In this document: piece by piece, positions 1-64,000 of the stretch
Numbering within the stretch: position 1 is the first letter of the stretch
How the letters are laid out: every line of letters starts with the position of its first letter
Assembly: GCA_963783335.1 (NCBI GenBank)
Contig: CAWAND010000008.1
Coordinates: forward strand, 23,841-87,840
Source of the DNA: an uncultured Chloroflexia bacterium
GTDB taxonomy: Bacteria > Chloroflexota > Anaerolineae > Anaerolineales > E44-bin32
Direction of reading: 5' to 3'
DNA: 64,000 bases
Notes under the pieces: model-generated
Seen by the model: only the letters and a program-made list of their open reading frames with translations
Databases searched by the model: none
What the model was told of the DNA's origin: nothing
Translations under genes and position numbers: made by a program

Positions 1-283
1 GAAACAAGACAACGTCGGCCTCACCGAGCTGGCCATTCAATGCACTGGCGTAGGCTTCAGAGCGGAAGTCCTCCAGGCGGTCATCTTCGCCAAAGAGGGC
101 TTCGTCAACCCCGTAAGTGAGTGCTTGTTCGGCAAGGGCTTTCACGTCCTTGCCCAATACGATGGCTTTCAGGCTTCCACCCAATTCCGCCTTCAACACC
201 ACTCCCGCGCCTACGGCTTCCCAGGCGGCCGGCGGGGCATCGCCGCGGACATGGTCGATGTAGACAACGATGTTCCCAGCCAT
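1..283 (-). CDS. etfA: Electron transfer flavoprotein alpha subunit, N-terminal part (gene runs off the window start)
   Basis: Minus-strand translation from the ATG at 281-283 reads MAGNIVVYIDHVRGDAPPAAWEAVGAGVVLKAELGG..., an EtfA-like N-terminus. The ATG overlaps the etfB stop (TGATG). Confidence 0.8.
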   Translation of the reverse strand, partial: MAGNIVVYIDHVRGDAPPAAWEAVGAGVVLKAELGGSLKAIVLGKDVKALAEQALTYGVDEALFGEDDRLEDFRSEAYASALNGQLGEADVVLF

Positions 284-1066
284 CAGATCACCTTTTCTTC
301 CAGAAGCCGATCGGCAAGCTTGGCTGCCATCGCTTCGGGCGTTTCGCCTTCGATCACTTCACAGCTCGTCGCCGCTTGCTGAATGGCGAAGATTTCCGGC
401 CAATCGACCTTGGCTTTGGGGACCGAGTCCATGCCCAGGTCGCCGGCGCCCCATGTCGGGATCTCGGCCTTGGAAGCTTTGCGGATCCCCATGAAAGAGG
501 GGTAGCGGGGCTCGTTGATCTCCTTGGTCACGCTGACCACGGCCGGCATACTCGATTCGACCACTTCGCGGCCCTTCGGGCAGCAATCGCTCAACGGTGA
601 TGGTAGCGCTGTCCGGATCAATCGACGTCACCCCAGCCACCTGGCTGAGGAGCGGCTTGCCCAGCAGGCGAGCTGTCTGGGCGAAGGTGACGCCAGACGC
701 ACTGTCCACGCTTGCCTTGCCAAAGAACACCAATTCCGGAGAGTCGAGCTTGCCAATCGCGGCTGCCAAAACGTGCGATGTAGCAAGCGAGTCCGCAGCC
801 TTGAGCGCCTCATCCGAAATCAAGATCGCTTCGTCGCATCCCATGGCCAGGGCTTGCTTTAGCGCATCCTTGGCCGATTCGGGCCCCATGCTGACGGCCG
901 TCACTTTGCCGCCGTGAGCCTCCTTGGTACGCAGAGCCTCTTCCACGGCGTACTCATCCCACGGGTTAAGCACCAGCGGGGAATCCCCCCACGACACTTG
1001 GCCGCCTTCGACGGTGACAGTGGCTGCAGTGTCGGGGGTCTGCTTGACACACACAACGATGTTCAA
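283..1066 (-). pseudogene. etfB: Electron transfer flavoprotein beta subunit, reading frame broken near 570-574
   Basis: ORF 359..1066 (MNIVVCVKQTPDTAA...ITVERLLPEG) loses similarity after PEG. ORF 283..621 carries the expected continuation REVVESSMPAVVSVTKEINEPRYPSFMGIRKA... Span is 784 nt (3n+1), consistent with one extra base in the GGCCC run. TTG start with AGGAGG 8 nt upstream. Confidence 0.85.
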
Positions 1067-1092
1067 AGCTCGCCTCCTGGGTTTGGGTCAAC

Positions 1093-1110
1093 TTGTGAAT
1101 TTTTTCACAA
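1093..1110. promoter_or_regulatory. Rex-type (CRP-like core) operator palindrome TTGTGAAttttTTCACAA, perfect
   Basis: Read directly. The full palindrome CTTGTGAA-TTTT-TTCACAAG spans 1092-1111, in the 57-nt gap between the acyl-CoA dehydrogenase stop and the etfB start. Centre is 35.5 nt upstream of the etfB start. Confidence 0.6.
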
Positions 1111-1123
1111 GCCGTCGCGTGGC

Positions 1124-2356
1124 TCAATGGGCAGCGGCGGTCTCGGGTTCCGACTGCCACGCCTCGGAGTCGTAGGCAGGGAGTTCGCATCTCAGGCTGG
1201 CATCTTTGCGCATTTCCAGCGCGTAGCCTGCCTGGATGAGGGTATGTATCTCGCTCGTGCCCTCGTAGATCACGGCACCTTTCGAATTGCGCAGGTAGCG
1301 TTCAACGTCGTATTCGGCGCTGTAACCGTAGGCACCATGGACCTGGACAGCTTCCGACGCCGCTTCGAAGGAAGCATCCGTCGCATACCATTTGGCCAGA
1401 GAAGTCTCTCGCGTGTTTCGCTGCCCCTGGTTCTTCATCCAACCCGCCCGCAGGTAAAGCAGGCGCGCCGCCTCATAGTCTTTGACCATGCGGGCGATCT
1501 TCTGCTGCACGAGTTGGTGGCGGGAGATGGGCCTGCCGAACGTTGTGCGCTCGTTGGCATACTTCACACTGGCTTCCAAGGACGCCCGAATCAGGCCGGT
1601 TGCGCCAGCCGCCACGGTGTAGCGGCCATTGTCGAGGCAAGACATGGCAATCCTGAAACCCTCGCCCTCCTCTCCCAGCCGATTTTCGACCGGGACGCGC
1701 ACGTTCTGGCAGTTCACCCAGCCAGTGGAACCAGCACGCACGCCCATCTTGTCGTGAATATCGCCCGACGTGACGCCGTCCCGCTCCGCCTCGACCACGA
1801 ACGCCGTCATGCCTTCATGCGGATCTTGCGCGTCCGGGTCTGTGACGGCGACCCACAAGAAATGGTCGGCCTTGGTCGCCAGCGAGATCCACATCTTCTC
1901 GCCGTTGATGACATACTCGTCGCCATCGCGCTTGGCTGTAGAGTTCATACTTGCCACATCGGAGCCGGCGCCCGGTTCGGTCAAGCCAAAGGCGGCGATC
2001 TTCTCACCCTTGGCCTGGGGTGCAAGAAAACGCTGCTTCTGGTCCTCGGTGCCCCATTGAAGCAGCGCCATGCTGTTGAGCCCCATGTGGACCGACATGA
2101 CCACCCTGAGGGTCGTGTCAACGGCCTCCAGTTCCTCACAGGCCAAGCCAAGGGAAATGTAGTCCATGCCCTGGCCGCCGTACCTGACAGGGATGCAGAT
2201 TCCGAGGATGCCCAGCTCACCCATGCGAGGCAGGACTTTGGGATCCATTTCCTGCTTGATGTCCCATTCCTTGATGGTCGGCTTGACCTCCTTCTGGGCA
2301 AAGTCGCGAACCATCTTCCGAACCATCTCGTGTTCTTCGGTGAGCCCAAAATCCAT
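1124..2356 (-). CDS. Acyl-CoA dehydrogenase
   Basis: 410-aa ORF MDFGLTEEHEMVRKMVRDFAQKEV...IYEGTSEIHTLIQAGYAL, with ACAD N-, middle- and C-terminal signatures. Confidence 0.9.
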   Translation of the reverse strand: MDFGLTEEHEMVRKMVRDFAQKEVKPTIKEWDIKQEMDPKVLPRMGELGILGICIPVRYGGQGMDYISLGLACEELEAVDTTLRVVMSVHMGLNSMALLQWGTEDQKQRFLAPQAKGEKIAAFGLTEPGAGSDVASMNSTAKRDGDEYVINGEKMWISLATKADHFLWVAVTDPDAQDPHEGMTAFVVEAERDGVTSGDIHDKMGVRAGSTGWVNCQNVRVPVENRLGEEGEGFRIAMSCLDNGRYTVAAGATGLIRASLEASVKYANERTTFGRPISRHQLVQQKIARMVKDYEAARLLYLRAGWMKNQGQRNTRETSLAKWYATDASFEAASEAVQVHGAYGYSAEYDVERYLRNSKGAVIYEGTSEIHTLIQAGYALEMRKDASLRCELPAYDSEAWQSEPETAAAH

Positions 2357-2467
2357 CGTCGCCTCCAGTGAAATTCGGCCCCATTATAACCCGGCGGCTT
2401 GCACCATCCTACCCGCGGCCACCTGCTTGAAATGGCCCCTGCCGCCGGTGAAGCTATAATCCCAGCC

Positions 2468-3916
2468 ATGCTCAGATCGCCTCCCGAATGGCTGGGTCGC
2501 CTCAGTCAACTGCGAGCACGCGGGCCTATGTTGGCCGTCTTGTTCCTTGGCCTGTTGGCCGCTTCCCCCACGCCCGTGGTGCGCTTCGTATCTGCCGAAC
2601 TTCGGAACGTGCGCGGTGCCCAGATCGCCGGACGCCCATCGGCGGTGCTGCAAGCCCTGACGCCCATCCTGGCACTCGAGCCCGACGCTCCCCGGATCAG
2701 GTTGGCGGCGGCTGACGCCGCTCTCAATCTCGGCCAACCCGGCGTCGCCCTCGACCACCTGCATGCGGCGGGCCTCGATGGCCAGCGCTGGAAGGCGGCT
2801 GGCTGCGTGCTCGTTCGAGCCCAGGTGGCCTCCGGTGCCGTCACCGCCTTGGGCGATGTCCTGGACCGCCTGGACCGGTTTTGCCCTTCGAATGACCCCG
2901 CCTGGCGATCTGTCGTCGCCCAGGCTCAGGCCTCGGGGGACATGCCGGCCGCCAGCCGGGCTGCCAGGGCTTGGGCCGAAGCCGACCCGGCCGATCCGGA
3001 GGCTCACTTTTACCTGGGCCTCAGCCTGGCGTTGGTCGATCCGCCAAGCGCTTTGAGCCCGCTCAAGACTGCCCAGGCGCTGTCTCCTTCGCCGTCGCCC
3101 CTCACAAGTTCCCTGGCCCAGGCCATTGAGGACTCCCTTCCGAGCGGCGACAGAGCCTACGAATTCGCCCAGGTCGGGCAGGCGCTGGCACGAACAGGAC
3201 GTTGGGATCTGGCGGCCAAGGCCTTCTCGCAGGCGGTCGAACTCTCTCCCGGGTACGTTGAAGCACGAGCTTATCTTGGTCTGGCCCTTGACCGCACGGG
3301 AGGCGATGGTCAGCAGGAACTGATCCGTGCCAGCCAGTCGGTACCATCGGCCAGTTTGCCGCACGTTTTTCTGGCGCAGCACTGGGCGCTCAAAGGTGAA
3401 CAGCAGAAGGCGGTTCAAGAGCTGCGCATTGCCCAATCCCTTCAGCCAGACAGCCCAGCCATCGCCGCCCAACTCGGCGGGGCACTCGTCGTCTTGGGGG
3501 ACCTCCAATCGGCCTTGCTCGAGTACCAGCATGCGGTTGAATTGGCGCCATCTTCCGCCGAGTTCCAGAGCTTGCTGGCCGCGTTCAGCCTTGACCACGA
3601 AATCGACGTCGCCGGTGTGGGACTCCCGGCCGCCAGACAAGCGGTCTTGCTGGAGCCAACCTCAGCCGACTACATCGACCAACTCGGTTTCAGCTACTAC
3701 CTGCATGGAAACCCCGAGATGGCAGAGCACCTTCTGGGCCAGGGGCTGCGCGCCGACCCTGTCAGCCCAGCGATCAACTACCATCTTGCCCTGGCACGTT
3801 TGGCCCTTCAGAAGACCGATTTGGCGGTCATGTCACTTCGGCAAGCCGCGGCCCTCGACCCCGGCGGCATGTATGCCATGTTGGCCACCAGGACTCTGTC
3901 CCGGCTGCAGCCCTGA
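2468..3916 (+). CDS. TPR-repeat protein with N-terminal membrane anchor
   Basis: ORF 2399..3916 contains repeated A/L/Y-rich TPR-like helices (AHFYLGLSLAL, ARAYLGLALD, INYHLALARLAL). The start is uncertain. I chose the ATG at 2468 (MLRSPPEW...) because 2399 lies only 42 nt from the divergent ACAD start. Confidence 0.6.
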   Translation: MLRSPPEWLGRLSQLRARGPMLAVLFLGLLAASPTPVVRFVSAELRNVRGAQIAGRPSAVLQALTPILALEPDAPRIRLAAADAALNLGQPGVALDHLHAAGLDGQRWKAAGCVLVRAQVASGAVTALGDVLDRLDRFCPSNDPAWRSVVAQAQASGDMPAASRAARAWAEADPADPEAHFYLGLSLALVDPPSALSPLKTAQALSPSPSPLTSSLAQAIEDSLPSGDRAYEFAQVGQALARTGRWDLAAKAFSQAVELSPGYVEARAYLGLALDRTGGDGQQELIRASQSVPSASLPHVFLAQHWALKGEQQKAVQELRIAQSLQPDSPAIAAQLGGALVVLGDLQSALLEYQHAVELAPSSAEFQSLLAAFSLDHEIDVAGVGLPAARQAVLLEPTSADYIDQLGFSYYLHGNPEMAEHLLGQGLRADPVSPAINYHLALARLALQKTDLAVMSLRQAAALDPGGMYAMLATRTLSRLQP

Positions 3917-3955
3917 GGCTTGACGGCGCGGCTGTGCTAGAATTCCGCCTTCCGA

Positions 3956-4627
3956 ATGGAGGTCACCGATGAAAGGAACCGCGGGGTGATTCGCACCTGG
4001 CGCTTTGCCATCGGCTTCTGCTTGGCAGCCTTGTGCCTCGCTGCCTGCCAACCCTCCCCAACCCAAGCCCAACCGGGAGCCGTTCTCTTCCAAGATGATT
4101 TCTCTCGCACACTGAGCGGCTGGGACCGCCACCGGGAGACGGCATATTGGGTTGACTATCAAGACGGCACCTATCACATGCGCATCAACGCCCCCAACGC
4201 TGACGCCGTCAGCAATCCCGGTTTGGATTTCAAGGACGTGCGCGTCCAGGTCGAAGCCGCCAAGGTTGATGGGCCAGACAACAACCTGTTCGGGATCGTC
4301 TGCCGCTACCAAGATCCGGGTGACTTCTACTTCTTCGCTGTGTCGAGCGATGGCTATGCTGGAATTGGTGTCAGCAAGAGCGGTCGCCGACACCTCTTGA
4401 GCCACGAAACACTCCTCCCTTCGCCAAGAATCCTGAGCGGCAACGCCACCAACGTGCTCCGTGCGGATTGCGTCGGATACGAGCTGACCCTATACGTCAA
4501 CGGGAATGTGGTCAACCAGGCGCAAGCCGCCGAATGGGACAAAGGGGACGTGGGCTTGATGGTCGGCAGCTACGAGCAAGGTGGCGTCGAAATCGCGTTC
4601 GACAATCTTTCGGTAACGCAGCCCTGA
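3956..4627 (+). CDS. Secreted lipoprotein, lectin/glucanase-like beta-sandwich domain (hypothetical)
   Basis: Signal peptide with lipobox (FCLAALCLAAC). An alternative GTG start at 3986 has GAAAGGA upstream. The C-terminal region resembles DUF1080-like domains, but that assignment is weak. Confidence 0.55.
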   Translation: MEVTDERNRGVIRTWRFAIGFCLAALCLAACQPSPTQAQPGAVLFQDDFSRTLSGWDRHRETAYWVDYQDGTYHMRINAPNADAVSNPGLDFKDVRVQVEAAKVDGPDNNLFGIVCRYQDPGDFYFFAVSSDGYAGIGVSKSGRRHLLSHETLLPSPRILSGNATNVLRADCVGYELTLYVNGNVVNQAQAAEWDKGDVGLMVGSYEQGGVEIAFDNLSVTQP

Positions 4628-4680
4628 CCGGAGGAACCTGCGCCATGGCGGCCGCGCTGAGGACGGCTTGAGGAAGACTC

Positions 4681-5961
4681 ATGAAAGTTCATTTGGACAG
4701 CCTCGGCTGCCGACTCAACCAAAGTGAAATCGAAGGTTTCGGCCGACAGTTCAGGGCAGCTGGGCATGAACTGGTGGCGGACCCTGAGCACAGCGACCTG
4801 GTGGTGATCAATACCTGCACCGTCACCCAGGATGCAGCCTCCGCCTCCCGAGCTCGGGTGCGAAACGCCCATCGCAGGCAGCCGCAGGCCGCCATCGTCC
4901 TCACTGGCTGCTGGAGCACCCTCGAGCAGGAATCCGCCCTGGCCCTCCCAGGGGTTGTGTTGGCGGTCCCGAATCCCGCCAAAGGCGCCCTGGTCAAGCA
5001 GGTGATAGGGACAACAAGTGATAGGTTTGATTTGGATCCCGTGGCGCGCAAGCCGCTGCCCGGCATTCGGACACGGACGCGTGCCTTTGTCAAGGCCCAG
5101 GATGGTTGCGACCACCACTGCACGTTCTGCCTGACAACGCTGGCCCGCGGGCCAGCTTCCAGCCTTCCGATCGATTCTGTGGTCAACCAGGTCAGAGCGG
5201 CAGTCGCCGGGGGCGCGCAGGAAGCCGTGATCAGCGGCGTGCAGTTGAGCGGCTACGGGTCCGGTCTTCCCGGGAATCCCCGCCTCACAGACCTGGTCCA
5301 GGCTGTACTAGAACGAACGGAAATCCCCCGTCTGCGCCTCTCGTCACTGGAACCTTGGGGGCTTCCCGAAGGCTTTTTTAGCTTGTGGCAGGATCCACGC
5401 CTGTGCCGGCAGCTGCATTTTCCGCTGCAATCCGGCAGCCCTTCAACCCTGAGACGGATGGGGCGCCCGACTCGTCCCAGCGGCTACAGTCAGCTGGTTG
5501 AACGTGCCCGACGCGCCATCCCGGGTTTGGCGGTGACCACCGATCTCATCGCTGGTTTCCCGGGCGAAACTGAGACGGAATTCCAGGAGAGTCTTCGCTT
5601 CGCGGAACAGATGCAGTTCGCCGACGCTCATGTCTTCCCCTACTCTGCCCGCCCCGGCACGGGCGCCGCCAGGCTTCCCGACAGGGTTGACCCCATGGAA
5701 GCCAAGGCCCGCGCCCAGACCTTGCGCCTGGCAGTCGCCGACTCGGCATCAAGTTACCGGCGCCAATTCGTCTCACGCAGGCTGGACGTCCTCTGGGAAG
5801 CTGGCAGCCGTCTCGGGCCGGACGGATGGACGCTGTCCGGATGGAGTGACAACTACATTCGGGTTACCACCAAGGCCCCGCAAGATCTGTGGAACCGAAT
5901 CTGCACTGTTCTCATTGAGGAGAGCACGCAGGATGGGCTCATAGGTCGTCTCACATCCTGA
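4681..5961 (+). CDS. mtaB: Radical-SAM methylthiotransferase, MtaB-like (tRNA t6A37 methylthiotransferase)
   Basis: N-terminal MTTase domain (LGCRLNQSE, VINTCTVT), radical SAM motif CDHHCTFC, C-terminal TRAM-like region. GAGGAAG RBS. Confidence 0.75.
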   Translation: MKVHLDSLGCRLNQSEIEGFGRQFRAAGHELVADPEHSDLVVINTCTVTQDAASASRARVRNAHRRQPQAAIVLTGCWSTLEQESALALPGVVLAVPNPAKGALVKQVIGTTSDRFDLDPVARKPLPGIRTRTRAFVKAQDGCDHHCTFCLTTLARGPASSLPIDSVVNQVRAAVAGGAQEAVISGVQLSGYGSGLPGNPRLTDLVQAVLERTEIPRLRLSSLEPWGLPEGFFSLWQDPRLCRQLHFPLQSGSPSTLRRMGRPTRPSGYSQLVERARRAIPGLAVTTDLIAGFPGETETEFQESLRFAEQMQFADAHVFPYSARPGTGAARLPDRVDPMEAKARAQTLRLAVADSASSYRRQFVSRRLDVLWEAGSRLGPDGWTLSGWSDNYIRVTTKAPQDLWNRICTVLIEESTQDGLIGRLTS

Positions 5962-6029
5962 TACAGCCAGGTTCAACAGACATGGATTCTTGGTGGCTAC
6001 ACGAAAAGAAAGCCGGTTTGGGTCTCGCC

Positions 6030-6042
6030 TTGTATGATACAA
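6030..6042. promoter_or_regulatory. 13-bp palindrome TTGTATgATACAA overlapping an extended -10-like TGaTACAAT, just upstream of the hxlR-like gene
   Basis: Read directly. The palindrome ends 10 nt before the ATG at 6053 and no SD-like sequence lies between them. Confidence 0.3.
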
Positions 6043-6052
6043 TCGGGCACCT

Positions 6053-6370
6053 ATGAGCCGCCACGCTGAGCTGGCAATCGACGACTGCCCCATTGCTCGA
6101 ACCTCGGCTTTGATCGCCCAAAAGTGGGTCATGTTGATCATTAGGGACTTGGCGGACGGCCCCTGCCGATATTCCGAGCTGCAGACTTCTCTCCGGATCA
6201 ACCCGCGTACGCTATCCGAGCGCCTTTCCCATCTTGAAGCGCAAGGCGTGGTTGAACAGAAGGCAGGACCCGACCTTCCCGGCAGAATGGCCTATGCCCT
6301 CACCCGCAAGGGGCGTGCTCTCCTGCCCGTCCTCGAAGCGATGAAGGCTTTCGGCACAGCCTGGCTCTGA
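6053..6370 (+). CDS. HxlR-family winged-helix transcriptional regulator
   Basis: CPIARTSALIAQKWVMLIIRDLADGPCRYSELQTSLRINPRTLSERLSHLEAQGVV is the HxlR signature. Confidence 0.85.
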   Translation: MSRHAELAIDDCPIARTSALIAQKWVMLIIRDLADGPCRYSELQTSLRINPRTLSERLSHLEAQGVVEQKAGPDLPGRMAYALTRKGRALLPVLEAMKAFGTAWL

Positions 6371-6398
6371 TCAGCCACAACCTGACAGGAAACCATCC

Positions 6399-6848
6399 AT
6401 GGTGACAAAAGCCACCCTCGAATCGGACCTCAAGCAAGCTATGCGCCAAAGCGACCGCTTGCTCACAAGCACGCTGCGCATGGCCCTTTCGTCGATCAAG
6501 TTGGCCGAAGTGGACAAGCAGCGGCAGCTGAACGAAGATGAGATTACGGCCATCCTGCAGCGGGAGGCCAAGTCACGGCGGGAGACCATTGAGGACGCCA
6601 AGAAAGCCAATCGGCGGGATCTCATCCAAGGTGCGGAAGCAGAGCTCGAGGTCTTGAGCACCTATCTTCCCGCCCCCTTTTCGGATTCCGAACTCGAGGC
6701 CCTGGTCCTTTCAGCCATCCAGGATGCTGGAGCTAGCGGACCCCAAGACATGGGCAAAGTCATGAGCGCCGTGATGGGCAAAGTAGGGGCCCGGGCCGAC
6801 GGCAAGCGAGTGAGTCAGATGGCGCGGCGACTGCTCGAAAGGGCTTAA
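6399..6848 (+). CDS. GatB/YqeY domain protein
   Basis: 149 aa. LKQAMRQSDRLLTSTLRMALSSIKLAEVDK ... MGKVMSAVMGKVGARADGKRVSQMARRLL is typical of YqeY. Confidence 0.85.
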   Translation: MVTKATLESDLKQAMRQSDRLLTSTLRMALSSIKLAEVDKQRQLNEDEITAILQREAKSRRETIEDAKKANRRDLIQGAEAELEVLSTYLPAPFSDSELEALVLSAIQDAGASGPQDMGKVMSAVMGKVGARADGKRVSQMARRLLERA

Positions 6849-6857
6849 GAGACTGCC

Positions 6858-9050
6858 ATGGATCAGGGTCCGGACTTCAAGCTTTCCCCCATCCGGCGGA
6901 TTCGAAACGCCTGGCACAACATCGAACTGTGGATGATCTTCTTGGCCGGGCTGATCGGGATGACGGCGGCCGTCTCCATACCCATCGCCCAACGACAATC
7001 CACCTTCGGACTCGCTGCCGGCGACGTCGCCCCCCAAGACATCCTGGCCCCCTACGCGCTTTCATACAAGAGCGATGCCCTCACTCAACAAGCCAAGCAA
7101 GCGGCGGCCAACAGCGTTAGCCCCGTCTACGACCCGCCCGACAGCCAGGTGACTCGTCGACAACTTGATGACCTCAGATCAACTCTCGACTACATCGATG
7201 CCATCCGAGCCGATGAACACGCGACAGCAGATCAGAAACTGGCAGATCTGGAGTCCCTGGCGGGGATCAAACTTGAAGGGGACACAGCTCAGGCGATACT
7301 CGAACTCCCCGAGCCGCGTTGGAAGGCGGTCAAGAGCGAAGCTGTTTCCGTGCTTGAGCAGGTGATGCGCTCAGAAATTCGTCCCGAGCGAGTTACTCAA
7401 GTCCGAAGAACGGTCCCGGCTCTGGTGAGCATCACCATGCCCCAGGATCAAGCTGACCTTGTGGTGCGATTCGTCTCCGCTTTCGTGGCACCCAACGCTC
7501 GCTTGAACGAAGAGGCCACACAGGCCGCCCGCGATGAGGCGTCACAAGCGGTGGCGCCGGTCATCAAGACCTACGCCCCCGGCGAAACGATTGTCAGCCG
7601 CGGGCAAATCGTGACCCCGCTTCAGCTCGAAGCGCTCCAGGCCTACGATCTCCTTACCCCACCCGAGCCGTGGAAAGAGATCGCCATTCGCGGATTGCTG
7701 GTGGCCGTGCTCGGGATCAGCCTGGTGATGTATGGGTTCCGAACCCACCAAGATCAGATCCGGAGCGTACGGCTGGCATCGACCATGACGGTCCTGTTGG
7801 TCGTATTCACCTTGGGCCTGCAGGTGATGGTGCCCGGGCGGACCGTGATGCCGTATATCTTCCCAGCGGCCACATTGCCTATGCTCCTGGCGGTTCTTTT
7901 CAGTCCTGGGATGGGCGTAATGGGCGCCGTTGTCAGTGGCGCTTTGGCCGGGTTCCTGGGTGCGCGCGGGCTGGAACTTGGTTTGTACATCTCCCTGAGC
8001 GGCATCATGGGAGCGCTGATGATCGGCAAGGCCGAGCGGTTGAGCACGTTCTTCTGGTCCGGCCTAAGTGCTGCCCTGGCCGCCGTGGCCATCGTCGTCA
8101 TCTTCCGCTTCCCCGATCCCGCGACCGACATGGTCGGCAAGGCCAGTTTGATGGGCGCCGGCCTGCTCAGCGGCTTCCTCTCTGCCAGCCTTGCATTCGG
8201 CCTCCTGCTCCTCGTGGGAAGCGTCGTGGGGATCACGACCAATCTGCAGTTGATCGAGCTTTCCAGGCCGGACCAGCCCCTTCTCCAGTTCATATTGCGC
8301 AACGCGCCAGGGACCTACCAGCACAGCCTGCAAGTCGCCAACCTGGCTGAACAAGCCGCCCGGGCGGTGGGCGCCAACCCTCTTCTGACCCGCGTGGGTG
8401 CGCTTTACCACGACGCCGGGAAGGCCCTCCGTCCCCAATTCTTCATTGAGAATCAAGTCGCTGGGCAAAACATCCACCAGCAACTCGACCCGGCGACCAG
8501 CGCCGGCATCATCCTGGCTCACGTCCGCGACGGCCTCGATTTGGCCAAGAAGTACCGCCTTCCAGCTCAGGTTCAAGCCTTCATCCCGGAACATCACGGA
8601 AAGATGGAGGCCAACTACCAATACCAGGCGGCGGTTGAAGCGGCCGGCGGCGATGCTTCAAAAGTCGATCGGAAGGCCTTCGCCTACCCTGGCCCGAGGC
8701 CCCGCTCCAAGGAAACCGCACTGTTGATGCTGGCGGATGGCGTAGAAGCCAAGGCACGGGCTGAGGCGCCCAAGGACGATGGGGAGATCGAAGCGCTCGT
8801 CAATTGGGTGATCCAGAATCGCCTCACAAACGGGCAGCTTGACCGCACCAATCTCACACTCAAGGACCTGGACACCATTCGCCGTTCTTTTGTCAGCACC
8901 CTGCGTGGGATCTACCATCCGCGCATTCGCTACCCTGAGCAGGACGCCCCTTCGGACTCCGATCAAACACCGGACGTGGCGCCGGCTCAAGACGGGGACG
9001 AGGCCAAATCCCCCGCCAGCCCAGCCTCACCTCAGCCGGATTCGGCATGA
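6858..9050 (+). CDS. 7TM receptor with HD/HDIG phosphohydrolase domain (PgpH/YqfF-like)
   Basis: 730 aa: extracellular N-domain, multi-TM block, C-terminal HD domain (HSLQVANLAE...LYHDAGK). Sits in the classic position upstream of ybeY-dgkA, and its stop overlaps the ybeY ATG. Confidence 0.8.
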   Translation: MDQGPDFKLSPIRRIRNAWHNIELWMIFLAGLIGMTAAVSIPIAQRQSTFGLAAGDVAPQDILAPYALSYKSDALTQQAKQAAANSVSPVYDPPDSQVTRRQLDDLRSTLDYIDAIRADEHATADQKLADLESLAGIKLEGDTAQAILELPEPRWKAVKSEAVSVLEQVMRSEIRPERVTQVRRTVPALVSITMPQDQADLVVRFVSAFVAPNARLNEEATQAARDEASQAVAPVIKTYAPGETIVSRGQIVTPLQLEALQAYDLLTPPEPWKEIAIRGLLVAVLGISLVMYGFRTHQDQIRSVRLASTMTVLLVVFTLGLQVMVPGRTVMPYIFPAATLPMLLAVLFSPGMGVMGAVVSGALAGFLGARGLELGLYISLSGIMGALMIGKAERLSTFFWSGLSAALAAVAIVVIFRFPDPATDMVGKASLMGAGLLSGFLSASLAFGLLLLVGSVVGITTNLQLIELSRPDQPLLQFILRNAPGTYQHSLQVANLAEQAARAVGANPLLTRVGALYHDAGKALRPQFFIENQVAGQNIHQQLDPATSAGIILAHVRDGLDLAKKYRLPAQVQAFIPEHHGKMEANYQYQAAVEAAGGDASKVDRKAFAYPGPRPRSKETALLMLADGVEAKARAEAPKDDGEIEALVNWVIQNRLTNGQLDRTNLTLKDLDTIRRSFVSTLRGIYHPRIRYPEQDAPSDSDQTPDVAPAQDGDEAKSPASPASPQPDSA

Positions 9051-9499
9051 TCCACTCCGCTCATGTCGTCGCCGAAGAAGCGACTCAGACCGCCATAGAC
9101 TCCGTCCGCGGGGCCGCTCTGGCCGCTCTCAAGTATGAAGATGCCCCTCAGGGCGCATTGGCGGTCGTCTTGACGGATGCCGAGACACTTCGCAAACTCA
9201 ACCTGCAGTTCCGAAAAACCGATTCAGCAACCGACGTTCTGGCCTTCCCGGATGGTTCTATCGACTTAGACGACGAAGGAGTCTACTTCGGGGATGTCGT
9301 GATCGCCCTGCCCGTGGCGAATGAGCAGGCCAAGGACGCCGGCCACGCCTTGGAGTCGGAGCTGGCCCTGCTCACCGTCCATGGCGTCCTTCACCTGCTG
9401 GGCCACGACCATGCGACGCAAACCGAGAAAGAAGACATGTGGTCCCGCCAGTCCGCCATTTTGAAGCAGCTGGCGATCAAGGTGAGATTGCCGCGGTGA
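9047..9499 (+). CDS. ybeY: rRNA maturation endoribonuclease YbeY
   Basis: Zinc motif HGVLHLLGHDH, 150 aa. Confidence 0.9.
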   Translation: MIHSAHVVAEEATQTAIDSVRGAALAALKYEDAPQGALAVVLTDAETLRKLNLQFRKTDSATDVLAFPDGSIDLDDEGVYFGDVVIALPVANEQAKDAGHALESELALLTVHGVLHLLGHDHATQTEKEDMWSRQSAILKQLAIKVRLPR

Positions 9500-9882
9500 C
9501 CGGCAAGGAACCCCGCCGCTCTTCCTCTCGGCCAGATTCGTTCCGCCATGCTTTCGCTGGATGGTGGTACGTCCTCCGTTCGCAGCGAAATGCCTGGATC
9601 CACGCCACGGCTACTTTGCTGGCCGTCGGCGTTGGCGCCTGGATCGGCCTGGACAGACTTAGTTGGGGATTGATTCTGGTGGCGATTTCGCTCGTTTGGC
9701 TGGCGGAATTCATCAACACTGCCTTGGAAGCTGTGGTGGATTTGGCCAGCCCCGGTCAGAACCCCCTGGCCAAAGTAGGCAAAGACGTCGGCGCCGCCGC
9801 TGTGCTCATCGCAGCCGGTGCGGCTGCGCTGATCGGCATCCTCGTCCTTGGGCCCCCATTGTGGGCGCGCCTGTTTTCCTGA
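9496..9882 (+). CDS. dgkA: Diacylglycerol kinase family (DgkA) membrane protein
   Basis: FRHAFAGWWYVLRSQRNAWIH...LVWLAEFINTALEAVVD matches DgkA. In-frame GTG at 9496 overlaps the ybeY stop (GTGA). Confidence 0.8.
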   Translation: MTGKEPRRSSSRPDSFRHAFAGWWYVLRSQRNAWIHATATLLAVGVGAWIGLDRLSWGLILVAISLVWLAEFINTALEAVVDLASPGQNPLAKVGKDVGAAAVLIAAGAAALIGILVLGPPLWARLFS

Positions 9883-9915
9883 CCTCGGACTCGGGGAGGG
9901 CCAAGGCCAACCGCG

Positions 9916-9944
9916 TTGCACCCCTCTGTCAACTGTGCGATAAT
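9916..9944 (+). promoter_or_regulatory. Sigma70-like promoter candidate TTGCAC-N17-GATAAT (with TG extension)
   Basis: Read directly in the 115-nt gap upstream of the histidine kinase gene at 9998. Confidence 0.35.
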
Positions 9945-9997
9945 GCCGGCGAATACTCCGTACAGGAACCATCGGATCAAGGTGGGCCACTCAACCG

Positions 9998-12565
9998 ATG
10001 ACCGCCGATCGCAGCCTAGATGCCTCGTCCCTCATTCGAGCCGCCACAGCCTCCTTTGACTACGGCAATCCAGCAGCCGCTCTGGGGAGTGTCCTGCAGC
10101 TCAGCATCGATTTGCTGGGCGTCGATCGCGCAGCACTCTTCGAATCCGACTCCGGCGAAGGTGGATTCAGCCCACGGTTCGCTCATGGTGCTCCGCTTTC
10201 CGATTTGGGCAAGATTTCTTCCAGCAGCGAACACGAACTGATCCGCTCGGCTATTCGCAATCAGAAGGCCGCCTCCACGGAAGGCGGCCAGGCATCTCTT
10301 GGCCTTCCGTTGGCGCCTGGGATCGTGGCCTGCAGCCCATGCTCAACCGGCGGCGAGACGATCGGCATGCTCTTCGTCGCTCGGGACGACGGCAGCCCAT
10401 TTGACGAAGAGCTCGCCACGCTTGAGATACTTGCCACCCGCTCTGCAGAAATCCTGACCCACGCCCGGCAATCGGCCAGTCAATCCTACCTATTCCACAA
10501 GCTTTCCCTTCTCTACCAAGCCAGCCACGCCATCACCAGCACGCGGGATAAGCAGGAAAGCATCCGCCAGATGGCGGCCCATCTTCTCAAGGCCACCTCT
10601 GCCGACACATGCGAGGTGCTGGTCAACGAAGGCAACAGTGGGCAGACGACCCGTTTCCGACAGGAGCTGAACAAGTCGGTTCAGCACACGGTCGTATCGC
10701 TGGTCTCCGACAGCATGCCGGATTACCCGATTCACCAATCGGTCATGAAGGACCTCAAGCCGGCCATGATCAGCGTGATGCCGCCAACAGGCAGCGCCAA
10801 AGACATGGCGATGCTGCAGAGCGAAGGCATCTCGGCCGCCGCCATTTTCCCTCTGGCCACTCGGCAGAAGGCGCTTGGCCTGGTGCGGATGCTGTACAAC
10901 CGCTCCGGCCGCCAGATCAACGAGCAAGAGATCGAATTGGCGCAGGCGATCATCAACATCGGAGCTATCGGCCTCGAAGACGCTATCCACCTCGAAGCCT
11001 CCGAGGCGCGTGCCGGTCAACTCCAGCTTCTGAACGAGATCGGCCGAGAGATGACCTCCAGCCTGGATCTTGATGCCTCGCTTGAAAATGCAATGCGCAA
11101 CGCCCAACGCATGCTCCAAGCGGAGGCCTGCGTCTTGTTCCTTCTCGATGAAGAAGGCGAAAAGCTCAATTTGAAGGCCAGCGGTGGCCGCCAGTTTCGC
11201 GTCAAGGATGTCGCCATCCGGCTCGAAGAAGGCATCGCCGGCTGGGTGGCTCGAAATCACCGGCCTTTGATCGTGAACGACGTGCGCACCAATCCGCTCT
11301 ATCACAGCGCAATCGACGCGCAGACCGGGCTGCTAACCACCTGCGTGTTGTGCGTGCCCCTGGAGTCACGCGGCGAAGTGATGGGCGTGATCGAAGCTAT
11401 TAACCACCCGCGTGGCGTGTTCAACGAAAACGACCAGCAAATGCTCTCATCGGTCTCTGCCTGGGCCTCCATCGCCCTTGACAACGCCAACCTTTTCCAG
11501 CAGGTCGCTGAAGAACGGAGCCGGCTCGAAACCACACTTGTGGAGACGGCCGACGCGGTCGCCCTGACAGACCGTACCGGGCGCATCATCTTGATCAACA
11601 AGGCTGCCGCCCAGCTCTTTCGCATCAACGCTGAACTGGCAATTGGGCGCCTGGCATCGGAGATCTTCCGCGATCATCCGCTCGGCGAACTGCTGATGGA
11701 CGAGACGGCCGAGCTGCCCATCACGTTGGACACAACAACCCCCACCGAAAGAGTACTCTTCACAACCATCAGCGAGATCCCAGATGTCGGCCGCGTGGCC
11801 GTCATGACCGATATCACCGCCTTGAAACAGATCGACCGGATGCGTTCTCAGCTGCTGGGCACAGCGGCCCACGACCTCAAGAATCCGCTCAACGCCATCC
11901 GCCTGGGCGCCGATCTGCTCAACGATGCCGATCTCAGCGAACAGCAGCGAAAAGCGCTCAATATGATGCAGCGGGCTACCGACAGCATGACGAACTTGAT
12001 TACCGGCCTGCTGGAGACCATCCGCTTGGAGTCGTCCACTCATTTGACTCTCGAGCCGATCCAGATCAATGACCTCATCCGGCGAGCGATTGAAGATCTT
12101 CGCCCCCTCTCCGAAGCCAGACAGCACAACATCCTGTATGAGGCGCCAACAGACCCTATCCTGGTGATGGCCGACCCCAGCCGTTTGAACTCCGTGATGA
12201 CCAATCTGCTCAGCAATGCCATCAAGTTCACGCCGAAGGGCGGGAACATCGAAATCCAATCCAAGTCGGACGACGAACAGGTTCTTGTCAGCGTCAGTGA
12301 CGACGGGCCCGGCATTGCACCGGATGAGATTCCCCGTGTCTTCGAGCACTTCTTCCGGGGGAGGGTCGCAGTACAGGATCCCAACAACCCCGTGGAAGGA
12401 ACCGGGCTCGGGCTTGCCTTGGCGAAGACGGTCATTGAGCAGCACGGAGGTCGCATCTGGGTCACCAGCGAAGAAGGCGACGGCACGACATTCTTCTTCT
12501 CGCTTCCACGTGAGTCCGTGCCCAAGACAGGCTCCCTCAAGAAGGAAAAACGCGGGGACGCCTGA
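9998..12565 (+). CDS. Multi-domain sensor histidine kinase (GAF x3, PAS, HisKA, HATPase_c)
   Basis: 855 aa. GAF-like blocks, a PAS-like segment (VALTDRTGRIILINKAAAQLF), H-box GTAAHDLKNPLN, N-box NLLSNAIKFTP, G-boxes SDDGPGI and GTGLGLA. Confidence 0.85.
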   Translation: MTADRSLDASSLIRAATASFDYGNPAAALGSVLQLSIDLLGVDRAALFESDSGEGGFSPRFAHGAPLSDLGKISSSSEHELIRSAIRNQKAASTEGGQASLGLPLAPGIVACSPCSTGGETIGMLFVARDDGSPFDEELATLEILATRSAEILTHARQSASQSYLFHKLSLLYQASHAITSTRDKQESIRQMAAHLLKATSADTCEVLVNEGNSGQTTRFRQELNKSVQHTVVSLVSDSMPDYPIHQSVMKDLKPAMISVMPPTGSAKDMAMLQSEGISAAAIFPLATRQKALGLVRMLYNRSGRQINEQEIELAQAIINIGAIGLEDAIHLEASEARAGQLQLLNEIGREMTSSLDLDASLENAMRNAQRMLQAEACVLFLLDEEGEKLNLKASGGRQFRVKDVAIRLEEGIAGWVARNHRPLIVNDVRTNPLYHSAIDAQTGLLTTCVLCVPLESRGEVMGVIEAINHPRGVFNENDQQMLSSVSAWASIALDNANLFQQVAEERSRLETTLVETADAVALTDRTGRIILINKAAAQLFRINAELAIGRLASEIFRDHPLGELLMDETAELPITLDTTTPTERVLFTTISEIPDVGRVAVMTDITALKQIDRMRSQLLGTAAHDLKNPLNAIRLGADLLNDADLSEQQRKALNMMQRATDSMTNLITGLLETIRLESSTHLTLEPIQINDLIRRAIEDLRPLSEARQHNILYEAPTDPILVMADPSRLNSVMTNLLSNAIKFTPKGGNIEIQSKSDDEQVLVSVSDDGPGIAPDEIPRVFEHFFRGRVAVQDPNNPVEGTGLGLALAKTVIEQHGGRIWVTSEEGDGTTFFFSLPRESVPKTGSLKKEKRGDA

Positions 12566-12705
12566 CCCTCACCCGGCCAATCACTTTCCACGTCCTGCAC
12601 CCCAACCCCACCGGTCCGCCCCATGGCTTGCCGTCCTCCAAGCTGCGCACCCAGACGGTTCGCGTTAGACTTAACCTCACCCCGCATGAACCCAGGAGGT
12701 ATCCC

Positions 12706-13566
12706 TTGGCAAACACCGACTTCATCTTTGGCACCGTGGGCACCCCCAAATCAACGCCTGCCAAACCCGGCGGAACGATCGGAACGATCGGCTATCTGGC
12801 AGACCAGGGTTTGTTCGCCTTCGAAATCGGTTGGGTCCGCTCGGTCAGAGTTTCGGAAAAAACGTGTGCCGAGATCAAATCCACGGCCGAAGCAGCCGGT
12901 GTGCAGCTCAGCGTTCACGCTCCCTACTACATTAACCTAAACGCCGATGATGACGAATGGCCCAAGAGCCGGAAACGGCTTATGGATGCCGCCAGAGCGG
13001 GTTTCTTGGCGGGCGCCACTGATATCGTCTTTCACCCCGGTTCCTACTTCGAGCGACCAGCAAAAGAGGTACTGGAAGTCGCCATCCCACGGCTGGCGGG
13101 ATGCGTAACCGAGCTGAGAGACGAAGACAACACCGTTCGCCTTCGGCCGGAGACCATGGGCAAGGGCGCCATGCTCGGCTCCCTTTCCGACACCCTGGAG
13201 ATGTCCAAAGCCATTGACGGTGTCGAGCCATGTCTGGACTTCGCCCACCTGCACGCTCGGGCGGGAGACGGCAGCATGAACTCCTACGATGAGTGGATGG
13301 ATGCCTTCAAAGCTTACAGGAAAGCGATAGGGAAGGCAGCCCTCAGTCGTCTTCACTGCCATCTCTCGGGGATTGAATACAGCGAGAAGGGAGAAAGAAA
13401 TCACTTGTTTCTGGCTGACTCCGATTTCGACCTCCAAGCCCTAATGCGAGCACTAAGTGACTCGGGATGTAAGGGCCGGATCGTTTGCGAGAGCCCCGAA
13501 GATATGGACAAAGATGCCCACGTGATCAAGTCGGCCTGGGAGAAAGCCTCTGGATCGAAGGCATGA
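12706..13566 (+). CDS. Endonuclease IV-like / xylose-isomerase-like TIM-barrel protein
   Basis: FEIGWVRSV...QLSVHAPYYINLNADD...IVFHPGSY...FAHLHA pattern resembles the AP endonuclease 2 family. TTG start at 12706 is preceded by AGGAGG. The longer ORF from 12628 is less likely. Confidence 0.65.
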   Translation: MANTDFIFGTVGTPKSTPAKPGGTIGTIGYLADQGLFAFEIGWVRSVRVSEKTCAEIKSTAEAAGVQLSVHAPYYINLNADDDEWPKSRKRLMDAARAGFLAGATDIVFHPGSYFERPAKEVLEVAIPRLAGCVTELRDEDNTVRLRPETMGKGAMLGSLSDTLEMSKAIDGVEPCLDFAHLHARAGDGSMNSYDEWMDAFKAYRKAIGKAALSRLHCHLSGIEYSEKGERNHLFLADSDFDLQALMRALSDSGCKGRIVCESPEDMDKDAHVIKSAWEKASGSKA

Positions 13567-14180
13567 CTCAGGCAGATCGACGAGATCAGTTGGAAGCGCT
13601 CCAGCGCGACATGCGTGCTTGCCGCAAATGCCTTGAGCATGGCCACGACATCACGCCAGGCGCCATCTTCTCTGGGGACAGCCGGGCCAGGGTGATGCTC
13701 ATCGGCCAAGCCCCCGGCGTGACCGAGGTCGAGGCACAAAGGCCATTCAACGCCGGAAGCGGAACCAGGCTCTTTGAATGGCTTGGACGGGCCGGGGTGA
13801 TCGAAGCGGAGTTTCGCCGAAATCAATATATGACCGCGGTGACGAAGTGCTTCCCCGGCAAGGCCAGCGGCGGAGGCGGTGACCGCGTGCCCAGCAAGGC
13901 AGAGCAGGTGCTCTGCCGCCCCTACTTGGACCGCGAACTCGAACTGGTGGATCCCCGTCTGATCTTGCCGGTTGGCCGGCTGGCCATCAACCTCTTCTTC
14001 CCGTCCAGCCGACCGCTGACGGCGATCATCGGCACCGAAGCCGAACACGATGGACGCTGGGTGATCCCATTGCCGCACCCTTCCGGCGCCAGCCGTTGGC
14101 ATCAAATCGAAGCCAATCGGGACCGAATTCGGAGGGCAATTGACCTGATTGGCAAAAGAGTGCAACAGCTCGGCATCTGA
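13563..14180 (+). CDS. Uracil-DNA glycosylase superfamily protein (family 4/5-like)
   Basis: CRKC...VMLIGQAPG...RPFNAGSG...LPHPSGASRW motifs. The ATG overlaps the upstream stop (ATGA). Confidence 0.75.
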   Translation: MTQADRRDQLEALQRDMRACRKCLEHGHDITPGAIFSGDSRARVMLIGQAPGVTEVEAQRPFNAGSGTRLFEWLGRAGVIEAEFRRNQYMTAVTKCFPGKASGGGGDRVPSKAEQVLCRPYLDRELELVDPRLILPVGRLAINLFFPSSRPLTAIIGTEAEHDGRWVIPLPHPSGASRWHQIEANRDRIRRAIDLIGKRVQQLGI

Positions 14181-14203
14181 TTTGCCCCTGACAGATCAGA
14201 CGA

Positions 14204-14235
14204 CAGGCGTCCCTCGGGGAGTCGGGGGACGCCTG
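14204..14235. terminator. Hairpin between convergent genes (possible bidirectional terminator)
   Basis: CAGGCGTCCC (14204-14213) pairs with GGGACGCCTG (14226-14235). A short T-run follows a few nt downstream on the plus strand. Confidence 0.5.
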
Positions 14236-14257
14236 CATCAGGTGCTCACTTTTCGAC

Positions 14258-15208
14258 TTAGCCAATCGGCGGGGCGAGGGACGGTCCCCTTGGCAGTTCT
14301 GTGCCACCGGCTGGACCCGACCTTCTCCCCTGAGCTTCAGGAATGGGCCGCACTCGCCCGGCAGCAATCCACGCAGCCGTCAACTGGTCACCGTTCTCCT
14401 TGGCGCCCACGGCGACCAGCATTCCCGTACGGAGATCGCCAAATCCCTGGATCCTGTTCTGGACCGAACGGTACACGGTCTTGTCATTCACGGCCACCGT
14501 CAGCTGTTCGCCTTCGAACGTTTTCACGACCAGACTCTGATCCCCGAGATCGACAATATGGCCTGCGAGGCGGACGTCGACTCCCGTCCCGGGATGGTTG
14601 GCAGCCTCGGGCGCGACGGTCACGACGATCGCTTCCAGCGTGCCATCTTCGTGCACCAGGGCAGCCACTCGCGCCGGCATACCCTTCTTCAGATCGTGGA
14701 TGTTCGAGACGCTTTGGTCACGGCTGAAGAAACGGGTCCGCTCCGTGACATGGAACTGGGTTAGATCTCCCTCGGCCGATTGAAGCTCGAACGTGGATTG
14801 GCCGGGGACAATGGAACTGATCTCACCACGCTTGCGGACCAATCTGTGCTTGACGGTCTCCGAAGACCCGGCTCCCACTTGGCGGGCCAGATAGGTGCCG
14901 TCGGAGAGGATTGAGCCCACCGCAAATGCCTTCATGCCGGGTGCCAAGTCATTAACGGACTGCAGGCTGCCATCGAGCGACCGAAAATGGGTGTCTTGAT
15001 CGGTGGCGATGGTCAGCAACTCCCCTCGCACCGTGTTCAGTTCGAAGCTGGAACGACCCGAAGCCACGGCGGTGATTTCTCCTGCCACATCAAACCAAGT
15101 CTCCGGACCGGCCGTCTGAGCATGGGCCGTCGCCGGGAATCCGAGGCCGAGCACCGCCGCACCCAAGGCCACGACATAGGCACTTCTAGAGCGGATAATC
15201 TGAAACAT
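14258..15208 (-). CDS. Secreted protein with three tandem DUF5666-like repeats
   Basis: Signal peptide MFQIIRSRSAYVVALGAAVLGLGFPATAHA. Three ~70-aa repeats of the pattern G-I-x(6-10)-F-L-x(n)-V-x-T-x-F-x(n)-DL-x-G-M. ATG at 15208 follows GGAGGTGA. Confidence 0.6.
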   Translation of the reverse strand: MFQIIRSRSAYVVALGAAVLGLGFPATAHAQTAGPETWFDVAGEITAVASGRSSFELNTVRGELLTIATDQDTHFRSLDGSLQSVNDLAPGMKAFAVGSILSDGTYLARQVGAGSSETVKHRLVRKRGEISSIVPGQSTFELQSAEGDLTQFHVTERTRFFSRDQSVSNIHDLKKGMPARVAALVHEDGTLEAIVVTVAPEAANHPGTGVDVRLAGHIVDLGDQSLVVKTFEGEQLTVAVNDKTVYRSVQNRIQGFGDLRTGMLVAVGAKENGDQLTAAWIAAGRVRPIPEAQGRRSGPAGGTELPRGPSLAPPIG

Positions 15209-15314
15209 GGTCACCTCCACATGAGAATGCGCAACTGGTGACCATTCTGTCGCGCAGATGCGAAACAGGCACTACTCAGATGTAAATTCCAGGTAAATCG
15301 TTGAGGATGGCAGC

Positions 15315-15959
15315 TCAATCGCTGGGGAAGGCGATTTCCTCCCGACCAGAAAGCTTGTCATTGATCCGCGCCACCACGACTTCCAAATGCTGGGGCTTGT
15401 GGACAAAATCCAAATCATCACTGCGGAGTGTGAGCACCGGGCAGACATCAAATCCTGCCAGCCAATCATCGTAGAACCGGTCCAGCAGCTCCAAGTACTC
15501 GGCCGTGATCCCCTTCTCCATTTCTCGGCCGCGTTCCCGGATCCGCTGCAGCAGCACCGGAACTGGGGCCTTGAGGACCAAGAGCAAATCCGGGGCCGGC
15601 AAACGGGATACAACCAGCCGGAAGAGGCGGTAGTAAGTGTCGAAGTCGCGCTGCGTCATGTTGCCCAGCTCAAGGCTGGCACGCGTGAAGATCTCGGCAT
15701 CCTCGTAAATAGATCGGTCGATGATGGCCGACTGGTCTTGCCGGGCCAAAGCCAAGTGCTGTTCGGCTCGGTGTCCAAGGAAGAAGATTTGAAGGTGAAA
15801 GGCCCACGACCGCATATCGCCGTAAAAGTCCGCCAGGTACGGATTATCGGCTACCGACTCGAATGCCTGAACCCAGCCCAATCTTTCACCCAGCTTTTGG
15901 GTCAGCGACGTCTTTCCGGCGCCAATGTTCCCCGCCACGAGCACAAAGCGCTTCGCCAC
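15315..15959 (-). CDS. Deoxynucleoside kinase family protein
   Basis: P-loop GNIGAGKTS followed by NPYLADFY, FHLQIFFL and DRSIYED motifs. Confidence 0.85.
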   Translation of the reverse strand: MAKRFVLVAGNIGAGKTSLTQKLGERLGWVQAFESVADNPYLADFYGDMRSWAFHLQIFFLGHRAEQHLALARQDQSAIIDRSIYEDAEIFTRASLELGNMTQRDFDTYYRLFRLVVSRLPAPDLLLVLKAPVPVLLQRIRERGREMEKGITAEYLELLDRFYDDWLAGFDVCPVLTLRSDDLDFVHKPQHLEVVVARINDKLSGREEIAFPSD

Positions 15960-16011
15960 TAATGCTCACTTCCGCATCGGAACAAGCTCGTGTGCCTCAA
16001 CTCCGATCGAG

Positions 16012-16860
16012 TCATTTGCCGAGCGCCCGCTCGCCCATCGCCCGTGCTCCCGCCTGCTGTACCGTCGTGAAGAAGCTTTGGAGGCGCATTCCCGGATCCT
16101 CGGCGGCGGCCAGGTCAGCGTAGTCCAATCTTGCGCCTTGCCAGCCTTCGGCATGCCAGCGACCGCCCTTGGGCAGCTCAAGTTTAGAGAGCTCTTCCAG
16201 GGCCGGGTATGCCGTGGCGTAGAAGTAGGGGTTGGGAATGCCCTCATCTCCGGTCGAGAAACCGAAGTTCATGCTCTCATCGGCGGCTTCCTCGTCCTCA
16301 GGATCTTCACCTGGCGCCTGACGCCCGCTCAACCAGAGCACAGCCAGATCGAAATGGTGGGGCCAGAGTTGGGGACCAAGGGTTTCCCCGCGCAGGCCAG
16401 AGGCGAACTCTCCCAAGATGGCATCGATGCGAGATAAAGCTGACCAGAAGCTGTCGGCGGCCGCTTGTTCGTAGCCATTCACGTCCCCGATGTCTGGCAG
16501 ATCGAGTTTCAGCGGAGTGACGCCGCCACTCCTGGTCATCCAGCCGTTCGCCCTCTCCAAGATCTCCTGGGATGACGTCCCCGGAAGGCCACCGACCCAG
16601 GCCTGGCCGGATTCGGAGTCGAACACAATTTGCGCCCGCTGGATCTCCAGCCTGATCTCAAACCGCTCACCCGCGACCATCATCGGACCGGTCGTGATGC
16701 CGCGTGTTCCGACAGCCAGGCTGATGTGCGACCAGTGCCTGGCAGGCTAACTCAACGCGCCCCGAATGCCACCCAGGCAGCGGGCGTAGCGCCACAGAAT
16801 GTCACGCGTTGGGCGCCATCGCTCGAGGCCTAGCGGTGGAAGGACAATGCTTTGGGTCAT
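16012..16860 (-). pseudogene. DUF5996-like protein interrupted by an in-frame TAG at 16747-16749
   Basis: ATG at 16858-16860 (GAGGAG RBS) gives MTQSIVLPPLGLERWRPTRDILWRYARCLGGIRGALS, then TAG. The same frame continues PARHWSHISLAVGTRGITTGPMMVAGERFEI..., which is ORF 16012..16683. The 849-nt span equals 283 codons. Confidence 0.7.
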
Positions 16861-16897
16861 GAAATGATCTCCTCAGACGGGAGCGGCCGCCGGCCGC

Positions 16898-18310
16898 TCA
16901 GAGAGCGAAGTAGGAGCCGAGATCCTCCACGTGGCCGATTGGCGTGTATTCGCCGGTGGCCTTGTCGACCTGATACGTGCCTTGAACCTCCCCGCGAGCG
17001 ATGCACTGCAGCATCTCAACCATACGATCGACATCGTCCGTGTCGTTGTAGCATCCGAAACTGGCTCGTACCATCCCGGGCATCTCGGTCTTGTCGCCGG
17101 CCAAGATTTGACGCCGCCATGCAGCCGTCTCATCACCTGAGACACCCAACAGATGAATCACGTAGGGATGCGCACAGAAGCAACCGCTCCGCACGCCAAT
17201 CCCACCTTCATAGCCAAGTATGGCCGCAACTTCAAAGTGAGAATGCCCTTCAAGATTGAATGGGATGACGCCCACCCTTTCGCCAGCATGAGCCGGATCG
17301 GTGTCGCCATATATCGTCACGCCAGGGACTTCTCTCAGGCGCTCCAATGCGTAGCGCACGAGAGAGGCTTCGTGATCGGCAATGGTCTGCATGCCCACCC
17401 GAGTAAGTGTTTGGAGGGCAGCTGCCAGGGCCACTGCCCCGACCACGTTGGGACTCCCGGCCTCTTCCCGATCGGGGAGCCCAGCCCAGACGACGTCATC
17501 CAGCGTTACCACATCAATGGTTCCACCGCCTCTGTACTCGGGAGGCGAGGCCAGAAACAGAGCCCTAGGGCCGATGAGGGCTCCAGTTCCATAGGGTGCA
17601 TACATCTTGTGCGCCGAAATCGCCAAGAAATCCAGGTGCTCGGGGTCTTCATCCGGGCGCATGTCGATAGCCCGATGGGCGGCAAGCTGAGCAGCGTCAA
17701 CAAGAATCCGGGACCCTGCTCCATGTGTCTTGCGGGCCAGTCTGTGGATCGGTTGGATGAAACCCGTGACGTTGGACGCCCCGGAGACGGCGACCAGGGC
17801 AATACGCCCTGCGTAGCGTTGGAGCTGACGATCAAAGTCGTCTTCATCAAGCCTGCCGTCGGCCGTGGCCCTGACGTGCACAACCGGTCCAAGGCGGCGC
17901 CACGGCAAGTCGTCGGAGTGATGCTCCATCTGGGTTGATATCACCACCTGCCCGTCGTTGACGGGCAACCGATAGGAAAGCTTGTTGATCGCCTCGGTCG
18001 TGTTTTTGCCGAACGCCACAGCATGCGTCTGCGGATTGGCGCCGAAGAACTCGGCCACGATCGCATGTGCCCTGTCGTAGGCCTCCGTGCTGAGACGGGA
18101 TTTGAATCCTGTGCCGCGGTGCACGCTGGCATAGAAAGGCATGAATCGTTCAAGAGCTTCGATCACATCCAGCAGGGGAGGTGTGCTGGCGGCGTTGTCC
18201 AGATTGACATAGGTCACCCGAGTCCCATCCAGCAGGGGAATCTCACGATCGATACCGAGAACCCTTTGACGCAGGTTGGTGACATCTTCGCGAACGGTCA
18301 ATTCGGCCAT
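16898..18310 (-). CDS. Aminotransferase class V / cysteine-desulfurase-like PLP enzyme
   Basis: 470 aa. YVNLDNAASTP, SGASNVTG and ISAHKMYAPYGTGAL (PLP-lysine region) are class V fold signatures. Confidence 0.8.
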   Translation of the reverse strand: MAELTVREDVTNLRQRVLGIDREIPLLDGTRVTYVNLDNAASTPPLLDVIEALERFMPFYASVHRGTGFKSRLSTEAYDRAHAIVAEFFGANPQTHAVAFGKNTTEAINKLSYRLPVNDGQVVISTQMEHHSDDLPWRRLGPVVHVRATADGRLDEDDFDRQLQRYAGRIALVAVSGASNVTGFIQPIHRLARKTHGAGSRILVDAAQLAAHRAIDMRPDEDPEHLDFLAISAHKMYAPYGTGALIGPRALFLASPPEYRGGGTIDVVTLDDVVWAGLPDREEAGSPNVVGAVALAAALQTLTRVGMQTIADHEASLVRYALERLREVPGVTIYGDTDPAHAGERVGVIPFNLEGHSHFEVAAILGYEGGIGVRSGCFCAHPYVIHLLGVSGDETAAWRRQILAGDKTEMPGMVRASFGCYNDTDDVDRMVEMLQCIARGEVQGTYQVDKATGEYTPIGHVEDLGSYFAL

Positions 18311-18517
18311 CCATTACCTCCCCACAGCCTTGGCCAGTCCTGCCAACTGAATAGGCTGGGTCAGAATAGGTGAGCGGGGATTCAGTCTACCGCCGAGACC
18401 TTTCAATTATAGGCGGAACGGCAACCCGGGCATCCCCGGAGGCGCATGACAGCCGTGGGGACCCGGCGCGAGCAGTGCATCGGAGCCGATCGCATGCAGC
18501 CATCACCTCGGTTGCGC

Positions 18518-18994
18518 CTACTGTCCGGCGCGTCGACGAAGGTCGTCCAGGTGCTCCTCGTCGTGTTCGAAGGTGTTGGCGGCAACTCGGTGCCAAAGGG
18601 CCATGCCGCGCAGCTCGGGAGCCAGATCCTCCCGCGCCAAATCTTCATCGGAGAACTCCAACAGGCGGATTTCGGTCTGTCGGCGCACGGCTTTCAAATC
18701 TGCCAGGATCCGCGCCAGCGGGCGACCGCCGTCAGCCGCATGCCAGTCCTGGTTGAGCTGATCTACTGGCATAGGGTCCTGCACCAGGACGCAGTCGAGT
18801 TTCCGGCCCTGAGACAACTGCCACAGCAAGGTCACCAGCTCGCCTTCCCAGCGCGCCAGGTGGGCTAGGACATCTTTGACCGTCCACCCATCGGCGTTTG
18901 GGCGCGTCGCCGCCGCCTCCGGCAGGGATTCGATGATCTTCATCACCTCCGCCCGAGTGGCTTGCATCCGTCGCATGAGCGCTGTCTTGTCCAC
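18518..18994 (-). CDS. DinB-family four-helix-bundle protein
   Basis: 158 aa. WTVKDVLAHLARWE and EHDEEHLDDL are DinB-type His-containing motifs. Confidence 0.7.
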   Translation of the reverse strand: MDKTALMRRMQATRAEVMKIIESLPEAAATRPNADGWTVKDVLAHLARWEGELVTLLWQLSQGRKLDCVLVQDPMPVDQLNQDWHAADGGRPLARILADLKAVRRQTEIRLLEFSDEDLAREDLAPELRGMALWHRVAANTFEHDEEHLDDLRRRAGQ

Positions 18995-19078
18995 GCCTGT
19001 GCCTGCCTCCTGCCTGGACCGTCAGAATCCCATGATAGACGCTTGGCGGCATTCCCGAAAGTCCGGCTTGGCCGGATT

Positions 19079-19102
19079 GCATTGTGAAATATTTCACAAT
19101 GC
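19079..19102. promoter_or_regulatory. Perfect 24-bp palindrome containing Rex-type operator TTGTGAAatatTTCACAA
   Basis: GCATTGTGAAAT|ATTTCACAATGC read directly. Lies in the divergent region between the DinB gene (start 18994) and the DUF427 gene (start 19191). Confidence 0.65.
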
Positions 19103-19190
19103 CTTGGGTGAGAATTGTGTAAGGTCTCAGTACTATATTGAAATGCAGCCACTCCAGAAGCGTTGGTCTTGCACCCGAAGGGAGCACCAT

Positions 19191-19988
19191 ATGACCGCAC
19201 CCACGTTGAACGAGGACAGAGTACGGGACATATCCCAAGATGGGCACGTCCTACGGGTGGAACCCAGCCCGCGGTGGGTCCGAGGCGAGGTGAATGGTCA
19301 GACGGTGGTGGACAGCAAGCATGTACTTCTGGTCATAGCAGATCACCGCCCGCCGACCTACTACTTTCCCCGAGAGGATATTCTCGTCAGCCGCCTCCGT
19401 GCCAACGATCGGGTCGCTCACTACCCCATCCTGGGCGATACAAAGTTCTGGGATCTGCTGAGCGATGGGGTCGTGGCCGAGAACGCTGCGTTCGAACATT
19501 CTGCCCTGCCGGCTGAATTGTCTCTCCTGCGCGATCACCTGGCCTTCAAATGGGACGCCATGGACCACTGGTACGAAGAGGATGAAGAAGTCTTCGTGCA
19601 TGCCCGCAACCCCTACACCCGAATCGATGCTATCCGCAGCACCCGCCATGTCCAGGTCGAGGTCGAAGGGCAGACGGTGGCCAACTCACACGCACCCGTT
19701 CTCCTTTTCGAAACTGGCCAGCCCACTCGCTACTACCTTCCCAAAGAAGACATTCAAATGGACTGGCTGATGCCAACAGAAACTCATACCAGCTGCCCCT
19801 ACAAGGGGACGGCCAGCTACTGGAGTCTGGTCGTCGACGGCAAGGAGTATTCGGATCTTGTTTGGAGCTATCCGGATCCCATTCCTGAGGCAGGGAAAGT
19901 GAAAGGCATGTTCTGCTTCTACAACGAGAAGGTTGATATCATCGTGGACGGCGAGCGTCAGCCGAGACCTCAAACACCCTGGTCTTAG
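19191..19988 (+). CDS. Protein with two tandem DUF427 domains
   Basis: Two similar halves: PRWVRGEVNGQTVVDSKHVLLV...PPTYYFPREDI and TRHVQVEVEGQTVANSHAPVLLFETGQPTRYYLPKEDI. ATG follows GAAGGGAG. Confidence 0.7.
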   Translation: MTAPTLNEDRVRDISQDGHVLRVEPSPRWVRGEVNGQTVVDSKHVLLVIADHRPPTYYFPREDILVSRLRANDRVAHYPILGDTKFWDLLSDGVVAENAAFEHSALPAELSLLRDHLAFKWDAMDHWYEEDEEVFVHARNPYTRIDAIRSTRHVQVEVEGQTVANSHAPVLLFETGQPTRYYLPKEDIQMDWLMPTETHTSCPYKGTASYWSLVVDGKEYSDLVWSYPDPIPEAGKVKGMFCFYNEKVDIIVDGERQPRPQTPWS

Positions 19989-20011
19989 GCCAGGATTTCC
20001 CATTCGACGTT

Positions 20012-20039
20012 CAAGCGCCCCAAGAGTGTGGGGCGCTTG
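20012..20039. terminator. Perfect 10-bp-stem hairpin between convergent genes
   Basis: CAAGCGCCCC, loop aagagtgt, GGGGCGCTTG. Confidence 0.55.
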
Positions 20040-20073
20040 CGTCAGATCAGCTGGGCAGTGAGCAACTGACAGG

Positions 20074-20541
20074 CTAGTCTTCCGCCAGGATTTGCCGCGT
20101 CCAAGGGCCAATCCAGAAGTACTCAAAATCATCCCCGGTCGAGCATTGGATGGCACCGATCGTCCCATGTACCAAAGGGTACACGGGAAGCAAGCTCAGG
20201 ACGCAGACAAACGGGATGCACAGGAGCCCAATCAACACAATAGACATGAGCCCGGTGATCGCCCACAATCCGCCCAGGACAACCCAGGCGCCCAACCACC
20301 ACACCAATTGGAACAACGTGGCCTGGAGTGATTGGAAAGCGACGTACTTTGAGCGGTCCTTGAAGATCAGGAAGATCACCAGCGCCACGACCGGTCCAAG
20401 GGATCCGGTGATCAAGTTGACCAGGACGCTGAGGTGAGCAAGCATCGCCCAAGTTCGTTCCTCGGATGCAGATAGAGGCTGGATCGTCGGTGCGGCCGCG
20501 GCTTTCGTCTTCTTGGCTGGTTGACTGGCTTTTCGGGCCAT
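20074..20541 (-). CDS. DUF4870-like small membrane protein
   Basis: 155 aa. ERTWAMLAHLSVLVNLITGSLGPVVALVIFLIFKDRSKYVAFQSLQATLFQ matches the DUF4870 pattern. It is the 3' part of the chimeric ORF 20074..21126. Confidence 0.65.
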   Translation of the reverse strand: MARKASQPAKKTKAAAAPTIQPLSASEERTWAMLAHLSVLVNLITGSLGPVVALVIFLIFKDRSKYVAFQSLQATLFQLVWWLGAWVVLGGLWAITGLMSIVLIGLLCIPFVCVLSLLPVYPLVHGTIGAIQCSTGDDFEYFWIGPWTRQILAED

Positions 20542-20672
20542 GGTGGTCCTCCGCCATTCGGTTGTCGATGCGGGTGCTTCCGGTCCCAGTATAGCCGCCC
20601 AGCGCAAGAGAGACAACGTCATCCTTGCGTGCGGCAGCCGAATGTGAATTCGTGAAGGGTGTGTCTGGGCGC

Positions 20673-21126
20673 TTAGTCTCCGGAGACTCGCTTCCGCCAC
20701 AGAAGCAGCCCGGCCACAATGACCAAGAGACCCCCGGCAATCAAGACCAACGTCATGCGACCTCCGGCGACCGAGTTGGCTTGCGACACGGCGAACTGGT
20801 AGCTTCCGGTTGTGGTATGGCCGTCCGAGGTCACGGCTGTCCAGGCAACTGTGTACGTTCCCGGCGGCAGGGCTCTGCTCGAAGGCGGCGGTCAGGGTCG
20901 TGCCTTCGACGGTTTGGGACCAGTTCGCCGCCAGTTGGAAATCGGCAGCGATGAGCAGGATTTGGCTCTGGTCTGTGATTTCATCGTCGAACTTCAGCAC
21001 GATCTCAGTCAAAGGCTCTGGGACAACTTCCCCGGGCCCCGGGGAGGCGCTCACCAGCTCAGCATGGGCCGAGGCAGGCAAAGCCAACACCACTGCGAGG
21101 AGCACCACGCAGGGAAGCAGCCGCAA
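20673..21126 (-). pseudogene. copC: CopC-domain periplasmic copper-binding protein with C-terminal TM anchor, frame broken near 20858-20876
   Basis: Signal peptide, then HAELVSASPGPGEVV...TAAFEQS in one frame. ALPPGTYTVAWTAVTSDGHTTTGSYQFAVS...LVLIAGGLLVIVAGLLLWRKRVSGD follows in the +1 frame. The 454-nt span is 3n+1. A GGG/CCC run lies at the junction. Confidence 0.8.
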
Positions 21127-21132
21127 GGCGTC

Positions 21133-22089
21133 TCAAGATCCCTCCAGCTCCGAAAGGGCTTGCTCGAGTTCCCCTGGCGAGAGTGGGCCACCCAGGCGAG
21201 CCGCGACCTTGCCCTGAGCGTCGATCACGAACGTCCAGGGTTCACTGGTCAGACCCCATGTCTCCATCTCATCGGCGTACACCAGGGGCTGGAACTGCTT
21301 GTAGACCTCAATATGGATGAAGTTGACCTGGCCTTTGTGGTCAGCGGCGACCGCTTTGACCGAATTGAGGACCGGCGCGCACATCCGGCTGGTGCAGTAT
21401 GCGGGCGTGGCAAATGACACCACAGTCGGCCGGCCAGAGTCCAGGGCTTGTGCTACTGTCATCCGGTACAAATCCGGGTCGGGGTCCAAATCGCTGGTGA
21501 GCAGGTCAATATCAGGCTCGGTACCCAGGGTCCGATTGTGGCTGGCGGGCGGCGTGTCGCCGATCTGCGGTGACTTGATCGAGCTCGCCACCTGAACCGC
21601 AAACTGCCCATCGCTCACGCTGCCGTCGCTGGCCACCAGATGGACGACCACCGCCCAGAAGCCCGCCTTGGGGAAATCAGGATAGATCACCCAGTAGGGA
21701 ATGTCATAGTCGGGATAGCTGGTCGCCTCCCCATGCCAGACGGATTTTGACTGTCCAGCGCCTATCGGGTAGACATCCACCTCGGCCAATTCGTAACCGG
21801 CGGCAGGCTTGCCGCCATCAAAGGCGACGAAGGGCACCCTATTTACGCCGGCCACGAAACCATCTGTGCCGACAGCAATGGCCAAACCAGACGGCGCCTC
21901 AAGCGGCTGGGACGTGGGTGCCGGCGCGGCCTCCGGGGCACAACCTGCCACGGCAAGGATAAGCAAACCCACCCAGAAGCTGCCAATGACAGACGGAAGC
22001 CGGCCAGCCAATTGACGGTTGGACCAAACCAAAGTAGCCCTGCCTTTCACTTCCTGCAAGCCCCCGAATTTTTGCCGACCGAGAGCCAT
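21133..22089 (-). CDS. Lipoprotein with N-terminal unknown domain and C-terminal thioredoxin-like fold (Cys-X4-Cys)
   Basis: Lipobox LAVAGC. C-terminal TVVSFATPAYCTSRMCAPVLNSVKAV...FIHIEVY...EPWTFVIDAQGKV resembles the TlpA/Sco/redoxin fold. Confidence 0.6.
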   Translation of the reverse strand: MALGRQKFGGLQEVKGRATLVWSNRQLAGRLPSVIGSFWVGLLILAVAGCAPEAAPAPTSQPLEAPSGLAIAVGTDGFVAGVNRVPFVAFDGGKPAAGYELAEVDVYPIGAGQSKSVWHGEATSYPDYDIPYWVIYPDFPKAGFWAVVVHLVASDGSVSDGQFAVQVASSIKSPQIGDTPPASHNRTLGTEPDIDLLTSDLDPDPDLYRMTVAQALDSGRPTVVSFATPAYCTSRMCAPVLNSVKAVAADHKGQVNFIHIEVYKQFQPLVYADEMETWGLTSEPWTFVIDAQGKVAARLGGPLSPGELEQALSELEGS

Positions 22090-22163
22090 GGGGTAGACAA
22101 ACGGCTCGGGCTGGAAGGTGACACCTTCCAGCCCGCAACCACCCCTCCCAAGGGCAATCGACG

Positions 22164-22586
22164 CTATTGAACGGTCAGATTGGTGTGCATTCCCTGCTTG
22201 TAGTGACCTTCAACATTGCACATGATCACGTAGTGACCCGGGTCGAGATTGACGGTCAGGTCCTCACTGTTGCCGGGTTCGAGATCTTCGACTTCGTCCA
22301 CGACGCTGATCTGGTCTTCATCGACGTTGCCATCGGCGTCCGTGGGGAGATCCGCCGAGTCGAGATCCGTCTTGACAATCACGAACTCGTGAGTTTCATT
22401 GTCCGTGGTGACGTTGCTGACATGGAATGTGGTCTGCCCGGCAGACACGCTCGACTTGGCCAAATCAATCTCGTAGGATTTGACGTCCGCATTGACCGCC
22501 CCGGAGCCACCACAAGCGGCCAACAGCGGAACAACCAGGAACGCAAGGGCCAGTACTGCAAACAGCCTGCGACCTCTTTGATGCAT
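22164..22586 (-). CDS. Cupredoxin-like (type-1 copper) lipoprotein
   Basis: Lipobox LLAACGG. Putative Cu ligands are H in ETHEF, then C-x4-H-x4-M in MCNVEGHYKQGM. Confidence 0.75.
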   Translation of the reverse strand: MHQRGRRLFAVLALAFLVVPLLAACGGSGAVNADVKSYEIDLAKSSVSAGQTTFHVSNVTTDNETHEFVIVKTDLDSADLPTDADGNVDEDQISVVDEVEDLEPGNSEDLTVNLDPGHYVIMCNVEGHYKQGMHTNLTVQ

Positions 22587-22734
22587 CTTCTTCCTCCTCC
22601 AAGAGTTTGGAAAACATCGCCTGGACGGTCAAAGGATGGACGGGCTGCCACCAGGCATGGCGTCTTCAGTGTGAGTATTCCACAGCCGGGCGCGGCTGTC
22701 TTTAGGCCAGCCTTTCACCGACCTAAGGCTGAGC

Positions 22735-23367
22735 TTAGGGGGCCCAAAAGACCGTCAGACAAGGCGGGGAAAGGCTGAGTTCCGGCAAAGGCAAGACTCT
22801 CTCAGCCCTATCGAGTATGAGCAGGTCCGGCCCAATGTCCGCAACGCGGTCAAGGATGAGTTCCGCTGGAATCCGATCCTGGACTGGTTGGAGGTCGGAA
22901 AGGGACAACGTCACCAAGTCAACTCCCAGGCGCCTGGAAAGCAGCTCTGCGAAGTGGGAGGCGTGGTGGCCAGAAGTTGGATCGGATGCGATGGTGACGA
23001 TCTTGCGGACGCTGGTCTGCCGAGGGACAAGCCAAAGCGAGCACGGCAGGCCACCCAGCAGTTCCGCAAGCATCTTGCCCGGGGCGTCGGCCGGATGCCC
23101 CCAAAACACACCATCGGTGGCATCAGCTTGGGCACCGAGGGTCTCAGCATCCAGATGGGCCACCAGACGGCTTTCGACGACGATACCGGCTGCGCGCGCC
23201 CCGGTTTCAAATTCAGCCAGCCATTGGCTGGCCGTACGCTCACCAGCTGGGTCCTTGGCGGCAAGGCCAATCAGCCGCGAGCCCAATCTCGCCGCCAGAT
23301 GGAAAGCAGAATAGGCTGCTTCCCATGATATGGGTGTTCCATCGAGCACCACCAGATACGACTTCAT
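22735..23367 (-). CDS. Universal-stress-protein-like protein (weak)
   Basis: MKSYLVVLDGTPIS... and a later ...IVTIASDPTSG... repeat suggest a tandem USP-like alpha/beta fold. ATG at 23367 follows GGGGAG. Confidence 0.4.
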   Translation of the reverse strand: MKSYLVVLDGTPISWEAAYSAFHLAARLGSRLIGLAAKDPAGERTASQWLAEFETGARAAGIVVESRLVAHLDAETLGAQADATDGVFWGHPADAPGKMLAELLGGLPCSLWLVPRQTSVRKIVTIASDPTSGHHASHFAELLSRRLGVDLVTLSLSDLQPVQDRIPAELILDRVADIGPDLLILDRAERVLPLPELSLSPPCLTVFWAP

Positions 23368-23473
23368 CTCCCCTGCCTGCCGCTCAGCTTGCGCGGCGCG
23401 CGATCGGCTTCTAGCCCAAGATGTGCAGAGCATAGCCGATGGCAGGCACGCGAGGCCTTAGCCGTCGATTATC

Positions 23474-23491
23474 GTGACCTATTGGTGACCT
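23474..23491. promoter_or_regulatory. Direct repeat GTGACCT-N4-GTGACCT (11-bp period), candidate OmpR-family response-regulator site
   Basis: Read directly in the 128-nt gap between the histidine-kinase stop (23496) and the USP-like gene start (23367). Confidence 0.3.
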
Positions 23492-23495
23492 TAGA

Positions 23496-24906
23496 TCAGT
23501 GCGTGGGGAGCCTCACCTCGGATTGGAGCCCGCCATCCGGCCGATTGGTGAGAGAAACTTGACCGCCATGCGCCAACACCAACTGATGGACGATGGATAG
23601 ACCCAGGCCAAGCCCAGACTGGGCTCGCTGGCCCTCCCGCCCCTGATAGAAGGGCTCGAAAATATGCTCGAGGTCCCTGTCAGATATGCCAGGCCCTTCA
23701 TCTGAGATGGTGAAGGCGATTTCGCCGGGCTGCTTGTGCACCCCAATCTTAATTTCTCCGCCGGGGGGAGAGTACTTCGAGCGCGTTGTCCAGCAGATTG
23801 CCCATAATTTGGGACAGCCGCCGCTCATCGGCCGATAAAGCGTCCAGACCCGGCTCCAGATCAAGGCTGAGATGCACGCCCTTCGCATTGGCCGTCGGCC
23901 AATGCCGTGAAATGAGCCCGCGCATGAACGGTTCGATTGCCACGCGGCCAATCTTGAGGGGCACTGGCTGCTGAGTCGGCCGGGCCGCCAATGCCAGATC
24001 TTCCACCATGTCGTCGACTCTCTGCACTGACTTGCTCATACTTTCAAGCAGCTCGTCCGCGAGATCCGGATCTCGCAAGGCGCCGGTGCGAAGGCTGTCA
24101 ATCCCCAACTGCAACCCCCCCAAGGGCCGCGCCAGCTCATGGGTCACATTGCCGATCATCGTGTTGCGCGCGTTGTGTTCGGCTTCAAGGTCCGCCGCCA
24201 TCCGGTTGAGGTGCGTGGCCAACTGAGCGAGCTCCTCTGGGCCTTCTTCGGGGAGTCGCAACCCATAATCGCCATCGGCGACTCGCGAAGCCAGCATTTT
24301 TGCGTCATCGATGCGCCTGGTCAGGCGTGCCGACAGCCACAAGCTGGCCAACAAGCTTGCCCCGGCCAAGGTGATGCCCAACCAGAACAAGCCCAGACGA
24401 GTCCGGCGCAGCCCAGCTTCAAATTCCCCCAGGGGATCCACCAGACAGATGGCGCCCATGATTCTGCCGTCGTCCGTCCTGACCGGCACAGCGGCATACA
24501 GATACTCATCGCGGTTGAGGGTCCCATAATAGACTTCGCGAACGGTGGGCTGTCCTTCCAGCGCCAGCCCGCCGATCGAGGCCACATCCTTGGCCACACG
24601 GTCATCGATCAGCTGGCCATGGATTTGGAACACGGACAATCTGGGTGAGACGAAGGCCACACTCAGGTCCTCATCGGCATGATCAGGCAAGGTGCCCCAC
24701 ACCCTCGGCGGTTCGCCGGGGGAGAGGCCATCAAAATCAAGTATGGACGACCACAACCAGGCCTGGGTCCTCAAGTCATCAAGCAGCTCTGTCTCGAGCG
24801 ACTCCTCCTGACGCATCGACAGGAAAAGCGAGACAGAGACTCCCAAGACCACCGCGATGAGCGCGTGGCTGAGTCCGAGCAGCATACCGATGCGGATACG
24901 GGGCAT
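23496..24906 (-). pseudogene. Sensor histidine kinase (2 TM, HAMP, HisKA, HATPase_c), frame broken near 23777-23784
   Basis: ORF 23749..24939 ends ...SQIMGNLLDNALEVLSPRRRN. ORF 23496..23951 carries the continuation KYSPPGGEIKIGVHKQPGEIAFTISDEGPGI...GLGLGLSIVHQLV. The 1411-nt span is 3n+1. Likely start is MPRIRIG at 24906. Confidence 0.85.
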
Positions 24907-24910
24907 ACGA

Positions 24911-25597
24911 TTAGGGCATGAACTTGTAACCCACGCCACGCAGCGTTAGGAGGTGGCGCGGGTCGGAAGGGTCGAGTTCGATCTTGGTCCGCAGCCCACG
25001 AATCTGAACGTAAAGCACCTGGGGCTCGCCAACAAACTCATGACCCCAGACCCCATCCAAAAGCTCCTCGGTGGAAAAGACGCGATCGGGGTTGCTCATA
25101 AACAGCCGCAGCAGATCAAATTCGCGCGGGGCCAGCGTAAGCGGTTCCCCCTTCAGCGTGGCCCGGTGGGCAGCCGGATCAAGGCGGAAGTCCCCGCAGA
25201 TCAAGACACCCGCTTCATGGGGCTCGCTTGGCCCCTCTTGCCGCCGGAGCAGGGCCCGTACATGGGCGAGCACCAGGTCGGCGCCGCACGGCTTGGTGAT
25301 GTAGTCATCGGCGCCCGCCTCCAGCCCGACTATTTCGTCGATCTCGAGGCGGCGGGCTGTCAGGAACATGACCGGAATGCCATAGTCTTGTTTGACATTG
25401 CGGCACAAGTTGAGCCCGCCGTCGTCGGGAAGCCCAATATCGAGGATTGCCAAGTCGAAGGCATGCAGCTTGAGCTGCTGCAGAGCAGCCCGGGTATCGC
25501 CAGAAGGCGTCACACGATAGCCAGCCTGCTCGAGTTGGAATTTCATCGATTTGCGAATCAGTGGATCGTCGTCGACCACGAGGATCCGCTCGTTCAT
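24911..25597 (-). CDS. OmpR/PhoB-family response regulator
   Basis: Receiver domain (ILVVDDD...DLAILDIGLPD...TAR) plus winged-helix trans_reg_C (REFDLLRLFMSNPDRVFSTEELL...TLRGVGYKF). Confidence 0.9.
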   Translation of the reverse strand: MNERILVVDDDPLIRKSMKFQLEQAGYRVTPSGDTRAALQQLKLHAFDLAILDIGLPDDGGLNLCRNVKQDYGIPVMFLTARRLEIDEIVGLEAGADDYITKPCGADLVLAHVRALLRRQEGPSEPHEAGVLICGDFRLDPAAHRATLKGEPLTLAPREFDLLRLFMSNPDRVFSTEELLDGVWGHEFVGEPQVLYVQIRGLRTKIELDPSDPRHLLTLRGVGYKFMP

Positions 25598-26031
25598 TCT
25601 GGTTTCCTAGAATCCCGTCGCCTTGCCTGGGACGCCATCTGGCCGGCAGCCTCGGGGTGGCTTCCCGAGCGTCCAGGCGACCTGCTCGGGGTGGTTCCTT
25701 CAAGGCCAGCGGCGTGGCTCATGACATATGAAAGAGCGTGCGGCGAGTCGGCGATCAGAAGATGGACGGCGAACATGTCGGCAGCTGGCAACACTCGCCA
25801 GAACGATCTAAGGATGATGGCAGAGCGAAGGCGTGGATTGATGGCTCCAGTGCTACCGGGGCCTGATCCCGCCGAGCGCCGCCCCTTGACGCTTGCTCCC
25901 CGGTCGAATTCCGCTGCCCGGCCCAGGATGCACAGTCTAACCCAAGTCGATGCAAAGGCCAAGGCCGTCACCCGCAGCACGCCGGGCGTTCACGCTGGCC
26001 TGTGGCAGAAGGACTGATCGAAAGCCCTGAT

Positions 26032-26049
26032 GGTGAAGGAATTCACCTA
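26032..26049. promoter_or_regulatory. Degenerate Rex-type palindrome TGGTGAAggaaTTCACCT (11/14 consensus positions)
   Basis: Read directly. Lies in the 483-nt unassigned region between ctaB and the response-regulator gene. Confidence 0.3.
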
Positions 26050-26080
26050 CGGGTTGTACGGATTTAGGGAAAGAGATGTA

Positions 26081-27091
26081 TCAGAAGAGACTGGCGCCAG
26101 TGGCCGCCAGGAGGATGATCATCAGGTAGCCGTTGGAGGCCATGAAGGCTCGCCGGATCTGGGCTGGCGAAGGGCTGCCCAGCAGAGCCACACCCGTGGA
26201 CGACCACCAGGCGAATGCCGCGGCGCTAGACAACGTGTAGCCCCACCCCATCCCGGGTGTCAACGCGAGCCCGAGTCCAGCCAGGCCGGTTACAAGCGTA
26301 TGGATCAGGATCCACACCCCCGCCGAACCGACGGGGGTTGAGGCCCCAAGCATGGGAAAACCCGATCGCTGATAGTCCTTGCGGTAGAGGAGGGACAGGC
26401 TCCAGAAGTGGGAGGGAGTCCAGGCAAACACCAGCAAGCTCAGTATCAGGACAGCCGCCGCCCGCCATGCCCCCACGGCGGCGCCTCCTGCCAGAACGGC
26501 GGCGCTGCCGGCAGCGCCGCCGAGCACAATATTGAGAATTGTCCGCGGCTTGAGCCATAGGGTGTAGACACCCACATAGATCACCGCCCCAAGCAGCAAG
26601 AAGAAAGCCAATGCTGGGTTCGACTTCATCAGCGCAAGCGGCGGCAGGACCACCATCCCGGCGGCAATAGCCAGAAAACCCAACGGGTGTGGTAGAGACC
26701 CCGTCACCATGGGCCGGCGGAGGGTGCGCTTCATTCGGCCATCCACATCACGTTCGAGAATCTGGTTGATGGCCGAGGCGCCCGCAGCGGCCGAGAAACC
26801 GGAAAGCGCCAGCACGGCAAGATCCACCAACATTGGACGTCCGCCTGCGCCGAGAAAGGCGCCACCGATGGCCGCCAACAGAAGCAGGGCCACGACACGC
26901 ACCTTGAAGAGCACGGCCAATTGTCCCAACCAATACCCAGGTCCGGATCCCGGCACGTCCCGGTGCAACGGGCGGAGCAGGCCGGTGGCCTTGCCAGGAC
27001 GAAGGGGTAGATTCTGCCCGCTGCCCTTGTGTGGGCTCGGGAAGTTGTCGGCCGTGATGGACGAACGGGCGGTGTCAACCAGATCGGTCAC
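26081..27091 (-). CDS. ctaB: Protoheme IX farnesyltransferase (heme O synthase)
   Basis: UbiA-family polytopic protein with NQILERDVDGRMKRTLRRP (D-rich motif). Located at the end of the cox cluster. Confidence 0.85.
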   Translation of the reverse strand: MTDLVDTARSSITADNFPSPHKGSGQNLPLRPGKATGLLRPLHRDVPGSGPGYWLGQLAVLFKVRVVALLLLAAIGGAFLGAGGRPMLVDLAVLALSGFSAAAGASAINQILERDVDGRMKRTLRRPMVTGSLPHPLGFLAIAAGMVVLPPLALMKSNPALAFFLLLGAVIYVGVYTLWLKPRTILNIVLGGAAGSAAVLAGGAAVGAWRAAAVLILSLLVFAWTPSHFWSLSLLYRKDYQRSGFPMLGASTPVGSAGVWILIHTLVTGLAGLGLALTPGMGWGYTLSSAAAFAWWSSTGVALLGSPSPAQIRRAFMASNGYLMIILLAATGASLF

Positions 27092-27115
27092 AAGCGGGTC
27101 CTCAATCGCTCACCG

Positions 27116-27400
27116 CTAGAAGTGCGGCATAACGAGCAGCATGATCAGGATAATCGGAGTGTTAACGACGACCCCGACGATGAAAGACCAGCGCCAAAGG
27201 CGGTGACCGCCTCGCAGGCCCATGAAGAACGAAACCAGGGAGCCGGCATTCACCACCAGCAGAGTCAGGAGCACGGCCGTGCGCGCTGCGCCCTGCAGGG
27301 CATAGCTGGTGGCGACTTCGGCTGCCAGCACCAACAGCAGCCAGATGAAGGCCCGGTTGTACAGGGATTGCTTTGATCCTGAAGCCATTTCTTGCGCCAT
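27116..27400 (-). CDS. Small 3-TM protein, prokaryotic cytochrome oxidase subunit IV (CyoD/CtaF-like)
   Basis: 94 aa, hydrophobic, immediately downstream of a subunit III gene. Lies in the same frame as the longer spurious ORF 27116..27934. Confidence 0.5.
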   Translation of the reverse strand: MAQEMASGSKQSLYNRAFIWLLLVLAAEVATSYALQGAARTAVLLTLLVVNAGSLVSFFMGLRGGHRLWRWSFIVGVVVNTPIILIMLLVMPHF

Positions 27401-27414
27401 CGACCACCTCTCTC

Positions 27415-27996
27415 CTAGACCAGGTAGAACAGGACGAAGATCACGCCCCACACCAGGTCGACAAAGTGCCAGTAGAGGCTGAACTGCTCCAACCCGCGAT
27501 GGTCGGCCTCCGTGTAGGCTCCGCGCCAGGCCGAGACCAGGACGACCGCCAGCCAAATCAAGCCGACCAGAACATGGGTCCCATGAACCCCGGTGACGGT
27601 GAAGAAGGGCGTGCCAAAGATGGTATCGATGCCAAAGCCATCGGCGAACAGATTTGACCACTCGTAGGCCTGCCCCGCCAGAAACACGGCCCCCAGCACG
27701 AAGGTGGCCACCAGCGCCATCCGCATGGCTCCTGACTTGCCGGCACGAATGGCCTCTACGGCACGCAGCAGCATGTAGCTGCTCGAGAGCAGGATGACCG
27801 TGTTCAAGGCGATCAGCGGCAGATTGATTGCAGCCCGCACCTCGGCAAAGTCGGCCGGCGACCTGAGGCGGAAATACACATAGGCCAGGATCAATGTGAC
27901 AAAAAAGACCACCTCCCCGCCGAGGAACAACCACATGGCAATCTTGGCGTTGTCCTTCTGCGCCAGCGGAGGCGCACCGAGATTGGCCTCAGTCAT
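27415..27996 (-). CDS. Heme-copper oxidase subunit III-like, five-helix form
   Basis: MWLFLGGEVVFF...LNTVILLSSS...FFTVTGVHGTHVLVG...YWHFVDLVWGVIF are subunit III signatures. ATG at 27996 follows GAGGAGG. Confidence 0.8.
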   Translation of the reverse strand: MTEANLGAPPLAQKDNAKIAMWLFLGGEVVFFVTLILAYVYFRLRSPADFAEVRAAINLPLIALNTVILLSSSYMLLRAVEAIRAGKSGAMRMALVATFVLGAVFLAGQAYEWSNLFADGFGIDTIFGTPFFTVTGVHGTHVLVGLIWLAVVLVSAWRGAYTEADHRGLEQFSLYWHFVDLVWGVIFVLFYLV

Positions 27997-28198
27997 GGTG
28001 CGCCTCCTCATCCATGTCCAAGGACCGGTTCTCCCACGTCCAGCCCACGATTGCAGCCAGGACCACCACGATCCCGATGACGGAGATGATCGACGTGCTG
28101 ACCACACCCACCGCCATCAACAGCACGCCAGCAGCCAGCACGATCGGCCAGAAGCTGGGAGGCGGCAAATGAATGGTCGGCTTCTCAGGGTTTTGCAT
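27989..28198 (-). CDS. 69-aa two-TM protein resembling the N-terminal two helices of canonical oxidase subunit III
   Basis: PTIHLPPPSFWPIVLAAGVLLMAVGVV...GWTWEN resembles the HxxLPPSxWP...GWW N-terminus of 7-TM subunit III. Its stop overlaps the next ATG (ATGACTGA). Confidence 0.5.
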   Translation of the reverse strand: MQNPEKPTIHLPPPSFWPIVLAAGVLLMAVGVVSTSIISVIGIVVVLAAIVGWTWENRSLDMDEEAHHD

Positions 28199-29044
28199 CT
28201 AGGCGCTCCTTTCGGCAGCCGCTGCGGCGCGTGCGCCGGCGGCATCCGCACGCTCCAGGTCATGCACCCAGGCGTAGAAAACATGAGTCAGTGGAACCAG
28301 GTAGGCGACAGTGCCGGTGAACCACATCAGGATGCCGGCTGCTTCTTGGTCCCCCAAAGGATCGACCCCGGCCGAGACTGCCGCCTGGTAGAACGGGTAC
28401 AACACCCGCGGGCTGAGCGTGAGAAGAACCGCCAGTCCCAACCCCGGGAAGACCATCAAGATCAGGTAGATCAACTGGACCGAACGCGGCGCTCGGGGCA
28501 CGCTGTCTTGTGCCGCTGCCAGCACAGGCCACCAACCGATCACGCCAGCCGCGATGAAGGTTAGATGCTGAAAGATGTGAATCCCATCCGAGTGCAGCGA
28601 AGCCTGATAGAGGGCCGGGATGTGCCAGGCGATCAAAGTCACGTTGAATATGCCAAAGGCCGCCATCGGCTGCGTCAGCTTTCGGCCAACGCGAGCCACG
28701 GCAGGAAAGCGGCGGCCCACTTCTTCAATGAGCCAGCCTGGCACGCCCAAAACCCACAGCGGCGCCGTCGCAAACAGGATCAAGATGTGCTGGGCCATGT
28801 GTGCCGAAAGAAGGTAGGTTTCGGCGGCCTCGTCAATGGGAGATGTCAGGGCGATGAACAAGGCCAACGTGCCCAGGTGAAAGGCAGTCTGCTGACCCGT
28901 GGAGATCGGGGCCGAGCCACGAAATGCCCTCCGGGCGGGGCCAGCCAGAAGCCCGTAGGCCATGGTCACGGCCACCAGACCGATGAGGACACTGGGCTCC
29001 CAGGTCCATCCCGATGCCAGCAGCAAGCTCAGGCCAGGATACAT
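28199..29044 (-). CDS. ctaG: Cytochrome c oxidase assembly factor CtaG (caa3/Bacillus type)
   Basis: 281-aa polytopic protein with SAHMAQHILL-like (SAHMAQHILILF) and HIFQHLTF motifs. Confidence 0.75.
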   Translation of the reverse strand: MYPGLSLLLASGWTWEPSVLIGLVAVTMAYGLLAGPARRAFRGSAPISTGQQTAFHLGTLALFIALTSPIDEAAETYLLSAHMAQHILILFATAPLWVLGVPGWLIEEVGRRFPAVARVGRKLTQPMAAFGIFNVTLIAWHIPALYQASLHSDGIHIFQHLTFIAAGVIGWWPVLAAAQDSVPRAPRSVQLIYLILMVFPGLGLAVLLTLSPRVLYPFYQAAVSAGVDPLGDQEAAGILMWFTGTVAYLVPLTHVFYAWVHDLERADAAGARAAAAAERSA

Positions 29045-29050
29045 TGGAGG

Positions 29051-29626
29051 TCAGACCAGGTACAGCGCGCCGAACAAGGCGAGCCAGACGGCGACCACGA
29101 AGTACCAGAACCAGGCGCAGAGTGTGATGGATGTGTGGCGATCGGCGCTGAAGTCGCCCAGCCGGGCCCGTGCGAAGGTGATGCCAAGGTAGATCATCCC
29201 AGCCAGGACATGCAAGGCATGGAAAGCGATCAACGCCATGAAGATGCCGCCGAACGCGGCGTCATCCGGCTTAAGTCCGGACCGAGAGAAATCGAAGACT
29301 TGCCCTCCGATGAAGATCAGCCCGAGGACGAAGGTCCATCCCAACGCCATCTGGGCCGCCCTCCTCCGGTCGGCCGCAATCGCACGTTGCGCTTGCCAGA
29401 TCACCAGCGCGCTGGCCAGGAACAGCAGCGTGTTGAGGCTGGGGACGAGCAGGCCGGTGGGTGTCTGCGCCGGAAGAGACCATTCCGGATGCTCGAGCCG
29501 CAGGAAGAAGTACGCCGACAGCGCCGTGGCAAAGAAGAAGATCTCGGAGGCGATGACCGTCAGCAGGCCGACCTTGGCGGTCGAGCCTGGGCGGAACCGG
29601 GCGGGGCTGGCGGTTGAAGCGGTCAT
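29051..29626 (-). CDS. ctaE: Cytochrome c oxidase subunit III (five-helix CtaE type)
   Basis: EIFFFATALSAYF...LNTLLFLASA...ALIAFHALHVLAG...CAWFWYFVVAVW. The ATG overlaps the ctaD stop (ATGA). Confidence 0.85.
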   Translation of the reverse strand: MTASTASPARFRPGSTAKVGLLTVIASEIFFFATALSAYFFLRLEHPEWSLPAQTPTGLLVPSLNTLLFLASALVIWQAQRAIAADRRRAAQMALGWTFVLGLIFIGGQVFDFSRSGLKPDDAAFGGIFMALIAFHALHVLAGMIYLGITFARARLGDFSADRHTSITLCAWFWYFVVAVWLALFGALYLV

Positions 29627-31275
29627 TCGCCTTGCTTCCAATCCGCCTTGTCGGGGTACTTTTCATCCCACAGCGGGCGGCGGCTTCGGACGCTGGGAAT
29701 CTCGGCAAAGTTGTATGGGGCCGGCGGCGAAGCGGCTTTCCATTCGAGCGTGAAAGCATCCCACGGATCGGCTTCGTTGGTCGGCGGGCTGGCCATGGTC
29801 CGGAAGAAGTTGATCAGGAAGAACAGAATCCCCAGGGCGATCAGATAGGCCCCAACCGTCTCGATCAGATTCCAGATGCCCCACCCCAGGCCGTCGGCGT
29901 AGGTGTAGATGCGCCGCGGCATGCCCAGCAGTCCCAGCATATGCATGGGGAAGAAGGTCAGGTTCATTCCGACGAACATCAGCCAGAACTGCCATTTGCC
30001 CAATGTTTCGCTCAGTCGCCTTCCGCTCATCTTGGGGAACCAGTAGAACATGGCCGAAAAGAGCCCAAAGATGGCGCCGCCGAACAGCACGTAGTGGATG
30101 TGAGACACAACGTAGTAGGTGTCGGTGATCTGCCAGTCCACCGGCAGAACGGCCATGTGCACCCCATCCAGCCCCCCGATGGTGAACAGGGCCACGAACC
30201 CGATGGCGAACAACAGGGGGGTTTTGAAATTCAGTTTGCCGCCCCACATCGTCGCCAGCCAGGAGAAGATCTTGACCCCTGTCGGGACTCCGATGATGAA
30301 GCTGTTGGCGGAGAAGAAGAGCAATGCACCGATGGCCATCCCGGTGGCAAACATATGATGCGCCCAGACCGTGAAGCCAAGGATGCCGATAGCGATGCCG
30401 GAGTAGACGACGGTCATGAAGCCGAACAACGGCTTGCGCGAGAAGACCGGGATGACTTCCGAGATCAAGCCCATTGCAGGCAGGATCATGATGTAGACCT
30501 CGGGGTGGCCGAAGAACCAGAACAGGTGCTGCCACAGCAGGGCGCTGCCTCCGGCAGACACGTTGTAAAAGTGCGTGCCCGCCAGCCGATCAAGCAGAAG
30601 CAGCAGCGTGGCGGTGGTCAATGAAGGCAAGGCGAAGATGGCAATCACCGACGTGACGAAGGTCATCCACACAAACATCGGCATCCGGGTGAACGACATC
30701 CCCGGGGCGCGCATTTGGATGGTGGTGACGACAAAGTTGATGGACCCAATGGTGGTGGCCGTGCCCAAGATCAGGATCGACAAGCCCCAATAGTCCATCC
30801 CGTGGTTGATCGAATACAGCTTCTCGGTCAAGGGAGCGTAGCTAAACCAACCGGCGTCGGGCGCGCCGCCAAAGATGAAGCTGCTGAACAGGAACAGGCC
30901 ACCAAACAAGTACAGCCAATAGCTCAAGGCGTTCAGCTTGGGAAAGGCCATATCCCGAGCCCCGATCATTAGGGGCACAAAGTAATTGCCGAAGCCAGCG
31001 CCCAAGGGCATGATCGCCAGGAAGATCATGGTCGTGCCGTGCATGGTGAAGATTTCGTTGTAGGCAGCGTTGCTGAGCACGGTCGCGTTGGGCTGGGCCA
31101 ATTGCGTACGCATCAGCAACGCCAGGATACCGCCGGCCACGAAGAATGCGGTGGCGGTGATGAGGTACATGATCCCGATGCGTTTGTGATCGACAGTCAT
31201 GACCCAGCTCAGCAGCCCTTGGCCAGAGCCAGCTGCAGCCTGCGGTGCGGAAAGAGCTTCTGCTTGAGTTGTCAT
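29623..31275 (-). CDS. ctaD: Cytochrome c oxidase subunit I
   Basis: 550 aa. DHKRIGIMY, WFFGHPEVYI and HHMF..G motifs are classic heme-copper oxidase subunit I. Confidence 0.95.
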   Translation of the reverse strand: MTTQAEALSAPQAAAGSGQGLLSWVMTVDHKRIGIMYLITATAFFVAGGILALLMRTQLAQPNATVLSNAAYNEIFTMHGTTMIFLAIMPLGAGFGNYFVPLMIGARDMAFPKLNALSYWLYLFGGLFLFSSFIFGGAPDAGWFSYAPLTEKLYSINHGMDYWGLSILILGTATTIGSINFVVTTIQMRAPGMSFTRMPMFVWMTFVTSVIAIFALPSLTTATLLLLLDRLAGTHFYNVSAGGSALLWQHLFWFFGHPEVYIMILPAMGLISEVIPVFSRKPLFGFMTVVYSGIAIGILGFTVWAHHMFATGMAIGALLFFSANSFIIGVPTGVKIFSWLATMWGGKLNFKTPLLFAIGFVALFTIGGLDGVHMAVLPVDWQITDTYYVVSHIHYVLFGGAIFGLFSAMFYWFPKMSGRRLSETLGKWQFWLMFVGMNLTFFPMHMLGLLGMPRRIYTYADGLGWGIWNLIETVGAYLIALGILFFLINFFRTMASPPTNEADPWDAFTLEWKAASPPAPYNFAEIPSVRSRRPLWDEKYPDKADWKQGE

Positions 31276-31286
31276 CGCATCCCTGC

Positions 31287-32359
31287 CTATTTCAGCTTCG
31301 TCAGGTAGGCCATCAGATTGTCAATGTCCTCTGATGACAGGTTGACGATCATGTCATTTCCGGGTTTCATCGCCTGAGCGTCCTGCAGCCAGCGACGCAG
31401 ATTGGCCTCGTTAAGTCGTAGGTGGCTCCGGCGAAAACGCTGCGCGACATCAGGTGGGTCAGATTGGGGCCGATGCTCCGCTTGCCCTCATATTCGCCAA
31501 GCGTATGGCAGTTGGAGCAGATCTGGTTGACGATATAGTCCTGCCCAGCCTGTTCCTGAGGCGTCTGCGGCTGGTAGAGAGGCTGCTGCTGACCCTGCAC
31601 CCAGGCCTTAAAGTCGGCCTCCGATTCGGCCACCGCCCTGATCCTCATGTTGGCATGGTTGACGCCGCAAAACTCAACACATTGGCCGTGGTAGGTGCCG
31701 GCCGTGTCCGCCGTGAGCCAAAGGTAGTTGGTGTGTCCGGGGATGGCGTCCGTCTTGCCCGCCAGCTGCGGCACCCAGAAGCTGTGAATCACGTCGACCG
31801 AGTCCAGATCGATCTTCACGTTGGCCCCGACCGGAATGTGCAGCTCATTGGCCGTTGTGAAACCGTAATCCGTGTACTCAAACTCCCACCACCACTGGTG
31901 GCCGATCACGTGGATGTGCAAATCACTGTCGGCCGGCTTGGGTGCTTCCACGGCGTTGGCCGTGCGCACGGTAAGGGCGAAGAGGGTCAACACCAGCAGC
32001 ACCGGAATCGCCGTCCAGACCACTTCCAGGCGCATGTTGCCATAGACCTGGTGGGGCTCTTCAGTATCCCCGGCCCGCCGGCGGAAGCGGATGAGGGCAT
32101 ACACCAGCAGTGCTTCAACAATAATGAAGACGCCCAGCGCCAAGTAGAAGATCACCATATACAATCCGGCCTCGTGGTCTGAAATCGACGAGGCCGGATT
32201 CAAGAACGTCGGGGAACCTGCGCAGCCGGACAGGCCGGCCGCCACCAGGAATCCTGCGGTGAGGTGCCACGCCTTTCGGATACGCCCTATCGGCGGGACG
32301 CGTGAGGCAGTTGGACGATCGCCCATCGACTTCACCTTCCTGCGCTTGTCTGTTCGCAC
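31287..32359 (-). pseudogene. ctaC: Cytochrome c oxidase subunit II with C-terminal cytochrome c domain (caa3 type), frame broken near 31411-31417
   Basis: CuA motif HSFWVP...CVEFCGVNHANM and heme motif CSNCH lie in ORF 31367..32359. The expected tail NEANLRRWLQDAQAMKPGNDMIVNLSSEDIDNLMAYLTKLK is in another frame and ends at the TAG at 31287. The 1073-nt span is 3n-1, i.e. one base missing. Confidence 0.85.
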
Positions 32360-32494
32360 GCTGAATTCAAAACCAATTCGCCCGGCAGGGCGCTTTGAGT
32401 ATCGACCCTTCGACGGGGCGGCGTCCTTACAGCAGACTGTGGACGACCTTAGAACGACCTAAGTTCCGGCCGCGGTCGGATCGGTAGATCTAAT

Positions 32495-32512
32495 TTGTGA
32501 TGGATTTCACAA
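32495..32512. promoter_or_regulatory. Rex-type operator TTGTGATggatTTCACAA (13/14) upstream of the cox operon
   Basis: Read directly. The full palindrome arms TTTGTGA/TCACAAA span 32494-32513. Centre is about 144 nt upstream of the first possible ctaC start. Confidence 0.55.
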
Positions 32513-32534
32513 AGGGGAAGGGGTCAGAAGTCGA

Positions 32535-33860
32535 TCAGGGGACGATGGCGGGGTTGATCTCCTGCCAGGTTCGCCCGCCATCGACAGTCTTCACCAAAGC
32601 AACCTGGCCCTGGTCCCGGGCCACGGCCCAGCCGGTTTGCACGTCCACAAAACTGAACTGGCCGTCCCAATTGACTGTCTTCAGGCGCTTCCAAGTCCGG
32701 CCGCCATCCCGAGTGAGGGCTATGGTGCGCGAGAGCCCCAGGGCCGTCTGCTGATCAAAGAACCGCAGATCGCCGCCCGGGTAGCGGGTGGCTTGCCAGG
32801 TCGATCCAGAGTTTGAAGTCGTATAGAGGAAGGGATGGACATCGGTCGCCGACGGGCCGGTCACGCAGCGGACGGCGAGGGCGCCTTGTTCTGGAGAGAA
32901 GAGCCAGGGAGAGCTGACCGCGCAGGCAGCCGCGCCCGAGTTAAACAGATGCGGTTCCGTTGACGGAACCGGAAGCTGGACCGAGCTCCACTGGCTGCCT
33001 CCGTCAAAGGTGACATCCACAAACGCCCCATCCATCACACCGCCGCAGTCCCGCGTGATCCAGCCGTGATCCGCGTCAGCAAACGCCATCCCGGTCTTTG
33101 GGCAGACCTGGATCTGGTCGCCACCGGCCTCGACCACCTCGTCCCACGTGCGTCCCCCATCGACCGTGCGGTACAGGCTCATGTAGTCGTGCATCATCCC
33201 CGCGCCAGCGTGCACCATCACCCAGCCGTGCTGAGGATCGATGAAAGTCAGGTTGGAGGGACTGAAGAACTCAAACAGCGCCCCAATGGCCAGCGGGGCG
33301 CTCGGAGTCCAAGTGGCTCCCCCGTCTTGGGTTGACCAGACGTTGGCCTGGGGGATGATGTGAAACTGACGGTAGGCGTAGATCACCCAACCGGTATCGG
33401 AATCCAGAAACGCCCCGATGGCGGTCTTCTCCTGGCCGTCTTCCGGCTGTGGCTCGGGCGGCGTGACATCCTGCCAGGTCTGCCCACCATCTCCTGTACG
33501 CAGGATGTGGTCGGCCGATTCCGGTGTGGCCCCGCCGATCCCCCAACCGTGATCGACATCTATCATCCAGATGTGATCGAGGGACACGGCTTGCCCCGGC
33601 AGAAGCGGCGCGATCGGTGTGGCCTGCGGCGTGGGCGTCGGCGGCTGCGCCGTGGACGGGAGGGATGGAGCCGGCGAGGCGGTCGCGCTTGGCTCGGGCG
33701 AGACGGTGAAAGTCGCTGACGGGGCGAGGGGCACGCGGGTCGGCGAAGGTACCCGCCCGGCGCACGATGCCAGGGTCAGGCACACGGCCCCGGACCCCGC
33801 CAGCAGGCGAAGCGTGGGGCCCAAGTGTCGGACGTGCTTGGCGCGCCCTGAATCAATCAT
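32535..33860 (-). CDS. BNR/Asp-box repeat beta-propeller lipoprotein (Ycf48/sialidase-like)
   Basis: Lipobox LTLASC, a Pro/Thr/Ser linker, and repeated Asp-boxes (DGGQTW, DGGATW, DGGRTW x3, NSGSTW, DGGSQW). Confidence 0.75.
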   Translation of the reverse strand: MIDSGRAKHVRHLGPTLRLLAGSGAVCLTLASCAGRVPSPTRVPLAPSATFTVSPEPSATASPAPSLPSTAQPPTPTPQATPIAPLLPGQAVSLDHIWMIDVDHGWGIGGATPESADHILRTGDGGQTWQDVTPPEPQPEDGQEKTAIGAFLDSDTGWVIYAYRQFHIIPQANVWSTQDGGATWTPSAPLAIGALFEFFSPSNLTFIDPQHGWVMVHAGAGMMHDYMSLYRTVDGGRTWDEVVEAGGDQIQVCPKTGMAFADADHGWITRDCGGVMDGAFVDVTFDGGSQWSSVQLPVPSTEPHLFNSGAAACAVSSPWLFSPEQGALAVRCVTGPSATDVHPFLYTTSNSGSTWQATRYPGGDLRFFDQQTALGLSRTIALTRDGGRTWKRLKTVNWDGQFSFVDVQTGWAVARDQGQVALVKTVDGGRTWQEINPAIVP

Positions 33861-33912
33861 GGGGTCATCTTACCCCACTCCCGAACGGGCGCCCCGCTTC
33901 AAGTTGAGGTCG

Positions 33913-34431
33913 CTAGAAGAAGAGCTCCTGGGCGGCCGCCATGGCCAGCACGGTGAAGGCCAACAATCCAGCGTTCCACACGCCGGCATTGCGCAGCCGC
34001 TCGCGGAGGGAAGCCATCTCAGCCGCCTGTTCCGGCGACGGCGGGCCACCGGCCACCTGCACTTCGGCCCCTACGGCCTGGAGCCGGGCAACGGACCGGC
34101 CCGCGACGCCCAATCCAACAACCATGGCGACGATCGCCGATAGGCCACCCAGCGTGAGAGCCAAGCCCTGGCCCGAGGTGATCCACGCCAACCGAAGATG
34201 CCCTGAGGCGGTCCAATACAGAAGCAGACCGGCCAAGATGGTCAGGCCGCCGGCCACGCCCATCACCTTTGCATAGCCACGGGCGGCAATATTCTGCATC
34301 ACCTTGCCTCCCTCAGGGCCTGAAGCCCGGATGCTGGGTTCGATATGGGTCGCCATGAGAAAAGTCGCACCCGCCCAAAAAACTCCTGACAAGATGTGGA
34401 TCCAGCGCAAGATCAGAAGGTACACATTCAT
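33913..34431 (-). CDS. Hypothetical integral membrane protein (about 4 TM)
   Basis: MNVYLLILRWIHILSGVFWAGATFLMA... is hydrophobic. The start was chosen at the internal ATG at 34431. Confidence 0.5.
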   Translation of the reverse strand: MNVYLLILRWIHILSGVFWAGATFLMATHIEPSIRASGPEGGKVMQNIAARGYAKVMGVAGGLTILAGLLLYWTASGHLRLAWITSGQGLALTLGGLSAIVAMVVGLGVAGRSVARLQAVGAEVQVAGGPPSPEQAAEMASLRERLRNAGVWNAGLLAFTVLAMAAAQELFF

Positions 34432-34669
34432 GAGATACGCCCCTCCCAAGGGCTCAACACGAGTCAACAAGCGCAGTATCGTAGCCCTGCAGGCCAGCAG
34501 AAGCAAGTCCTGGGCGCAATCGGTGGCCTCGTCAGAGCATCTGATGCCTTTCGGGGCACAGCCAAGCAATGGGCGTTCGGTTGGCATTCCCGGGCTTCCA
34601 GAGGACAATGAAATGCTCGGATTCGCCGCTTCTCGATGGGTCTGCTACAGGCGAAGAACAGGAGGCACG

Positions 34670-35710
34670 ATGGACCTAGCCGCTGCCAAACGATGGACTC
34701 CCGCGCCAGATGCCAACCACATCACCTGCATCGAGGCCCACACCGAAGGGGAGCCTTTCCGAGTTGTCGTGGATGGCTTTCCCACCCTCGAGGGCGACAC
34801 CATTCTGGAGAAGCGCCGGTTCGCTAAGACGCACTACGATCATTTGCGGACGGCGTTGATGTGGGAGCCGAGGGGACATGCCGACATGTACGGCTGCCTC
34901 ATCACGGAACCGGTCACCCCCGAGGCCGATTTCGGCATTCTGTTCATGCACAACGAGGGCTTCAGCACGATGTGCGGTCATGGGATCATCGGCATCGCCA
35001 CCGTGGCGCTCGAAACCGGGATGATCGACGCCGCCCCACCCGAGACGACGCTGCGAATTGACACGCCAGCCGGGCTGGTGACGGCCGTGGCCGAGATCGA
35101 AGGCCGACGGGTCCGCCGCGTGCGCTTCACCAACGTGCCTTCATTTGTGGCCGCTTCTGGTGAAGAGATCGATGTCCCTGCATTGGGGCGCATCCGCTAC
35201 GACCTGGCCTTCGGCGGCGCCTACTACGCCTTTGTGGACGTGGCCCAGGTCGGGCAGCGCTGCCAACCCGAGGCGGCCAATGAGCTGATCCAGGCCGGCA
35301 TGGCCATCAAACGAGCCATCATGCAAACGCGTCCCATCCAACATCCCGGAGCCGGTGACCTCGGCTTTCTTTACGGCACGATCTTCATTGACAGGCCCAG
35401 CTCTCCCGAGCTTCACAGCCGGAATGTGTGCATCTTCGCAGAAGGGGAAGTGGACCGCTGCCCAACGGGCACCGGGGTCAGCGCCCGCCTGGCTATTCAC
35501 CACGCGCGTGGCGAGCTCGAGGTCGGGCAGCTGATCGAGATTGAGAGCATTCTCGGGACGCGCTTCGGCGGAAGAGTCCTCGAGATCACACATGTAGGCG
35601 AGATTCCAGCGGTTGTTCCGGAAGTGAGCGGGACGGCGCATATCACGGGTCGGAGCACGTTCCTCATCTCCGATGATGACCCGCTGAGGGATGGGTTTAT
35701 CCTGCGATAG
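34670..35710 (+). CDS. Proline racemase family enzyme, Cys/Thr catalytic pair (predicted trans-3-hydroxy-L-proline dehydratase type)
   Basis: STMCGHG (first catalytic Cys) and DRCPTGTG (Thr at the second catalytic position). ATG at 34670 follows GGAGG. Confidence 0.75.
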   Translation: MDLAAAKRWTPAPDANHITCIEAHTEGEPFRVVVDGFPTLEGDTILEKRRFAKTHYDHLRTALMWEPRGHADMYGCLITEPVTPEADFGILFMHNEGFSTMCGHGIIGIATVALETGMIDAAPPETTLRIDTPAGLVTAVAEIEGRRVRRVRFTNVPSFVAASGEEIDVPALGRIRYDLAFGGAYYAFVDVAQVGQRCQPEAANELIQAGMAIKRAIMQTRPIQHPGAGDLGFLYGTIFIDRPSSPELHSRNVCIFAEGEVDRCPTGTGVSARLAIHHARGELEVGQLIEIESILGTRFGGRVLEITHVGEIPAVVPEVSGTAHITGRSTFLISDDDPLRDGFILR

Positions 35711-35743
35711 GTTGACCCGCTGGCGCCGTCTGCTCGAAGGTGG

Positions 35744-36262
35744 TCAAGCCAGGGAGTCCAGCCAGGCAGCCGCCCTTGCGGCCAGATGAATGTAGGCTCG
35801 CGCCTGGCCAGGACTCAGACTGCCGCTCTTAAGCCTTCCACCAGCGGCTGCTCTGGAGAGCTCCGCCAGACCCTGCACCAGGTTCTCTAGTTCCGGTGGC
35901 AGCGCCACCGGCGGTCCGGCACCGGCGCGCTCTTTCAGGCGGCCCTCCAGCGCCGTCCAGGCGAGCAAAACGCCAGCCAGCGGCTGGGCCGAAGCCGCCT
36001 CGGTCGCCAGGCCAGCCGAACCCTGGCCAAGGGCTTGCGCAGCCTCAACTTCTGCCTTGGCGGCCTCTGGCACCTCAGAAGGCAGCGTTCCACGCAGCTT
36101 CTCCAGCTCACGCCCAAAATCAATCTCCAAATCACGGAATCTCAGTTGCGTGATGGTGACCAGGAGGCGCGACAAGGGCCGGCGAAAAACAACAGCCAGG
36201 GCCACCAATGCCACCGGCCAGACCAGGACGCGGGCCAGCTCGATCCATTGTTGTGCGGACAT
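35744..36262 (-). CDS. Hypothetical membrane-anchored Ala-rich protein
   Basis: 172-aa ORF with an N-terminal TM helix (VLVWPVALVALAVVF). No recognisable domain. Confidence 0.4.
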   Translation of the reverse strand: MSAQQWIELARVLVWPVALVALAVVFRRPLSRLLVTITQLRFRDLEIDFGRELEKLRGTLPSEVPEAAKAEVEAAQALGQGSAGLATEAASAQPLAGVLLAWTALEGRLKERAGAGPPVALPPELENLVQGLAELSRAAAGGRLKSGSLSPGQARAYIHLAARAAAWLDSLA

Positions 36263-36406
36263 GGAACACCCCCTCTTTTTCTGCTTCGGCTCCCCTTATG
36301 TTGAGCCAAGACCGGTCAGATCAATCGCCCCGGCGGGCAAATCACGAAAGTCTGCGGCTGGCTGCCGGCCGAGAGGCCAGCCAGCTCCCGACCTCGAAAT
36401 ACTTGT

Positions 36407-36706
36407 TCAGGTGCCAACGGCGGCGATCGAACGCATGGCGTCGACAAAGATCCAGCTGGTCACCGGATCGCGGAAATGGGGCGGGAGGATCTGTACCTCT
36501 CCGAACCTGCGGAAGCCGCCAGACTTGAGTTCGGACACCTCGGGTTTCGACACGTCTGGAAAGGGGGGCCTCGACCCGCTCCCATCCTCTGCCACGCGAG
36601 ACGTGGAGCCCAGGAGAAAGCGCAGTGATTTCCAGGCACGCCGGTCCCCGTCCACAACCCAGTACACCATGATGGATGGGACGATCACCGCAAACAATAG
36701 GAGCAT
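36407..36706 (-). CDS. Hypothetical small protein with N-terminal TM helix
   Basis: ORF only. MLLLFAVIVPSIMVYWVV... with no recognisable motif. Confidence 0.3.
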   Translation of the reverse strand: MLLLFAVIVPSIMVYWVVDGDRRAWKSLRFLLGSTSRVAEDGSGSRPPFPDVSKPEVSELKSGGFRRFGEVQILPPHFRDPVTSWIFVDAMRSIAAVGT

Positions 36707-36793
36707 CCCACCAGCCTCGTTTGATCGCTTGTCAGTCCAGCTCGAACACGTTCCAAGCTGCGGATTGGGTGCCGTCTGTCCCCGTGAGGGGCG

Positions 36794-38035
36794 TTAGGCT
36801 TCTTGCGTCTCGGGTTCGGCCTTCCCGGCTTCCTCTAGCACAGTCAACCCCCCGCCGGCCTCCTTAGCCGCCCTCAGCGCCCGATTTGCCCGCTGGAAGA
36901 GACCGAGTGCGCTCTCATCTATCTTATCCACTACGGCCACGCCGGCGCTGAAATCGATTGGTTTCGAAGGATCGTATTCGCGAAGGCTCAAGGATTGAAT
37001 GTGATCTCGCAGACGGTCGATGAAGATTGTAGCGGCCTGACCCTGGGTGGCTGGCGCAAGGATGACGAACTCGTCGCCACCGTACCTGAAGATGATGTCA
37101 GCCTTCCGCAGCCGCGTGGTCAGGGCTGCGCTGAACAAACGGAGCAGGCTGTCGCCCTGTGTGTAACCCATCGTGTCATTGACTGCTTTGAAGCCGTCGA
37201 GGTCGATGAGGATCAGCGAAAATGGGAAGCCATAGCGCTGAAAGGCGCTGGTCAGCTGTGCAAGGATCACGTCGAGCCAGCGGCGATTGTACAATCCCGT
37301 CAGCGGATCTCGGATGGAGGCCTCCGCCAGACCGGCATTGAGGACGAAGGCGTTCCGTGCCTGGCTTTCCATCATAAAGGCCAGGCCAATGCCCACCACG
37401 CTGGCCGCCAGCAGCAAACCGAACATGTAGGCCAATTGGACAGGGGGCAGAGGACGGAGCAGGAGCGATTCCACCATGAACCCAATGATCACGATCGCTG
37501 AGGTGGCCGTCGTCTCAAGTACACGCAGACGCAGAAAAGCAAACGCCGACGGCAGGAGCACAAGCAGAGCCTCAAAATGCTGCGGCATGGCGGCACGCGT
37601 GGAGAGGTGAATCAATACCACCAAGGCCAGCGAGCTCACAATGAGCCCACCACTCACCACGTAGCCAAGATAGGGCTCAGCCCTCTCCCAGTAGCTGGCA
37701 AGCAGCACAAGCAGGAGGATCGGCACCGCGAGGAAGAAGCGTACGGCCCAAAGCGCCCGCCAGGCGTCGGGGCTGTTGACAAGGTCGATGAGGGCGAATA
37801 TGGCGAACGTGGCGATGCCAATCACCACCCCAATACGTCGAAATCTCAGCGTGGAGCGACCGTATCCCTCGAGGAATCTCTTTTCGACGTCGTCGTCATA
37901 GAACTGCAGACTTTGGCGCCGCATCCGATAGCGCGGATCTTCGAGTGGTCCCTCATGGCGGTCCGTCCACTCGACTGGCGACATGCCATCAGAGTCTCGC
38001 TCGTGGAATTCCTCTGGCTCGGGCTGATCGTTCAT
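36794..38035 (-). CDS. Membrane-bound diguanylate cyclase (multi-TM sensor plus GGDEF with RxxD I-site)
   Basis: This is the C-terminal two-fifths of ORF 36794..39913. Internal ATG at 38035 (MNDQPEPEEF...), about 6 TM helices, then RKADIIFRYGGDEFVIL. Confidence 0.75.
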   Translation of the reverse strand: MNDQPEPEEFHERDSDGMSPVEWTDRHEGPLEDPRYRMRRQSLQFYDDDVEKRFLEGYGRSTLRFRRIGVVIGIATFAIFALIDLVNSPDAWRALWAVRFFLAVPILLLVLLASYWERAEPYLGYVVSGGLIVSSLALVVLIHLSTRAAMPQHFEALLVLLPSAFAFLRLRVLETTATSAIVIIGFMVESLLLRPLPPVQLAYMFGLLLAASVVGIGLAFMMESQARNAFVLNAGLAEASIRDPLTGLYNRRWLDVILAQLTSAFQRYGFPFSLILIDLDGFKAVNDTMGYTQGDSLLRLFSAALTTRLRKADIIFRYGGDEFVILAPATQGQAATIFIDRLRDHIQSLSLREYDPSKPIDFSAGVAVVDKIDESALGLFQRANRALRAAKEAGGGLTVLEEAGKAEPETQEA

Positions 38036-38091
38036 CACCGGATCCTCTGCTTGCCTATCGTTCGCCCGATCGTCGCTCGCTTGACAGGGCT

Positions 38092-39913
38092 TCAGTGGTC
38101 CGAAAGAAGCTGCTCCAGTTGGTCGATGAGTTCCTGATAGGTGCGCGAAGGCCGTCTCCACCGGCTCGGGTCGGGTCATATCGATCCCAGCCAATTTAAG
38201 AGCGTCAATGGGATACAGGGAGGCACCCGCCTTCAAGAATGATTGGTAGTCATCCACGGCGTCGGAATCGCCGGCCAGGATCGGACCCGCCAGCGCATGC
38301 GCCGCCGAAATACCGGTGGCATATTGATAGACATAGTAGTCGGCATACAGGTGGCCATAGGTCGACCAATGCATGCCGTCAAGATCGTGATCGATGGCAA
38401 CTTCCCCTCCAAAGCCCTCTTCAAACAGGTCGGCCATCAAGCCGATGGCCACGTCGGCTGTCAGCCCCTGGCCGCGCTCAATCCGCTGATGGGTCTCCAG
38501 CTCAAACCTCGCCAGAAGAGGCATGGTGAAGAAATAGCGATAGAAATTGGACATCGCTTCTTCAATCAGGGTGATCTTGAAAGCCCGGTCCCGATCACTC
38601 TCAAGCAAGTGGGCGCGCACCAGGGCCTGGTGGAAATTCGAGGCCACTTCGGCCACGAAGATCGAGTACTCGGAGTACACATGCGGCTGCGTCTCCCAGG
38701 CCAGATACGAGTGCATCGAGTGGCCCAACTCATGCGCCAGCGTGCTCAGGCTGATGATCGTCTCTCCCCAACTCATCACGATGAAGGGCGGCGTGCCCTG
38801 CTCTCCAGATGAGAAAGCTCCCGAGCGTTTGCCCGGAGTGGGGTACACGTCAACCCAGCGCTCCTCGAGACAGGCCTTGCGAACCTGGGCCACGTAGGAC
38901 TCCCCCATCGGGACGAGACCCTCACAGATCATTTCTACGGCGTCCTCATAGGAGAGGCTGGGTTCCCCTCCGAGCAAGGGCGCCCAGGTATCGAAGGGAC
39001 GGAGTGTGTCGACGCCGAGGACTTCTCGCCTCAGCCGCCAGTAGCGATGCCAGGTTGGCAAATTCTTCCTGAACACATCCATCAGATTGTGAAACACGTC
39101 ACTGGGGATATTGTTGTCGAAGAGTGCCATGTCGAGTGTGCTCGCATGACGCCTGGCGCGCATGGCGAACACGTTCTTCTTGATGGAGGCCGTGAGATTG
39201 TTGATCAGAGTGTTCTTGAACTCAAGGTGACGAGCATGGTAGTTCTCCCATGCCGTCTGCCGCAGCCGGCGATCGTGGCTTCGGAGCAATCGGACCAGCG
39301 TACCCTGCGTTAGAGGGTGCTTCTCACCCTGACTGTCCTCCGCCGGAGCAAACACCATGTCGGCATTGACCAGGACGCCGTAGACGTTGGCAATGCTCCC
39401 CAGCGGATCGGCTGCCATCCCCAGCAGCTCTTCAACATCCGACGAGCGGATGTGTTCAGCCTGCCGGAAAAGGTCATCGAAGTAGTGTTTGTAGGTTTGC
39501 AGGGCAGGGTTTTCATCCATCCATACAGTCACCTGCTGGCGGCCAAGGGACAGAATCTCAGGGATCACAAAGGCCGTCGCCGCCAGATACTGAGCATACG
39601 CAGTGTCGGCTTGACCATTCATTGCAGCTGCAGCCTGGTCGGCGGTATCGACGTTGTGACACATGCTGGCGTAGACGGCGACGTGGCCAGCGCGCATATG
39701 AAGCTGATCACGCAAGGCAAGAGCCTCGGCCAAAACCCCCGAGCCTTCAGCCAGCCTCCCCTCAAGCGCCTTGAGCTTGACCAAATCGGCGATCAGGCTG
39801 TCGAGCGCCGCTTTCCAGGCCTCCGGATTGGCGAAGATGCTTTCAGGGTTCCAGCGATACCGGGCGGGGACATCGGCCCGAGATGAATACGATTGGCCGG
39901 GCACGGACTTCAC
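38092..39913 (-). pseudogene. pepF: Oligoendopeptidase F (M3B), frame broken near 38139-38150
   Basis: HELGHSMH zincin motif. After ...PEPVETAF the native tail (R)TYQELIDQLEQLLSDH-stop (TGA at 38092-38094) is in the +1 frame. The 1822-nt span is 3n+1. As assembled, the frame runs on into the GGDEF gene. Confidence 0.8.
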
Positions 39914-40022
39914 TCCTGGTTAGAGTCGGGGAACAAGAATTCCTATCCAGCATATGCCAAGCTGGCCGCCAGAACAAGCAAACGCCATCCCGGTCCCGGC
40001 GCCCAAATGAGGCGCTTGGCAG

Positions 40023-40451
40023 CTAGCCCCAGTCCCGCTGCGGATCGAAACGGCGCTGGCGTTTCTTGGATGCATGCCGTCTTTTGCTTTCTAATCGACG
40101 GGCTCTGGCTGATTTTGAGGGTCGTGACGGACGTCGGGGTTTCGGGGGCGAGGCCGCGCGGCGGACCAACTTCACCAGCCGGGCGAGCGCTTCCTGGCGA
40201 TTGCGGGCCTGGCTCCGATGTTCACTCGCCTCAATCAGAAGCTGGCCATCCTTGTTGAGCCGCTGGCCCGCCAATCTGGCCAGGCGCTCTTTGACGGCCG
40301 GCGGAAGGCCCTGGCTCCCCATCGCATCCCATCTCAGCTGGGCGGTGGTGGCGACCTTGTTGACGTTTTGGCCCCCGGGGCCCGACCCGCGCACGAAGTG
40401 CCAGCTGAGTTCAGATTCGTCGATGTGAACGTCTGGCGTGATCTCGATCAT
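40023..40451 (-). CDS. arfB: Alternative ribosome-rescue factor ArfB (peptidyl-tRNA hydrolase, RF-1 domain)
   Basis: 142 aa with GSGPGGQNVNKV (GGQ motif) and a basic C-terminal tail. Confidence 0.9.
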   Translation of the reverse strand: MIEITPDVHIDESELSWHFVRGSGPGGQNVNKVATTAQLRWDAMGSQGLPPAVKERLARLAGQRLNKDGQLLIEASEHRSQARNRQEALARLVKLVRRAASPPKPRRPSRPSKSARARRLESKRRHASKKRQRRFDPQRDWG

Positions 40452-40483
40452 GGGGCAAGCTTATCACGGCACCGTCTCGGCTT

Positions 40484-40501
40484 TTGTGAAAGATTTCACA
40501 A
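40484..40501. promoter_or_regulatory. Rex-type operator TTGTGAAagatTTCACAA, perfect
   Basis: Read directly in the 70-nt gap between the feoA stop and the arfB start. Centre is 41.5 nt upstream of the arfB ATG. Confidence 0.6.
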
Positions 40502-40521
40502 TTCCCGGCTGTTGGGCAGAC

Positions 40522-40971
40522 TCATTCTTCTGGCCCGGGCTCGACATCGATCAGACTGCTCAACTCACCGGCCAGGGCGAGTTGGGCATGGCCCGCCTGG
40601 ACCACGGTGACCGGCGCCTGGGCGAGCACTTCGATCATTTCGCCGACGGCCAGACCGAGCGCCTCCAGTCGGCGACGCTTGCCTTGCGGAAGCCGGGCCA
40701 GGTTCAGCACCCTCACTCGCCTACCGGGCTGCACGGCCCGTAGGTCCCCTCGGATGGCTCGAGCGTGACGGTGATGCTTGCGGCGACGCCGACCACCGAT
40801 CGCCCGGGACATCCAACCCGCCAGCTTCGAACCTGCTGGGTCAACCGTGGTGTATCCACATGCAGGGCAGCACGCCAGTCGGCAGCCCGAGCCCAGAGGG
40901 CATGTCCCACAGGCCGGGTTGTCCATTGGATCGTAGCGCGTGCCGCACATCGGGCAGTCCATGTCTGCCAT
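40522..40971 (-). CDS. feoA: FeoA-domain protein with Cys-rich N-terminal extension
   Basis: Eight Cys in the first 38 aa (CPMCG, CGTC, C, CCPAC), an Arg/His-rich linker, then an FeoA/SH3-like domain (RVRVLNL...RRRLEALGLAVGEMIEVL...LALAGELSSLIDV). Confidence 0.7.
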   Translation of the reverse strand: MADMDCPMCGTRYDPMDNPACGTCPLGSGCRLACCPACGYTTVDPAGSKLAGWMSRAIGGRRRRKHHRHARAIRGDLRAVQPGRRVRVLNLARLPQGKRRRLEALGLAVGEMIEVLAQAPVTVVQAGHAQLALAGELSSLIDVEPGPEE

Positions 40972-40972
40972 C

Positions 40973-42965
40973 TCAGGCTCCCCAACCCAGGCTGAGTAGG
41001 ATCACACGCAATCCCCCGCCAACAGCGATGGCCAGGGGGAAGATAAATGCGAGCAAGGCGACCGTGGTCCGCCAGCCGCGCTCTTTGACGATCATCAGCA
41101 CGCTGGCGACACATGGAACAAACAAGGTGATGGTCACCATGGCCACCAGCACCTGCAATGGGCTCATCAACCCCTGTGCCTGGAGCGCGTACAGGCCGGC
41201 AGCGCCAAAGTCTCTGCGGAAGAAACCAAGCACGAGGGCCGTCGTCGCCTGCGGGGGCAAACCCAGCCAGCCTTCCACCACCGGCCGCCCTGCCCGTACG
41301 ATGGACTCGAGCACCCCGGTGCGGTCGAGCAGGAACACGGCCAGGGAGCCCAACAGGAACAGAGGCACGACCTCCCGCGCATACCACTCCAATCTGGCGG
41401 CCGTCTTGGCCAACAAGAGCCGCCATTCAGGAAGACGCAAGGGCGGGAGTTCGAGCATCAGAGGGGATGGCGAGCCCGGCATGAGTTCGACTCGAAAGCC
41501 AGCCGACGGCGAGCATGACCCCCAGTACAACCAGACCCCACACCGCCACAGCCCCGGCCGAGACAGCGGCCAGCATGCCCATCACCACACCCAGCTGAGC
41601 TGAACACGGAACAGCCAAAGCAAGAAGCAGAATTGCCAGCGTGCGCTCCCGGCGAGTTTCGAGGATGCGCGTGGTCAGCGTGGCCATGGTCACACAGCCT
41701 AGCCCAAGGACCATGGGCAAAACGGCTTTGCCATTCAGGCCCATCCGCTCAAACCAGCGGTTGGTGAGGACGGACAACCTAGGGACATAGCCGGAATCCT
41801 CGAGAACGCCGAAAGCCAAGAAGAAGGTGGTCACGATCGGCAAAATGAGCGCCACGGCATAGGTCATGCCCATCGTCCACAGCCCATACGGCCCCACCAG
41901 CAAGTCGATGATCCAGCTGCTGCCAAAGATGCTCTGCAGCAATCCCCCCAGCCAGGGATTGATCAGGCCGCCAAACAAGCCGCCCTCGAGCCAGCCCACA
42001 AGCGTCCCGGCCCCGAAGACGCCCACGAAGCCGAACATCCCCAGCATCACCAACGCCAGGATGGCCAGTCCCCAGATGGGATGAATCGCGTATCGGCCAA
42101 GCCTTTCACCCAACCCGAAGCCCGAGCCGCCGGTGTCACGGCTGACAACGCCGGTCAGTCGTTCAGCGAATGCCAAACGGGCGTGCAAGATGACATCTTC
42201 CACAGGTTCGGCGTAGGCCCGCTGCGCTCCTGCACGGATTTCCAGCATTCTGGCCATCTGCTCCGAGGGCAGCCTTTGGCGGAGCCATTCATCTGCCGCG
42301 GCATCCTGGGAGAGCCACAAGACGGCCAAGGCTCTGGCTGCCATCGGGCCCGGAGGCACGAGGCCTGCCAGATCGGCCACAGCTTTCTCGACGACCGGGG
42401 GATAGACCACCTTCGGAGCAGGGCTGCGCGCTTTATTGACCGCCGCCACCACGTCTGAGACACCCTCGCCGCGCACCGCCTGGGTCGGCACCACCGGAAC
42501 CCCCAGCCAGTGCTCCAGCGCAGCGTAGTCAACCTCCAGCCCGAGGGTTTCGGCCTCATCCGTCATGTTCAACGCCAACACCACCGGCGATCCCATTTCC
42601 AGCAGATAGGAGGTCAAGAACAACGTGCGCCGCAGATGTTTCGAGTCGCCGACCTGAACGATGGCCCGTAGCGGCTCGCGGAGCAGGACCTGGGCCGTGA
42701 CGCGTTCATCTTCCGAAATCGACGGCAGACTCACCAGACCTGGCGTGTCGATGACCATCAGATCCGGATCGGTGCGTGATGGGGCACGATGAACCTCAAC
42801 CGTCGTGCCTGGATAGTTGGCGATCTCGGCCAGGCTGCCGGTGAGCCGCTTGAAAAGGGCCGATTTTCCAACGTTGGGCTGCCCAATGAGAGCCAGCAAA
42901 CCGGATCCCGCACCGCCTAGCCCGCCGATGGGATCGGGTTCAGAGGTTGTGTGGCAGCTTGCCAT
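40973..42965 (-). pseudogene. feoB: Ferrous iron transporter FeoB, frame broken at about 41495-41497
   Basis: G-domain (LIGQPNVGKS, YPGTTVE, DTPG) and the first membrane half are in ORF 41427..43115. The continuation (R)VELMPGSPSPLMLELPPLRLPEW... is in ORF 40973..41530. The 1993-nt span is 3n+1. An AAA run lies at the junction. The ATG at 42965 overlaps the dtxR stop. Confidence 0.85.
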
Positions 42966-43663
42966 CAGAGGGCGGCTTCCGACTCGGGCGTTGGCCGAAC
43001 GAGAACATGCGCCGCAACCAATTCGCCCACCACAACCGTCTTGTTGCCCAGCGCCAACACCAGCGTCCCGTCCAATTCCTCCTTGCTTTTCAAGGTAACC
43101 ATGGCTTGTGGCCACAGCTCTCGGGCCGCAAGGTAAGCCAAGATATCGGTTCGCTCGGGCCGGATGCGCTCCACCACAGCCGACTCACCCACCGCCAGTT
43201 TCGTCAGTTCTTTGCCTTCGATGGGCACGGCCCCCGGCGTGTCAGGGATGGGATTTCCGTGGGGACAGAAGGCTGGCTGGCCCAACCAATCAGCCAGGGG
43301 CTCCGTGACGGATTGGTCCACGGCGTGCTCTAATGCGCAGGCCAGGTCGTGGACTTCGACCCACCCGATACCCAACCTGCCATGAAGAAAGCATTCCCAT
43401 AGGCGGTGTCTGCGAAGGACTTGCTGCGCCCGGCTGGATCCCAGCGGCGAGAGGCGAACGCCGCGGTAGGGCATGTGCTCGAAGAGGCCTTCCGCCTGCA
43501 GGCGGTGCACCATTTCGGTCGCCGACACAGGCGAGATATCCAGCTGGCTGGCTACGGCCGAGATTGGGACAAAGTCCCCGGCGGCCGCGAGCTCAAACAC
43601 GGTCTTGAGATACATTTCGACGCTTTCACTCAGCGCGTCGGATCGAGCTTGCGTTTCGGTCAT
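42965..43663 (-). CDS. DtxR/IdeR/MntR-family metal-dependent regulator with C-terminal FeoA/SH3-like domain
   Basis: YLKTVFEL...ISPVSATEMVHRLQAEGL...RRHRLWECFL...ALEH...CPHGNPIP. Confidence 0.85.
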   Translation of the reverse strand: MTETQARSDALSESVEMYLKTVFELAAAGDFVPISAVASQLDISPVSATEMVHRLQAEGLFEHMPYRGVRLSPLGSSRAQQVLRRHRLWECFLHGRLGIGWVEVHDLACALEHAVDQSVTEPLADWLGQPAFCPHGNPIPDTPGAVPIEGKELTKLAVGESAVVERIRPERTDILAYLAARELWPQAMVTLKSKEELDGTLVLALGNKTVVVGELVAAHVLVRPTPESEAAL

Positions 43664-43901
43664 GTCTAGCGCCCAGTCACGATTTTTTGGTTACCCCAAG
43701 AATAGCTTTTCGGGCCAGCCTTAACATGTGCCAAACCGCCTGTCCATGCCTGACGAAGATCACCTTCAGCCTTGACGGGCCGTGATAAGATGCCCTTCCT
43801 CAAGTGCATAACTCGGTTCAGAGAGGTCATGGATGGCCGACGCTCACCAAAGCAGTCAACCCAGGGCCAGCAGCTTGAGTGGTTTAGGCCGCTCCAGGCT
43901 C

Positions 43902-44714
43902 ATGAAAAAGCATCTCATCCTTCCCCCCGAACACGGCGCTTGGATCTGGTTGGCCGGACCCTTTGTGGTGGGGGCCGTTGCAGGCAAATCGTGGTCTTTG
44001 GACATCCTGCTGTGTGGCGCCACGGTGCTGGCGGCCTTCTTCGCCCGCCAGCCGGTGACCTTGCTGGTGAAAATGATAAGTGGACGCCGATCGCGCCGAG
44101 AACTGACGCCGGCCTTGTTCTGGCTGGCCGTGGATGGCAGTCTTGCCGCCATCCTGGCCGTCACGCTTGCCTTACGTGGCTACACGCAGATTCTGTTGTT
44201 GGCTTTGCCAGCCGTGCCGGTGTTTGGATGGTACCTGTGGCTGGTCAGCCGGCGCGCCGAACGACGGCAGACCGGTGTCCAGATTGTGGCGGCTGGCGTG
44301 CTCTCGCTGGCCGCCCCCGCCGGATACTGGGTCGCCGGAGGAAGCGCGCCTGGGTTGCCCTGGATCATCTGGGGGGTGATGTGGTTCCAGGCGGCGGCGT
44401 CGATCGTGTTCGTGCAGCTGCGTTTGGAGCAGAGGGATTGGAGCCAGACAGGATCGCTGCCCTTGCGCCTATCGAGGGGCAAGCGCGCCTTGCTCTACAA
44501 TGGTTTCAACGCGCTGGCCGGGTTGATTGGCTGGGTGATTCTGGGCCTTTGGCCGATATGGCTCACGGTGGGCTTCGGTTTGATGTTGGTTGACACAATC
44601 GAAGGGGTGCTCCGTCCAGCGGTGGGGTCCCGGCCGAACGCCGTGGGTATCCGGCAGGGAATCAGCAGCGGGATCTTCATCCTACTGGCTGCCTTGAGTT
44701 TCTCTCTGATCTGA
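43902..44714 (+). CDS. YwiC-like polytopic membrane protein
   Basis: MKKHLILPPEHGAWIWLAGPFVVGA... resembles the YwiC-like family N-terminus. About 8 TM helices. Confidence 0.55.
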   Translation: MKKHLILPPEHGAWIWLAGPFVVGAVAGKSWSLDILLCGATVLAAFFARQPVTLLVKMISGRRSRRELTPALFWLAVDGSLAAILAVTLALRGYTQILLLALPAVPVFGWYLWLVSRRAERRQTGVQIVAAGVLSLAAPAGYWVAGGSAPGLPWIIWGVMWFQAAASIVFVQLRLEQRDWSQTGSLPLRLSRGKRALLYNGFNALAGLIGWVILGLWPIWLTVGFGLMLVDTIEGVLRPAVGSRPNAVGIRQGISSGIFILLAALSFSLI

Positions 44715-45058
44715 CGCTTTGGCCGCGTGCGAGTTGGCTCGGGCAGACTCGGGCCGCCTCAATCCGTAAACACAATTCCATCATCACATGGTGCCAACAG
44801 AACTTCGACAGGGCCTGGGTGGCGATGGCCCCCACCCATTCAGACTCCGAGGCACGCCGCCCCCGATGCACCTCTGATCCGTCCGCACCGCACCACCGAT
44901 GTTGCCCGTGCAGTCGTCCCGAACGGCTTTGCTCGGCCCCACTGTCCTCGCCCCTGTGCCCAGCCTGCCATGCGCACCGGCCATCTGAACAGTCTCAGGC
45001 CCGCGTTCCCCACAGCAACCTGGCATGCGAGCCACGAATCGTAGGCTAAGACTCTGAG

Positions 45059-46243
45059 CTAGGCGGTCACCGGGGCTGCCAGGTCGCCCTGTTCCCAGGG
45101 CTGCGAGGGGGCCAAGCTTCCGTGCTCGCGATAGGCCTGAAACAGCTGTCCCCATCCGGTGTCCTCGCGCCATGCTTCAAAGACATGGCGCTGCCGAAGG
45201 GGCCATTGGACGTAATCGTGATTGAACTCTGAGAGGAAGATGGGGAGCGCAACCAGCCGTGTCCGCAGCACGAGCTTCTGAAGCACCCTGGTTGGCCCGT
45301 ACCAGGCGAGCCAGGCCAGCATGCGGTGCAGGTTGTACCCGACTTCAAAATGCCAATCCACGCCACTTATGTCATCGCCGACAATCTGGATCTGACGCGG
45401 ATCTCCCACGCCGAGTCCGCGTTCATGTGCCAGCCTGATGTACGGGATCGACAATGGATCGAAGCCCATCAATCTGGCGGCGACCGCATCGATGGCCACC
45501 TGATCTCCCGATGCCAGAATGACGTTCTTGACAACCGGATCCAAAGACCGGGGTCCGGGGCCATTGCCGGCGGTCGTGCCATCCATCACCGCCAGAATTC
45601 CCGGATGGATTTCCTTCTGAATGGCCAGCAAGTCCACCAACGTCTCGTGGATCCAGCTGTGGGTGTAGTGGCGATGCTGGCTCAGGAGACCCCCAAAGGC
45701 ATTCTTCATGGCGCCGGTTGTGGTCGTGTACATGTGGCATTTGACGGTTGGCAGATGAACGATGTTCTTGCCGAAGAAGTAGTCAGGCAGATAGATGCCT
45801 TCCGGATAGACGTGGTCGAGCGCCAGCATCTCCGCTTTGGGACGGTACGGCATCCACTGCATGTCACTGTCACGAAAATTGTACAGCACGGGAATCTTGT
45901 AGCGGCTGAAGATGGGTCGGTAGCCGTTGAGATCTTCTCCCTTGAACGCGTCAATCACAACCGTCTTGTTCTGCACACAGACCAGAGAATCGAAGCCTCT
46001 CCGACGGAGTCCGAGGATGGTGGCCTCGAGCTGCCAGGGGGTCGTGTTGGCTGACGGCATCGGGAAATGCCAGGATATGTTGTCTTTGAGGATTGTGGGG
46101 GTGTCGGCCTGGAGCGCCCGGCTGGCGTCCGCCAGATCGAACAAGCGATCGTAGTCCTCCAGGATGCTCTCAGGGTGGGTGTACAGAACCGCTACTTGCG
46201 ATCTTGACGATGGGCGTTTGCTCAAGACAAGCAATCTCCTCAC
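45059..46243 (-). CDS. DUF362 domain protein
   Basis: 394 aa. KDNISWHFP, LPTVKCHMYTTTTGAMKNAFGGLL, MDGTTAGNGPGP and DQVAIDAVAARLMGFDP are DUF362-like. Confidence 0.7.
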   Translation of the reverse strand: MRRLLVLSKRPSSRSQVAVLYTHPESILEDYDRLFDLADASRALQADTPTILKDNISWHFPMPSANTTPWQLEATILGLRRRGFDSLVCVQNKTVVIDAFKGEDLNGYRPIFSRYKIPVLYNFRDSDMQWMPYRPKAEMLALDHVYPEGIYLPDYFFGKNIVHLPTVKCHMYTTTTGAMKNAFGGLLSQHRHYTHSWIHETLVDLLAIQKEIHPGILAVMDGTTAGNGPGPRSLDPVVKNVILASGDQVAIDAVAARLMGFDPLSIPYIRLAHERGLGVGDPRQIQIVGDDISGVDWHFEVGYNLHRMLAWLAWYGPTRVLQKLVLRTRLVALPIFLSEFNHDYVQWPLRQRHVFEAWREDTGWGQLFQAYREHGSLAPSQPWEQGDLAAPVTA

Positions 46244-46324
46244 GCGAACCGGCGATCGCTACTCATCACCGGGCCTGCGGCTATCGGACCACCTAGAGAC
46301 TAGCGCAACCCCATCGAGGTGAGC

Positions 46325-46342
46325 ATGTGAATTTTGTCACAA
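46325..46342. promoter_or_regulatory. Rex-type palindrome ATGTGAAttttGTCACAA (12/14)
   Basis: Read directly. The core TGTGA-N6-TCACA is exact. Centre is about 90 nt upstream of the DUF362 start. Confidence 0.5.
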
Positions 46343-46394
46343 ACTCCGTGTCCGACAATCCCGCCCGCGATCGAAAGGCGCGACTTTCCCCTAC

Positions 46395-46880
46395 TCACTC
46401 GCCTGATCCGACAGAGTCCTTGAAGACATTGATTTGGGCGACGTGTTCGCGTTTGTGGCCATAGTTGCTGTACACAAGCAAATCATCCAGGCTGTAGGAC
46501 TCGCCATACCAAGGTATCGTCCCCACCTCGGACAGTTTCGCCGGCGGGATCTCCACAACGGCTTTCATCAGCCCTTCGTGAGCCTCCGTATAGGCATTTA
46601 ACACGTCCTCTGGAGAATGGTCCCTGCGAGCCGCCACCTGCATTGCGTTGAACTCAGATCCCTGCTCGCGCAGCTGGTCCAGTGTGGGCGTCGGACCTGG
46701 CTCGATAAAACTGACCAGCAGTTCTGTATGCCACAGTTCATATGACGTGAGATGGGCCATGATGTCTTTGACTGACCAGGACCCGCACACACCTTTCTGT
46801 GCCCACAAGTCGATTGGCACGCCGTCCAGGCCAGCCCGCAGCGACCGGTCACCGTACATCAGGATGTCACGAGCATTCAT
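46395..46880 (-). CDS. DinB-family protein
   Basis: WSVKDIMAHLTSYE ... YGHKREHVAQI, 161 aa. Confidence 0.7.
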   Translation of the reverse strand: MNARDILMYGDRSLRAGLDGVPIDLWAQKGVCGSWSVKDIMAHLTSYELWHTELLVSFIEPGPTPTLDQLREQGSEFNAMQVAARRDHSPEDVLNAYTEAHEGLMKAVVEIPPAKLSEVGTIPWYGESYSLDDLLVYSNYGHKREHVAQINVFKDSVGSGE

Positions 46881-46980
46881 ATGGCCTCCGGTACATCAGG
46901 ATTTGGGGGTTGAAGGGACCTTGCGATGGACAGCTGCGCCTCGGTGGCCATCCCCGGCTGGCAACAATTCGGCCAAACGG

Positions 46981-47644
46981 TCAGCCAAGAGCCTGGATTT
47001 CGCACGTCACAAGCTGGCCCCCGTCAACGTGGGCAAACCCCACGCTCCCAGCGCTGAGCGGCCCGGGGTTGATCACCAGCGTTTCGCCGATGTGGCTCAC
47101 GCCGCGTGAACTCATGGATGTGTGCCGTGAAGCAAACCAACGGCTGGTAGGCCTGGATGAATTCACGCACGGCTGTGCTGCCGACGTGATGACCGCCGCT
47201 CGTGCGATCGGCAGCCGTATCCTTCGGAGGTTGGTGGGATACGAGGATCAGCGGTGCATCTGGTGCCAAACCTTCAACGGCCTCAGTCAGGCTGGCTGCT
47301 AGCTCGGGCTCGCTGAACACATTAGGTGTAGGCACCGGCCCGGACAATGAGCCGCCCAGACCGATCAGGCTGACCTCTTCGACTGTGATCGCCCGGCCCT
47401 CCAGGCTAATCCCCATCTCATCCAGAGACTGGGCCACGTCGGGGTAATCGCAATTCCCGCTCACCGCCAGAACTAGGGAGGCGCTGGCTTGAAGGGTCTG
47501 AATGATGTCCCGTGCATCGTCTGCATGGCCGAAATTGGTGATGTCACCCGCCAGGATGACGATGTCGGACGCCTCAAGCCTGGGCGTCAGCAGCTCAAGC
47601 GGGCCAAGCCGCCCGTGGATGTCGGAGATGGATAGGATCTTCAT
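46981..47644 (-). pseudogene. Calcineurin-like metallophosphoesterase (YfcE/MJ0936 type), frame broken near 47108-47112
   Basis: MKILSISDIHG...ILAGDITNFG...SGNCD...CFTAHIHE lie in ORF 47024..47644. The continuation SRGVSHIGETLVINPGPLS... is in ORF 46981..47166. The 664-nt span is 3n+1. Confidence 0.8.
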
Positions 47645-47675
47645 CCCGAGTTCCTATACTTTTGAACACTTGAGA

Positions 47676-48158
47676 CTATTCGTGGGCGCCATGCGGGCCA
47701 TGAACGTGGCCGTGGCTGAGCTCTTCTTCTGTAGCCTGGCGAACGTCCTCGACTTCGACGTCAAAGTTCAGCGCCTGACCCGCCAAAGGGTGGTTTCCAT
47801 CAACCGTCACCTGATCTCCCTCGATGTTGACCACGTGCACGATGGTTTCCCCACCCTCGCTCAAGGCGCGGAAAGCCATCCCAACGTCCAGATCATCCGC
47901 ATCCACGAATGCGCTGCGCGGCATGGTCTGCACCAATTCGTCGGTGCGCTCCCCGTAGGCGTCGCTCGGCTCGAGTCGGACGTTGAACTTGTCTCCTGAC
48001 TTCCGGCCTTCCAGTGCTGTTTCCAGCCCGGAGATGATCCTGCCCTGCCCGTGAATATAGGCCAGAGGTTCACTTTCCTTTGAAGACTTAATCAGTTCAC
48101 CTTGATCGTTGGTCAAGGTGTAGTGAAAGATCACCACGGCTTTGTCTTCTATCTGCAT
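47676..48158 (-). CDS. slyD: FKBP-type peptidyl-prolyl isomerase SlyD with short His-rich tail
   Basis: MQIEDKAVVIFHYTLTNDQGELI...YIHGQGRIISGLE...DGNHPLAGQALNFDVEV...HGHVHGPHGAHE. Confidence 0.85.
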   Translation of the reverse strand: MQIEDKAVVIFHYTLTNDQGELIKSSKESEPLAYIHGQGRIISGLETALEGRKSGDKFNVRLEPSDAYGERTDELVQTMPRSAFVDADDLDVGMAFRALSEGGETIVHVVNIEGDQVTVDGNHPLAGQALNFDVEVEDVRQATEEELSHGHVHGPHGAHE

Positions 48159-48557
48159 ATGTCTCTCCTTCGGACGTGCCCCTTGTGGCTCTCTCCGACA
48201 AGAGGGCGCCAATTCCATCCGCCGGTTTCCAGCGGGTCAACTGACTCTATCACACCCCCGACTGCCTCCGCGGCTGCCGCCGGGCAGCTTCGGACCAGGG
48301 CATCAGCACAGCCTTCCTCCCAGGGGTTTGCTTCCAACAATGAGCTGAAGGCGTCCTCCAGCCCCGACGACATGGGGAGACAAACTCCAGGCCAGAGACG
48401 CCAAAGCGGGAATCCTGCCACCCACCCTGACCGGGCGCGGCCCATGAACTGAATCGACCCAAGCGCCCGGTCATCTCCGGGCGGCATGGATCTCGCGTTC
48501 CAGCAAGGCAGGTGCCCTCCGGTCGGCCGATGGTCGGGAGCCGCCTGGCCCCTTTGA

Positions 48558-48899
48558 TCAGCTGGGCGACGTGGCGGTCGGTGACCCTGTTGGCGGTGTC
48601 TCACTTGAGGTTGCGGTCGGCGTTTCGCTCGGTTCGGGTGTCGCCGTGAACGTCGGTGACGGGGTCAGCGTCCAAGTGGGTGGAAGCACCACGGGCCCCG
48701 GCGTCCGTGTGGGAGGCGCAGGAGAATTGACTTGGAACGCAGTCGGCAGGGCTGGTCCCCCGCTGAAGTCAGGATTGGTTAGGACCCAATACGCCCCGCC
48801 GGAAATGGCAGCGCAGGCCACAATCAGCAGAATCAGCAGCAGCACAACTTGCCCACAGCTCATACCCATGATCCGCCGACCACTGCCAGATGCGCTCAA
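48558..48899 (-). CDS. Hypothetical membrane-anchored Pro/Thr-rich protein
   Basis: One TM helix (VVLLLILLIVACAAI), then a low-complexity P/T/S tail. Confidence 0.4.
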   Translation of the reverse strand: MSASGSGRRIMGMSCGQVVLLLILLIVACAAISGGAYWVLTNPDFSGGPALPTAFQVNSPAPPTRTPGPVVLPPTWTLTPSPTFTATPEPSETPTATSSETPPTGSPTATSPS

Positions 48900-49088
48900 T
48901 TCAACCTCCTGTCAAACCCGATGTATCTTCCACCGACAAGCATACAGCATGCCGCCGTGCCTGCCAACGGCCGACAGATCTCAGGCGCGTCAAGATCGGG
49001 TCGCTTCCACGGCACAGCTGACCTGCCAGGGGAGAAGACCCTTGACTCGACGCCGAAAACGTCGTAAAGTGTGACAGAGGTCTGTGTT

Positions 49089-49102
49089 ACAAACTAGTTT
49101 GT
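49089..49102. promoter_or_regulatory. Perfect 14-bp palindrome ACAAACTAGTTTGT, candidate operator of the downstream HTH regulator operon
   Basis: Read directly. It ends 6 nt before the ATG at 49109. Confidence 0.35.
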
Positions 49103-49108
49103 GGAGAT

Positions 49109-49747
49109 TTGCCCATGGACAAGCCTATGCCTTCCCTGAAAGAATTGATCGACCGGCCGTTCCGCTACTTCTACGATGACGGGCTGGTGGAGCTGGCCGT
49201 CGGCACGCTCTTCCTGGCCGCCGGGTTGGCTATCAGCGCGTGGGCAGCCACACCCGCCGGTTCCATGTGGCGGGTGGTGGGCGCGCTGCTGCTGGTGGCC
49301 ATCCCTATGCTGGGAAGCGTGCTCTTCAAACGCCTGGTCCAAAGGGTCAAGGACCGCTGGGTCCATCCGCGCACAGGCTACGTCGACTACGACGACTCCC
49401 AACCCTCCCGGGCCCGCTGGGTTGTGATCGGGGGCGCCTTGGGGCTGGCCATCGCCGGCTTCCTGCTGCCGGACCAAATCAACAATATGGCCTTGATGGA
49501 GGGCGCTCTGCTGGGGCTGATCATGGTCACGCTGGCCTATCGGGCTCGCCTGGCACGCTTCTACCTGCTGGCGACCATCGCCGCGCTGATCGGGCTGGCG
49601 GCGGCCCTTTGGCTCGGATCGGATCTGTGGGGCAGCGCCGCTACCTTCGGCGCCACCGGGGCCGTGATGATGCTTTCTGGGGGCTGTGCGCTTCGCCGAT
49701 ATTTCGTGGCCCACCCTGAGCCATCCGGGCACGGGGATGGAGCATGA
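49109..49747 (+). CDS. Hypothetical polytopic membrane protein
   Basis: 212 aa with about 6 TM helices. Its stop overlaps the start of the next gene. Confidence 0.5.
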   Translation: MPMDKPMPSLKELIDRPFRYFYDDGLVELAVGTLFLAAGLAISAWAATPAGSMWRVVGALLLVAIPMLGSVLFKRLVQRVKDRWVHPRTGYVDYDDSQPSRARWVVIGGALGLAIAGFLLPDQINNMALMEGALLGLIMVTLAYRARLARFYLLATIAALIGLAAALWLGSDLWGSAATFGATGAVMMLSGGCALRRYFVAHPEPSGHGDGA

Positions 49748-50052
49748 GCCAGCCCATCAAATCCTTGGTTGAAGCGGACCGCATCGTTCATGAGCCGGCC
49801 CGCCTGGCCATCCTGGCTCTGCTGCACTCGATTCGAGGTGCCGACTTCCTCTACCTTCAAGAGGAAACAGGGCTGACCAAAGGCAACTTGTCATCCCACT
49901 TGAGTCGATTGGAGGAGGCTGGCTTTGTCGAGATTGAGAAGACCTTTAAGGGCAAGATTCCGCGCACGATTTGCCGGATCACAGCCGACGGCCGAGTGGC
50001 CTTTGAAACTCACTGTCAGGCATTGAAGGGGATCATCGAAGCCGGAAGTTGA
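49744..50052 (+). CDS. Winged-helix DNA-binding protein (HTH_34-like transcriptional regulator)
   Basis: HEPARLAILALL...FLYLQEETGLTKGNLSSHLSRLEEAGFVEIEK. Confidence 0.7.
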   Translation: MSQPIKSLVEADRIVHEPARLAILALLHSIRGADFLYLQEETGLTKGNLSSHLSRLEEAGFVEIEKTFKGKIPRTICRITADGRVAFETHCQALKGIIEAGS

Positions 50053-50060
50053 AACCTGCC

Positions 50061-50699
50061 TCAAGGAGTTGTTGTACCTCCAGGTGGCTCACCTTCCACC
50101 GAGATCTCATCCCAGAACACATCGGACTCGGTCCCCTGTGAGTCTCTGAACTGCGCGCTCACGAAGTAGCCCGTCCAATTGACGCCGGGAGAAACTTCGA
50201 AGGTCACCTGGCGGCTGAACGGCTCCCAGGCTCGTCCAGCCATATCGGCCAGCGTGGCCGCAGCCAAACCGATTCGAGTCCGCATCTCGACCACGTCGCC
50301 CATCTGGCTCCGTGCCTGAAGCTCGGCGTGGAGCGTCAGGGGTTGGCCCGCTATCCCACCGGCACAGCAGCGTCCACCTTCAAGCAGCACAGAGCCCTCG
50401 ATCGGCACAAAGGGTGTCTTGGTGGGAGGCTGAATCGTGCGTGTCGCCCTGGGTACGACCGTCGCCAGGTAAGAAACAAACCCGCTGAGGCGCGTAACCT
50501 GCGCTCCCTGCTCGGCCAGAGCCGTCGCCTGGACAGCCTGTGTTTGCCGCAGGCCGGCCACCTCGGTTTGTAGTTCATCCACATCGTCGTTGGTGGCGGA
50601 TGTGGAGCGGTCACCCACAACCTTCACCTGGCCGCAGCTGGCGGCGAGCACCAAGAACCCCACCGCAGTCGAAAGGCTCAGCAATCGCCTTAAGCTCAC
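50061..50699 (-). CDS. Hypothetical lipoprotein
   Basis: Signal peptide with lipobox LVLAASC. No recognisable domain. Confidence 0.45.
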   Translation of the reverse strand: MSLRRLLSLSTAVGFLVLAASCGQVKVVGDRSTSATNDDVDELQTEVAGLRQTQAVQATALAEQGAQVTRLSGFVSYLATVVPRATRTIQPPTKTPFVPIEGSVLLEGGRCCAGGIAGQPLTLHAELQARSQMGDVVEMRTRIGLAAATLADMAGRAWEPFSRQVTFEVSPGVNWTGYFVSAQFRDSQGTESDVFWDEISVEGEPPGGTTTP

Positions 50700-51301
50700 G
50701 GTAGATCCACCGAGGCCAGGACATCCGGCAGCGGTTCGAGCGTTTCGGGATCGTGAATCGAGAAACCTACCATCTGTCCGTCAAGACGAACGAAGGTCCA
50801 CTCGACCGTGAACGGCACGCCGCCTCCCCCGATCAGCACGCGCTGGGCGGGCCGTCCATCCAGGCTGACCTCCTCGACCGGGTTCTCCGGACAGGTCTGG
50901 CACTGCTGCTGGACAAAAGCCTCCAAGGTCAGGCTGGACGCATCGCCGATGACGATCCGGCTCATGCCCGGCCCGCCTTCAGCCGCGGGATCCAGCCCCA
51001 GGGCGTAACTCTGATAACTCAGCCCGTCGGCTTGCACCTCGAATGGGCCGGCTGCACTCCAGCCGTCGGGCAGGGTCAGCGAAAAACCGCCCTGCTGATT
51101 GGTGTACAGATTGCCCTCGGAAGCGGTGGGCATCTGGGTGGCAGGGGCACCAGTGGCTGCCGGAGGCTCGCTTGTGGAAACAGCCAGGGGCGTACTGGAT
51201 GGTGAGGTCGCTGCCCCGGCGCAGGCAGACAATGTCAAACCGATCATCCAGACGATTGCCGCCATGCGCCCCGGACGTGTAAGAGCTTGATATCTCCGCA
51301 T
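50696..51301 (-). CDS. Hypothetical lipoprotein
   Basis: Lipobox LTLSAC. ATG at 51301 follows GGGGAGAGGGA. The longer ORF reaching 51373 is less likely. Confidence 0.45.
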   Translation of the reverse strand: MRRYQALTRPGRMAAIVWMIGLTLSACAGAATSPSSTPLAVSTSEPPAATGAPATQMPTASEGNLYTNQQGGFSLTLPDGWSAAGPFEVQADGLSYQSYALGLDPAAEGGPGMSRIVIGDASSLTLEAFVQQQCQTCPENPVEEVSLDGRPAQRVLIGGGGVPFTVEWTFVRLDGQMVGFSIHDPETLEPLPDVLASVDLP

Positions 51302-51391
51302 GATCCCTCTCCCCAGAGATGATGTGGACCTATGAGGGGACCAGTCTACTTGAGACCGCCTCGTTCTGTCCATGGCCGACGGCGGACCGTA

Positions 51392-52213
51392 CTACGCCGA
51401 GAGGAAGCCTCCGTCGACGGGGACGGCAGCGCCCTGAACATAGCTGGACAGATCGGAGGCCAACACCAGTGCCATACGGGCCACCTCATCCGGGTCCCCC
51501 AGTCGGCCGAGCGGTATCCGCTGTCGAAAACGCAGGCCCGTCCGGATCAACCCCAGCTGCATCCGAAGCACGCCCCAGGCCGCGCTCTTGGTCCCCCGGG
51601 TGATGATCCCGCCCGGCAGGAGCGCGTTGATTCGGAACCCGTCCTTGCCGTGCTCGCGCGCCAGCGAACGGGTCAGCGCCATCACGCCCGCCTTGCTTAC
51701 GCTGTAGTGCGCCAGGTCGGCCTTGAAGGCCACCAGAGCCTCAATCGACGCCAGGTTGATGATCACGCCGCCCTTCTTCAAGCGCCGGCCGATCATCTCC
51801 TGGCACATCCAGTACACGGCCCCGAGATTGACGTCCAACACGTGATCGTAGAAGGCGGCGTCCACGTCCAGGAAGCCCTTGAAGGGATAGATCCCTGCGT
51901 TGTTGACCAGGATATCCGGCGGATGGTCTCCCACTGCCTCCCACAGCAGACTCCGACCGACTTCGGTGGCGATATCGGATGAATGAAGGCGGATCGATGG
52001 CGCCACTGCCTCCAGCTCTCTGCCTGTCTTCAGGAGCGCCGGTTCGGAGATATCCACCAACTCGAGGTCCGCCCCGGCCTCGGCGAACCGGCGCGCAATC
52101 GATCGCCCGATGCCGGCCGCAGCCCCCGTAATCATCGCCCGCTTGCCTTCCAATGAGAGAAGCAACGCCAGGGGGGCATCTTGACGTGCCTTGCCTGTCT
52201 TCGCGGCTGCCAT
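51392..52213 (-). CDS. Short-chain dehydrogenase/reductase (SDR) family oxidoreductase
   Basis: TGAAAGIGRS cofactor motif, NNAG, and the YSVSK catalytic motif (YxxxK). ATG at 52213 follows GGAG. Confidence 0.85.
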   Translation of the reverse strand: MAAAKTGKARQDAPLALLLSLEGKRAMITGAAAGIGRSIARRFAEAGADLELVDISEPALLKTGRELEAVAPSIRLHSSDIATEVGRSLLWEAVGDHPPDILVNNAGIYPFKGFLDVDAAFYDHVLDVNLGAVYWMCQEMIGRRLKKGGVIINLASIEALVAFKADLAHYSVSKAGVMALTRSLAREHGKDGFRINALLPGGIITRGTKSAAWGVLRMQLGLIRTGLRFRQRIPLGRLGDPDEVARMALVLASDLSSYVQGAAVPVDGGFLSA

Positions 52214-52238
52214 AGTCAGCTCCAACTGTTGGTTGAGT

Positions 52239-52256
52239 TTGTGAATGCTTTCACAA
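52239..52256. promoter_or_regulatory. Rex-type operator TTGTGAAtgctTTCACAA, perfect
   Basis: Read directly. Centre is 34.5 nt upstream of the SDR ATG. Confidence 0.6.
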
Positions 52257-52343
52257 ATCTCATTATCAACGACGACTCATACGGGCGCAATGCATCCAAC
52301 GGCTGTGCAACTGACCCGTGAACCGGTGGACTGTGATCGGAGG

Positions 52344-52375
52344 GAAAGAAAAAGCGGGCCCTTGCGGGGCCCGCT
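52344..52375 (-). terminator. Rho-independent terminator downstream of nrdJ
   Basis: On the minus strand: AGCGGGCCC, a 5-nt loop, GGGCCCGCT, followed by TTTTTCTTT. Confidence 0.7.
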
Positions 52376-52395
52376 TGACGGTCAGCTGTGTTCGA

Positions 52396-54889
52396 TCAAC
52401 ATTCACTGTAACCGCACGAGTAGCACTTTCGACAGCCTTCTTCGTTCACCACCCCGGCGGCGCCGCATTCGGGGCACAGATCGCCGATGGTCATCGGGAT
52501 CTGGGACGGGGCTTCGGCCGGCATACTTGTTATGCCGCTCTCAGGCGTGTCGCCCAGGTAGCCCGCCAGCGCCTGAGCGACGCCGTCAGGCAAGGAAAGC
52601 ACCCGGTTGGGGCCAAACCCGAGTGGCCGGCCACCGCCTATTCCGGAAAGCTGGCGGACGATTTCGGCCAGTCGATCGCGCGGCGGCACCGGCGAAGCGA
52701 TGCGCAAGACGTAGGACGCCATCCGCCCGATGGCCTCGGAAATGGCCGCCGTTTCGGACCCGGCCTTGGCGGTGGTGATGAAGACCTCAAAGGGTTGCCC
52801 CCCACCGTTTTCGTTGATGGTGACAAAGGCTTTGCCCAACGGAGTGTTGATCTGGTAGGTGGCACCATCCAAGCGCGAAGGGCGCGGTTTCTTGCGTTCG
52901 TTCCAGATTTGGAGTTGACTGGCTGCCGTGTCGGGTGCCGAGTTCAGCGGCGGTCTTCTTGTCGGCCGTGGCCTTGGTTTCCAGGACGACTTTCTGGCGT
53001 GAGCCGGTGACGTAAACCGTCAGGCCCTTGCAGCCCAGTTCCCAGGCCAACAGATAGGCTCGGGCGACATCGTCTTCCGAGGCACCCTCCGGGAAGTTGC
53101 ACGTCTTGCTGATGCTGTTGTCAACGAAGGCCTGCATGGCGGCTTGCATCCGAACGTGCTCTTTGGCGCTGATGTCTGATGAGACGACAAAGCTGTGGCG
53201 GACCTCCGGCGGGATCAGTTCGACATTCTGGCAGGAACCCTTGGCCATCACCTGCTCCACGGCCGCCTGGCGCTGCTCATCATCCAGACCCGCGTCGATG
53301 AGCGCCTTCTCAAACAAGGGGCTGGTGTAGGTCAGCCTCAAGTCCTCACCGTGATCGTTGACATGCCGGTAGTAGGCCAAGGCGAAAACGGGCTCGCACC
53401 CATAGCCCTCGCAGCCGGCAACGGTGGCAATCGTCCCTGTGGGAGCGATGGTCGTCTGGGCAGCATTGCGAATGCCGTGCGACTTGATCCCTGCCTCCAC
53501 CTTGTCCCAATCGACGCTTGGGCGTTGGTACTCGTAGCTGTAGGGGATCAATGGCTCAGGAGCCGTCCACTTCAAATCGTCCGGATCGTACAGGCTGCCT
53601 TCGATGGCCGGGAACGGCCCGCGGGCCTCGGCCAGGCCCACGCTGGCAAGCATCGAGTGATAGCGAACAAACTCCATCACCTGGGCGGCGAAGTCTTGGG
53701 CTTCATCCGAGCCATAGCGAACACCGACGTGGTACATCAGGTCGCCCAATCCCATGATTCCCAACCCGATACGACGGGCGCGCAGGCCGGCTTCCTTCAG
53801 CTGCGGGACCGCTGGAACATAGGCATTGACGGTGACCACGTTATCCAGGAAATGCGTACTGAGAACCACGCTCTGGCGAAGCTTCTCCCAATCGACGGTG
53901 CCGTCCGGCCCCAGGTGCTGGGCCAGGTTGACGGAGCCCAAGCAGCAGTTCTCATAGGGGCCCAACCACTGCTCGCCGCAGGGGTTGGTGGCTTCCAAGT
54001 CATATAGATGCGGCACCGGGTTGGTGCGGTTGGCGGCATCCAAGAAGAGCATTCCGGGCTCGCCGTTGTGATGCGCGTGGGTGACGATCAGATCAAATAT
54101 CTCCCGAGCCCGAGCCTGCTCGACCACCTCACCCGTGTTGGGAGCGACCAGGTCGTAGGTCGAATCGTTGGCTACGGCTTCCATGAAGGTGTCTGTGACC
54201 CCGACCGAAATGTTGAAGTTGGTGATCTGATTTTCGTCGACCTTGCAGGTGATGAATTCGCGGATGTCCGGATGATCCACCCTCAGCACGGCCATGTTGG
54301 CTCCGCGCCGCGTCCCGCCCTGGGCGACCTCCCCAAAGGCCTTGTCATACACTCGCAGAAATCCAACCGGGCCGGTGGCGCGACCCATCGACGATTTGAC
54401 CACCGAGCCCTTGTGACGCAGCCGGCTGAATGAAAAACCGTTTCCCCCACCAGTTTGCTGGATCAGAGCCGCGTCGCGCAGAGTCTGAAAAATCCCCGAG
54501 GAATCGCGGCCCATGTCATCGTTGATCGGAAGCACAAAGCAGGCGGCCAGCTGGCCCAGGGGCGTCCCCGCGCCGGTAAAGGTCGGCGAATTGGGAAAGA
54601 AGCGCTTGGTGGTCAGCAGCTTGTAAAATGCTTCGGCCACGGGCTCCACCGGCGCATCGTGGACGGATTCGGCGGCGGCCACATGCCACGCAACCCGCCA
54701 GAACATCTCTTCGACAGTTTCCGCCGGTTCGCCGTCCGGCGAACGCCGAAGATAGCGTTTAGAAAGCACGGTGCGGGCGTTGTCGCTCAGGTCAACCGAA
54801 TCGAGATCTTCTGGCAGGCCGGGCCGCTCCGGCATCCGGATTTGTGCCTCGTGACGCACATCGATGTCCTTCTTGTCGGTTTCCAACAT
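52396..54889 (-). pseudogene. nrdJ: Adenosylcobalamin-dependent (class II) ribonucleotide reductase, frame broken within about 52885-52945
   Basis: ORF 52787..54925 carries the catalytic core (NPCGEQ..., [12 protein letters not shown]). The C-terminal part ...[32 protein letters not shown]...CPECG...CRKCYSCGYSEC is in the +1 frame (ORF 52396..52872). The 2494-nt span is 3n+1. ATG at 54889 follows GGGAGG. Confidence 0.85.
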
Positions 54890-54906
54890 CCGCCTGCCTC
54901 CCTCAC

Positions 54907-54924
54907 TTGTGAAGAATCTCACCA
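54907..54924. promoter_or_regulatory. Rex-type palindrome TTGTGAAgaatCTCACCA (12/14) upstream of nrdJ
   Basis: Read directly. The left half is perfect. Centre is 26.5 nt upstream of the nrdJ ATG. Confidence 0.4.
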
Positions 54925-55027
54925 ACTGGCCCAGGCACGAGAACCGGCGCGTCCCGTCCCCACCGATGCGAAACGCCTTCCTGTTGGGCGGAAACGGCTG
55001 GCCACGGAACGGCCAAGCCGGGACCCC

Positions 55028-55477
55028 TCATCCGCCGAGGAGGGCGTCGATTTCGTTGCGAATGGCCTGCAGGTCATCCAGGCCAAGATAAACAATGGCG
55101 TATCGAATGTACGCGATGTGGTCGAGCTCCTTCAGACCCGAGATGGCCATATCCCCCACCACTCGGGAAGAGACCTCGGCCTGCCCCATCGCCTGCAGCG
55201 CGGCTTCGATCTCGCCCACCATGCGGTCGATATCGGCCGCCGCCACAGGTCGCTTGGCACATGAGATGCGGATGCCATGGGTCAACTTCTCGCGGTCGAA
55301 TGCCTCTCGGGTGCCATCCTGCTTGACCAACATCGGGGTGGCCTGCACTGCACGTTCATAGGTTGTAAAGCGGCGCTCGCACGTCTGACATTCCCGCCGG
55401 CGACGGATGCCGCCCCGAGAATCGTGGGAGGTGTCGATAACCCGGCTGTCCTCACTTTGGCAGTATGGGCACTGCAT
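55028..55477 (-). CDS. nrdR: Transcriptional repressor NrdR
   Basis: MQCPYCQSEDSRVIDTS...RRRRECQTCERRFTTYE zinc ribbon plus an ATP-cone domain. Confidence 0.95.
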   Translation of the reverse strand: MQCPYCQSEDSRVIDTSHDSRGGIRRRRECQTCERRFTTYERAVQATPMLVKQDGTREAFDREKLTHGIRISCAKRPVAAADIDRMVGEIEAALQAMGQAEVSSRVVGDMAISGLKELDHIAYIRYAIVYLGLDDLQAIRNEIDALLGG

Positions 55478-55507
55478 CGCGAACGCCGTCCTTGAAACAA
55501 ATGTTCG

Positions 55508-55553
55508 CCGCCATATCTAGGTTGACTTCGGCGGCGACCCCGATATCTCGGGC
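55508..55553. promoter_or_regulatory. Two NrdR-box-like motifs (minus strand CCtAgATaTgG and CCgAgATaTcG), 30 bp centre to centre
   Basis: Both 16-mers (55508-55523 and 55538-55553) keep the C-A-AT-T-G core of the published NrdR box acaCwAtATaTwGtgt. They lie 31-76 nt upstream of the nrdR ATG. Confidence 0.4.
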
Positions 55554-55663
55554 AACAGGGAGACGAATTCTAGCACCTGCGCGAATCCCCTGCAAGTCGA
55601 AAGTCCCACGACAAGCTTAAAGTCTTCTGGTACTTTGGTCATGGTGGAAGCACAAAGCCCGCC

Positions 55664-55696
55664 GGCCGGCGTCGGGAGGAGGGTCCGACGCCGGCC
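55664..55696 (-). terminator. 12-bp-stem hairpin downstream of ftsZ
   Basis: GGCCGGCGTCGG (55664-55675) pairs with CCGACGCCGGCC (55685-55696). Only a weak T-run follows on the minus strand. Confidence 0.45.
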
Positions 55697-55801
55697 AGCA
55701 GGCTGCGGCCGGAAGGCGGGACGCACCCACAAGGCGCGCCCACCGCGGCTCATTCCAACGCGGTCATCCGGACCTTGGCCTGGGCCCGGATGGGTGGCGC
55801 A

Positions 55802-56899
55802 CTAGCGCCGGCGCAGGAAGGCGGGAATGTCCAAATCATTGACATCGAAGGTTTGCGGCTGGAAGGCTTCCACCTCGACGCTTTCTTCAGCACCCTTGTT
55901 GGCCTCCAAGCGCGCCACGGTTCGGCGAGAGGAAGGTCGGCGGATGTTCGAGCCCTCGAAGCCCGTAGCGATCACCGTCACTCGAAGCTCATCGCCCAAG
56001 CTCGGGTCGACCACGGCGCCGAAGATCAGGTTGACATCCGGGTGCGCGGTTTCCTTGATGATGGCAGCCGCCTGGTTGACCTCGAACAGGCTCAGGTCCG
56101 CCCCACCGGTGACATTGAACAGGATCCCGCGCGCGCCATCGATGGTGATGTCCAGCAGCTGGCTCGAGATCGCCATTTCCGCTGCCGCTCGGGCGCGATC
56201 TTCGCCGGTGGCGCGACCGACGGCCATCAGGGCCGCCCCGCCCTCCGACATAATCGTCCGCACATCGGCAAAGTCCAGGTTGATCAGGCCGGGCACTGTG
56301 ATCAACTCACTGATGCCCTGGATCCCCTGACGCAGCACATCGTCGGCCATCTTGAACGAGTCCTGCAGGCTGGCGCGTTTGTCCGCGACCTGCAGCAGGC
56401 GATCGTTGGGGATCACGATCAATGTGTCCACGACTTCCTTCAGCCGGCCGATGCCCTGCTCGGCAGATTTCGCCCGCTTGACACCCTCGAAGGTGAAGGG
56501 GCGAGTGACCACACCGATCGTCAAGGCGCCGACCTCCTTGGCCACCTGGGCGATAACCGGGGCCGCGCCGGTGCCGGTGCCGCCACCGATGCCGGCGGCG
56601 ATGAACACCATGTCGGTCCCTTTCAGCACCTCGTACAGCTCTTCCGCCGACTCTTCGGCGGCCTTCTGCCCCACTTCAGGGTTGCCGCCCGCGCCCAAAC
56701 CCCGGGTCAGCTTGTCGCCGATACGGACCCGCATCGGCGCGTCCGAAAGCACCAGGGCCTGGGCGTCGGTATTGACGGCCACGAATTCAATACCCGCCAG
56801 GCCTTCTTCGATCATGCGGTTGACGGCGTTGCTCCCGCCGCCTCCGACCCCCACGACCTTTATTCGAGCGAACGATTTCATATTAGGTTGCGGATGCAT
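55802..56899 (-). CDS. ftsZ: Cell division GTPase FtsZ
   Basis: [20 protein letters not shown] and [10 protein letters not shown] tubulin signature. Confidence 0.97.
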
Positions 56900-56957
56900 A
56901 GCGTTCCTCCTCTTTGATGTTTGCCGGGCCCGTCTTCCATGCGGGACCGGCCTTGCA

Positions 56958-58214
56958 CTAACCAGGCAATAATCGCTTGAGAAAATCAGCCGCTCGAGCC
57001 AGGTCCCATTTCGCCAGGCTCAACGGGCTGTAACCTCGCCCATCCAACATGAACTGTTCCTGCTGCAGCTTGGCCCAATGGAGCAGGCCCAGACTGGCGC
57101 TGTAGGCCGGGGAGTGCAGCTGGTCCACCAGCCCCCGCAGGTCATCGGGCCCCGACTGACGAACCGGAAGCCGAAGCACGTCCGAGGCGACTTGACGGAT
57201 CCCCGGCAGCTGGCTCGTGCCTCCCGTAAGCACCACCCCTGCAGGAAGTAGGCCATCGTAGCCCGATCGCTTGATCTCTTGTCGAACCAACCCGAAGAGC
57301 TCCTCGACACGCGGCTCAAGGATGGTGGCCAGATCGTCCTGCCGGATCTGTACGGCTTCACCTTGGCCAAACGGCCGCACGGCGAAAGCCTGGTCGCCTT
57401 CAGCCATGGCCTTGGCGGCCAAGCCATGACGGCGCTTCACCGATTCGGCCGTCTCCGCCGGAAGGTGTAAGCCCTGAGCGATGTCATTCGTCAGGTGGTC
57501 GCCGCCGACCGGAATCACAGCTGTATGCCAGACGGAGCCTTCAATGTAGATCGCCAGGTCGCAGGTGCCGCCGCCGATATCACACACCACAACGCCCATC
57601 TCGCGCTCTGTCTCTGTCAGCACCGTCTCGCCAGCGGCCAGCGAGCTGAGCACCCATCCGTCAACGGTCAAACCTGCGGCCTCGATACATTTCTCCATGT
57701 TCCGCAGGGCCGTTGCACTGTCGGTCACGATGTGGGCTTCGACTTCCAAACGGTAACCGTGCATGCCCAGGGCGGATTTGATTCCGTCCTGCCCATCAAC
57801 CACAAACCCGCGCGGAATGACGTGGACGATTTCGCGGTTGTAAGGCACAGCGATCGAACGAGCAGCTTCCAAGGCTCTCGCCACATCGTCGAAACCGATG
57901 GTCCGGCCTGAGACGCCGGCCATTCCCTTGCTGTTCATGGAGTTGACCTGCTGCCCGGACAGGCTGATCAAAGCGGAGCTGATTTCGTAGCCGGACGTGC
58001 GCTCGGCCTTGTCCTTGGCGGTCTCGATCGCCCGCGCCAGGGCTTCCAGGCTGACCACCCCGCCCTTGCGCATCCCGGCCGACGGCACCAACCCAAGCCC
58101 AATCACGCGCACCCGGTTCTCCGGGTCGAGGTGACCTACCAGCGCCGTGATCTTGCTGGTTCCAATATCCAGCCCTACAAAGATCGGTTCGTCCTGTCCG
58201 ATAAGTGCCGTCAC
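56958..58214 (-). CDS. ftsA: Cell division protein FtsA
   Basis: Actin-like ATPase with [10 protein letters not shown] and DIGGGTCD. Located between ftsQ and ftsZ. Confidence 0.95.
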
Positions 58215-58224
58215 AAGTCTGTCC

Positions 58225-59130
58225 TCACTGCCTGTAGTACGGCGTGCTTGGGTCTTTCACGCTCACCATGTTGGCCTGGATACCCTGGTCAGCCAGTTGG
58301 GCCGCCAGGGCTTTGTACAGCCTCAATTTCATGAGCATGTCGCCGTCGACCCCAAAGTAGGCCGTCCATCCCTTGGGATCGTCAAACCCCAATCCGTAGA
58401 CCGGGTCATAGCGCAGGGTGGTCCCTTTTGGCAGCTGCGCGCTGAGCACACTGGCCGCCACCAGAATCTTGTCCGGGATGACCTTGGCCAACGGGTCGTC
58501 GCCGATATTCAGAACGGGCTGATCGCTGACCACCTTAATCAGATCGGGCCATTGGCCATGATCCAGGAACGCCACACCCTCTGAACTGATCCACCAGCGC
58601 CGGCCATTGTCGTCCCAGGCGACCACCGGAGTGCGTTCGGTGACATCGATCTCAACCTTGTTGGGCCATTTGACTTTGACCCGCACATTCGCAACTTCAG
58701 CGATGGATGAAAAGCGAGCCACCGCCGCACCTGGATCCACCGAAAACACCGATTCCCGATCCACACGCGCAATCGAGCGTACCTGGTCAGCTGTCAGCAT
58801 TTGGGCGCCCACCACATCGGCGTCGGCCACATAGAACGCGCTTGCCCCTTTGACCGCCATGAGTCCGTAGGCCACCAGACACAGCAGCACAAATGAGATC
58901 AGCCTCGGCCCTGTGTGCACGTTGGGGATCGAAGGCAGACGGATCTCGGCTCCCAATTCAGACGGGATCGCCAGGTCCAGCCGCCGTCGAGGCCGATGTG
59001 CGCGCCGGGAGGTCTTGGGCTTTGACTTGCCAGCCAGGGGCTCGAGCTTGCGTCGTTGGCTCGCCCGGCGTGCCCGTACTTGCTCGGCACGCGTCGTTGG
59101 CCCACCCAGGACCCGCTCGGAAACCGTCAC
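58225..59130 (-). CDS. ftsQ: Cell division protein FtsQ/DivIB (basic N-tail, TM helix, POTRA)
   Basis: Position in the dcw cluster. One TM helix (LISFVLLCLVAYGLMAV), followed by POTRA-like VVGAQMLTADQVRSIA. Confidence 0.8.
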   Translation of the reverse strand: MTVSERVLGGPTTRAEQVRARRASQRRKLEPLAGKSKPKTSRRAHRPRRRLDLAIPSELGAEIRLPSIPNVHTGPRLISFVLLCLVAYGLMAVKGASAFYVADADVVGAQMLTADQVRSIARVDRESVFSVDPGAAVARFSSIAEVANVRVKVKWPNKVEIDVTERTPVVAWDDNGRRWWISSEGVAFLDHGQWPDLIKVVSDQPVLNIGDDPLAKVIPDKILVAASVLSAQLPKGTTLRYDPVYGLGFDDPKGWTAYFGVDGDMLMKLRLYKALAAQLADQGIQANMVSVKDPSTPYYRQ

Positions 59131-60236
59131 GCGTCACCCCCGTAGGTTCTCACAAGGCGATCTCTCTGCGCCTTCCGAGCCAAACCGAGCACAACCAGCC
59201 GATCGCACAGGTCGGGAAAAGGCAGTCCGGAGGCCTCCCAAAGCTTGGGGTACATGCTGATCTGGGTGAATCCTGGAATGGTGTTGATTTCGTTCAGATA
59301 CAACCTTCCCGTTGTCTTCTCGAGCAGGAAGTCCACCCGCGCCATTCCGGCGCCGTCGATGGCGCGGAAGGCGCGCCCTGCGATATCGCGCACTTCTTCC
59401 ATCGTCACGTCGTCGATCGGGGCAGGGATCTTGAGCTCCGAGTCGTCATCCAGGTATTTCGCCCGGTATGAATAGAATTCGTCTCCCGGCACAATCTCAC
59501 CAGCAATCGAGACCTCCGGCGATTCGTTGCCCAGGACGCTGACTTCGATCTCGCGCGCTTCGATACCGCGTTCCACGATCACCCGACGGTCGTACTGTGC
59601 GGCTTCCATGAGACCTTCCACCAAATCAGACCGTCCGCTTACCTTGTTCACACCGACGGAGGAGCCCAAATTTGCCGGCTTGGTGAACAGCGGATATCCC
59701 CCCAGGCCCTCAACTTCATTCAGCGCACGCTCCACATCGGAAATGATCACATCCGAGTCCAGGGCAACAAACTCAATCTGCGGGATGTTGTGCGCCCGCA
59801 TCAGGGACTTGAAAAGGACCTTATCCATCGCAACCGCCGAGGCCAGGACGCCAGCGCCGACGTATGCCACGTCGGCCAGTTCCAACAGGCCCTGCAATGT
59901 GCCATCTTCGCCAAAAGTCCCGTGCAGCATGGGGAAGATCACGTCCAGTTGAACGACTCGTTCCAGGGCCTGATCGGCCTGCCTGCGATACAGCCAACCA
60001 CCGGCCGGCTCGGGCAGCAATACCACGGGGTCCAGGCCCCCCAGATCGGCCGATTCGAAGGCATCCAATGCCCCGTCCCCGGCGAACCAGCGGCCAGCGT
60101 GATCGATGCCGATCAACACCACGTCGTACCTGTCGCTGTCCAGCGACGCTATCACGGAACGGGCTGACATCAACGAGACTTCGTGCTCGCCCGAGCGGCC
60201 GCCGAAGAGGAGCCCCAACCTGAGCTTCTCGCTCAT
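59127..60236 (-). CDS. ddl: D-alanine--D-alanine ligase
   Basis: LGLLFGGRSGEHEVS, FPMLHGTFGEDGTLQGLLE and EINTIPGFT motifs. Confidence 0.95.
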   Translation of the reverse strand: MSEKLRLGLLFGGRSGEHEVSLMSARSVIASLDSDRYDVVLIGIDHAGRWFAGDGALDAFESADLGGLDPVVLLPEPAGGWLYRRQADQALERVVQLDVIFPMLHGTFGEDGTLQGLLELADVAYVGAGVLASAVAMDKVLFKSLMRAHNIPQIEFVALDSDVIISDVERALNEVEGLGGYPLFTKPANLGSSVGVNKVSGRSDLVEGLMEAAQYDRRVIVERGIEAREIEVSVLGNESPEVSIAGEIVPGDEFYSYRAKYLDDDSELKIPAPIDDVTMEEVRDIAGRAFRAIDGAGMARVDFLLEKTTGRLYLNEINTIPGFTQISMYPKLWEASGLPFPDLCDRLVVLGLARKAQRDRLVRTYGGDA

Positions 60237-61211
60237 GCTTGTGCCGCCTCTCTCGAACCTGTCGTTCGCTCGGAATCTTCCCAGTCACCAACTCGCTCGA
60301 TCTCCATCTGCAGACGGACGTCAAATGCCTCTTCGACGCGTCGCTGGGCTGTTTGCAGCAGCCGCCAAACGTCTTCCGCGGTCGCCTGGCCGTGGTTGAT
60401 AAAGAAGTTGGCGTGTTGATGGCTGATCTCAGCATCCCCTTCTCGCAGCCCTTTCAAACCTGCCGCCTCGATAAGTCTCCCGGCGAAATCCTTGGGCGGG
60501 TTCTTGAACATCGAACCCCAGCTTGCGCCGCCTGGCTGAGTTGTCTTTCGGTGGTCCACGAAGGTTTGCATCTTGCCCCGGGTGGATTCCACCGACAATT
60601 CCATCAGATTGAATGTGGCCGAAAGGACCACTGCCTGGCCGGGATGACGCTTGAGCCAGCTGATCCGGTAGCCATAGTCCAGGTCTTCAACCGGCCATTC
60701 GGCCCTGCCCTTGTCACGTTGCAAGATTTCGGCCAGCTCCAGTGTTCCAGCCGTATCGCCGCCATGGGCGCCTGCATTGCCGAAGACCGCCCCGCCGACG
60801 GTTCCCGGCACAGTTGTCGCCCACTCGAGCCCAGCCCAACCGCGATCGACCGTCCGGCGCGCCAGGCTCCCAAGGGAGGCCCCCAATTCAGCCCAGACTT
60901 TCGGCCGGGGCGAATCGTCGTGAAAATCGACCTTTCGGGCGTGATTCAGCACCACGACACCTCTCACACCACGGTCCGCCACCAGGATGTTCGAACCGCC
61001 TCCCAGCACGAAGGCCTGCGCCTCATGGGCCCAGAGGATTTCGAATACCCGCTGGAGCTCATCGGCGCGTTCGAACCTCCAACAGAAAGTCCGCCGGCCC
61101 GCCAATGCGGGACGATGTGAAGGGGGCCAGAGCCACGCCCTCTTGGAGACGATCCCCGAAGTCCCGCCGGAGCTCCTGCAGGGCCTCGAGGCTGATCACC
61201 GCCGATGTCAC
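60233..61211 (-). pseudogene. murB: UDP-N-acetylenolpyruvoylglucosamine reductase MurB, frame broken near 61062-61075
   Basis: The N-terminal 46 codons from the GTG at 61211 (VTSAVISLEALQELRRDFGDRLQEGVALAPFTSSRIGGPADFLLEVR) are in one frame. ADELQRVFEILWAHEAQAFVLGGGSNILVADRG... (ORF 60233..61105) is in the +1 frame. The 979-nt span is 3n+1. Confidence 0.85.
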
Positions 61212-61342
61212 AATTTGCGCACCTTGGCAATCAAGCGAGTCACCAATTCCTTGGGAGGCTGCTGGCCGTTCAAGATCAGATTCGAACCTGATCCACCGGC
61301 GTCGGCAACCTGCTTCAGGGCCAGCCTCAACCTGAGTTCCAT
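61208..61342 (-). CDS. Possible 44-aa small ORF between murC and murB
   Basis: ATG at 61342 gives MELRLRLALKQVADAGGSGSNLILNGQQPPKELVTRLIAKVRKL. Its TGA overlaps the murB GTG (GTGA). No strong RBS and no recognisable family. Confidence 0.25.
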   Translation of the reverse strand: MELRLRLALKQVADAGGSGSNLILNGQQPPKELVTRLIAKVRKL

Positions 61343-61385
61343 CTTTCGATCGCTTTCAAACAGATGTTTTGTTTGCTTCGCCACT

Positions 61386-62747
61386 TCAGCTCTCTCCCTT
61401 CTTGCTCAAGCCCTCCAGCAAGAGCTCACCCACTTTGTTGCCATCACCTGCCGACAGGGTCACAACCACGTCGCCGGCGGAAACTTCGCCAAGGAGAATG
61501 TCAGCCGCCTCATCCAGCGATCCGGTGGCCCGGGCTTTTTCGCCAGCGATACGGGAGGCCACCATTTCGGAGTCAACTCCTAGGTCATCTGTCTCGCGGG
61601 ACGGATAGATCGGCGTCACCAACACCTGGTCTGCGTCCTCGAACGCATCACCCCAACTGTCCAGAAATGCCAGTGTGCGGGTGAACGTGTGGGGTTGAAA
61701 CACCGCCCAGATTCGCGCCTCTGGGAACCGAGTTCTGAGCGCTGACAGACTGGCGGCGATCTCGGTTGGATGATGAGCGTAGTCATCGACTACGGTCACC
61801 CCACCCACCTCACCTCTCGTCTCCAAGCGGCGGGCAGCGCCGTGGAACTCTGTCAGCGATTGGCGCGCTTCGGAAAAAGTCACCCCAACGTGATCGACCG
61901 CCGCCAGAGCTGCCAACGCGTTCAGCACGTTGTGCCGGCCTGGGAGCCGGATGCGCGCCAGTCCGAGCACCTCACCCTCGTGAAGAACCAGAAAATCAGA
62001 GCCGCCCGCCTGATTGGGCCGGATCTCATCCGCTCGCCACTCGGCGTCTGGAGAAAGGCCGTAGCTGACCCGGCCGCGGCCGGGCACGTCCAGCGCCGAC
62101 GCCCCAGGGTCATCGGCACAGTAGATCAGCAGATCCTGGATCTGGTCAGCGAAGGACTGGAAGGCCTTTTGGACATCGGCTGCCTGGGCGAATTGGTCCG
62201 GATGATCATGTTCGACGTTGGTCACAATGCCAACTTGGGGAAATATGCCCAGAAAGGCCATGCCGTACTCATCGGCTTCGACGACGAAATGCGGCCCAGT
62301 GCCTGCCCGGGCGTTGGCCTTGAAATCCACCAGGTCCGCGCCGACGATGAATGTGGGAGCAGCGCCGGCCCGCTCAAGCAGCCAGGTTATCAACCCGCTG
62401 GTCGTCGTTTTTCCATGTGTGCCCGCCACAGCCAATATCTCGTAACCCTTGGTGAGTTCACCCCAAAAATCATCTCGATGCAGGATGGGGATGCCCAGCG
62501 AACGCGCTTCAACCAATTCCACGTCGTCGGCTGGCACGGCGGCTGAGGCCAGCACGACCTCGGCGCCGCGGAGAGCCAGGGGGTTGTGTCCGTAGGTGAT
62601 GTTCACACCGGCCCGCTCAAGTGCCTCGGCGTAGCGCGTCCTGGCACGGTCTGAGCCCGTAACCATGACACCCCGCTCGTGTAAGACTCTGGCGATTGCG
62701 GACATTCCAACACCTCCAATCCCAACCAAGTGCACGTGCTTCTTCAT
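61386..62747 (-). CDS. murC: UDP-N-acetylmuramate--L-alanine ligase
   Basis: MKKHVHLVGIGGVGMSAIARVL and GTHGKTTTSGL. The ATG overlaps the upstream stop (ATGA). The longer ORF reaching 62927 is an upstream open frame. Confidence 0.95.
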   Translation of the reverse strand: MKKHVHLVGIGGVGMSAIARVLHERGVMVTGSDRARTRYAEALERAGVNITYGHNPLALRGAEVVLASAAVPADDVELVEARSLGIPILHRDDFWGELTKGYEILAVAGTHGKTTTSGLITWLLERAGAAPTFIVGADLVDFKANARAGTGPHFVVEADEYGMAFLGIFPQVGIVTNVEHDHPDQFAQAADVQKAFQSFADQIQDLLIYCADDPGASALDVPGRGRVSYGLSPDAEWRADEIRPNQAGGSDFLVLHEGEVLGLARIRLPGRHNVLNALAALAAVDHVGVTFSEARQSLTEFHGAARRLETRGEVGGVTVVDDYAHHPTEIAASLSALRTRFPEARIWAVFQPHTFTRTLAFLDSWGDAFEDADQVLVTPIYPSRETDDLGVDSEMVASRIAGEKARATGSLDEAADILLGEVSAGDVVVTLSAGDGNKVGELLLEGLSKKGES

Positions 62748-63277
62748 ACGAATACGACGATGATGAAGACAAACACCACGCCCACAGCGAAATAGATGTG
62801 GGGGATGGGCAATGCCGCCGGCGGCAGATACTGGACCAGGTTGTTGATCGTCTGCTCCACGTTGGGTACGGGCGGCGGCCAGACGACCAGATCGGTCGGA
62901 TAACCCGCCTGGTGCAGGTAGTACCAAAGCGAACCCACGATCAGGTATCCGTTCAGCGCTCCCAAGAACATCCCCAACAAGAGTTCTTCGAGCCGTTCGC
63001 GGGCCACTTTGGGTTCAAGCGCCCGGATGTGTGGTGTCTGATAGCCAAAGAACGCCAGCAGAATCAGCAGGCTGCCGCGGATGAGAAACTGCGTCTGGCC
63101 CGGCTGAAGGAACAACGCCGTGCGATAGGGCGAGATGTAGGTCTCCAGAATGGCGTTCAAGAACAAGCCCAGCACGACAGCGCTGGTCACCAATAGTTCC
63201 TTGGCCCAGCCACGCATGGCGCCGATCACACCAAACAGCACCACAAACATGCCGAAGAGGACGACCAGGCTGATCAC
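62744..63277 (-). CDS. CvpA-family membrane protein
   Basis: 177 aa, 4-5 TM helices. The N-terminus ...GAMRGWAKELL resembles the CvpA signature. Confidence 0.55.
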   Translation of the reverse strand: MISLVVLFGMFVVLFGVIGAMRGWAKELLVTSAVVLGLFLNAILETYISPYRTALFLQPGQTQFLIRGSLLILLAFFGYQTPHIRALEPKVARERLEELLLGMFLGALNGYLIVGSLWYYLHQAGYPTDLVVWPPPVPNVEQTINNLVQYLPPAALPIPHIYFAVGVVFVFIIVVFV

Positions 63278-64000
63278 TCGGCCCTCGCCTCTCTCTGCCC
63301 TACGGCAAGAATCTCATCTGCGATGGCATGCGGCGCGTTCGGTTTGGCCAATGCTCGGGCCGCGTCGGACATGGCGGCCAGACTCTCCTGGTCATCCAAG
63401 AGCTCAACCAGGGCTGGCCACAGCCCCTGGTTCAATTCCTCATCCGCCAACTGGATGGCGGCCCCCCGATCAACCAGGTACTGCGCATTGACCTTCTGAT
63501 AACGCCAGGCGTGCGGATAAGGCACCAGGATGGCCGGAAGGCCAAAGACCGGGTACTCACCCAATGCAGACGCGCCAGCCCGCGACACCACCATGTCGGC
63601 CGAAACCAGGGCGGCCGCCATTTCATCGTGCAGGTACGGGTAGGGGTGGTAGTCGGCCAGATGACCCGGCGACAGCTTTTTCTGCTCACGGGCCACCTGG
63701 GGCCATTCGCCTTCTCCCGTCAGGTGGATGACCTGCGCCCGGCCCAAGAGGCCCGGGAGAATCCGCCACAAGGCCCGGTTGATCGAGCGCGCACCGCGGC
63801 TGCCGCCTTGGACCAGCACCACCGGACGGTCCAAGGAGAGGCCCAACCCGCGGCGCCCTTCTTCGCGGGTTAGGCCTCCGAAGCTCCGGCGAGTTGGATA
63901 CCCGGTAATCCGAACCCGTTCGGAGCTCCCGTAGTAGGCAACCGAGTCCTCGGTCGACACACAGACCCTGTCGGCCGTGCGGCTGATCAATCTTGATGCC
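63274..64000 (-). CDS. murG: MurG glycosyltransferase, C-terminal part (gene continues beyond window end)
   Basis: VLVQGGSRGARSIN ... ADMVVSRAGASALGE ... PAILVPYPHA ... Q..NA motifs. Confidence 0.9.
   Translation of the reverse strand, partial: ASRLISRTADRVCVSTEDSVAYYGSSERVRITGYPTRRSFGGLTREEGRRGLGLSLDRPVVLVQGGSRGARSINRALWRILPGLLGRAQVIHLTGEGEWPQVAREQKKLSPGHLADYHPYPYLHDEMAAALVSADMVVSRAGASALGEYPVFGLPAILVPYPHAWRYQKVNAQYLVDRGAAIQLADEELNQGLWPALVELLDDQESLAAMSDAARALAKPNAPHAIADEILAVGQREARAE

Follow-up and report, generated by a model that had tools for sequence, protein, structure and literature searches.

An 18-bp palindrome with the consensus of Rex operators recurs between genes of a Chloroflexota lineage and is conserved in its relatives

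The closest described counterpart of the palindromes reported here is the operator of Rex, an NADH/NAD+-sensing repressor whose classical targets include acd-etfBA and a terminal oxidase. The Rex operator consensus is TTGTGAANNNNTTCACAA as quoted in PMC6391272 from Ravcheev 2012, and the S. aureus Rex site is TTGTGAAW4TTCACAA, with an A/T-rich spacer, no variation at positions 4-5 and tolerance at positions 1 and 7 (PMC2883068). The published site lists comprise 54 sites with up to three mismatches in S. aureus (PMC2883068) and 63 sites in C. bescii (PMC6391272). Rex orthologues are reported for the Chloroflexi in the passage of PMC6682613 that cites Ravcheev 2012.

The window, which is the whole 64-kb stretch of DNA analysed, is part of a 106-kb contig and comes from an uncultured Chloroflexota (Anaerolineae-like) lineage found in metagenomes of salt marsh and soil. 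Anaerolineae are dominant in salt-marsh rhizospheres and span steep oxygen gradients, and to our knowledge nothing is known about their gene regulation. The host organism is a bacterium of salt-marsh sediment. Oxic-anoxic interfaces are its habitat (PMC11748557). An earlier note on this window had described eight intergenic copies of an 18-bp palindrome, TTGTGAA-N4-TTCACAA, as a dense Rex-type or CRP-type regulon. The copies proved to be real, as seven of them occur at two mismatches or fewer against 0.08 expected in the window. The mismatch spectrum was bimodal, with four, one and two sites at 0, 1 and 2 mismatches and background level beyond. The note had counted the matches correctly at every site (perfect at four, 13/14 at cox, 12/14 at DUF362 and at nrdJ, and 11/14 at the response-regulator site), and only the coordinates of the last had to be shifted by one base, from 26032-26049 to 26031-26048. 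The exact core TGTGA-N6-TCACA was found six times in the window (1094, 19083, 32496, 40485, 46326 and 52240), which the note had roughly estimated to be far above chance; shuffles gave 0.06 expected. The shorter core GTGA-N6-TCAC was found nine times against 0.99 expected.

All eight sites lie between genes, though stop-to-stop ORFs span 87% of the window, and a start codon is located 17-433 nt downstream of each. The density is about one site per 9 kb, or about one intergenic region in five. The lone heptamer was not enriched (three copies outside the palindromes against 4.9 expected), and therefore the dimer site is the unit; an uptake-sequence-like reading was rejected because single half-sites showed no enrichment. 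The parS, ARG-box, NrdR-box and LexA-box consensus sequences were also considered and rejected because the order or the spacing of the half-sites does not agree. The window has two matches with three mismatches; the background rate, taken from 1.3 Mb of other Chloroflexota DNA, is about 1.7 such matches per 64 kb. Because such matches occur at the background rate, the 26031-26048 site is not significant by statistics alone; the second one, at 39087, lies inside a gene and was treated as chance, consistent with that rate. Chance clustering, the palindrome being A/T-rich and intergenic DNA A/T-richer, would thus agree with the frequency of these two matches only. For the seven strong sites it is refuted by their number and their conservation, and as an explanation of the set its probability is negligible.

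The conservation was followed in three relatives (L002/L173, L163/L172 and L167/L171). A genome scan with DUF362 gave one close relative (L002), the other 79 loci serving as a background set, and an EtfB metagenome scan gave, among the matches listed, relatives of 40-49%, which were of no use for footprinting. Each of the eight sites has an orthologous site in at least one of the three relatives. The identity was 142/154 (92%) in the half-sites, 21/44 (48%) in the spacer and 578/925 (62%) in the flanks (Fisher p ~3e-15, the pairs not being independent). By this comparison, the two 7-bp half-sites are under purifying selection, with drift in the 4-bp spacer and the flanks. The orthologous positions were maintained across about 25% nucleotide divergence in four genomes, and so was the distance from each site to the next start codon or -10-like element downstream. 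The earlier note had proposed conservation in relatives and the frequency inside genes as tests; orthologous sites were found in the relatives, and the motif inside genes was not above chance. The palindrome system is absent from L174 and L169, in which synteny is kept, and no palindrome was found upstream of the DUF362 orthologues in 79 more distant genomes. Within the genomes compared, the palindrome set therefore appears to be restricted to a narrow Chloroflexota clade.

The gene assignments of the note were right, with the etfB and nrdJ sites being intercistronic (acd/etfB and nrdR/nrdJ). The perfect acd/etfB site TTGTGAATTTTTTCACAA (1093..1110) follows the stop of the acyl-CoA dehydrogenase gene (1124) by 14 nt and precedes the TTG start of etfB (1066) by 26 nt, just 5' of an AGGAGG ribosome-binding site. 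It is perfect also at L163:9957 and L167:9957, where the 26-nt distance is unchanged and the spacer is different. The nrdJ site (54907..54924, two mismatches) lies between the nrdR stop (55028) and the ATG of nrdJ (54889), 17 nt before this ATG and adjoining a GGGAGG ribosome-binding site; the identity of nrdJ was confirmed by TIGR02504. Its counterpart at L002:1430 has two mismatches and the same 17-nt distance. Because these two sites are placed between acd and etfB and between nrdR and nrdJ, they may be inside operons. The cox site TTGTGAAATCCATCACAA (32495..32512, minus strand, one mismatch) is at the head of the caa3-type cox operon; a BNR-repeat gene stops 22 nt before it, and the ATG of ctaC (32326) is 168 nt downstream. 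This 18-mer is identical in L001, L172:991 and L173:9823, with diverged flanks. Both ends of the cox operon carry a palindrome site. The degenerate response-regulator site AGGTGAATTCCTTCACCA (26031..26048, minus strand, three mismatches) is 33 nt after the ctaB/UbiA stop and 433 nt upstream of the start of an OmpR-type response regulator (25597). Its orthologues are perfect at L172:7457 and one mismatch away at L173:16366, and it is only by this orthology that the site, at chance level by count, is rescued as a putative member of the set.

The remaining four sites are those of arfB, DUF362, the SDR and DinB/DUF427. The perfect arfB site (40484..40501) has the stop of a FeoA-domain gene 20 nt before it and the ATG of arfB (40451) 32 nt downstream. 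This ATG is preceded, 6 nt upstream, by a conserved TG-extended -10-like element TGATAAGCT, and inspection by eye suggests that the arfB mRNA is leaderless with the site centred near -41.5. In the orthologous site (L002:16161 = L173:1430), the 20-nt gap to TAAGCT is unchanged. The DUF362 site (46325..46342, two mismatches) lies 81 nt before the GTG start of DUF362 (46243), and 52 nt separate it from the stop of the preceding DinB/MDMPI gene; an aligned but weaker copy, ATGTGACAAATTCCACAT, forms an island of conservation at L002:9896. The perfect SDR site (52239..52256) ends 25 nt before the ATG of a short-chain dehydrogenase (52213). It begins 5 nt after a conserved promoter-like TTGCGC-17-GATAAT and would therefore cover the transcription start. 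At L002:4089 the site has one mismatch and retains the geometry TTGCCC-17-GATAAT-5 nt. The perfect DinB/DUF427 site (19082..19099) lies between two divergent genes: one, on the minus strand, belongs to the DinB superfamily (18518-18994), and the other, on the plus strand, is a two-domain DUF427 gene (19191-19988). Its orthologue at L171:18676 is perfect. A -10-like TATATT/TATACT follows 34/33 nt downstream. A strict sigma-70 scan of three site regions (arfB, SDR and DinB/DUF427) was negative, so the promoter geometry is given by eye and conservation only. A terminator was seen at 52376-52352, upstream of the SDR site. Metatranscriptome contigs were too sparse for positioning the starts of transcripts, and one read spans the SDR site.

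These observations suggest that a single homodimeric DNA-binding protein has the eight palindromes as its predicted operators; most likely it is an NADH/NAD+-sensing repressor of the Rex family, a reading that we hold to be somewhat better than even. The agreement noticed earlier with the Rex operator extends beyond an equal consensus to the invariant and tolerant positions and the A/T-rich spacer. GTGA/TCAC was invariant in 21 site variants, and positions 1, 2 and 7 tolerated changes; positions 1-2 (TT) and 7 (A) were kept in 19/21, 17/21 and 16/21 of the variants. In a genome of 61% GC, A/T makes up about 75% of the spacer. Measured against TTGTGAANNNNTTCACAA, with GTG/CAC as its critical bases and an A/T-rich spacer, the window has four perfect sites, one with one mismatch and two with two mismatches. 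The redox fit of the targets seen in the note also stood, as acd-etfBA, the caa3 oxidase and the SDR fit Rex, and acd-etfBA resembles the NADH-linked Bcd/Etf type. The genes that it had singled out as unusual members (arfB, nrdJ, DUF362 and DUF427) are indeed not usual Rex targets, and the same applies to DinB. Against Rex, the site density is 5-6 times that of the published Rex site lists.

The inner core is that of the CRP/GlxR half-site arrangement, as the note had pointed out, and is exact in six sites. A CRP/FNR-family dimer of this type (TGTGA-N6-TCACA) might therefore act as a global dual regulator that activates from positions near -41.5 or between -55 and -75 and represses over the transcription start; we give this perhaps one chance in four. 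The geometry by eye is compatible with it, since arfB (leaderless, with a TG-extended -10 and no -35) has its site near -41.5 and DUF362 near -43.5, and the cox, DinB and DUF427 sites are at -55 to -75. The last three lie 55-75 bp upstream of -10-like elements, again by eye, a placement more in keeping with an activator than with a repressor. The density of one site per 9 kb likewise suits a global regulator more than the usual Rex regulon. However, these promoter positions were placed by eye and the cox gap is variable (41-44 nt). The SDR site would cover the predicted transcription start. In CRP-type consensus sequences A is preferred before TGTGA and no strong A is known to follow it. Positions 1-2 (TT) and 7 (A) lie outside the CRP core and are about as conserved in our sites as expected for Rex, and near-perfect sites are unusual for CRP regulons.

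The search for the cognate regulator covered the window and the relatives. By Pfam and by tblastn with the B. subtilis Rex as query (PDB 2VT2), no rex gene was found in the 64-kb window or in about 100 kb of the relatives' DNA. No crp gene and no cNMP-binding/HTH_Crp protein was found in the 64-kb window or in the relatives' loci, which also counts against the CRP reading. Because neither gene is present in the window or in the relatives' loci examined, a CRP-family protein remains a rival; Rex rather than a CRP-type protein is most likely, an assignment made from motif detail and target genes only. In the 2.2 Mb examined, Rex was seen only in four low-GC Clostridia-like loci among the EtfB-scan matches listed. 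Two genes of the window were considered as cognate proteins and left unsupported. The small HTH_34 winged-helix gene (49720-50049) has no upstream site, and OmpR-type regulators, such as the response regulator described above, bind direct repeats. Exact-protein look-up gave no record for ArfB, the acyl-CoA dehydrogenase or the window EtfB, and Ddl led to one 2.6-kb contig. A tRNA scan of the 64-kb window was empty.

Two relatives have a conserved site 6 nt after a metallophosphoesterase stop, in the convergent 3'-3' gap that separates this stop from the 3' end of a tRNA-Arg gene. From there no promoter is controllable. Of the Rex-type regulon claimed earlier, a selected site set for a dimeric DNA-binding protein with the consensus of Rex stands; the term regulon is loose, as several sites are intercistronic and this one is between two 3' ends. 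The unusual features are the density of about one site per 9 kb, the restriction to a narrow clade, and the intercistronic sites together with the convergent 3'-3' site. Another clade-specific DNA-binding protein sharing the Rex-like palindrome, with a mainly global or architectural role (roadblocks and gene-boundary insulation), would agree with the high density, the very high share of perfect sites and the narrow clade. It would also agree with the proximity to stop codons (14 nt for acd, 20 for feoA, 22 for BNR, 33 for ctaB and 6 for the metallophosphoesterase in relatives), with the site between two 3' ends and with the bracketing of the cox operon. But any site in a short intergenic gap necessarily has a stop codon close by, and there is none near the divergent DinB/DUF427 site. 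Moreover, the sites keep their distance to the next start codon or -10-like element, which speaks for coupling to the gene that follows. Since the sequence is identical with a widely conserved operator consensus, a protein of a known family is the simpler explanation, and we regard the clade-specific protein as unlikely.

The etfB, SDR and nrdJ sites, just 5' of ribosome-binding sites and in probable transcripts, could also be read as RNA or single-strand hairpins (5'-UTR or intercistronic stem-loops), and the response-regulator site of the window has a symmetric double change, T2>G with A17>C. This double change is the single one, and most other changes in stem positions break the pair and are uncompensated. 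The stem is weak (-2.5 to -5 kcal/mol), the window gave no Rfam match at gathering score, and the arfB and DinB/DUF427 sites, upstream of conserved -10-like elements, are probably untranscribed. REP-like palindromes are imperfect, G+C-rich, 20-40 nt long and often clustered, and their presence varies between related genomes. The palindromes here are 18 bp with the weak stem given above, have one copy per gap and no flanking similarity, and are orthologous in four genomes, which speaks against a REP-like or MITE-like mobile repeat as well. Hairpin and mobile repeat together are thus very improbable.

If the protein is of the Rex type, the Rex-like dimer would occupy its sites at low NADH. It would then block the promoters of SDR (site over the predicted start) and of arfB and DUF362 (site over the -35 region), and would act as a roadblock within transcripts at acd|etfB and nrdR|nrdJ. 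On a rise of NADH, for example under oxygen limitation, the predicted protein would leave the sites, and EtfBA (the partner of the Bcd/Etf-like acyl-CoA dehydrogenase), the caa3 oxidase operon, the NAD(P) oxidoreductase, nrdJ, arfB and others would be derepressed. The site set may have arisen or greatly expanded in the ancestor of the narrow clade. Most likely the type of switch, Rex-type redox sensing, is already known, and its density is what is unusual. More tentatively, a Rex-type or an unrelated protein of the same palindrome may be a global factor in this clade, with several hundred near-perfect operators at about one per 9 kb, many of which would serve not as classical promoter operators but as insulators or roadblocks at 3' ends and between cistrons, coupling ribosome rescue (arfB), deoxynucleotide supply (nrdJ) and respiration to one signal. 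If the density holds genome-wide, a normally small regulon would have grown global within a single clade. The conserved and easily recognised operator set offers a direct handle on gene regulation in Anaerolineae, and predicts a redox co-response of the terminal oxidase, Etf-linked acyl-CoA oxidation, the B12-dependent ribonucleotide reductase and ribosome rescue.

Compared with known systems, the sites are like REP/BIME palindromes in being short, intergenic only, often just after stop codons and lineage-specific, and unlike them in their 18-bp length, weak A/T-rich stem, single copy per gap and half-sites conserved without compensatory change. With CRP/GlxR sites they share the identical 5+6+5 core, a possible class II-like geometry at arfB and the density of a global regulator, whereas the conservation of positions 1-2 and 7 outside the core and the very high share of perfect sites set them apart. 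The Clostridial rex-crt-bcd-etfBA clusters likewise have acyl-CoA dehydrogenase and EtfBA under a Rex-type box. In the four Clostridia-like rex-etf loci among the matches listed (L088, L091, L093 and L132), rex is 2.5-3 kb upstream of etfB and a box TTGTTA..TAACAA directly follows rex. In the Clostridial clusters the box is thus just after the adjacent rex, ahead of the genes preceding etfB, with a consensus differing at two positions, whereas in the window it is between acd and etfB and no rex is present. From Rex operators (ROP) of Streptomyces coelicolor/avermitilis, Bacillus subtilis and Staphylococcus aureus, the window differs in its about 5-6 times denser and partly intercistronic sites, the targets arfB/nrdJ/DUF362/DinB/DUF427, the convergent-gap site of the relatives, the narrow Chloroflexota clade and the lack of a rex gene in the DNA examined. 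It is like them in the 18-bp TTGTGAA-N4-TTCACAA, the pattern of invariant and tolerant positions and the A/T-rich spacer (PMC2883068, PMC6391272), and shares with ROP sites the respiratory oxidase and NAD(P)-linked oxidoreductase as candidate targets and a putative overlap with promoters or 5' regions.

The exact core TGTGA-N6-TCACA was counted six times in the window, as the earlier note had claimed, compared with 0.06 expected from dinucleotide-preserving shuffles. The 18-mer TTGTGAA-N4-TTCACAA was found seven times with up to two mismatches (0.08 expected) and nine times with up to three (1.13 expected), and GTGA-N6-TCAC nine times (0.99 expected). An empirical background of 1.32 Mb of other Chloroflexota and related DNA gave, per 64 kb, about 0.3 matches with up to two mismatches, 1.7 with three and 14.5 with four, against 7, 2 and 9 in the window, respectively. 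Thus, the seven palindromes with two or fewer mismatches are real, and the three-mismatch matches at 26031 and 39087, the latter inside a gene, are no more numerous than chance would give. The match scores noted earlier were right for all eight sites and the coordinates for seven; the 11/14 site lies at 26031-26048, one base from where it had been placed.

The genes were mapped by a self-trained codon-usage ORF call together with Pfam and NCBIfam, which confirmed the neighbours that had been named. All eight sites were intergenic, as claimed, though stop-to-stop ORFs occupy 87% of the window. The etfB site (1093) lies 14 nt after the acyl-CoA dehydrogenase (acd) stop and 26 nt before the TTG start of etfB, and the DinB/DUF427 site (19082) is in a divergent gap, 87 nt from DinB and 91 nt from DUF427. 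The response-regulator site (26031) follows the ctaB stop by 33 nt and precedes an OmpR-type response regulator by 433 nt; the cox site (32495) is 22 nt past the stop of a BNR-repeat gene and 168 nt before ctaC. The arfB site (40484) lies between the stop of a FeoA-domain gene (20 nt) and arfB (32 nt; NF006718 match above cut-off), and the DUF362 site (46325) between the stop of a DinB/MDMPI gene (52 nt) and DUF362 (81 nt). The SDR site (52239) is downstream of the nrdJ terminator and 25 nt before the SDR gene, and the nrdJ site (54907) separates nrdR from nrdJ, whose ATG is 17 nt further on (TIGR02504 match above cut-off). Several window genes appeared frameshifted: EtfB (359-1087) has 235 aa compared with 260 aa in all relatives and only 70% aligned; ctaC (about 31412) is one A short in an AAA run compared with L001, a near-identical assembly locus, and its cytochrome c domain is truncated as a result; FeoB (40973-43184) is in two ORFs; and the C-terminal CxxC tail of nrdJ is in another frame (52396-52872 against 52787-54889). 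These are probably assembly indel errors rather than pseudogenes. In addition, 36797-39919 encodes a 1039-aa fusion protein with an oligopeptidase-F domain of family M3 and, at its C-terminus, a GGDEF diguanylate cyclase domain, and the corresponding region in the relative L173 is broken into several ORFs.

The COX1 of the window is identical to a protein of GCA_049588275.1 (L001; 99.7% nucleotide identity), and the relatives are MAGs labelled Chloroflexia, Anaerolineae or Anaerolineales. The window sequence is present in salt-marsh, wetland and soil metagenome runs and in a few metatranscriptomes; a published study describes Anaerolineae of salt-marsh rhizospheres that are abundant and respire aerobically (PMC11748557). 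Three relatives were syntenic with the window, namely a 295-kb contig (L002/L173; DUF362 86% identical, nucleotide identity 73-78%) spanning window 56354 down to about 22000, and a 59.7-kb JGI contig (L163/L172; EtfB 81%, COX2 81%) and a 36-kb Logan contig (L167/L171; EtfB 75%, histidine kinase 87%), both spanning its left half.

When conservation was checked, each of the eight sites was matched by an orthologous copy in one or more of these three relatives. The orthologues were perfect for etfB in L163 and L167, for DinB/DUF427 in L171 and for the response regulator in L172, with one mismatch for the last in L173. The cox site had the same 18-mer in L172 and L173; the arfB and SDR orthologues had one mismatch, the nrdJ orthologue two, and the DUF362 orthologue was aligned but weaker. 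Because its orthologues are perfect or one-mismatch copies, the site at 26031, the weakest in the earlier note, is a decayed member of the set and not noise. Over eleven window-relative pairs, identity was 92% at the 14 half-site positions, 48% at the four spacer positions and 62% in the 40-nt flanks (Fisher p ~3e-15, the eleven pairs not being independent). This pattern is the mark of a dimeric protein that contacts both half-sites in double-stranded DNA. The spacer showed some repetition: the same 18-mer, TTGTGAAATCCATCACAA, spacer included, occurs at the arfB site (L002:16161 = L173:1430) and the cox site (L173:9823), and several loci have ATCC or ATCT as spacer when read in the direction of the downstream gene, which may point to biased orientation, in very small numbers.

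That the palindrome is an RNA or repeat element is highly improbable, since its hairpin is weak (-2.5 to -5 kcal/mol), Rfam gave no match and most changes at stem positions are uncompensated and break the pair, the single symmetric exception being in the window's site upstream of the response regulator. Nor does it behave like a REP or MITE element: similarity ends at 18 bp, each gap has one copy and the positions are orthologous. An uptake-sequence-like word was excluded because isolated half-sites were not enriched (3 vs 4.9 expected).

The distances from site to downstream signal were kept between genomes, save at DinB (44 vs 53 nt) and cox (41-44 nt). The etfB start is 26 nt from the site in three genomes and the nrdJ start 17 nt in two; TAGTCT/TAAGCT is found 22 nt from the DUF362 site and TATATT/TATACT 33-34 nt from the site at DUF427. 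At arfB, a TG-extended -10-like TGATAAGCT lies 20 nt from the site with the ATG 6 nt after it, suggesting that the mRNA is leaderless and that the centre of the site is near -41.5 of this promoter drawn by eye. At SDR, the promoter-like TTGCGC/TTGCCC-17-GATAAT is 5 nt upstream of the site, which would therefore cover the transcription start. These promoters were assigned by eye with conservation as their sole support; a strict sigma-70 scan of the arfB, SDR and DinB/DUF427 regions reported no promoter, and the coverage of metatranscriptome RNA contigs was too sparse for placing transcript starts.

The acd-etfB and nrdR-nrdJ sites look intercistronic. Upstream of nrdR, at 55510-55600 (minus strand), the promoter-like, TG-extended TTGCAG-17-TAGAAT has two boxes centred on AGATAT after it, some 30 nt from each other. 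These may be a pair of NrdR boxes, in which case nrdR-nrdJ would be autoregulated besides having the palindrome between both genes. The gap of about 430 nt from ctaB to the response regulator gene (25600-26030, minus strand) contains a conserved promoter-like TTGGCC-17-TAGACT (TACACT in L172), which the palindrome precedes by some 60 nt; a long leader, untranslated or unannotated, comes next. Upstream of ctaC, an 11-bp-spaced direct repeat TTAGGTCGTTC TAAGGTCGTCC (about 32405-32425, minus strand) is the same in three genomes (L172, about 1065-1090; L173, about 9890-9915) and still recognisable as TAAGGTGACGA TTAGGTGGAAC in L174 (about 9905-9930), a more distant relative without the palindrome. 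It resembles a target of the OmpR-type response regulator whose gene closely follows the cox operon, and a similar half, CTTAGATCGTTCT, is found upstream of that gene.

The earlier note had proposed a Rex-type (or CRP-type) regulon; this is partly supported, in the form of a Rex-type operator set whose regulator remains putative. On balance, we lean towards the palindromes being operators of Rex. The window consensus equals the S. aureus Rex operator TTGTGAAW4TTCACAA (PMC2883068) and the generalised operator TTGTGAANNNNTTCACAA (PMC6391272, citing Ravcheev 2012). In S. aureus, positions 4-5 are critical, 1 and 7 are often mismatched and an A/T-rich spacer is required (PMC2883068). Among 21 site variants, G3-T4-G5-A6 and their partners were invariant and changes occurred at positions 1, 2, 7 and 12, and the window spacers are about 75% A/T in a genome of 61% GC. 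The inner core is also that of CRP/GlxR-type proteins, and one of these would fit both the possible -41.5 geometry and the site density, but the conserved TT (positions 1-2) and A (position 7) favour Rex. Binding by a CRP-family protein is a less likely alternative, and binding by another DNA-binding protein less likely still. Neither a Rex nor a CRP/FNR-family protein is encoded within the 64-kb window; Rex orthologues are reported for Chloroflexi (PMC6682613, citing Ravcheev 2012). The acd-etfBA genes are similar to those of the NADH-linked Bcd/Etf type, and in four low-GC (28-31%) Clostridia-like metagenome contigs (L088, L091, L093 and L132; about 6700-7900) etfB is preceded by rex at a distance of 2.5-3 kb and a Rex box of Clostridial type (TTGTTATATTATTAACAA and variants) comes directly after rex, illustrating that the association of Rex with these genes is old. 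An unrelated metagenome contig has a one-mismatch Rex-type box, TTGTGAAATTATTAACAA (L085:3913), located 181 bp ahead of an etfB that has only 47% identity to that of the window.

No 18-mer match with up to three mismatches was found in 21 kb of L174 (COX2 65% identical, 60% GC), which has the same cox/response-regulator/kinase/cupredoxin synteny; no palindrome was found in the relative L169 (EtfB 73%), and, in 79 loci around more distant DUF362 orthologues, no site upstream of that gene. The set therefore seems clade-restricted in the DNA compared. arfB, nrdJ, DUF362, DinB and DUF427 are unusual targets. Furthermore, in two relatives a conserved site is found in a 3'-3' gap, separated by 6 nt from the stop codon of a metallophosphoesterase gene. 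Beyond the site are a terminator-like hairpin and then tRNA-Arg(CCG), whose 3' end faces the gap from the opposite strand. A classical operator would be out of place there. The window and each relative have roughly one site every 9 kb, the estimates for the relatives not being independent because their regions are syntenic with the window and add only about 10 kb of new territory with one site in it. In this clade, the regulon may have grown into a global one. In contrast to this density, 54 sites with up to three mismatches have been published for Rex of S. aureus (PMC2883068) and 63 predicted sites for Rex of C. bescii (PMC6391272).
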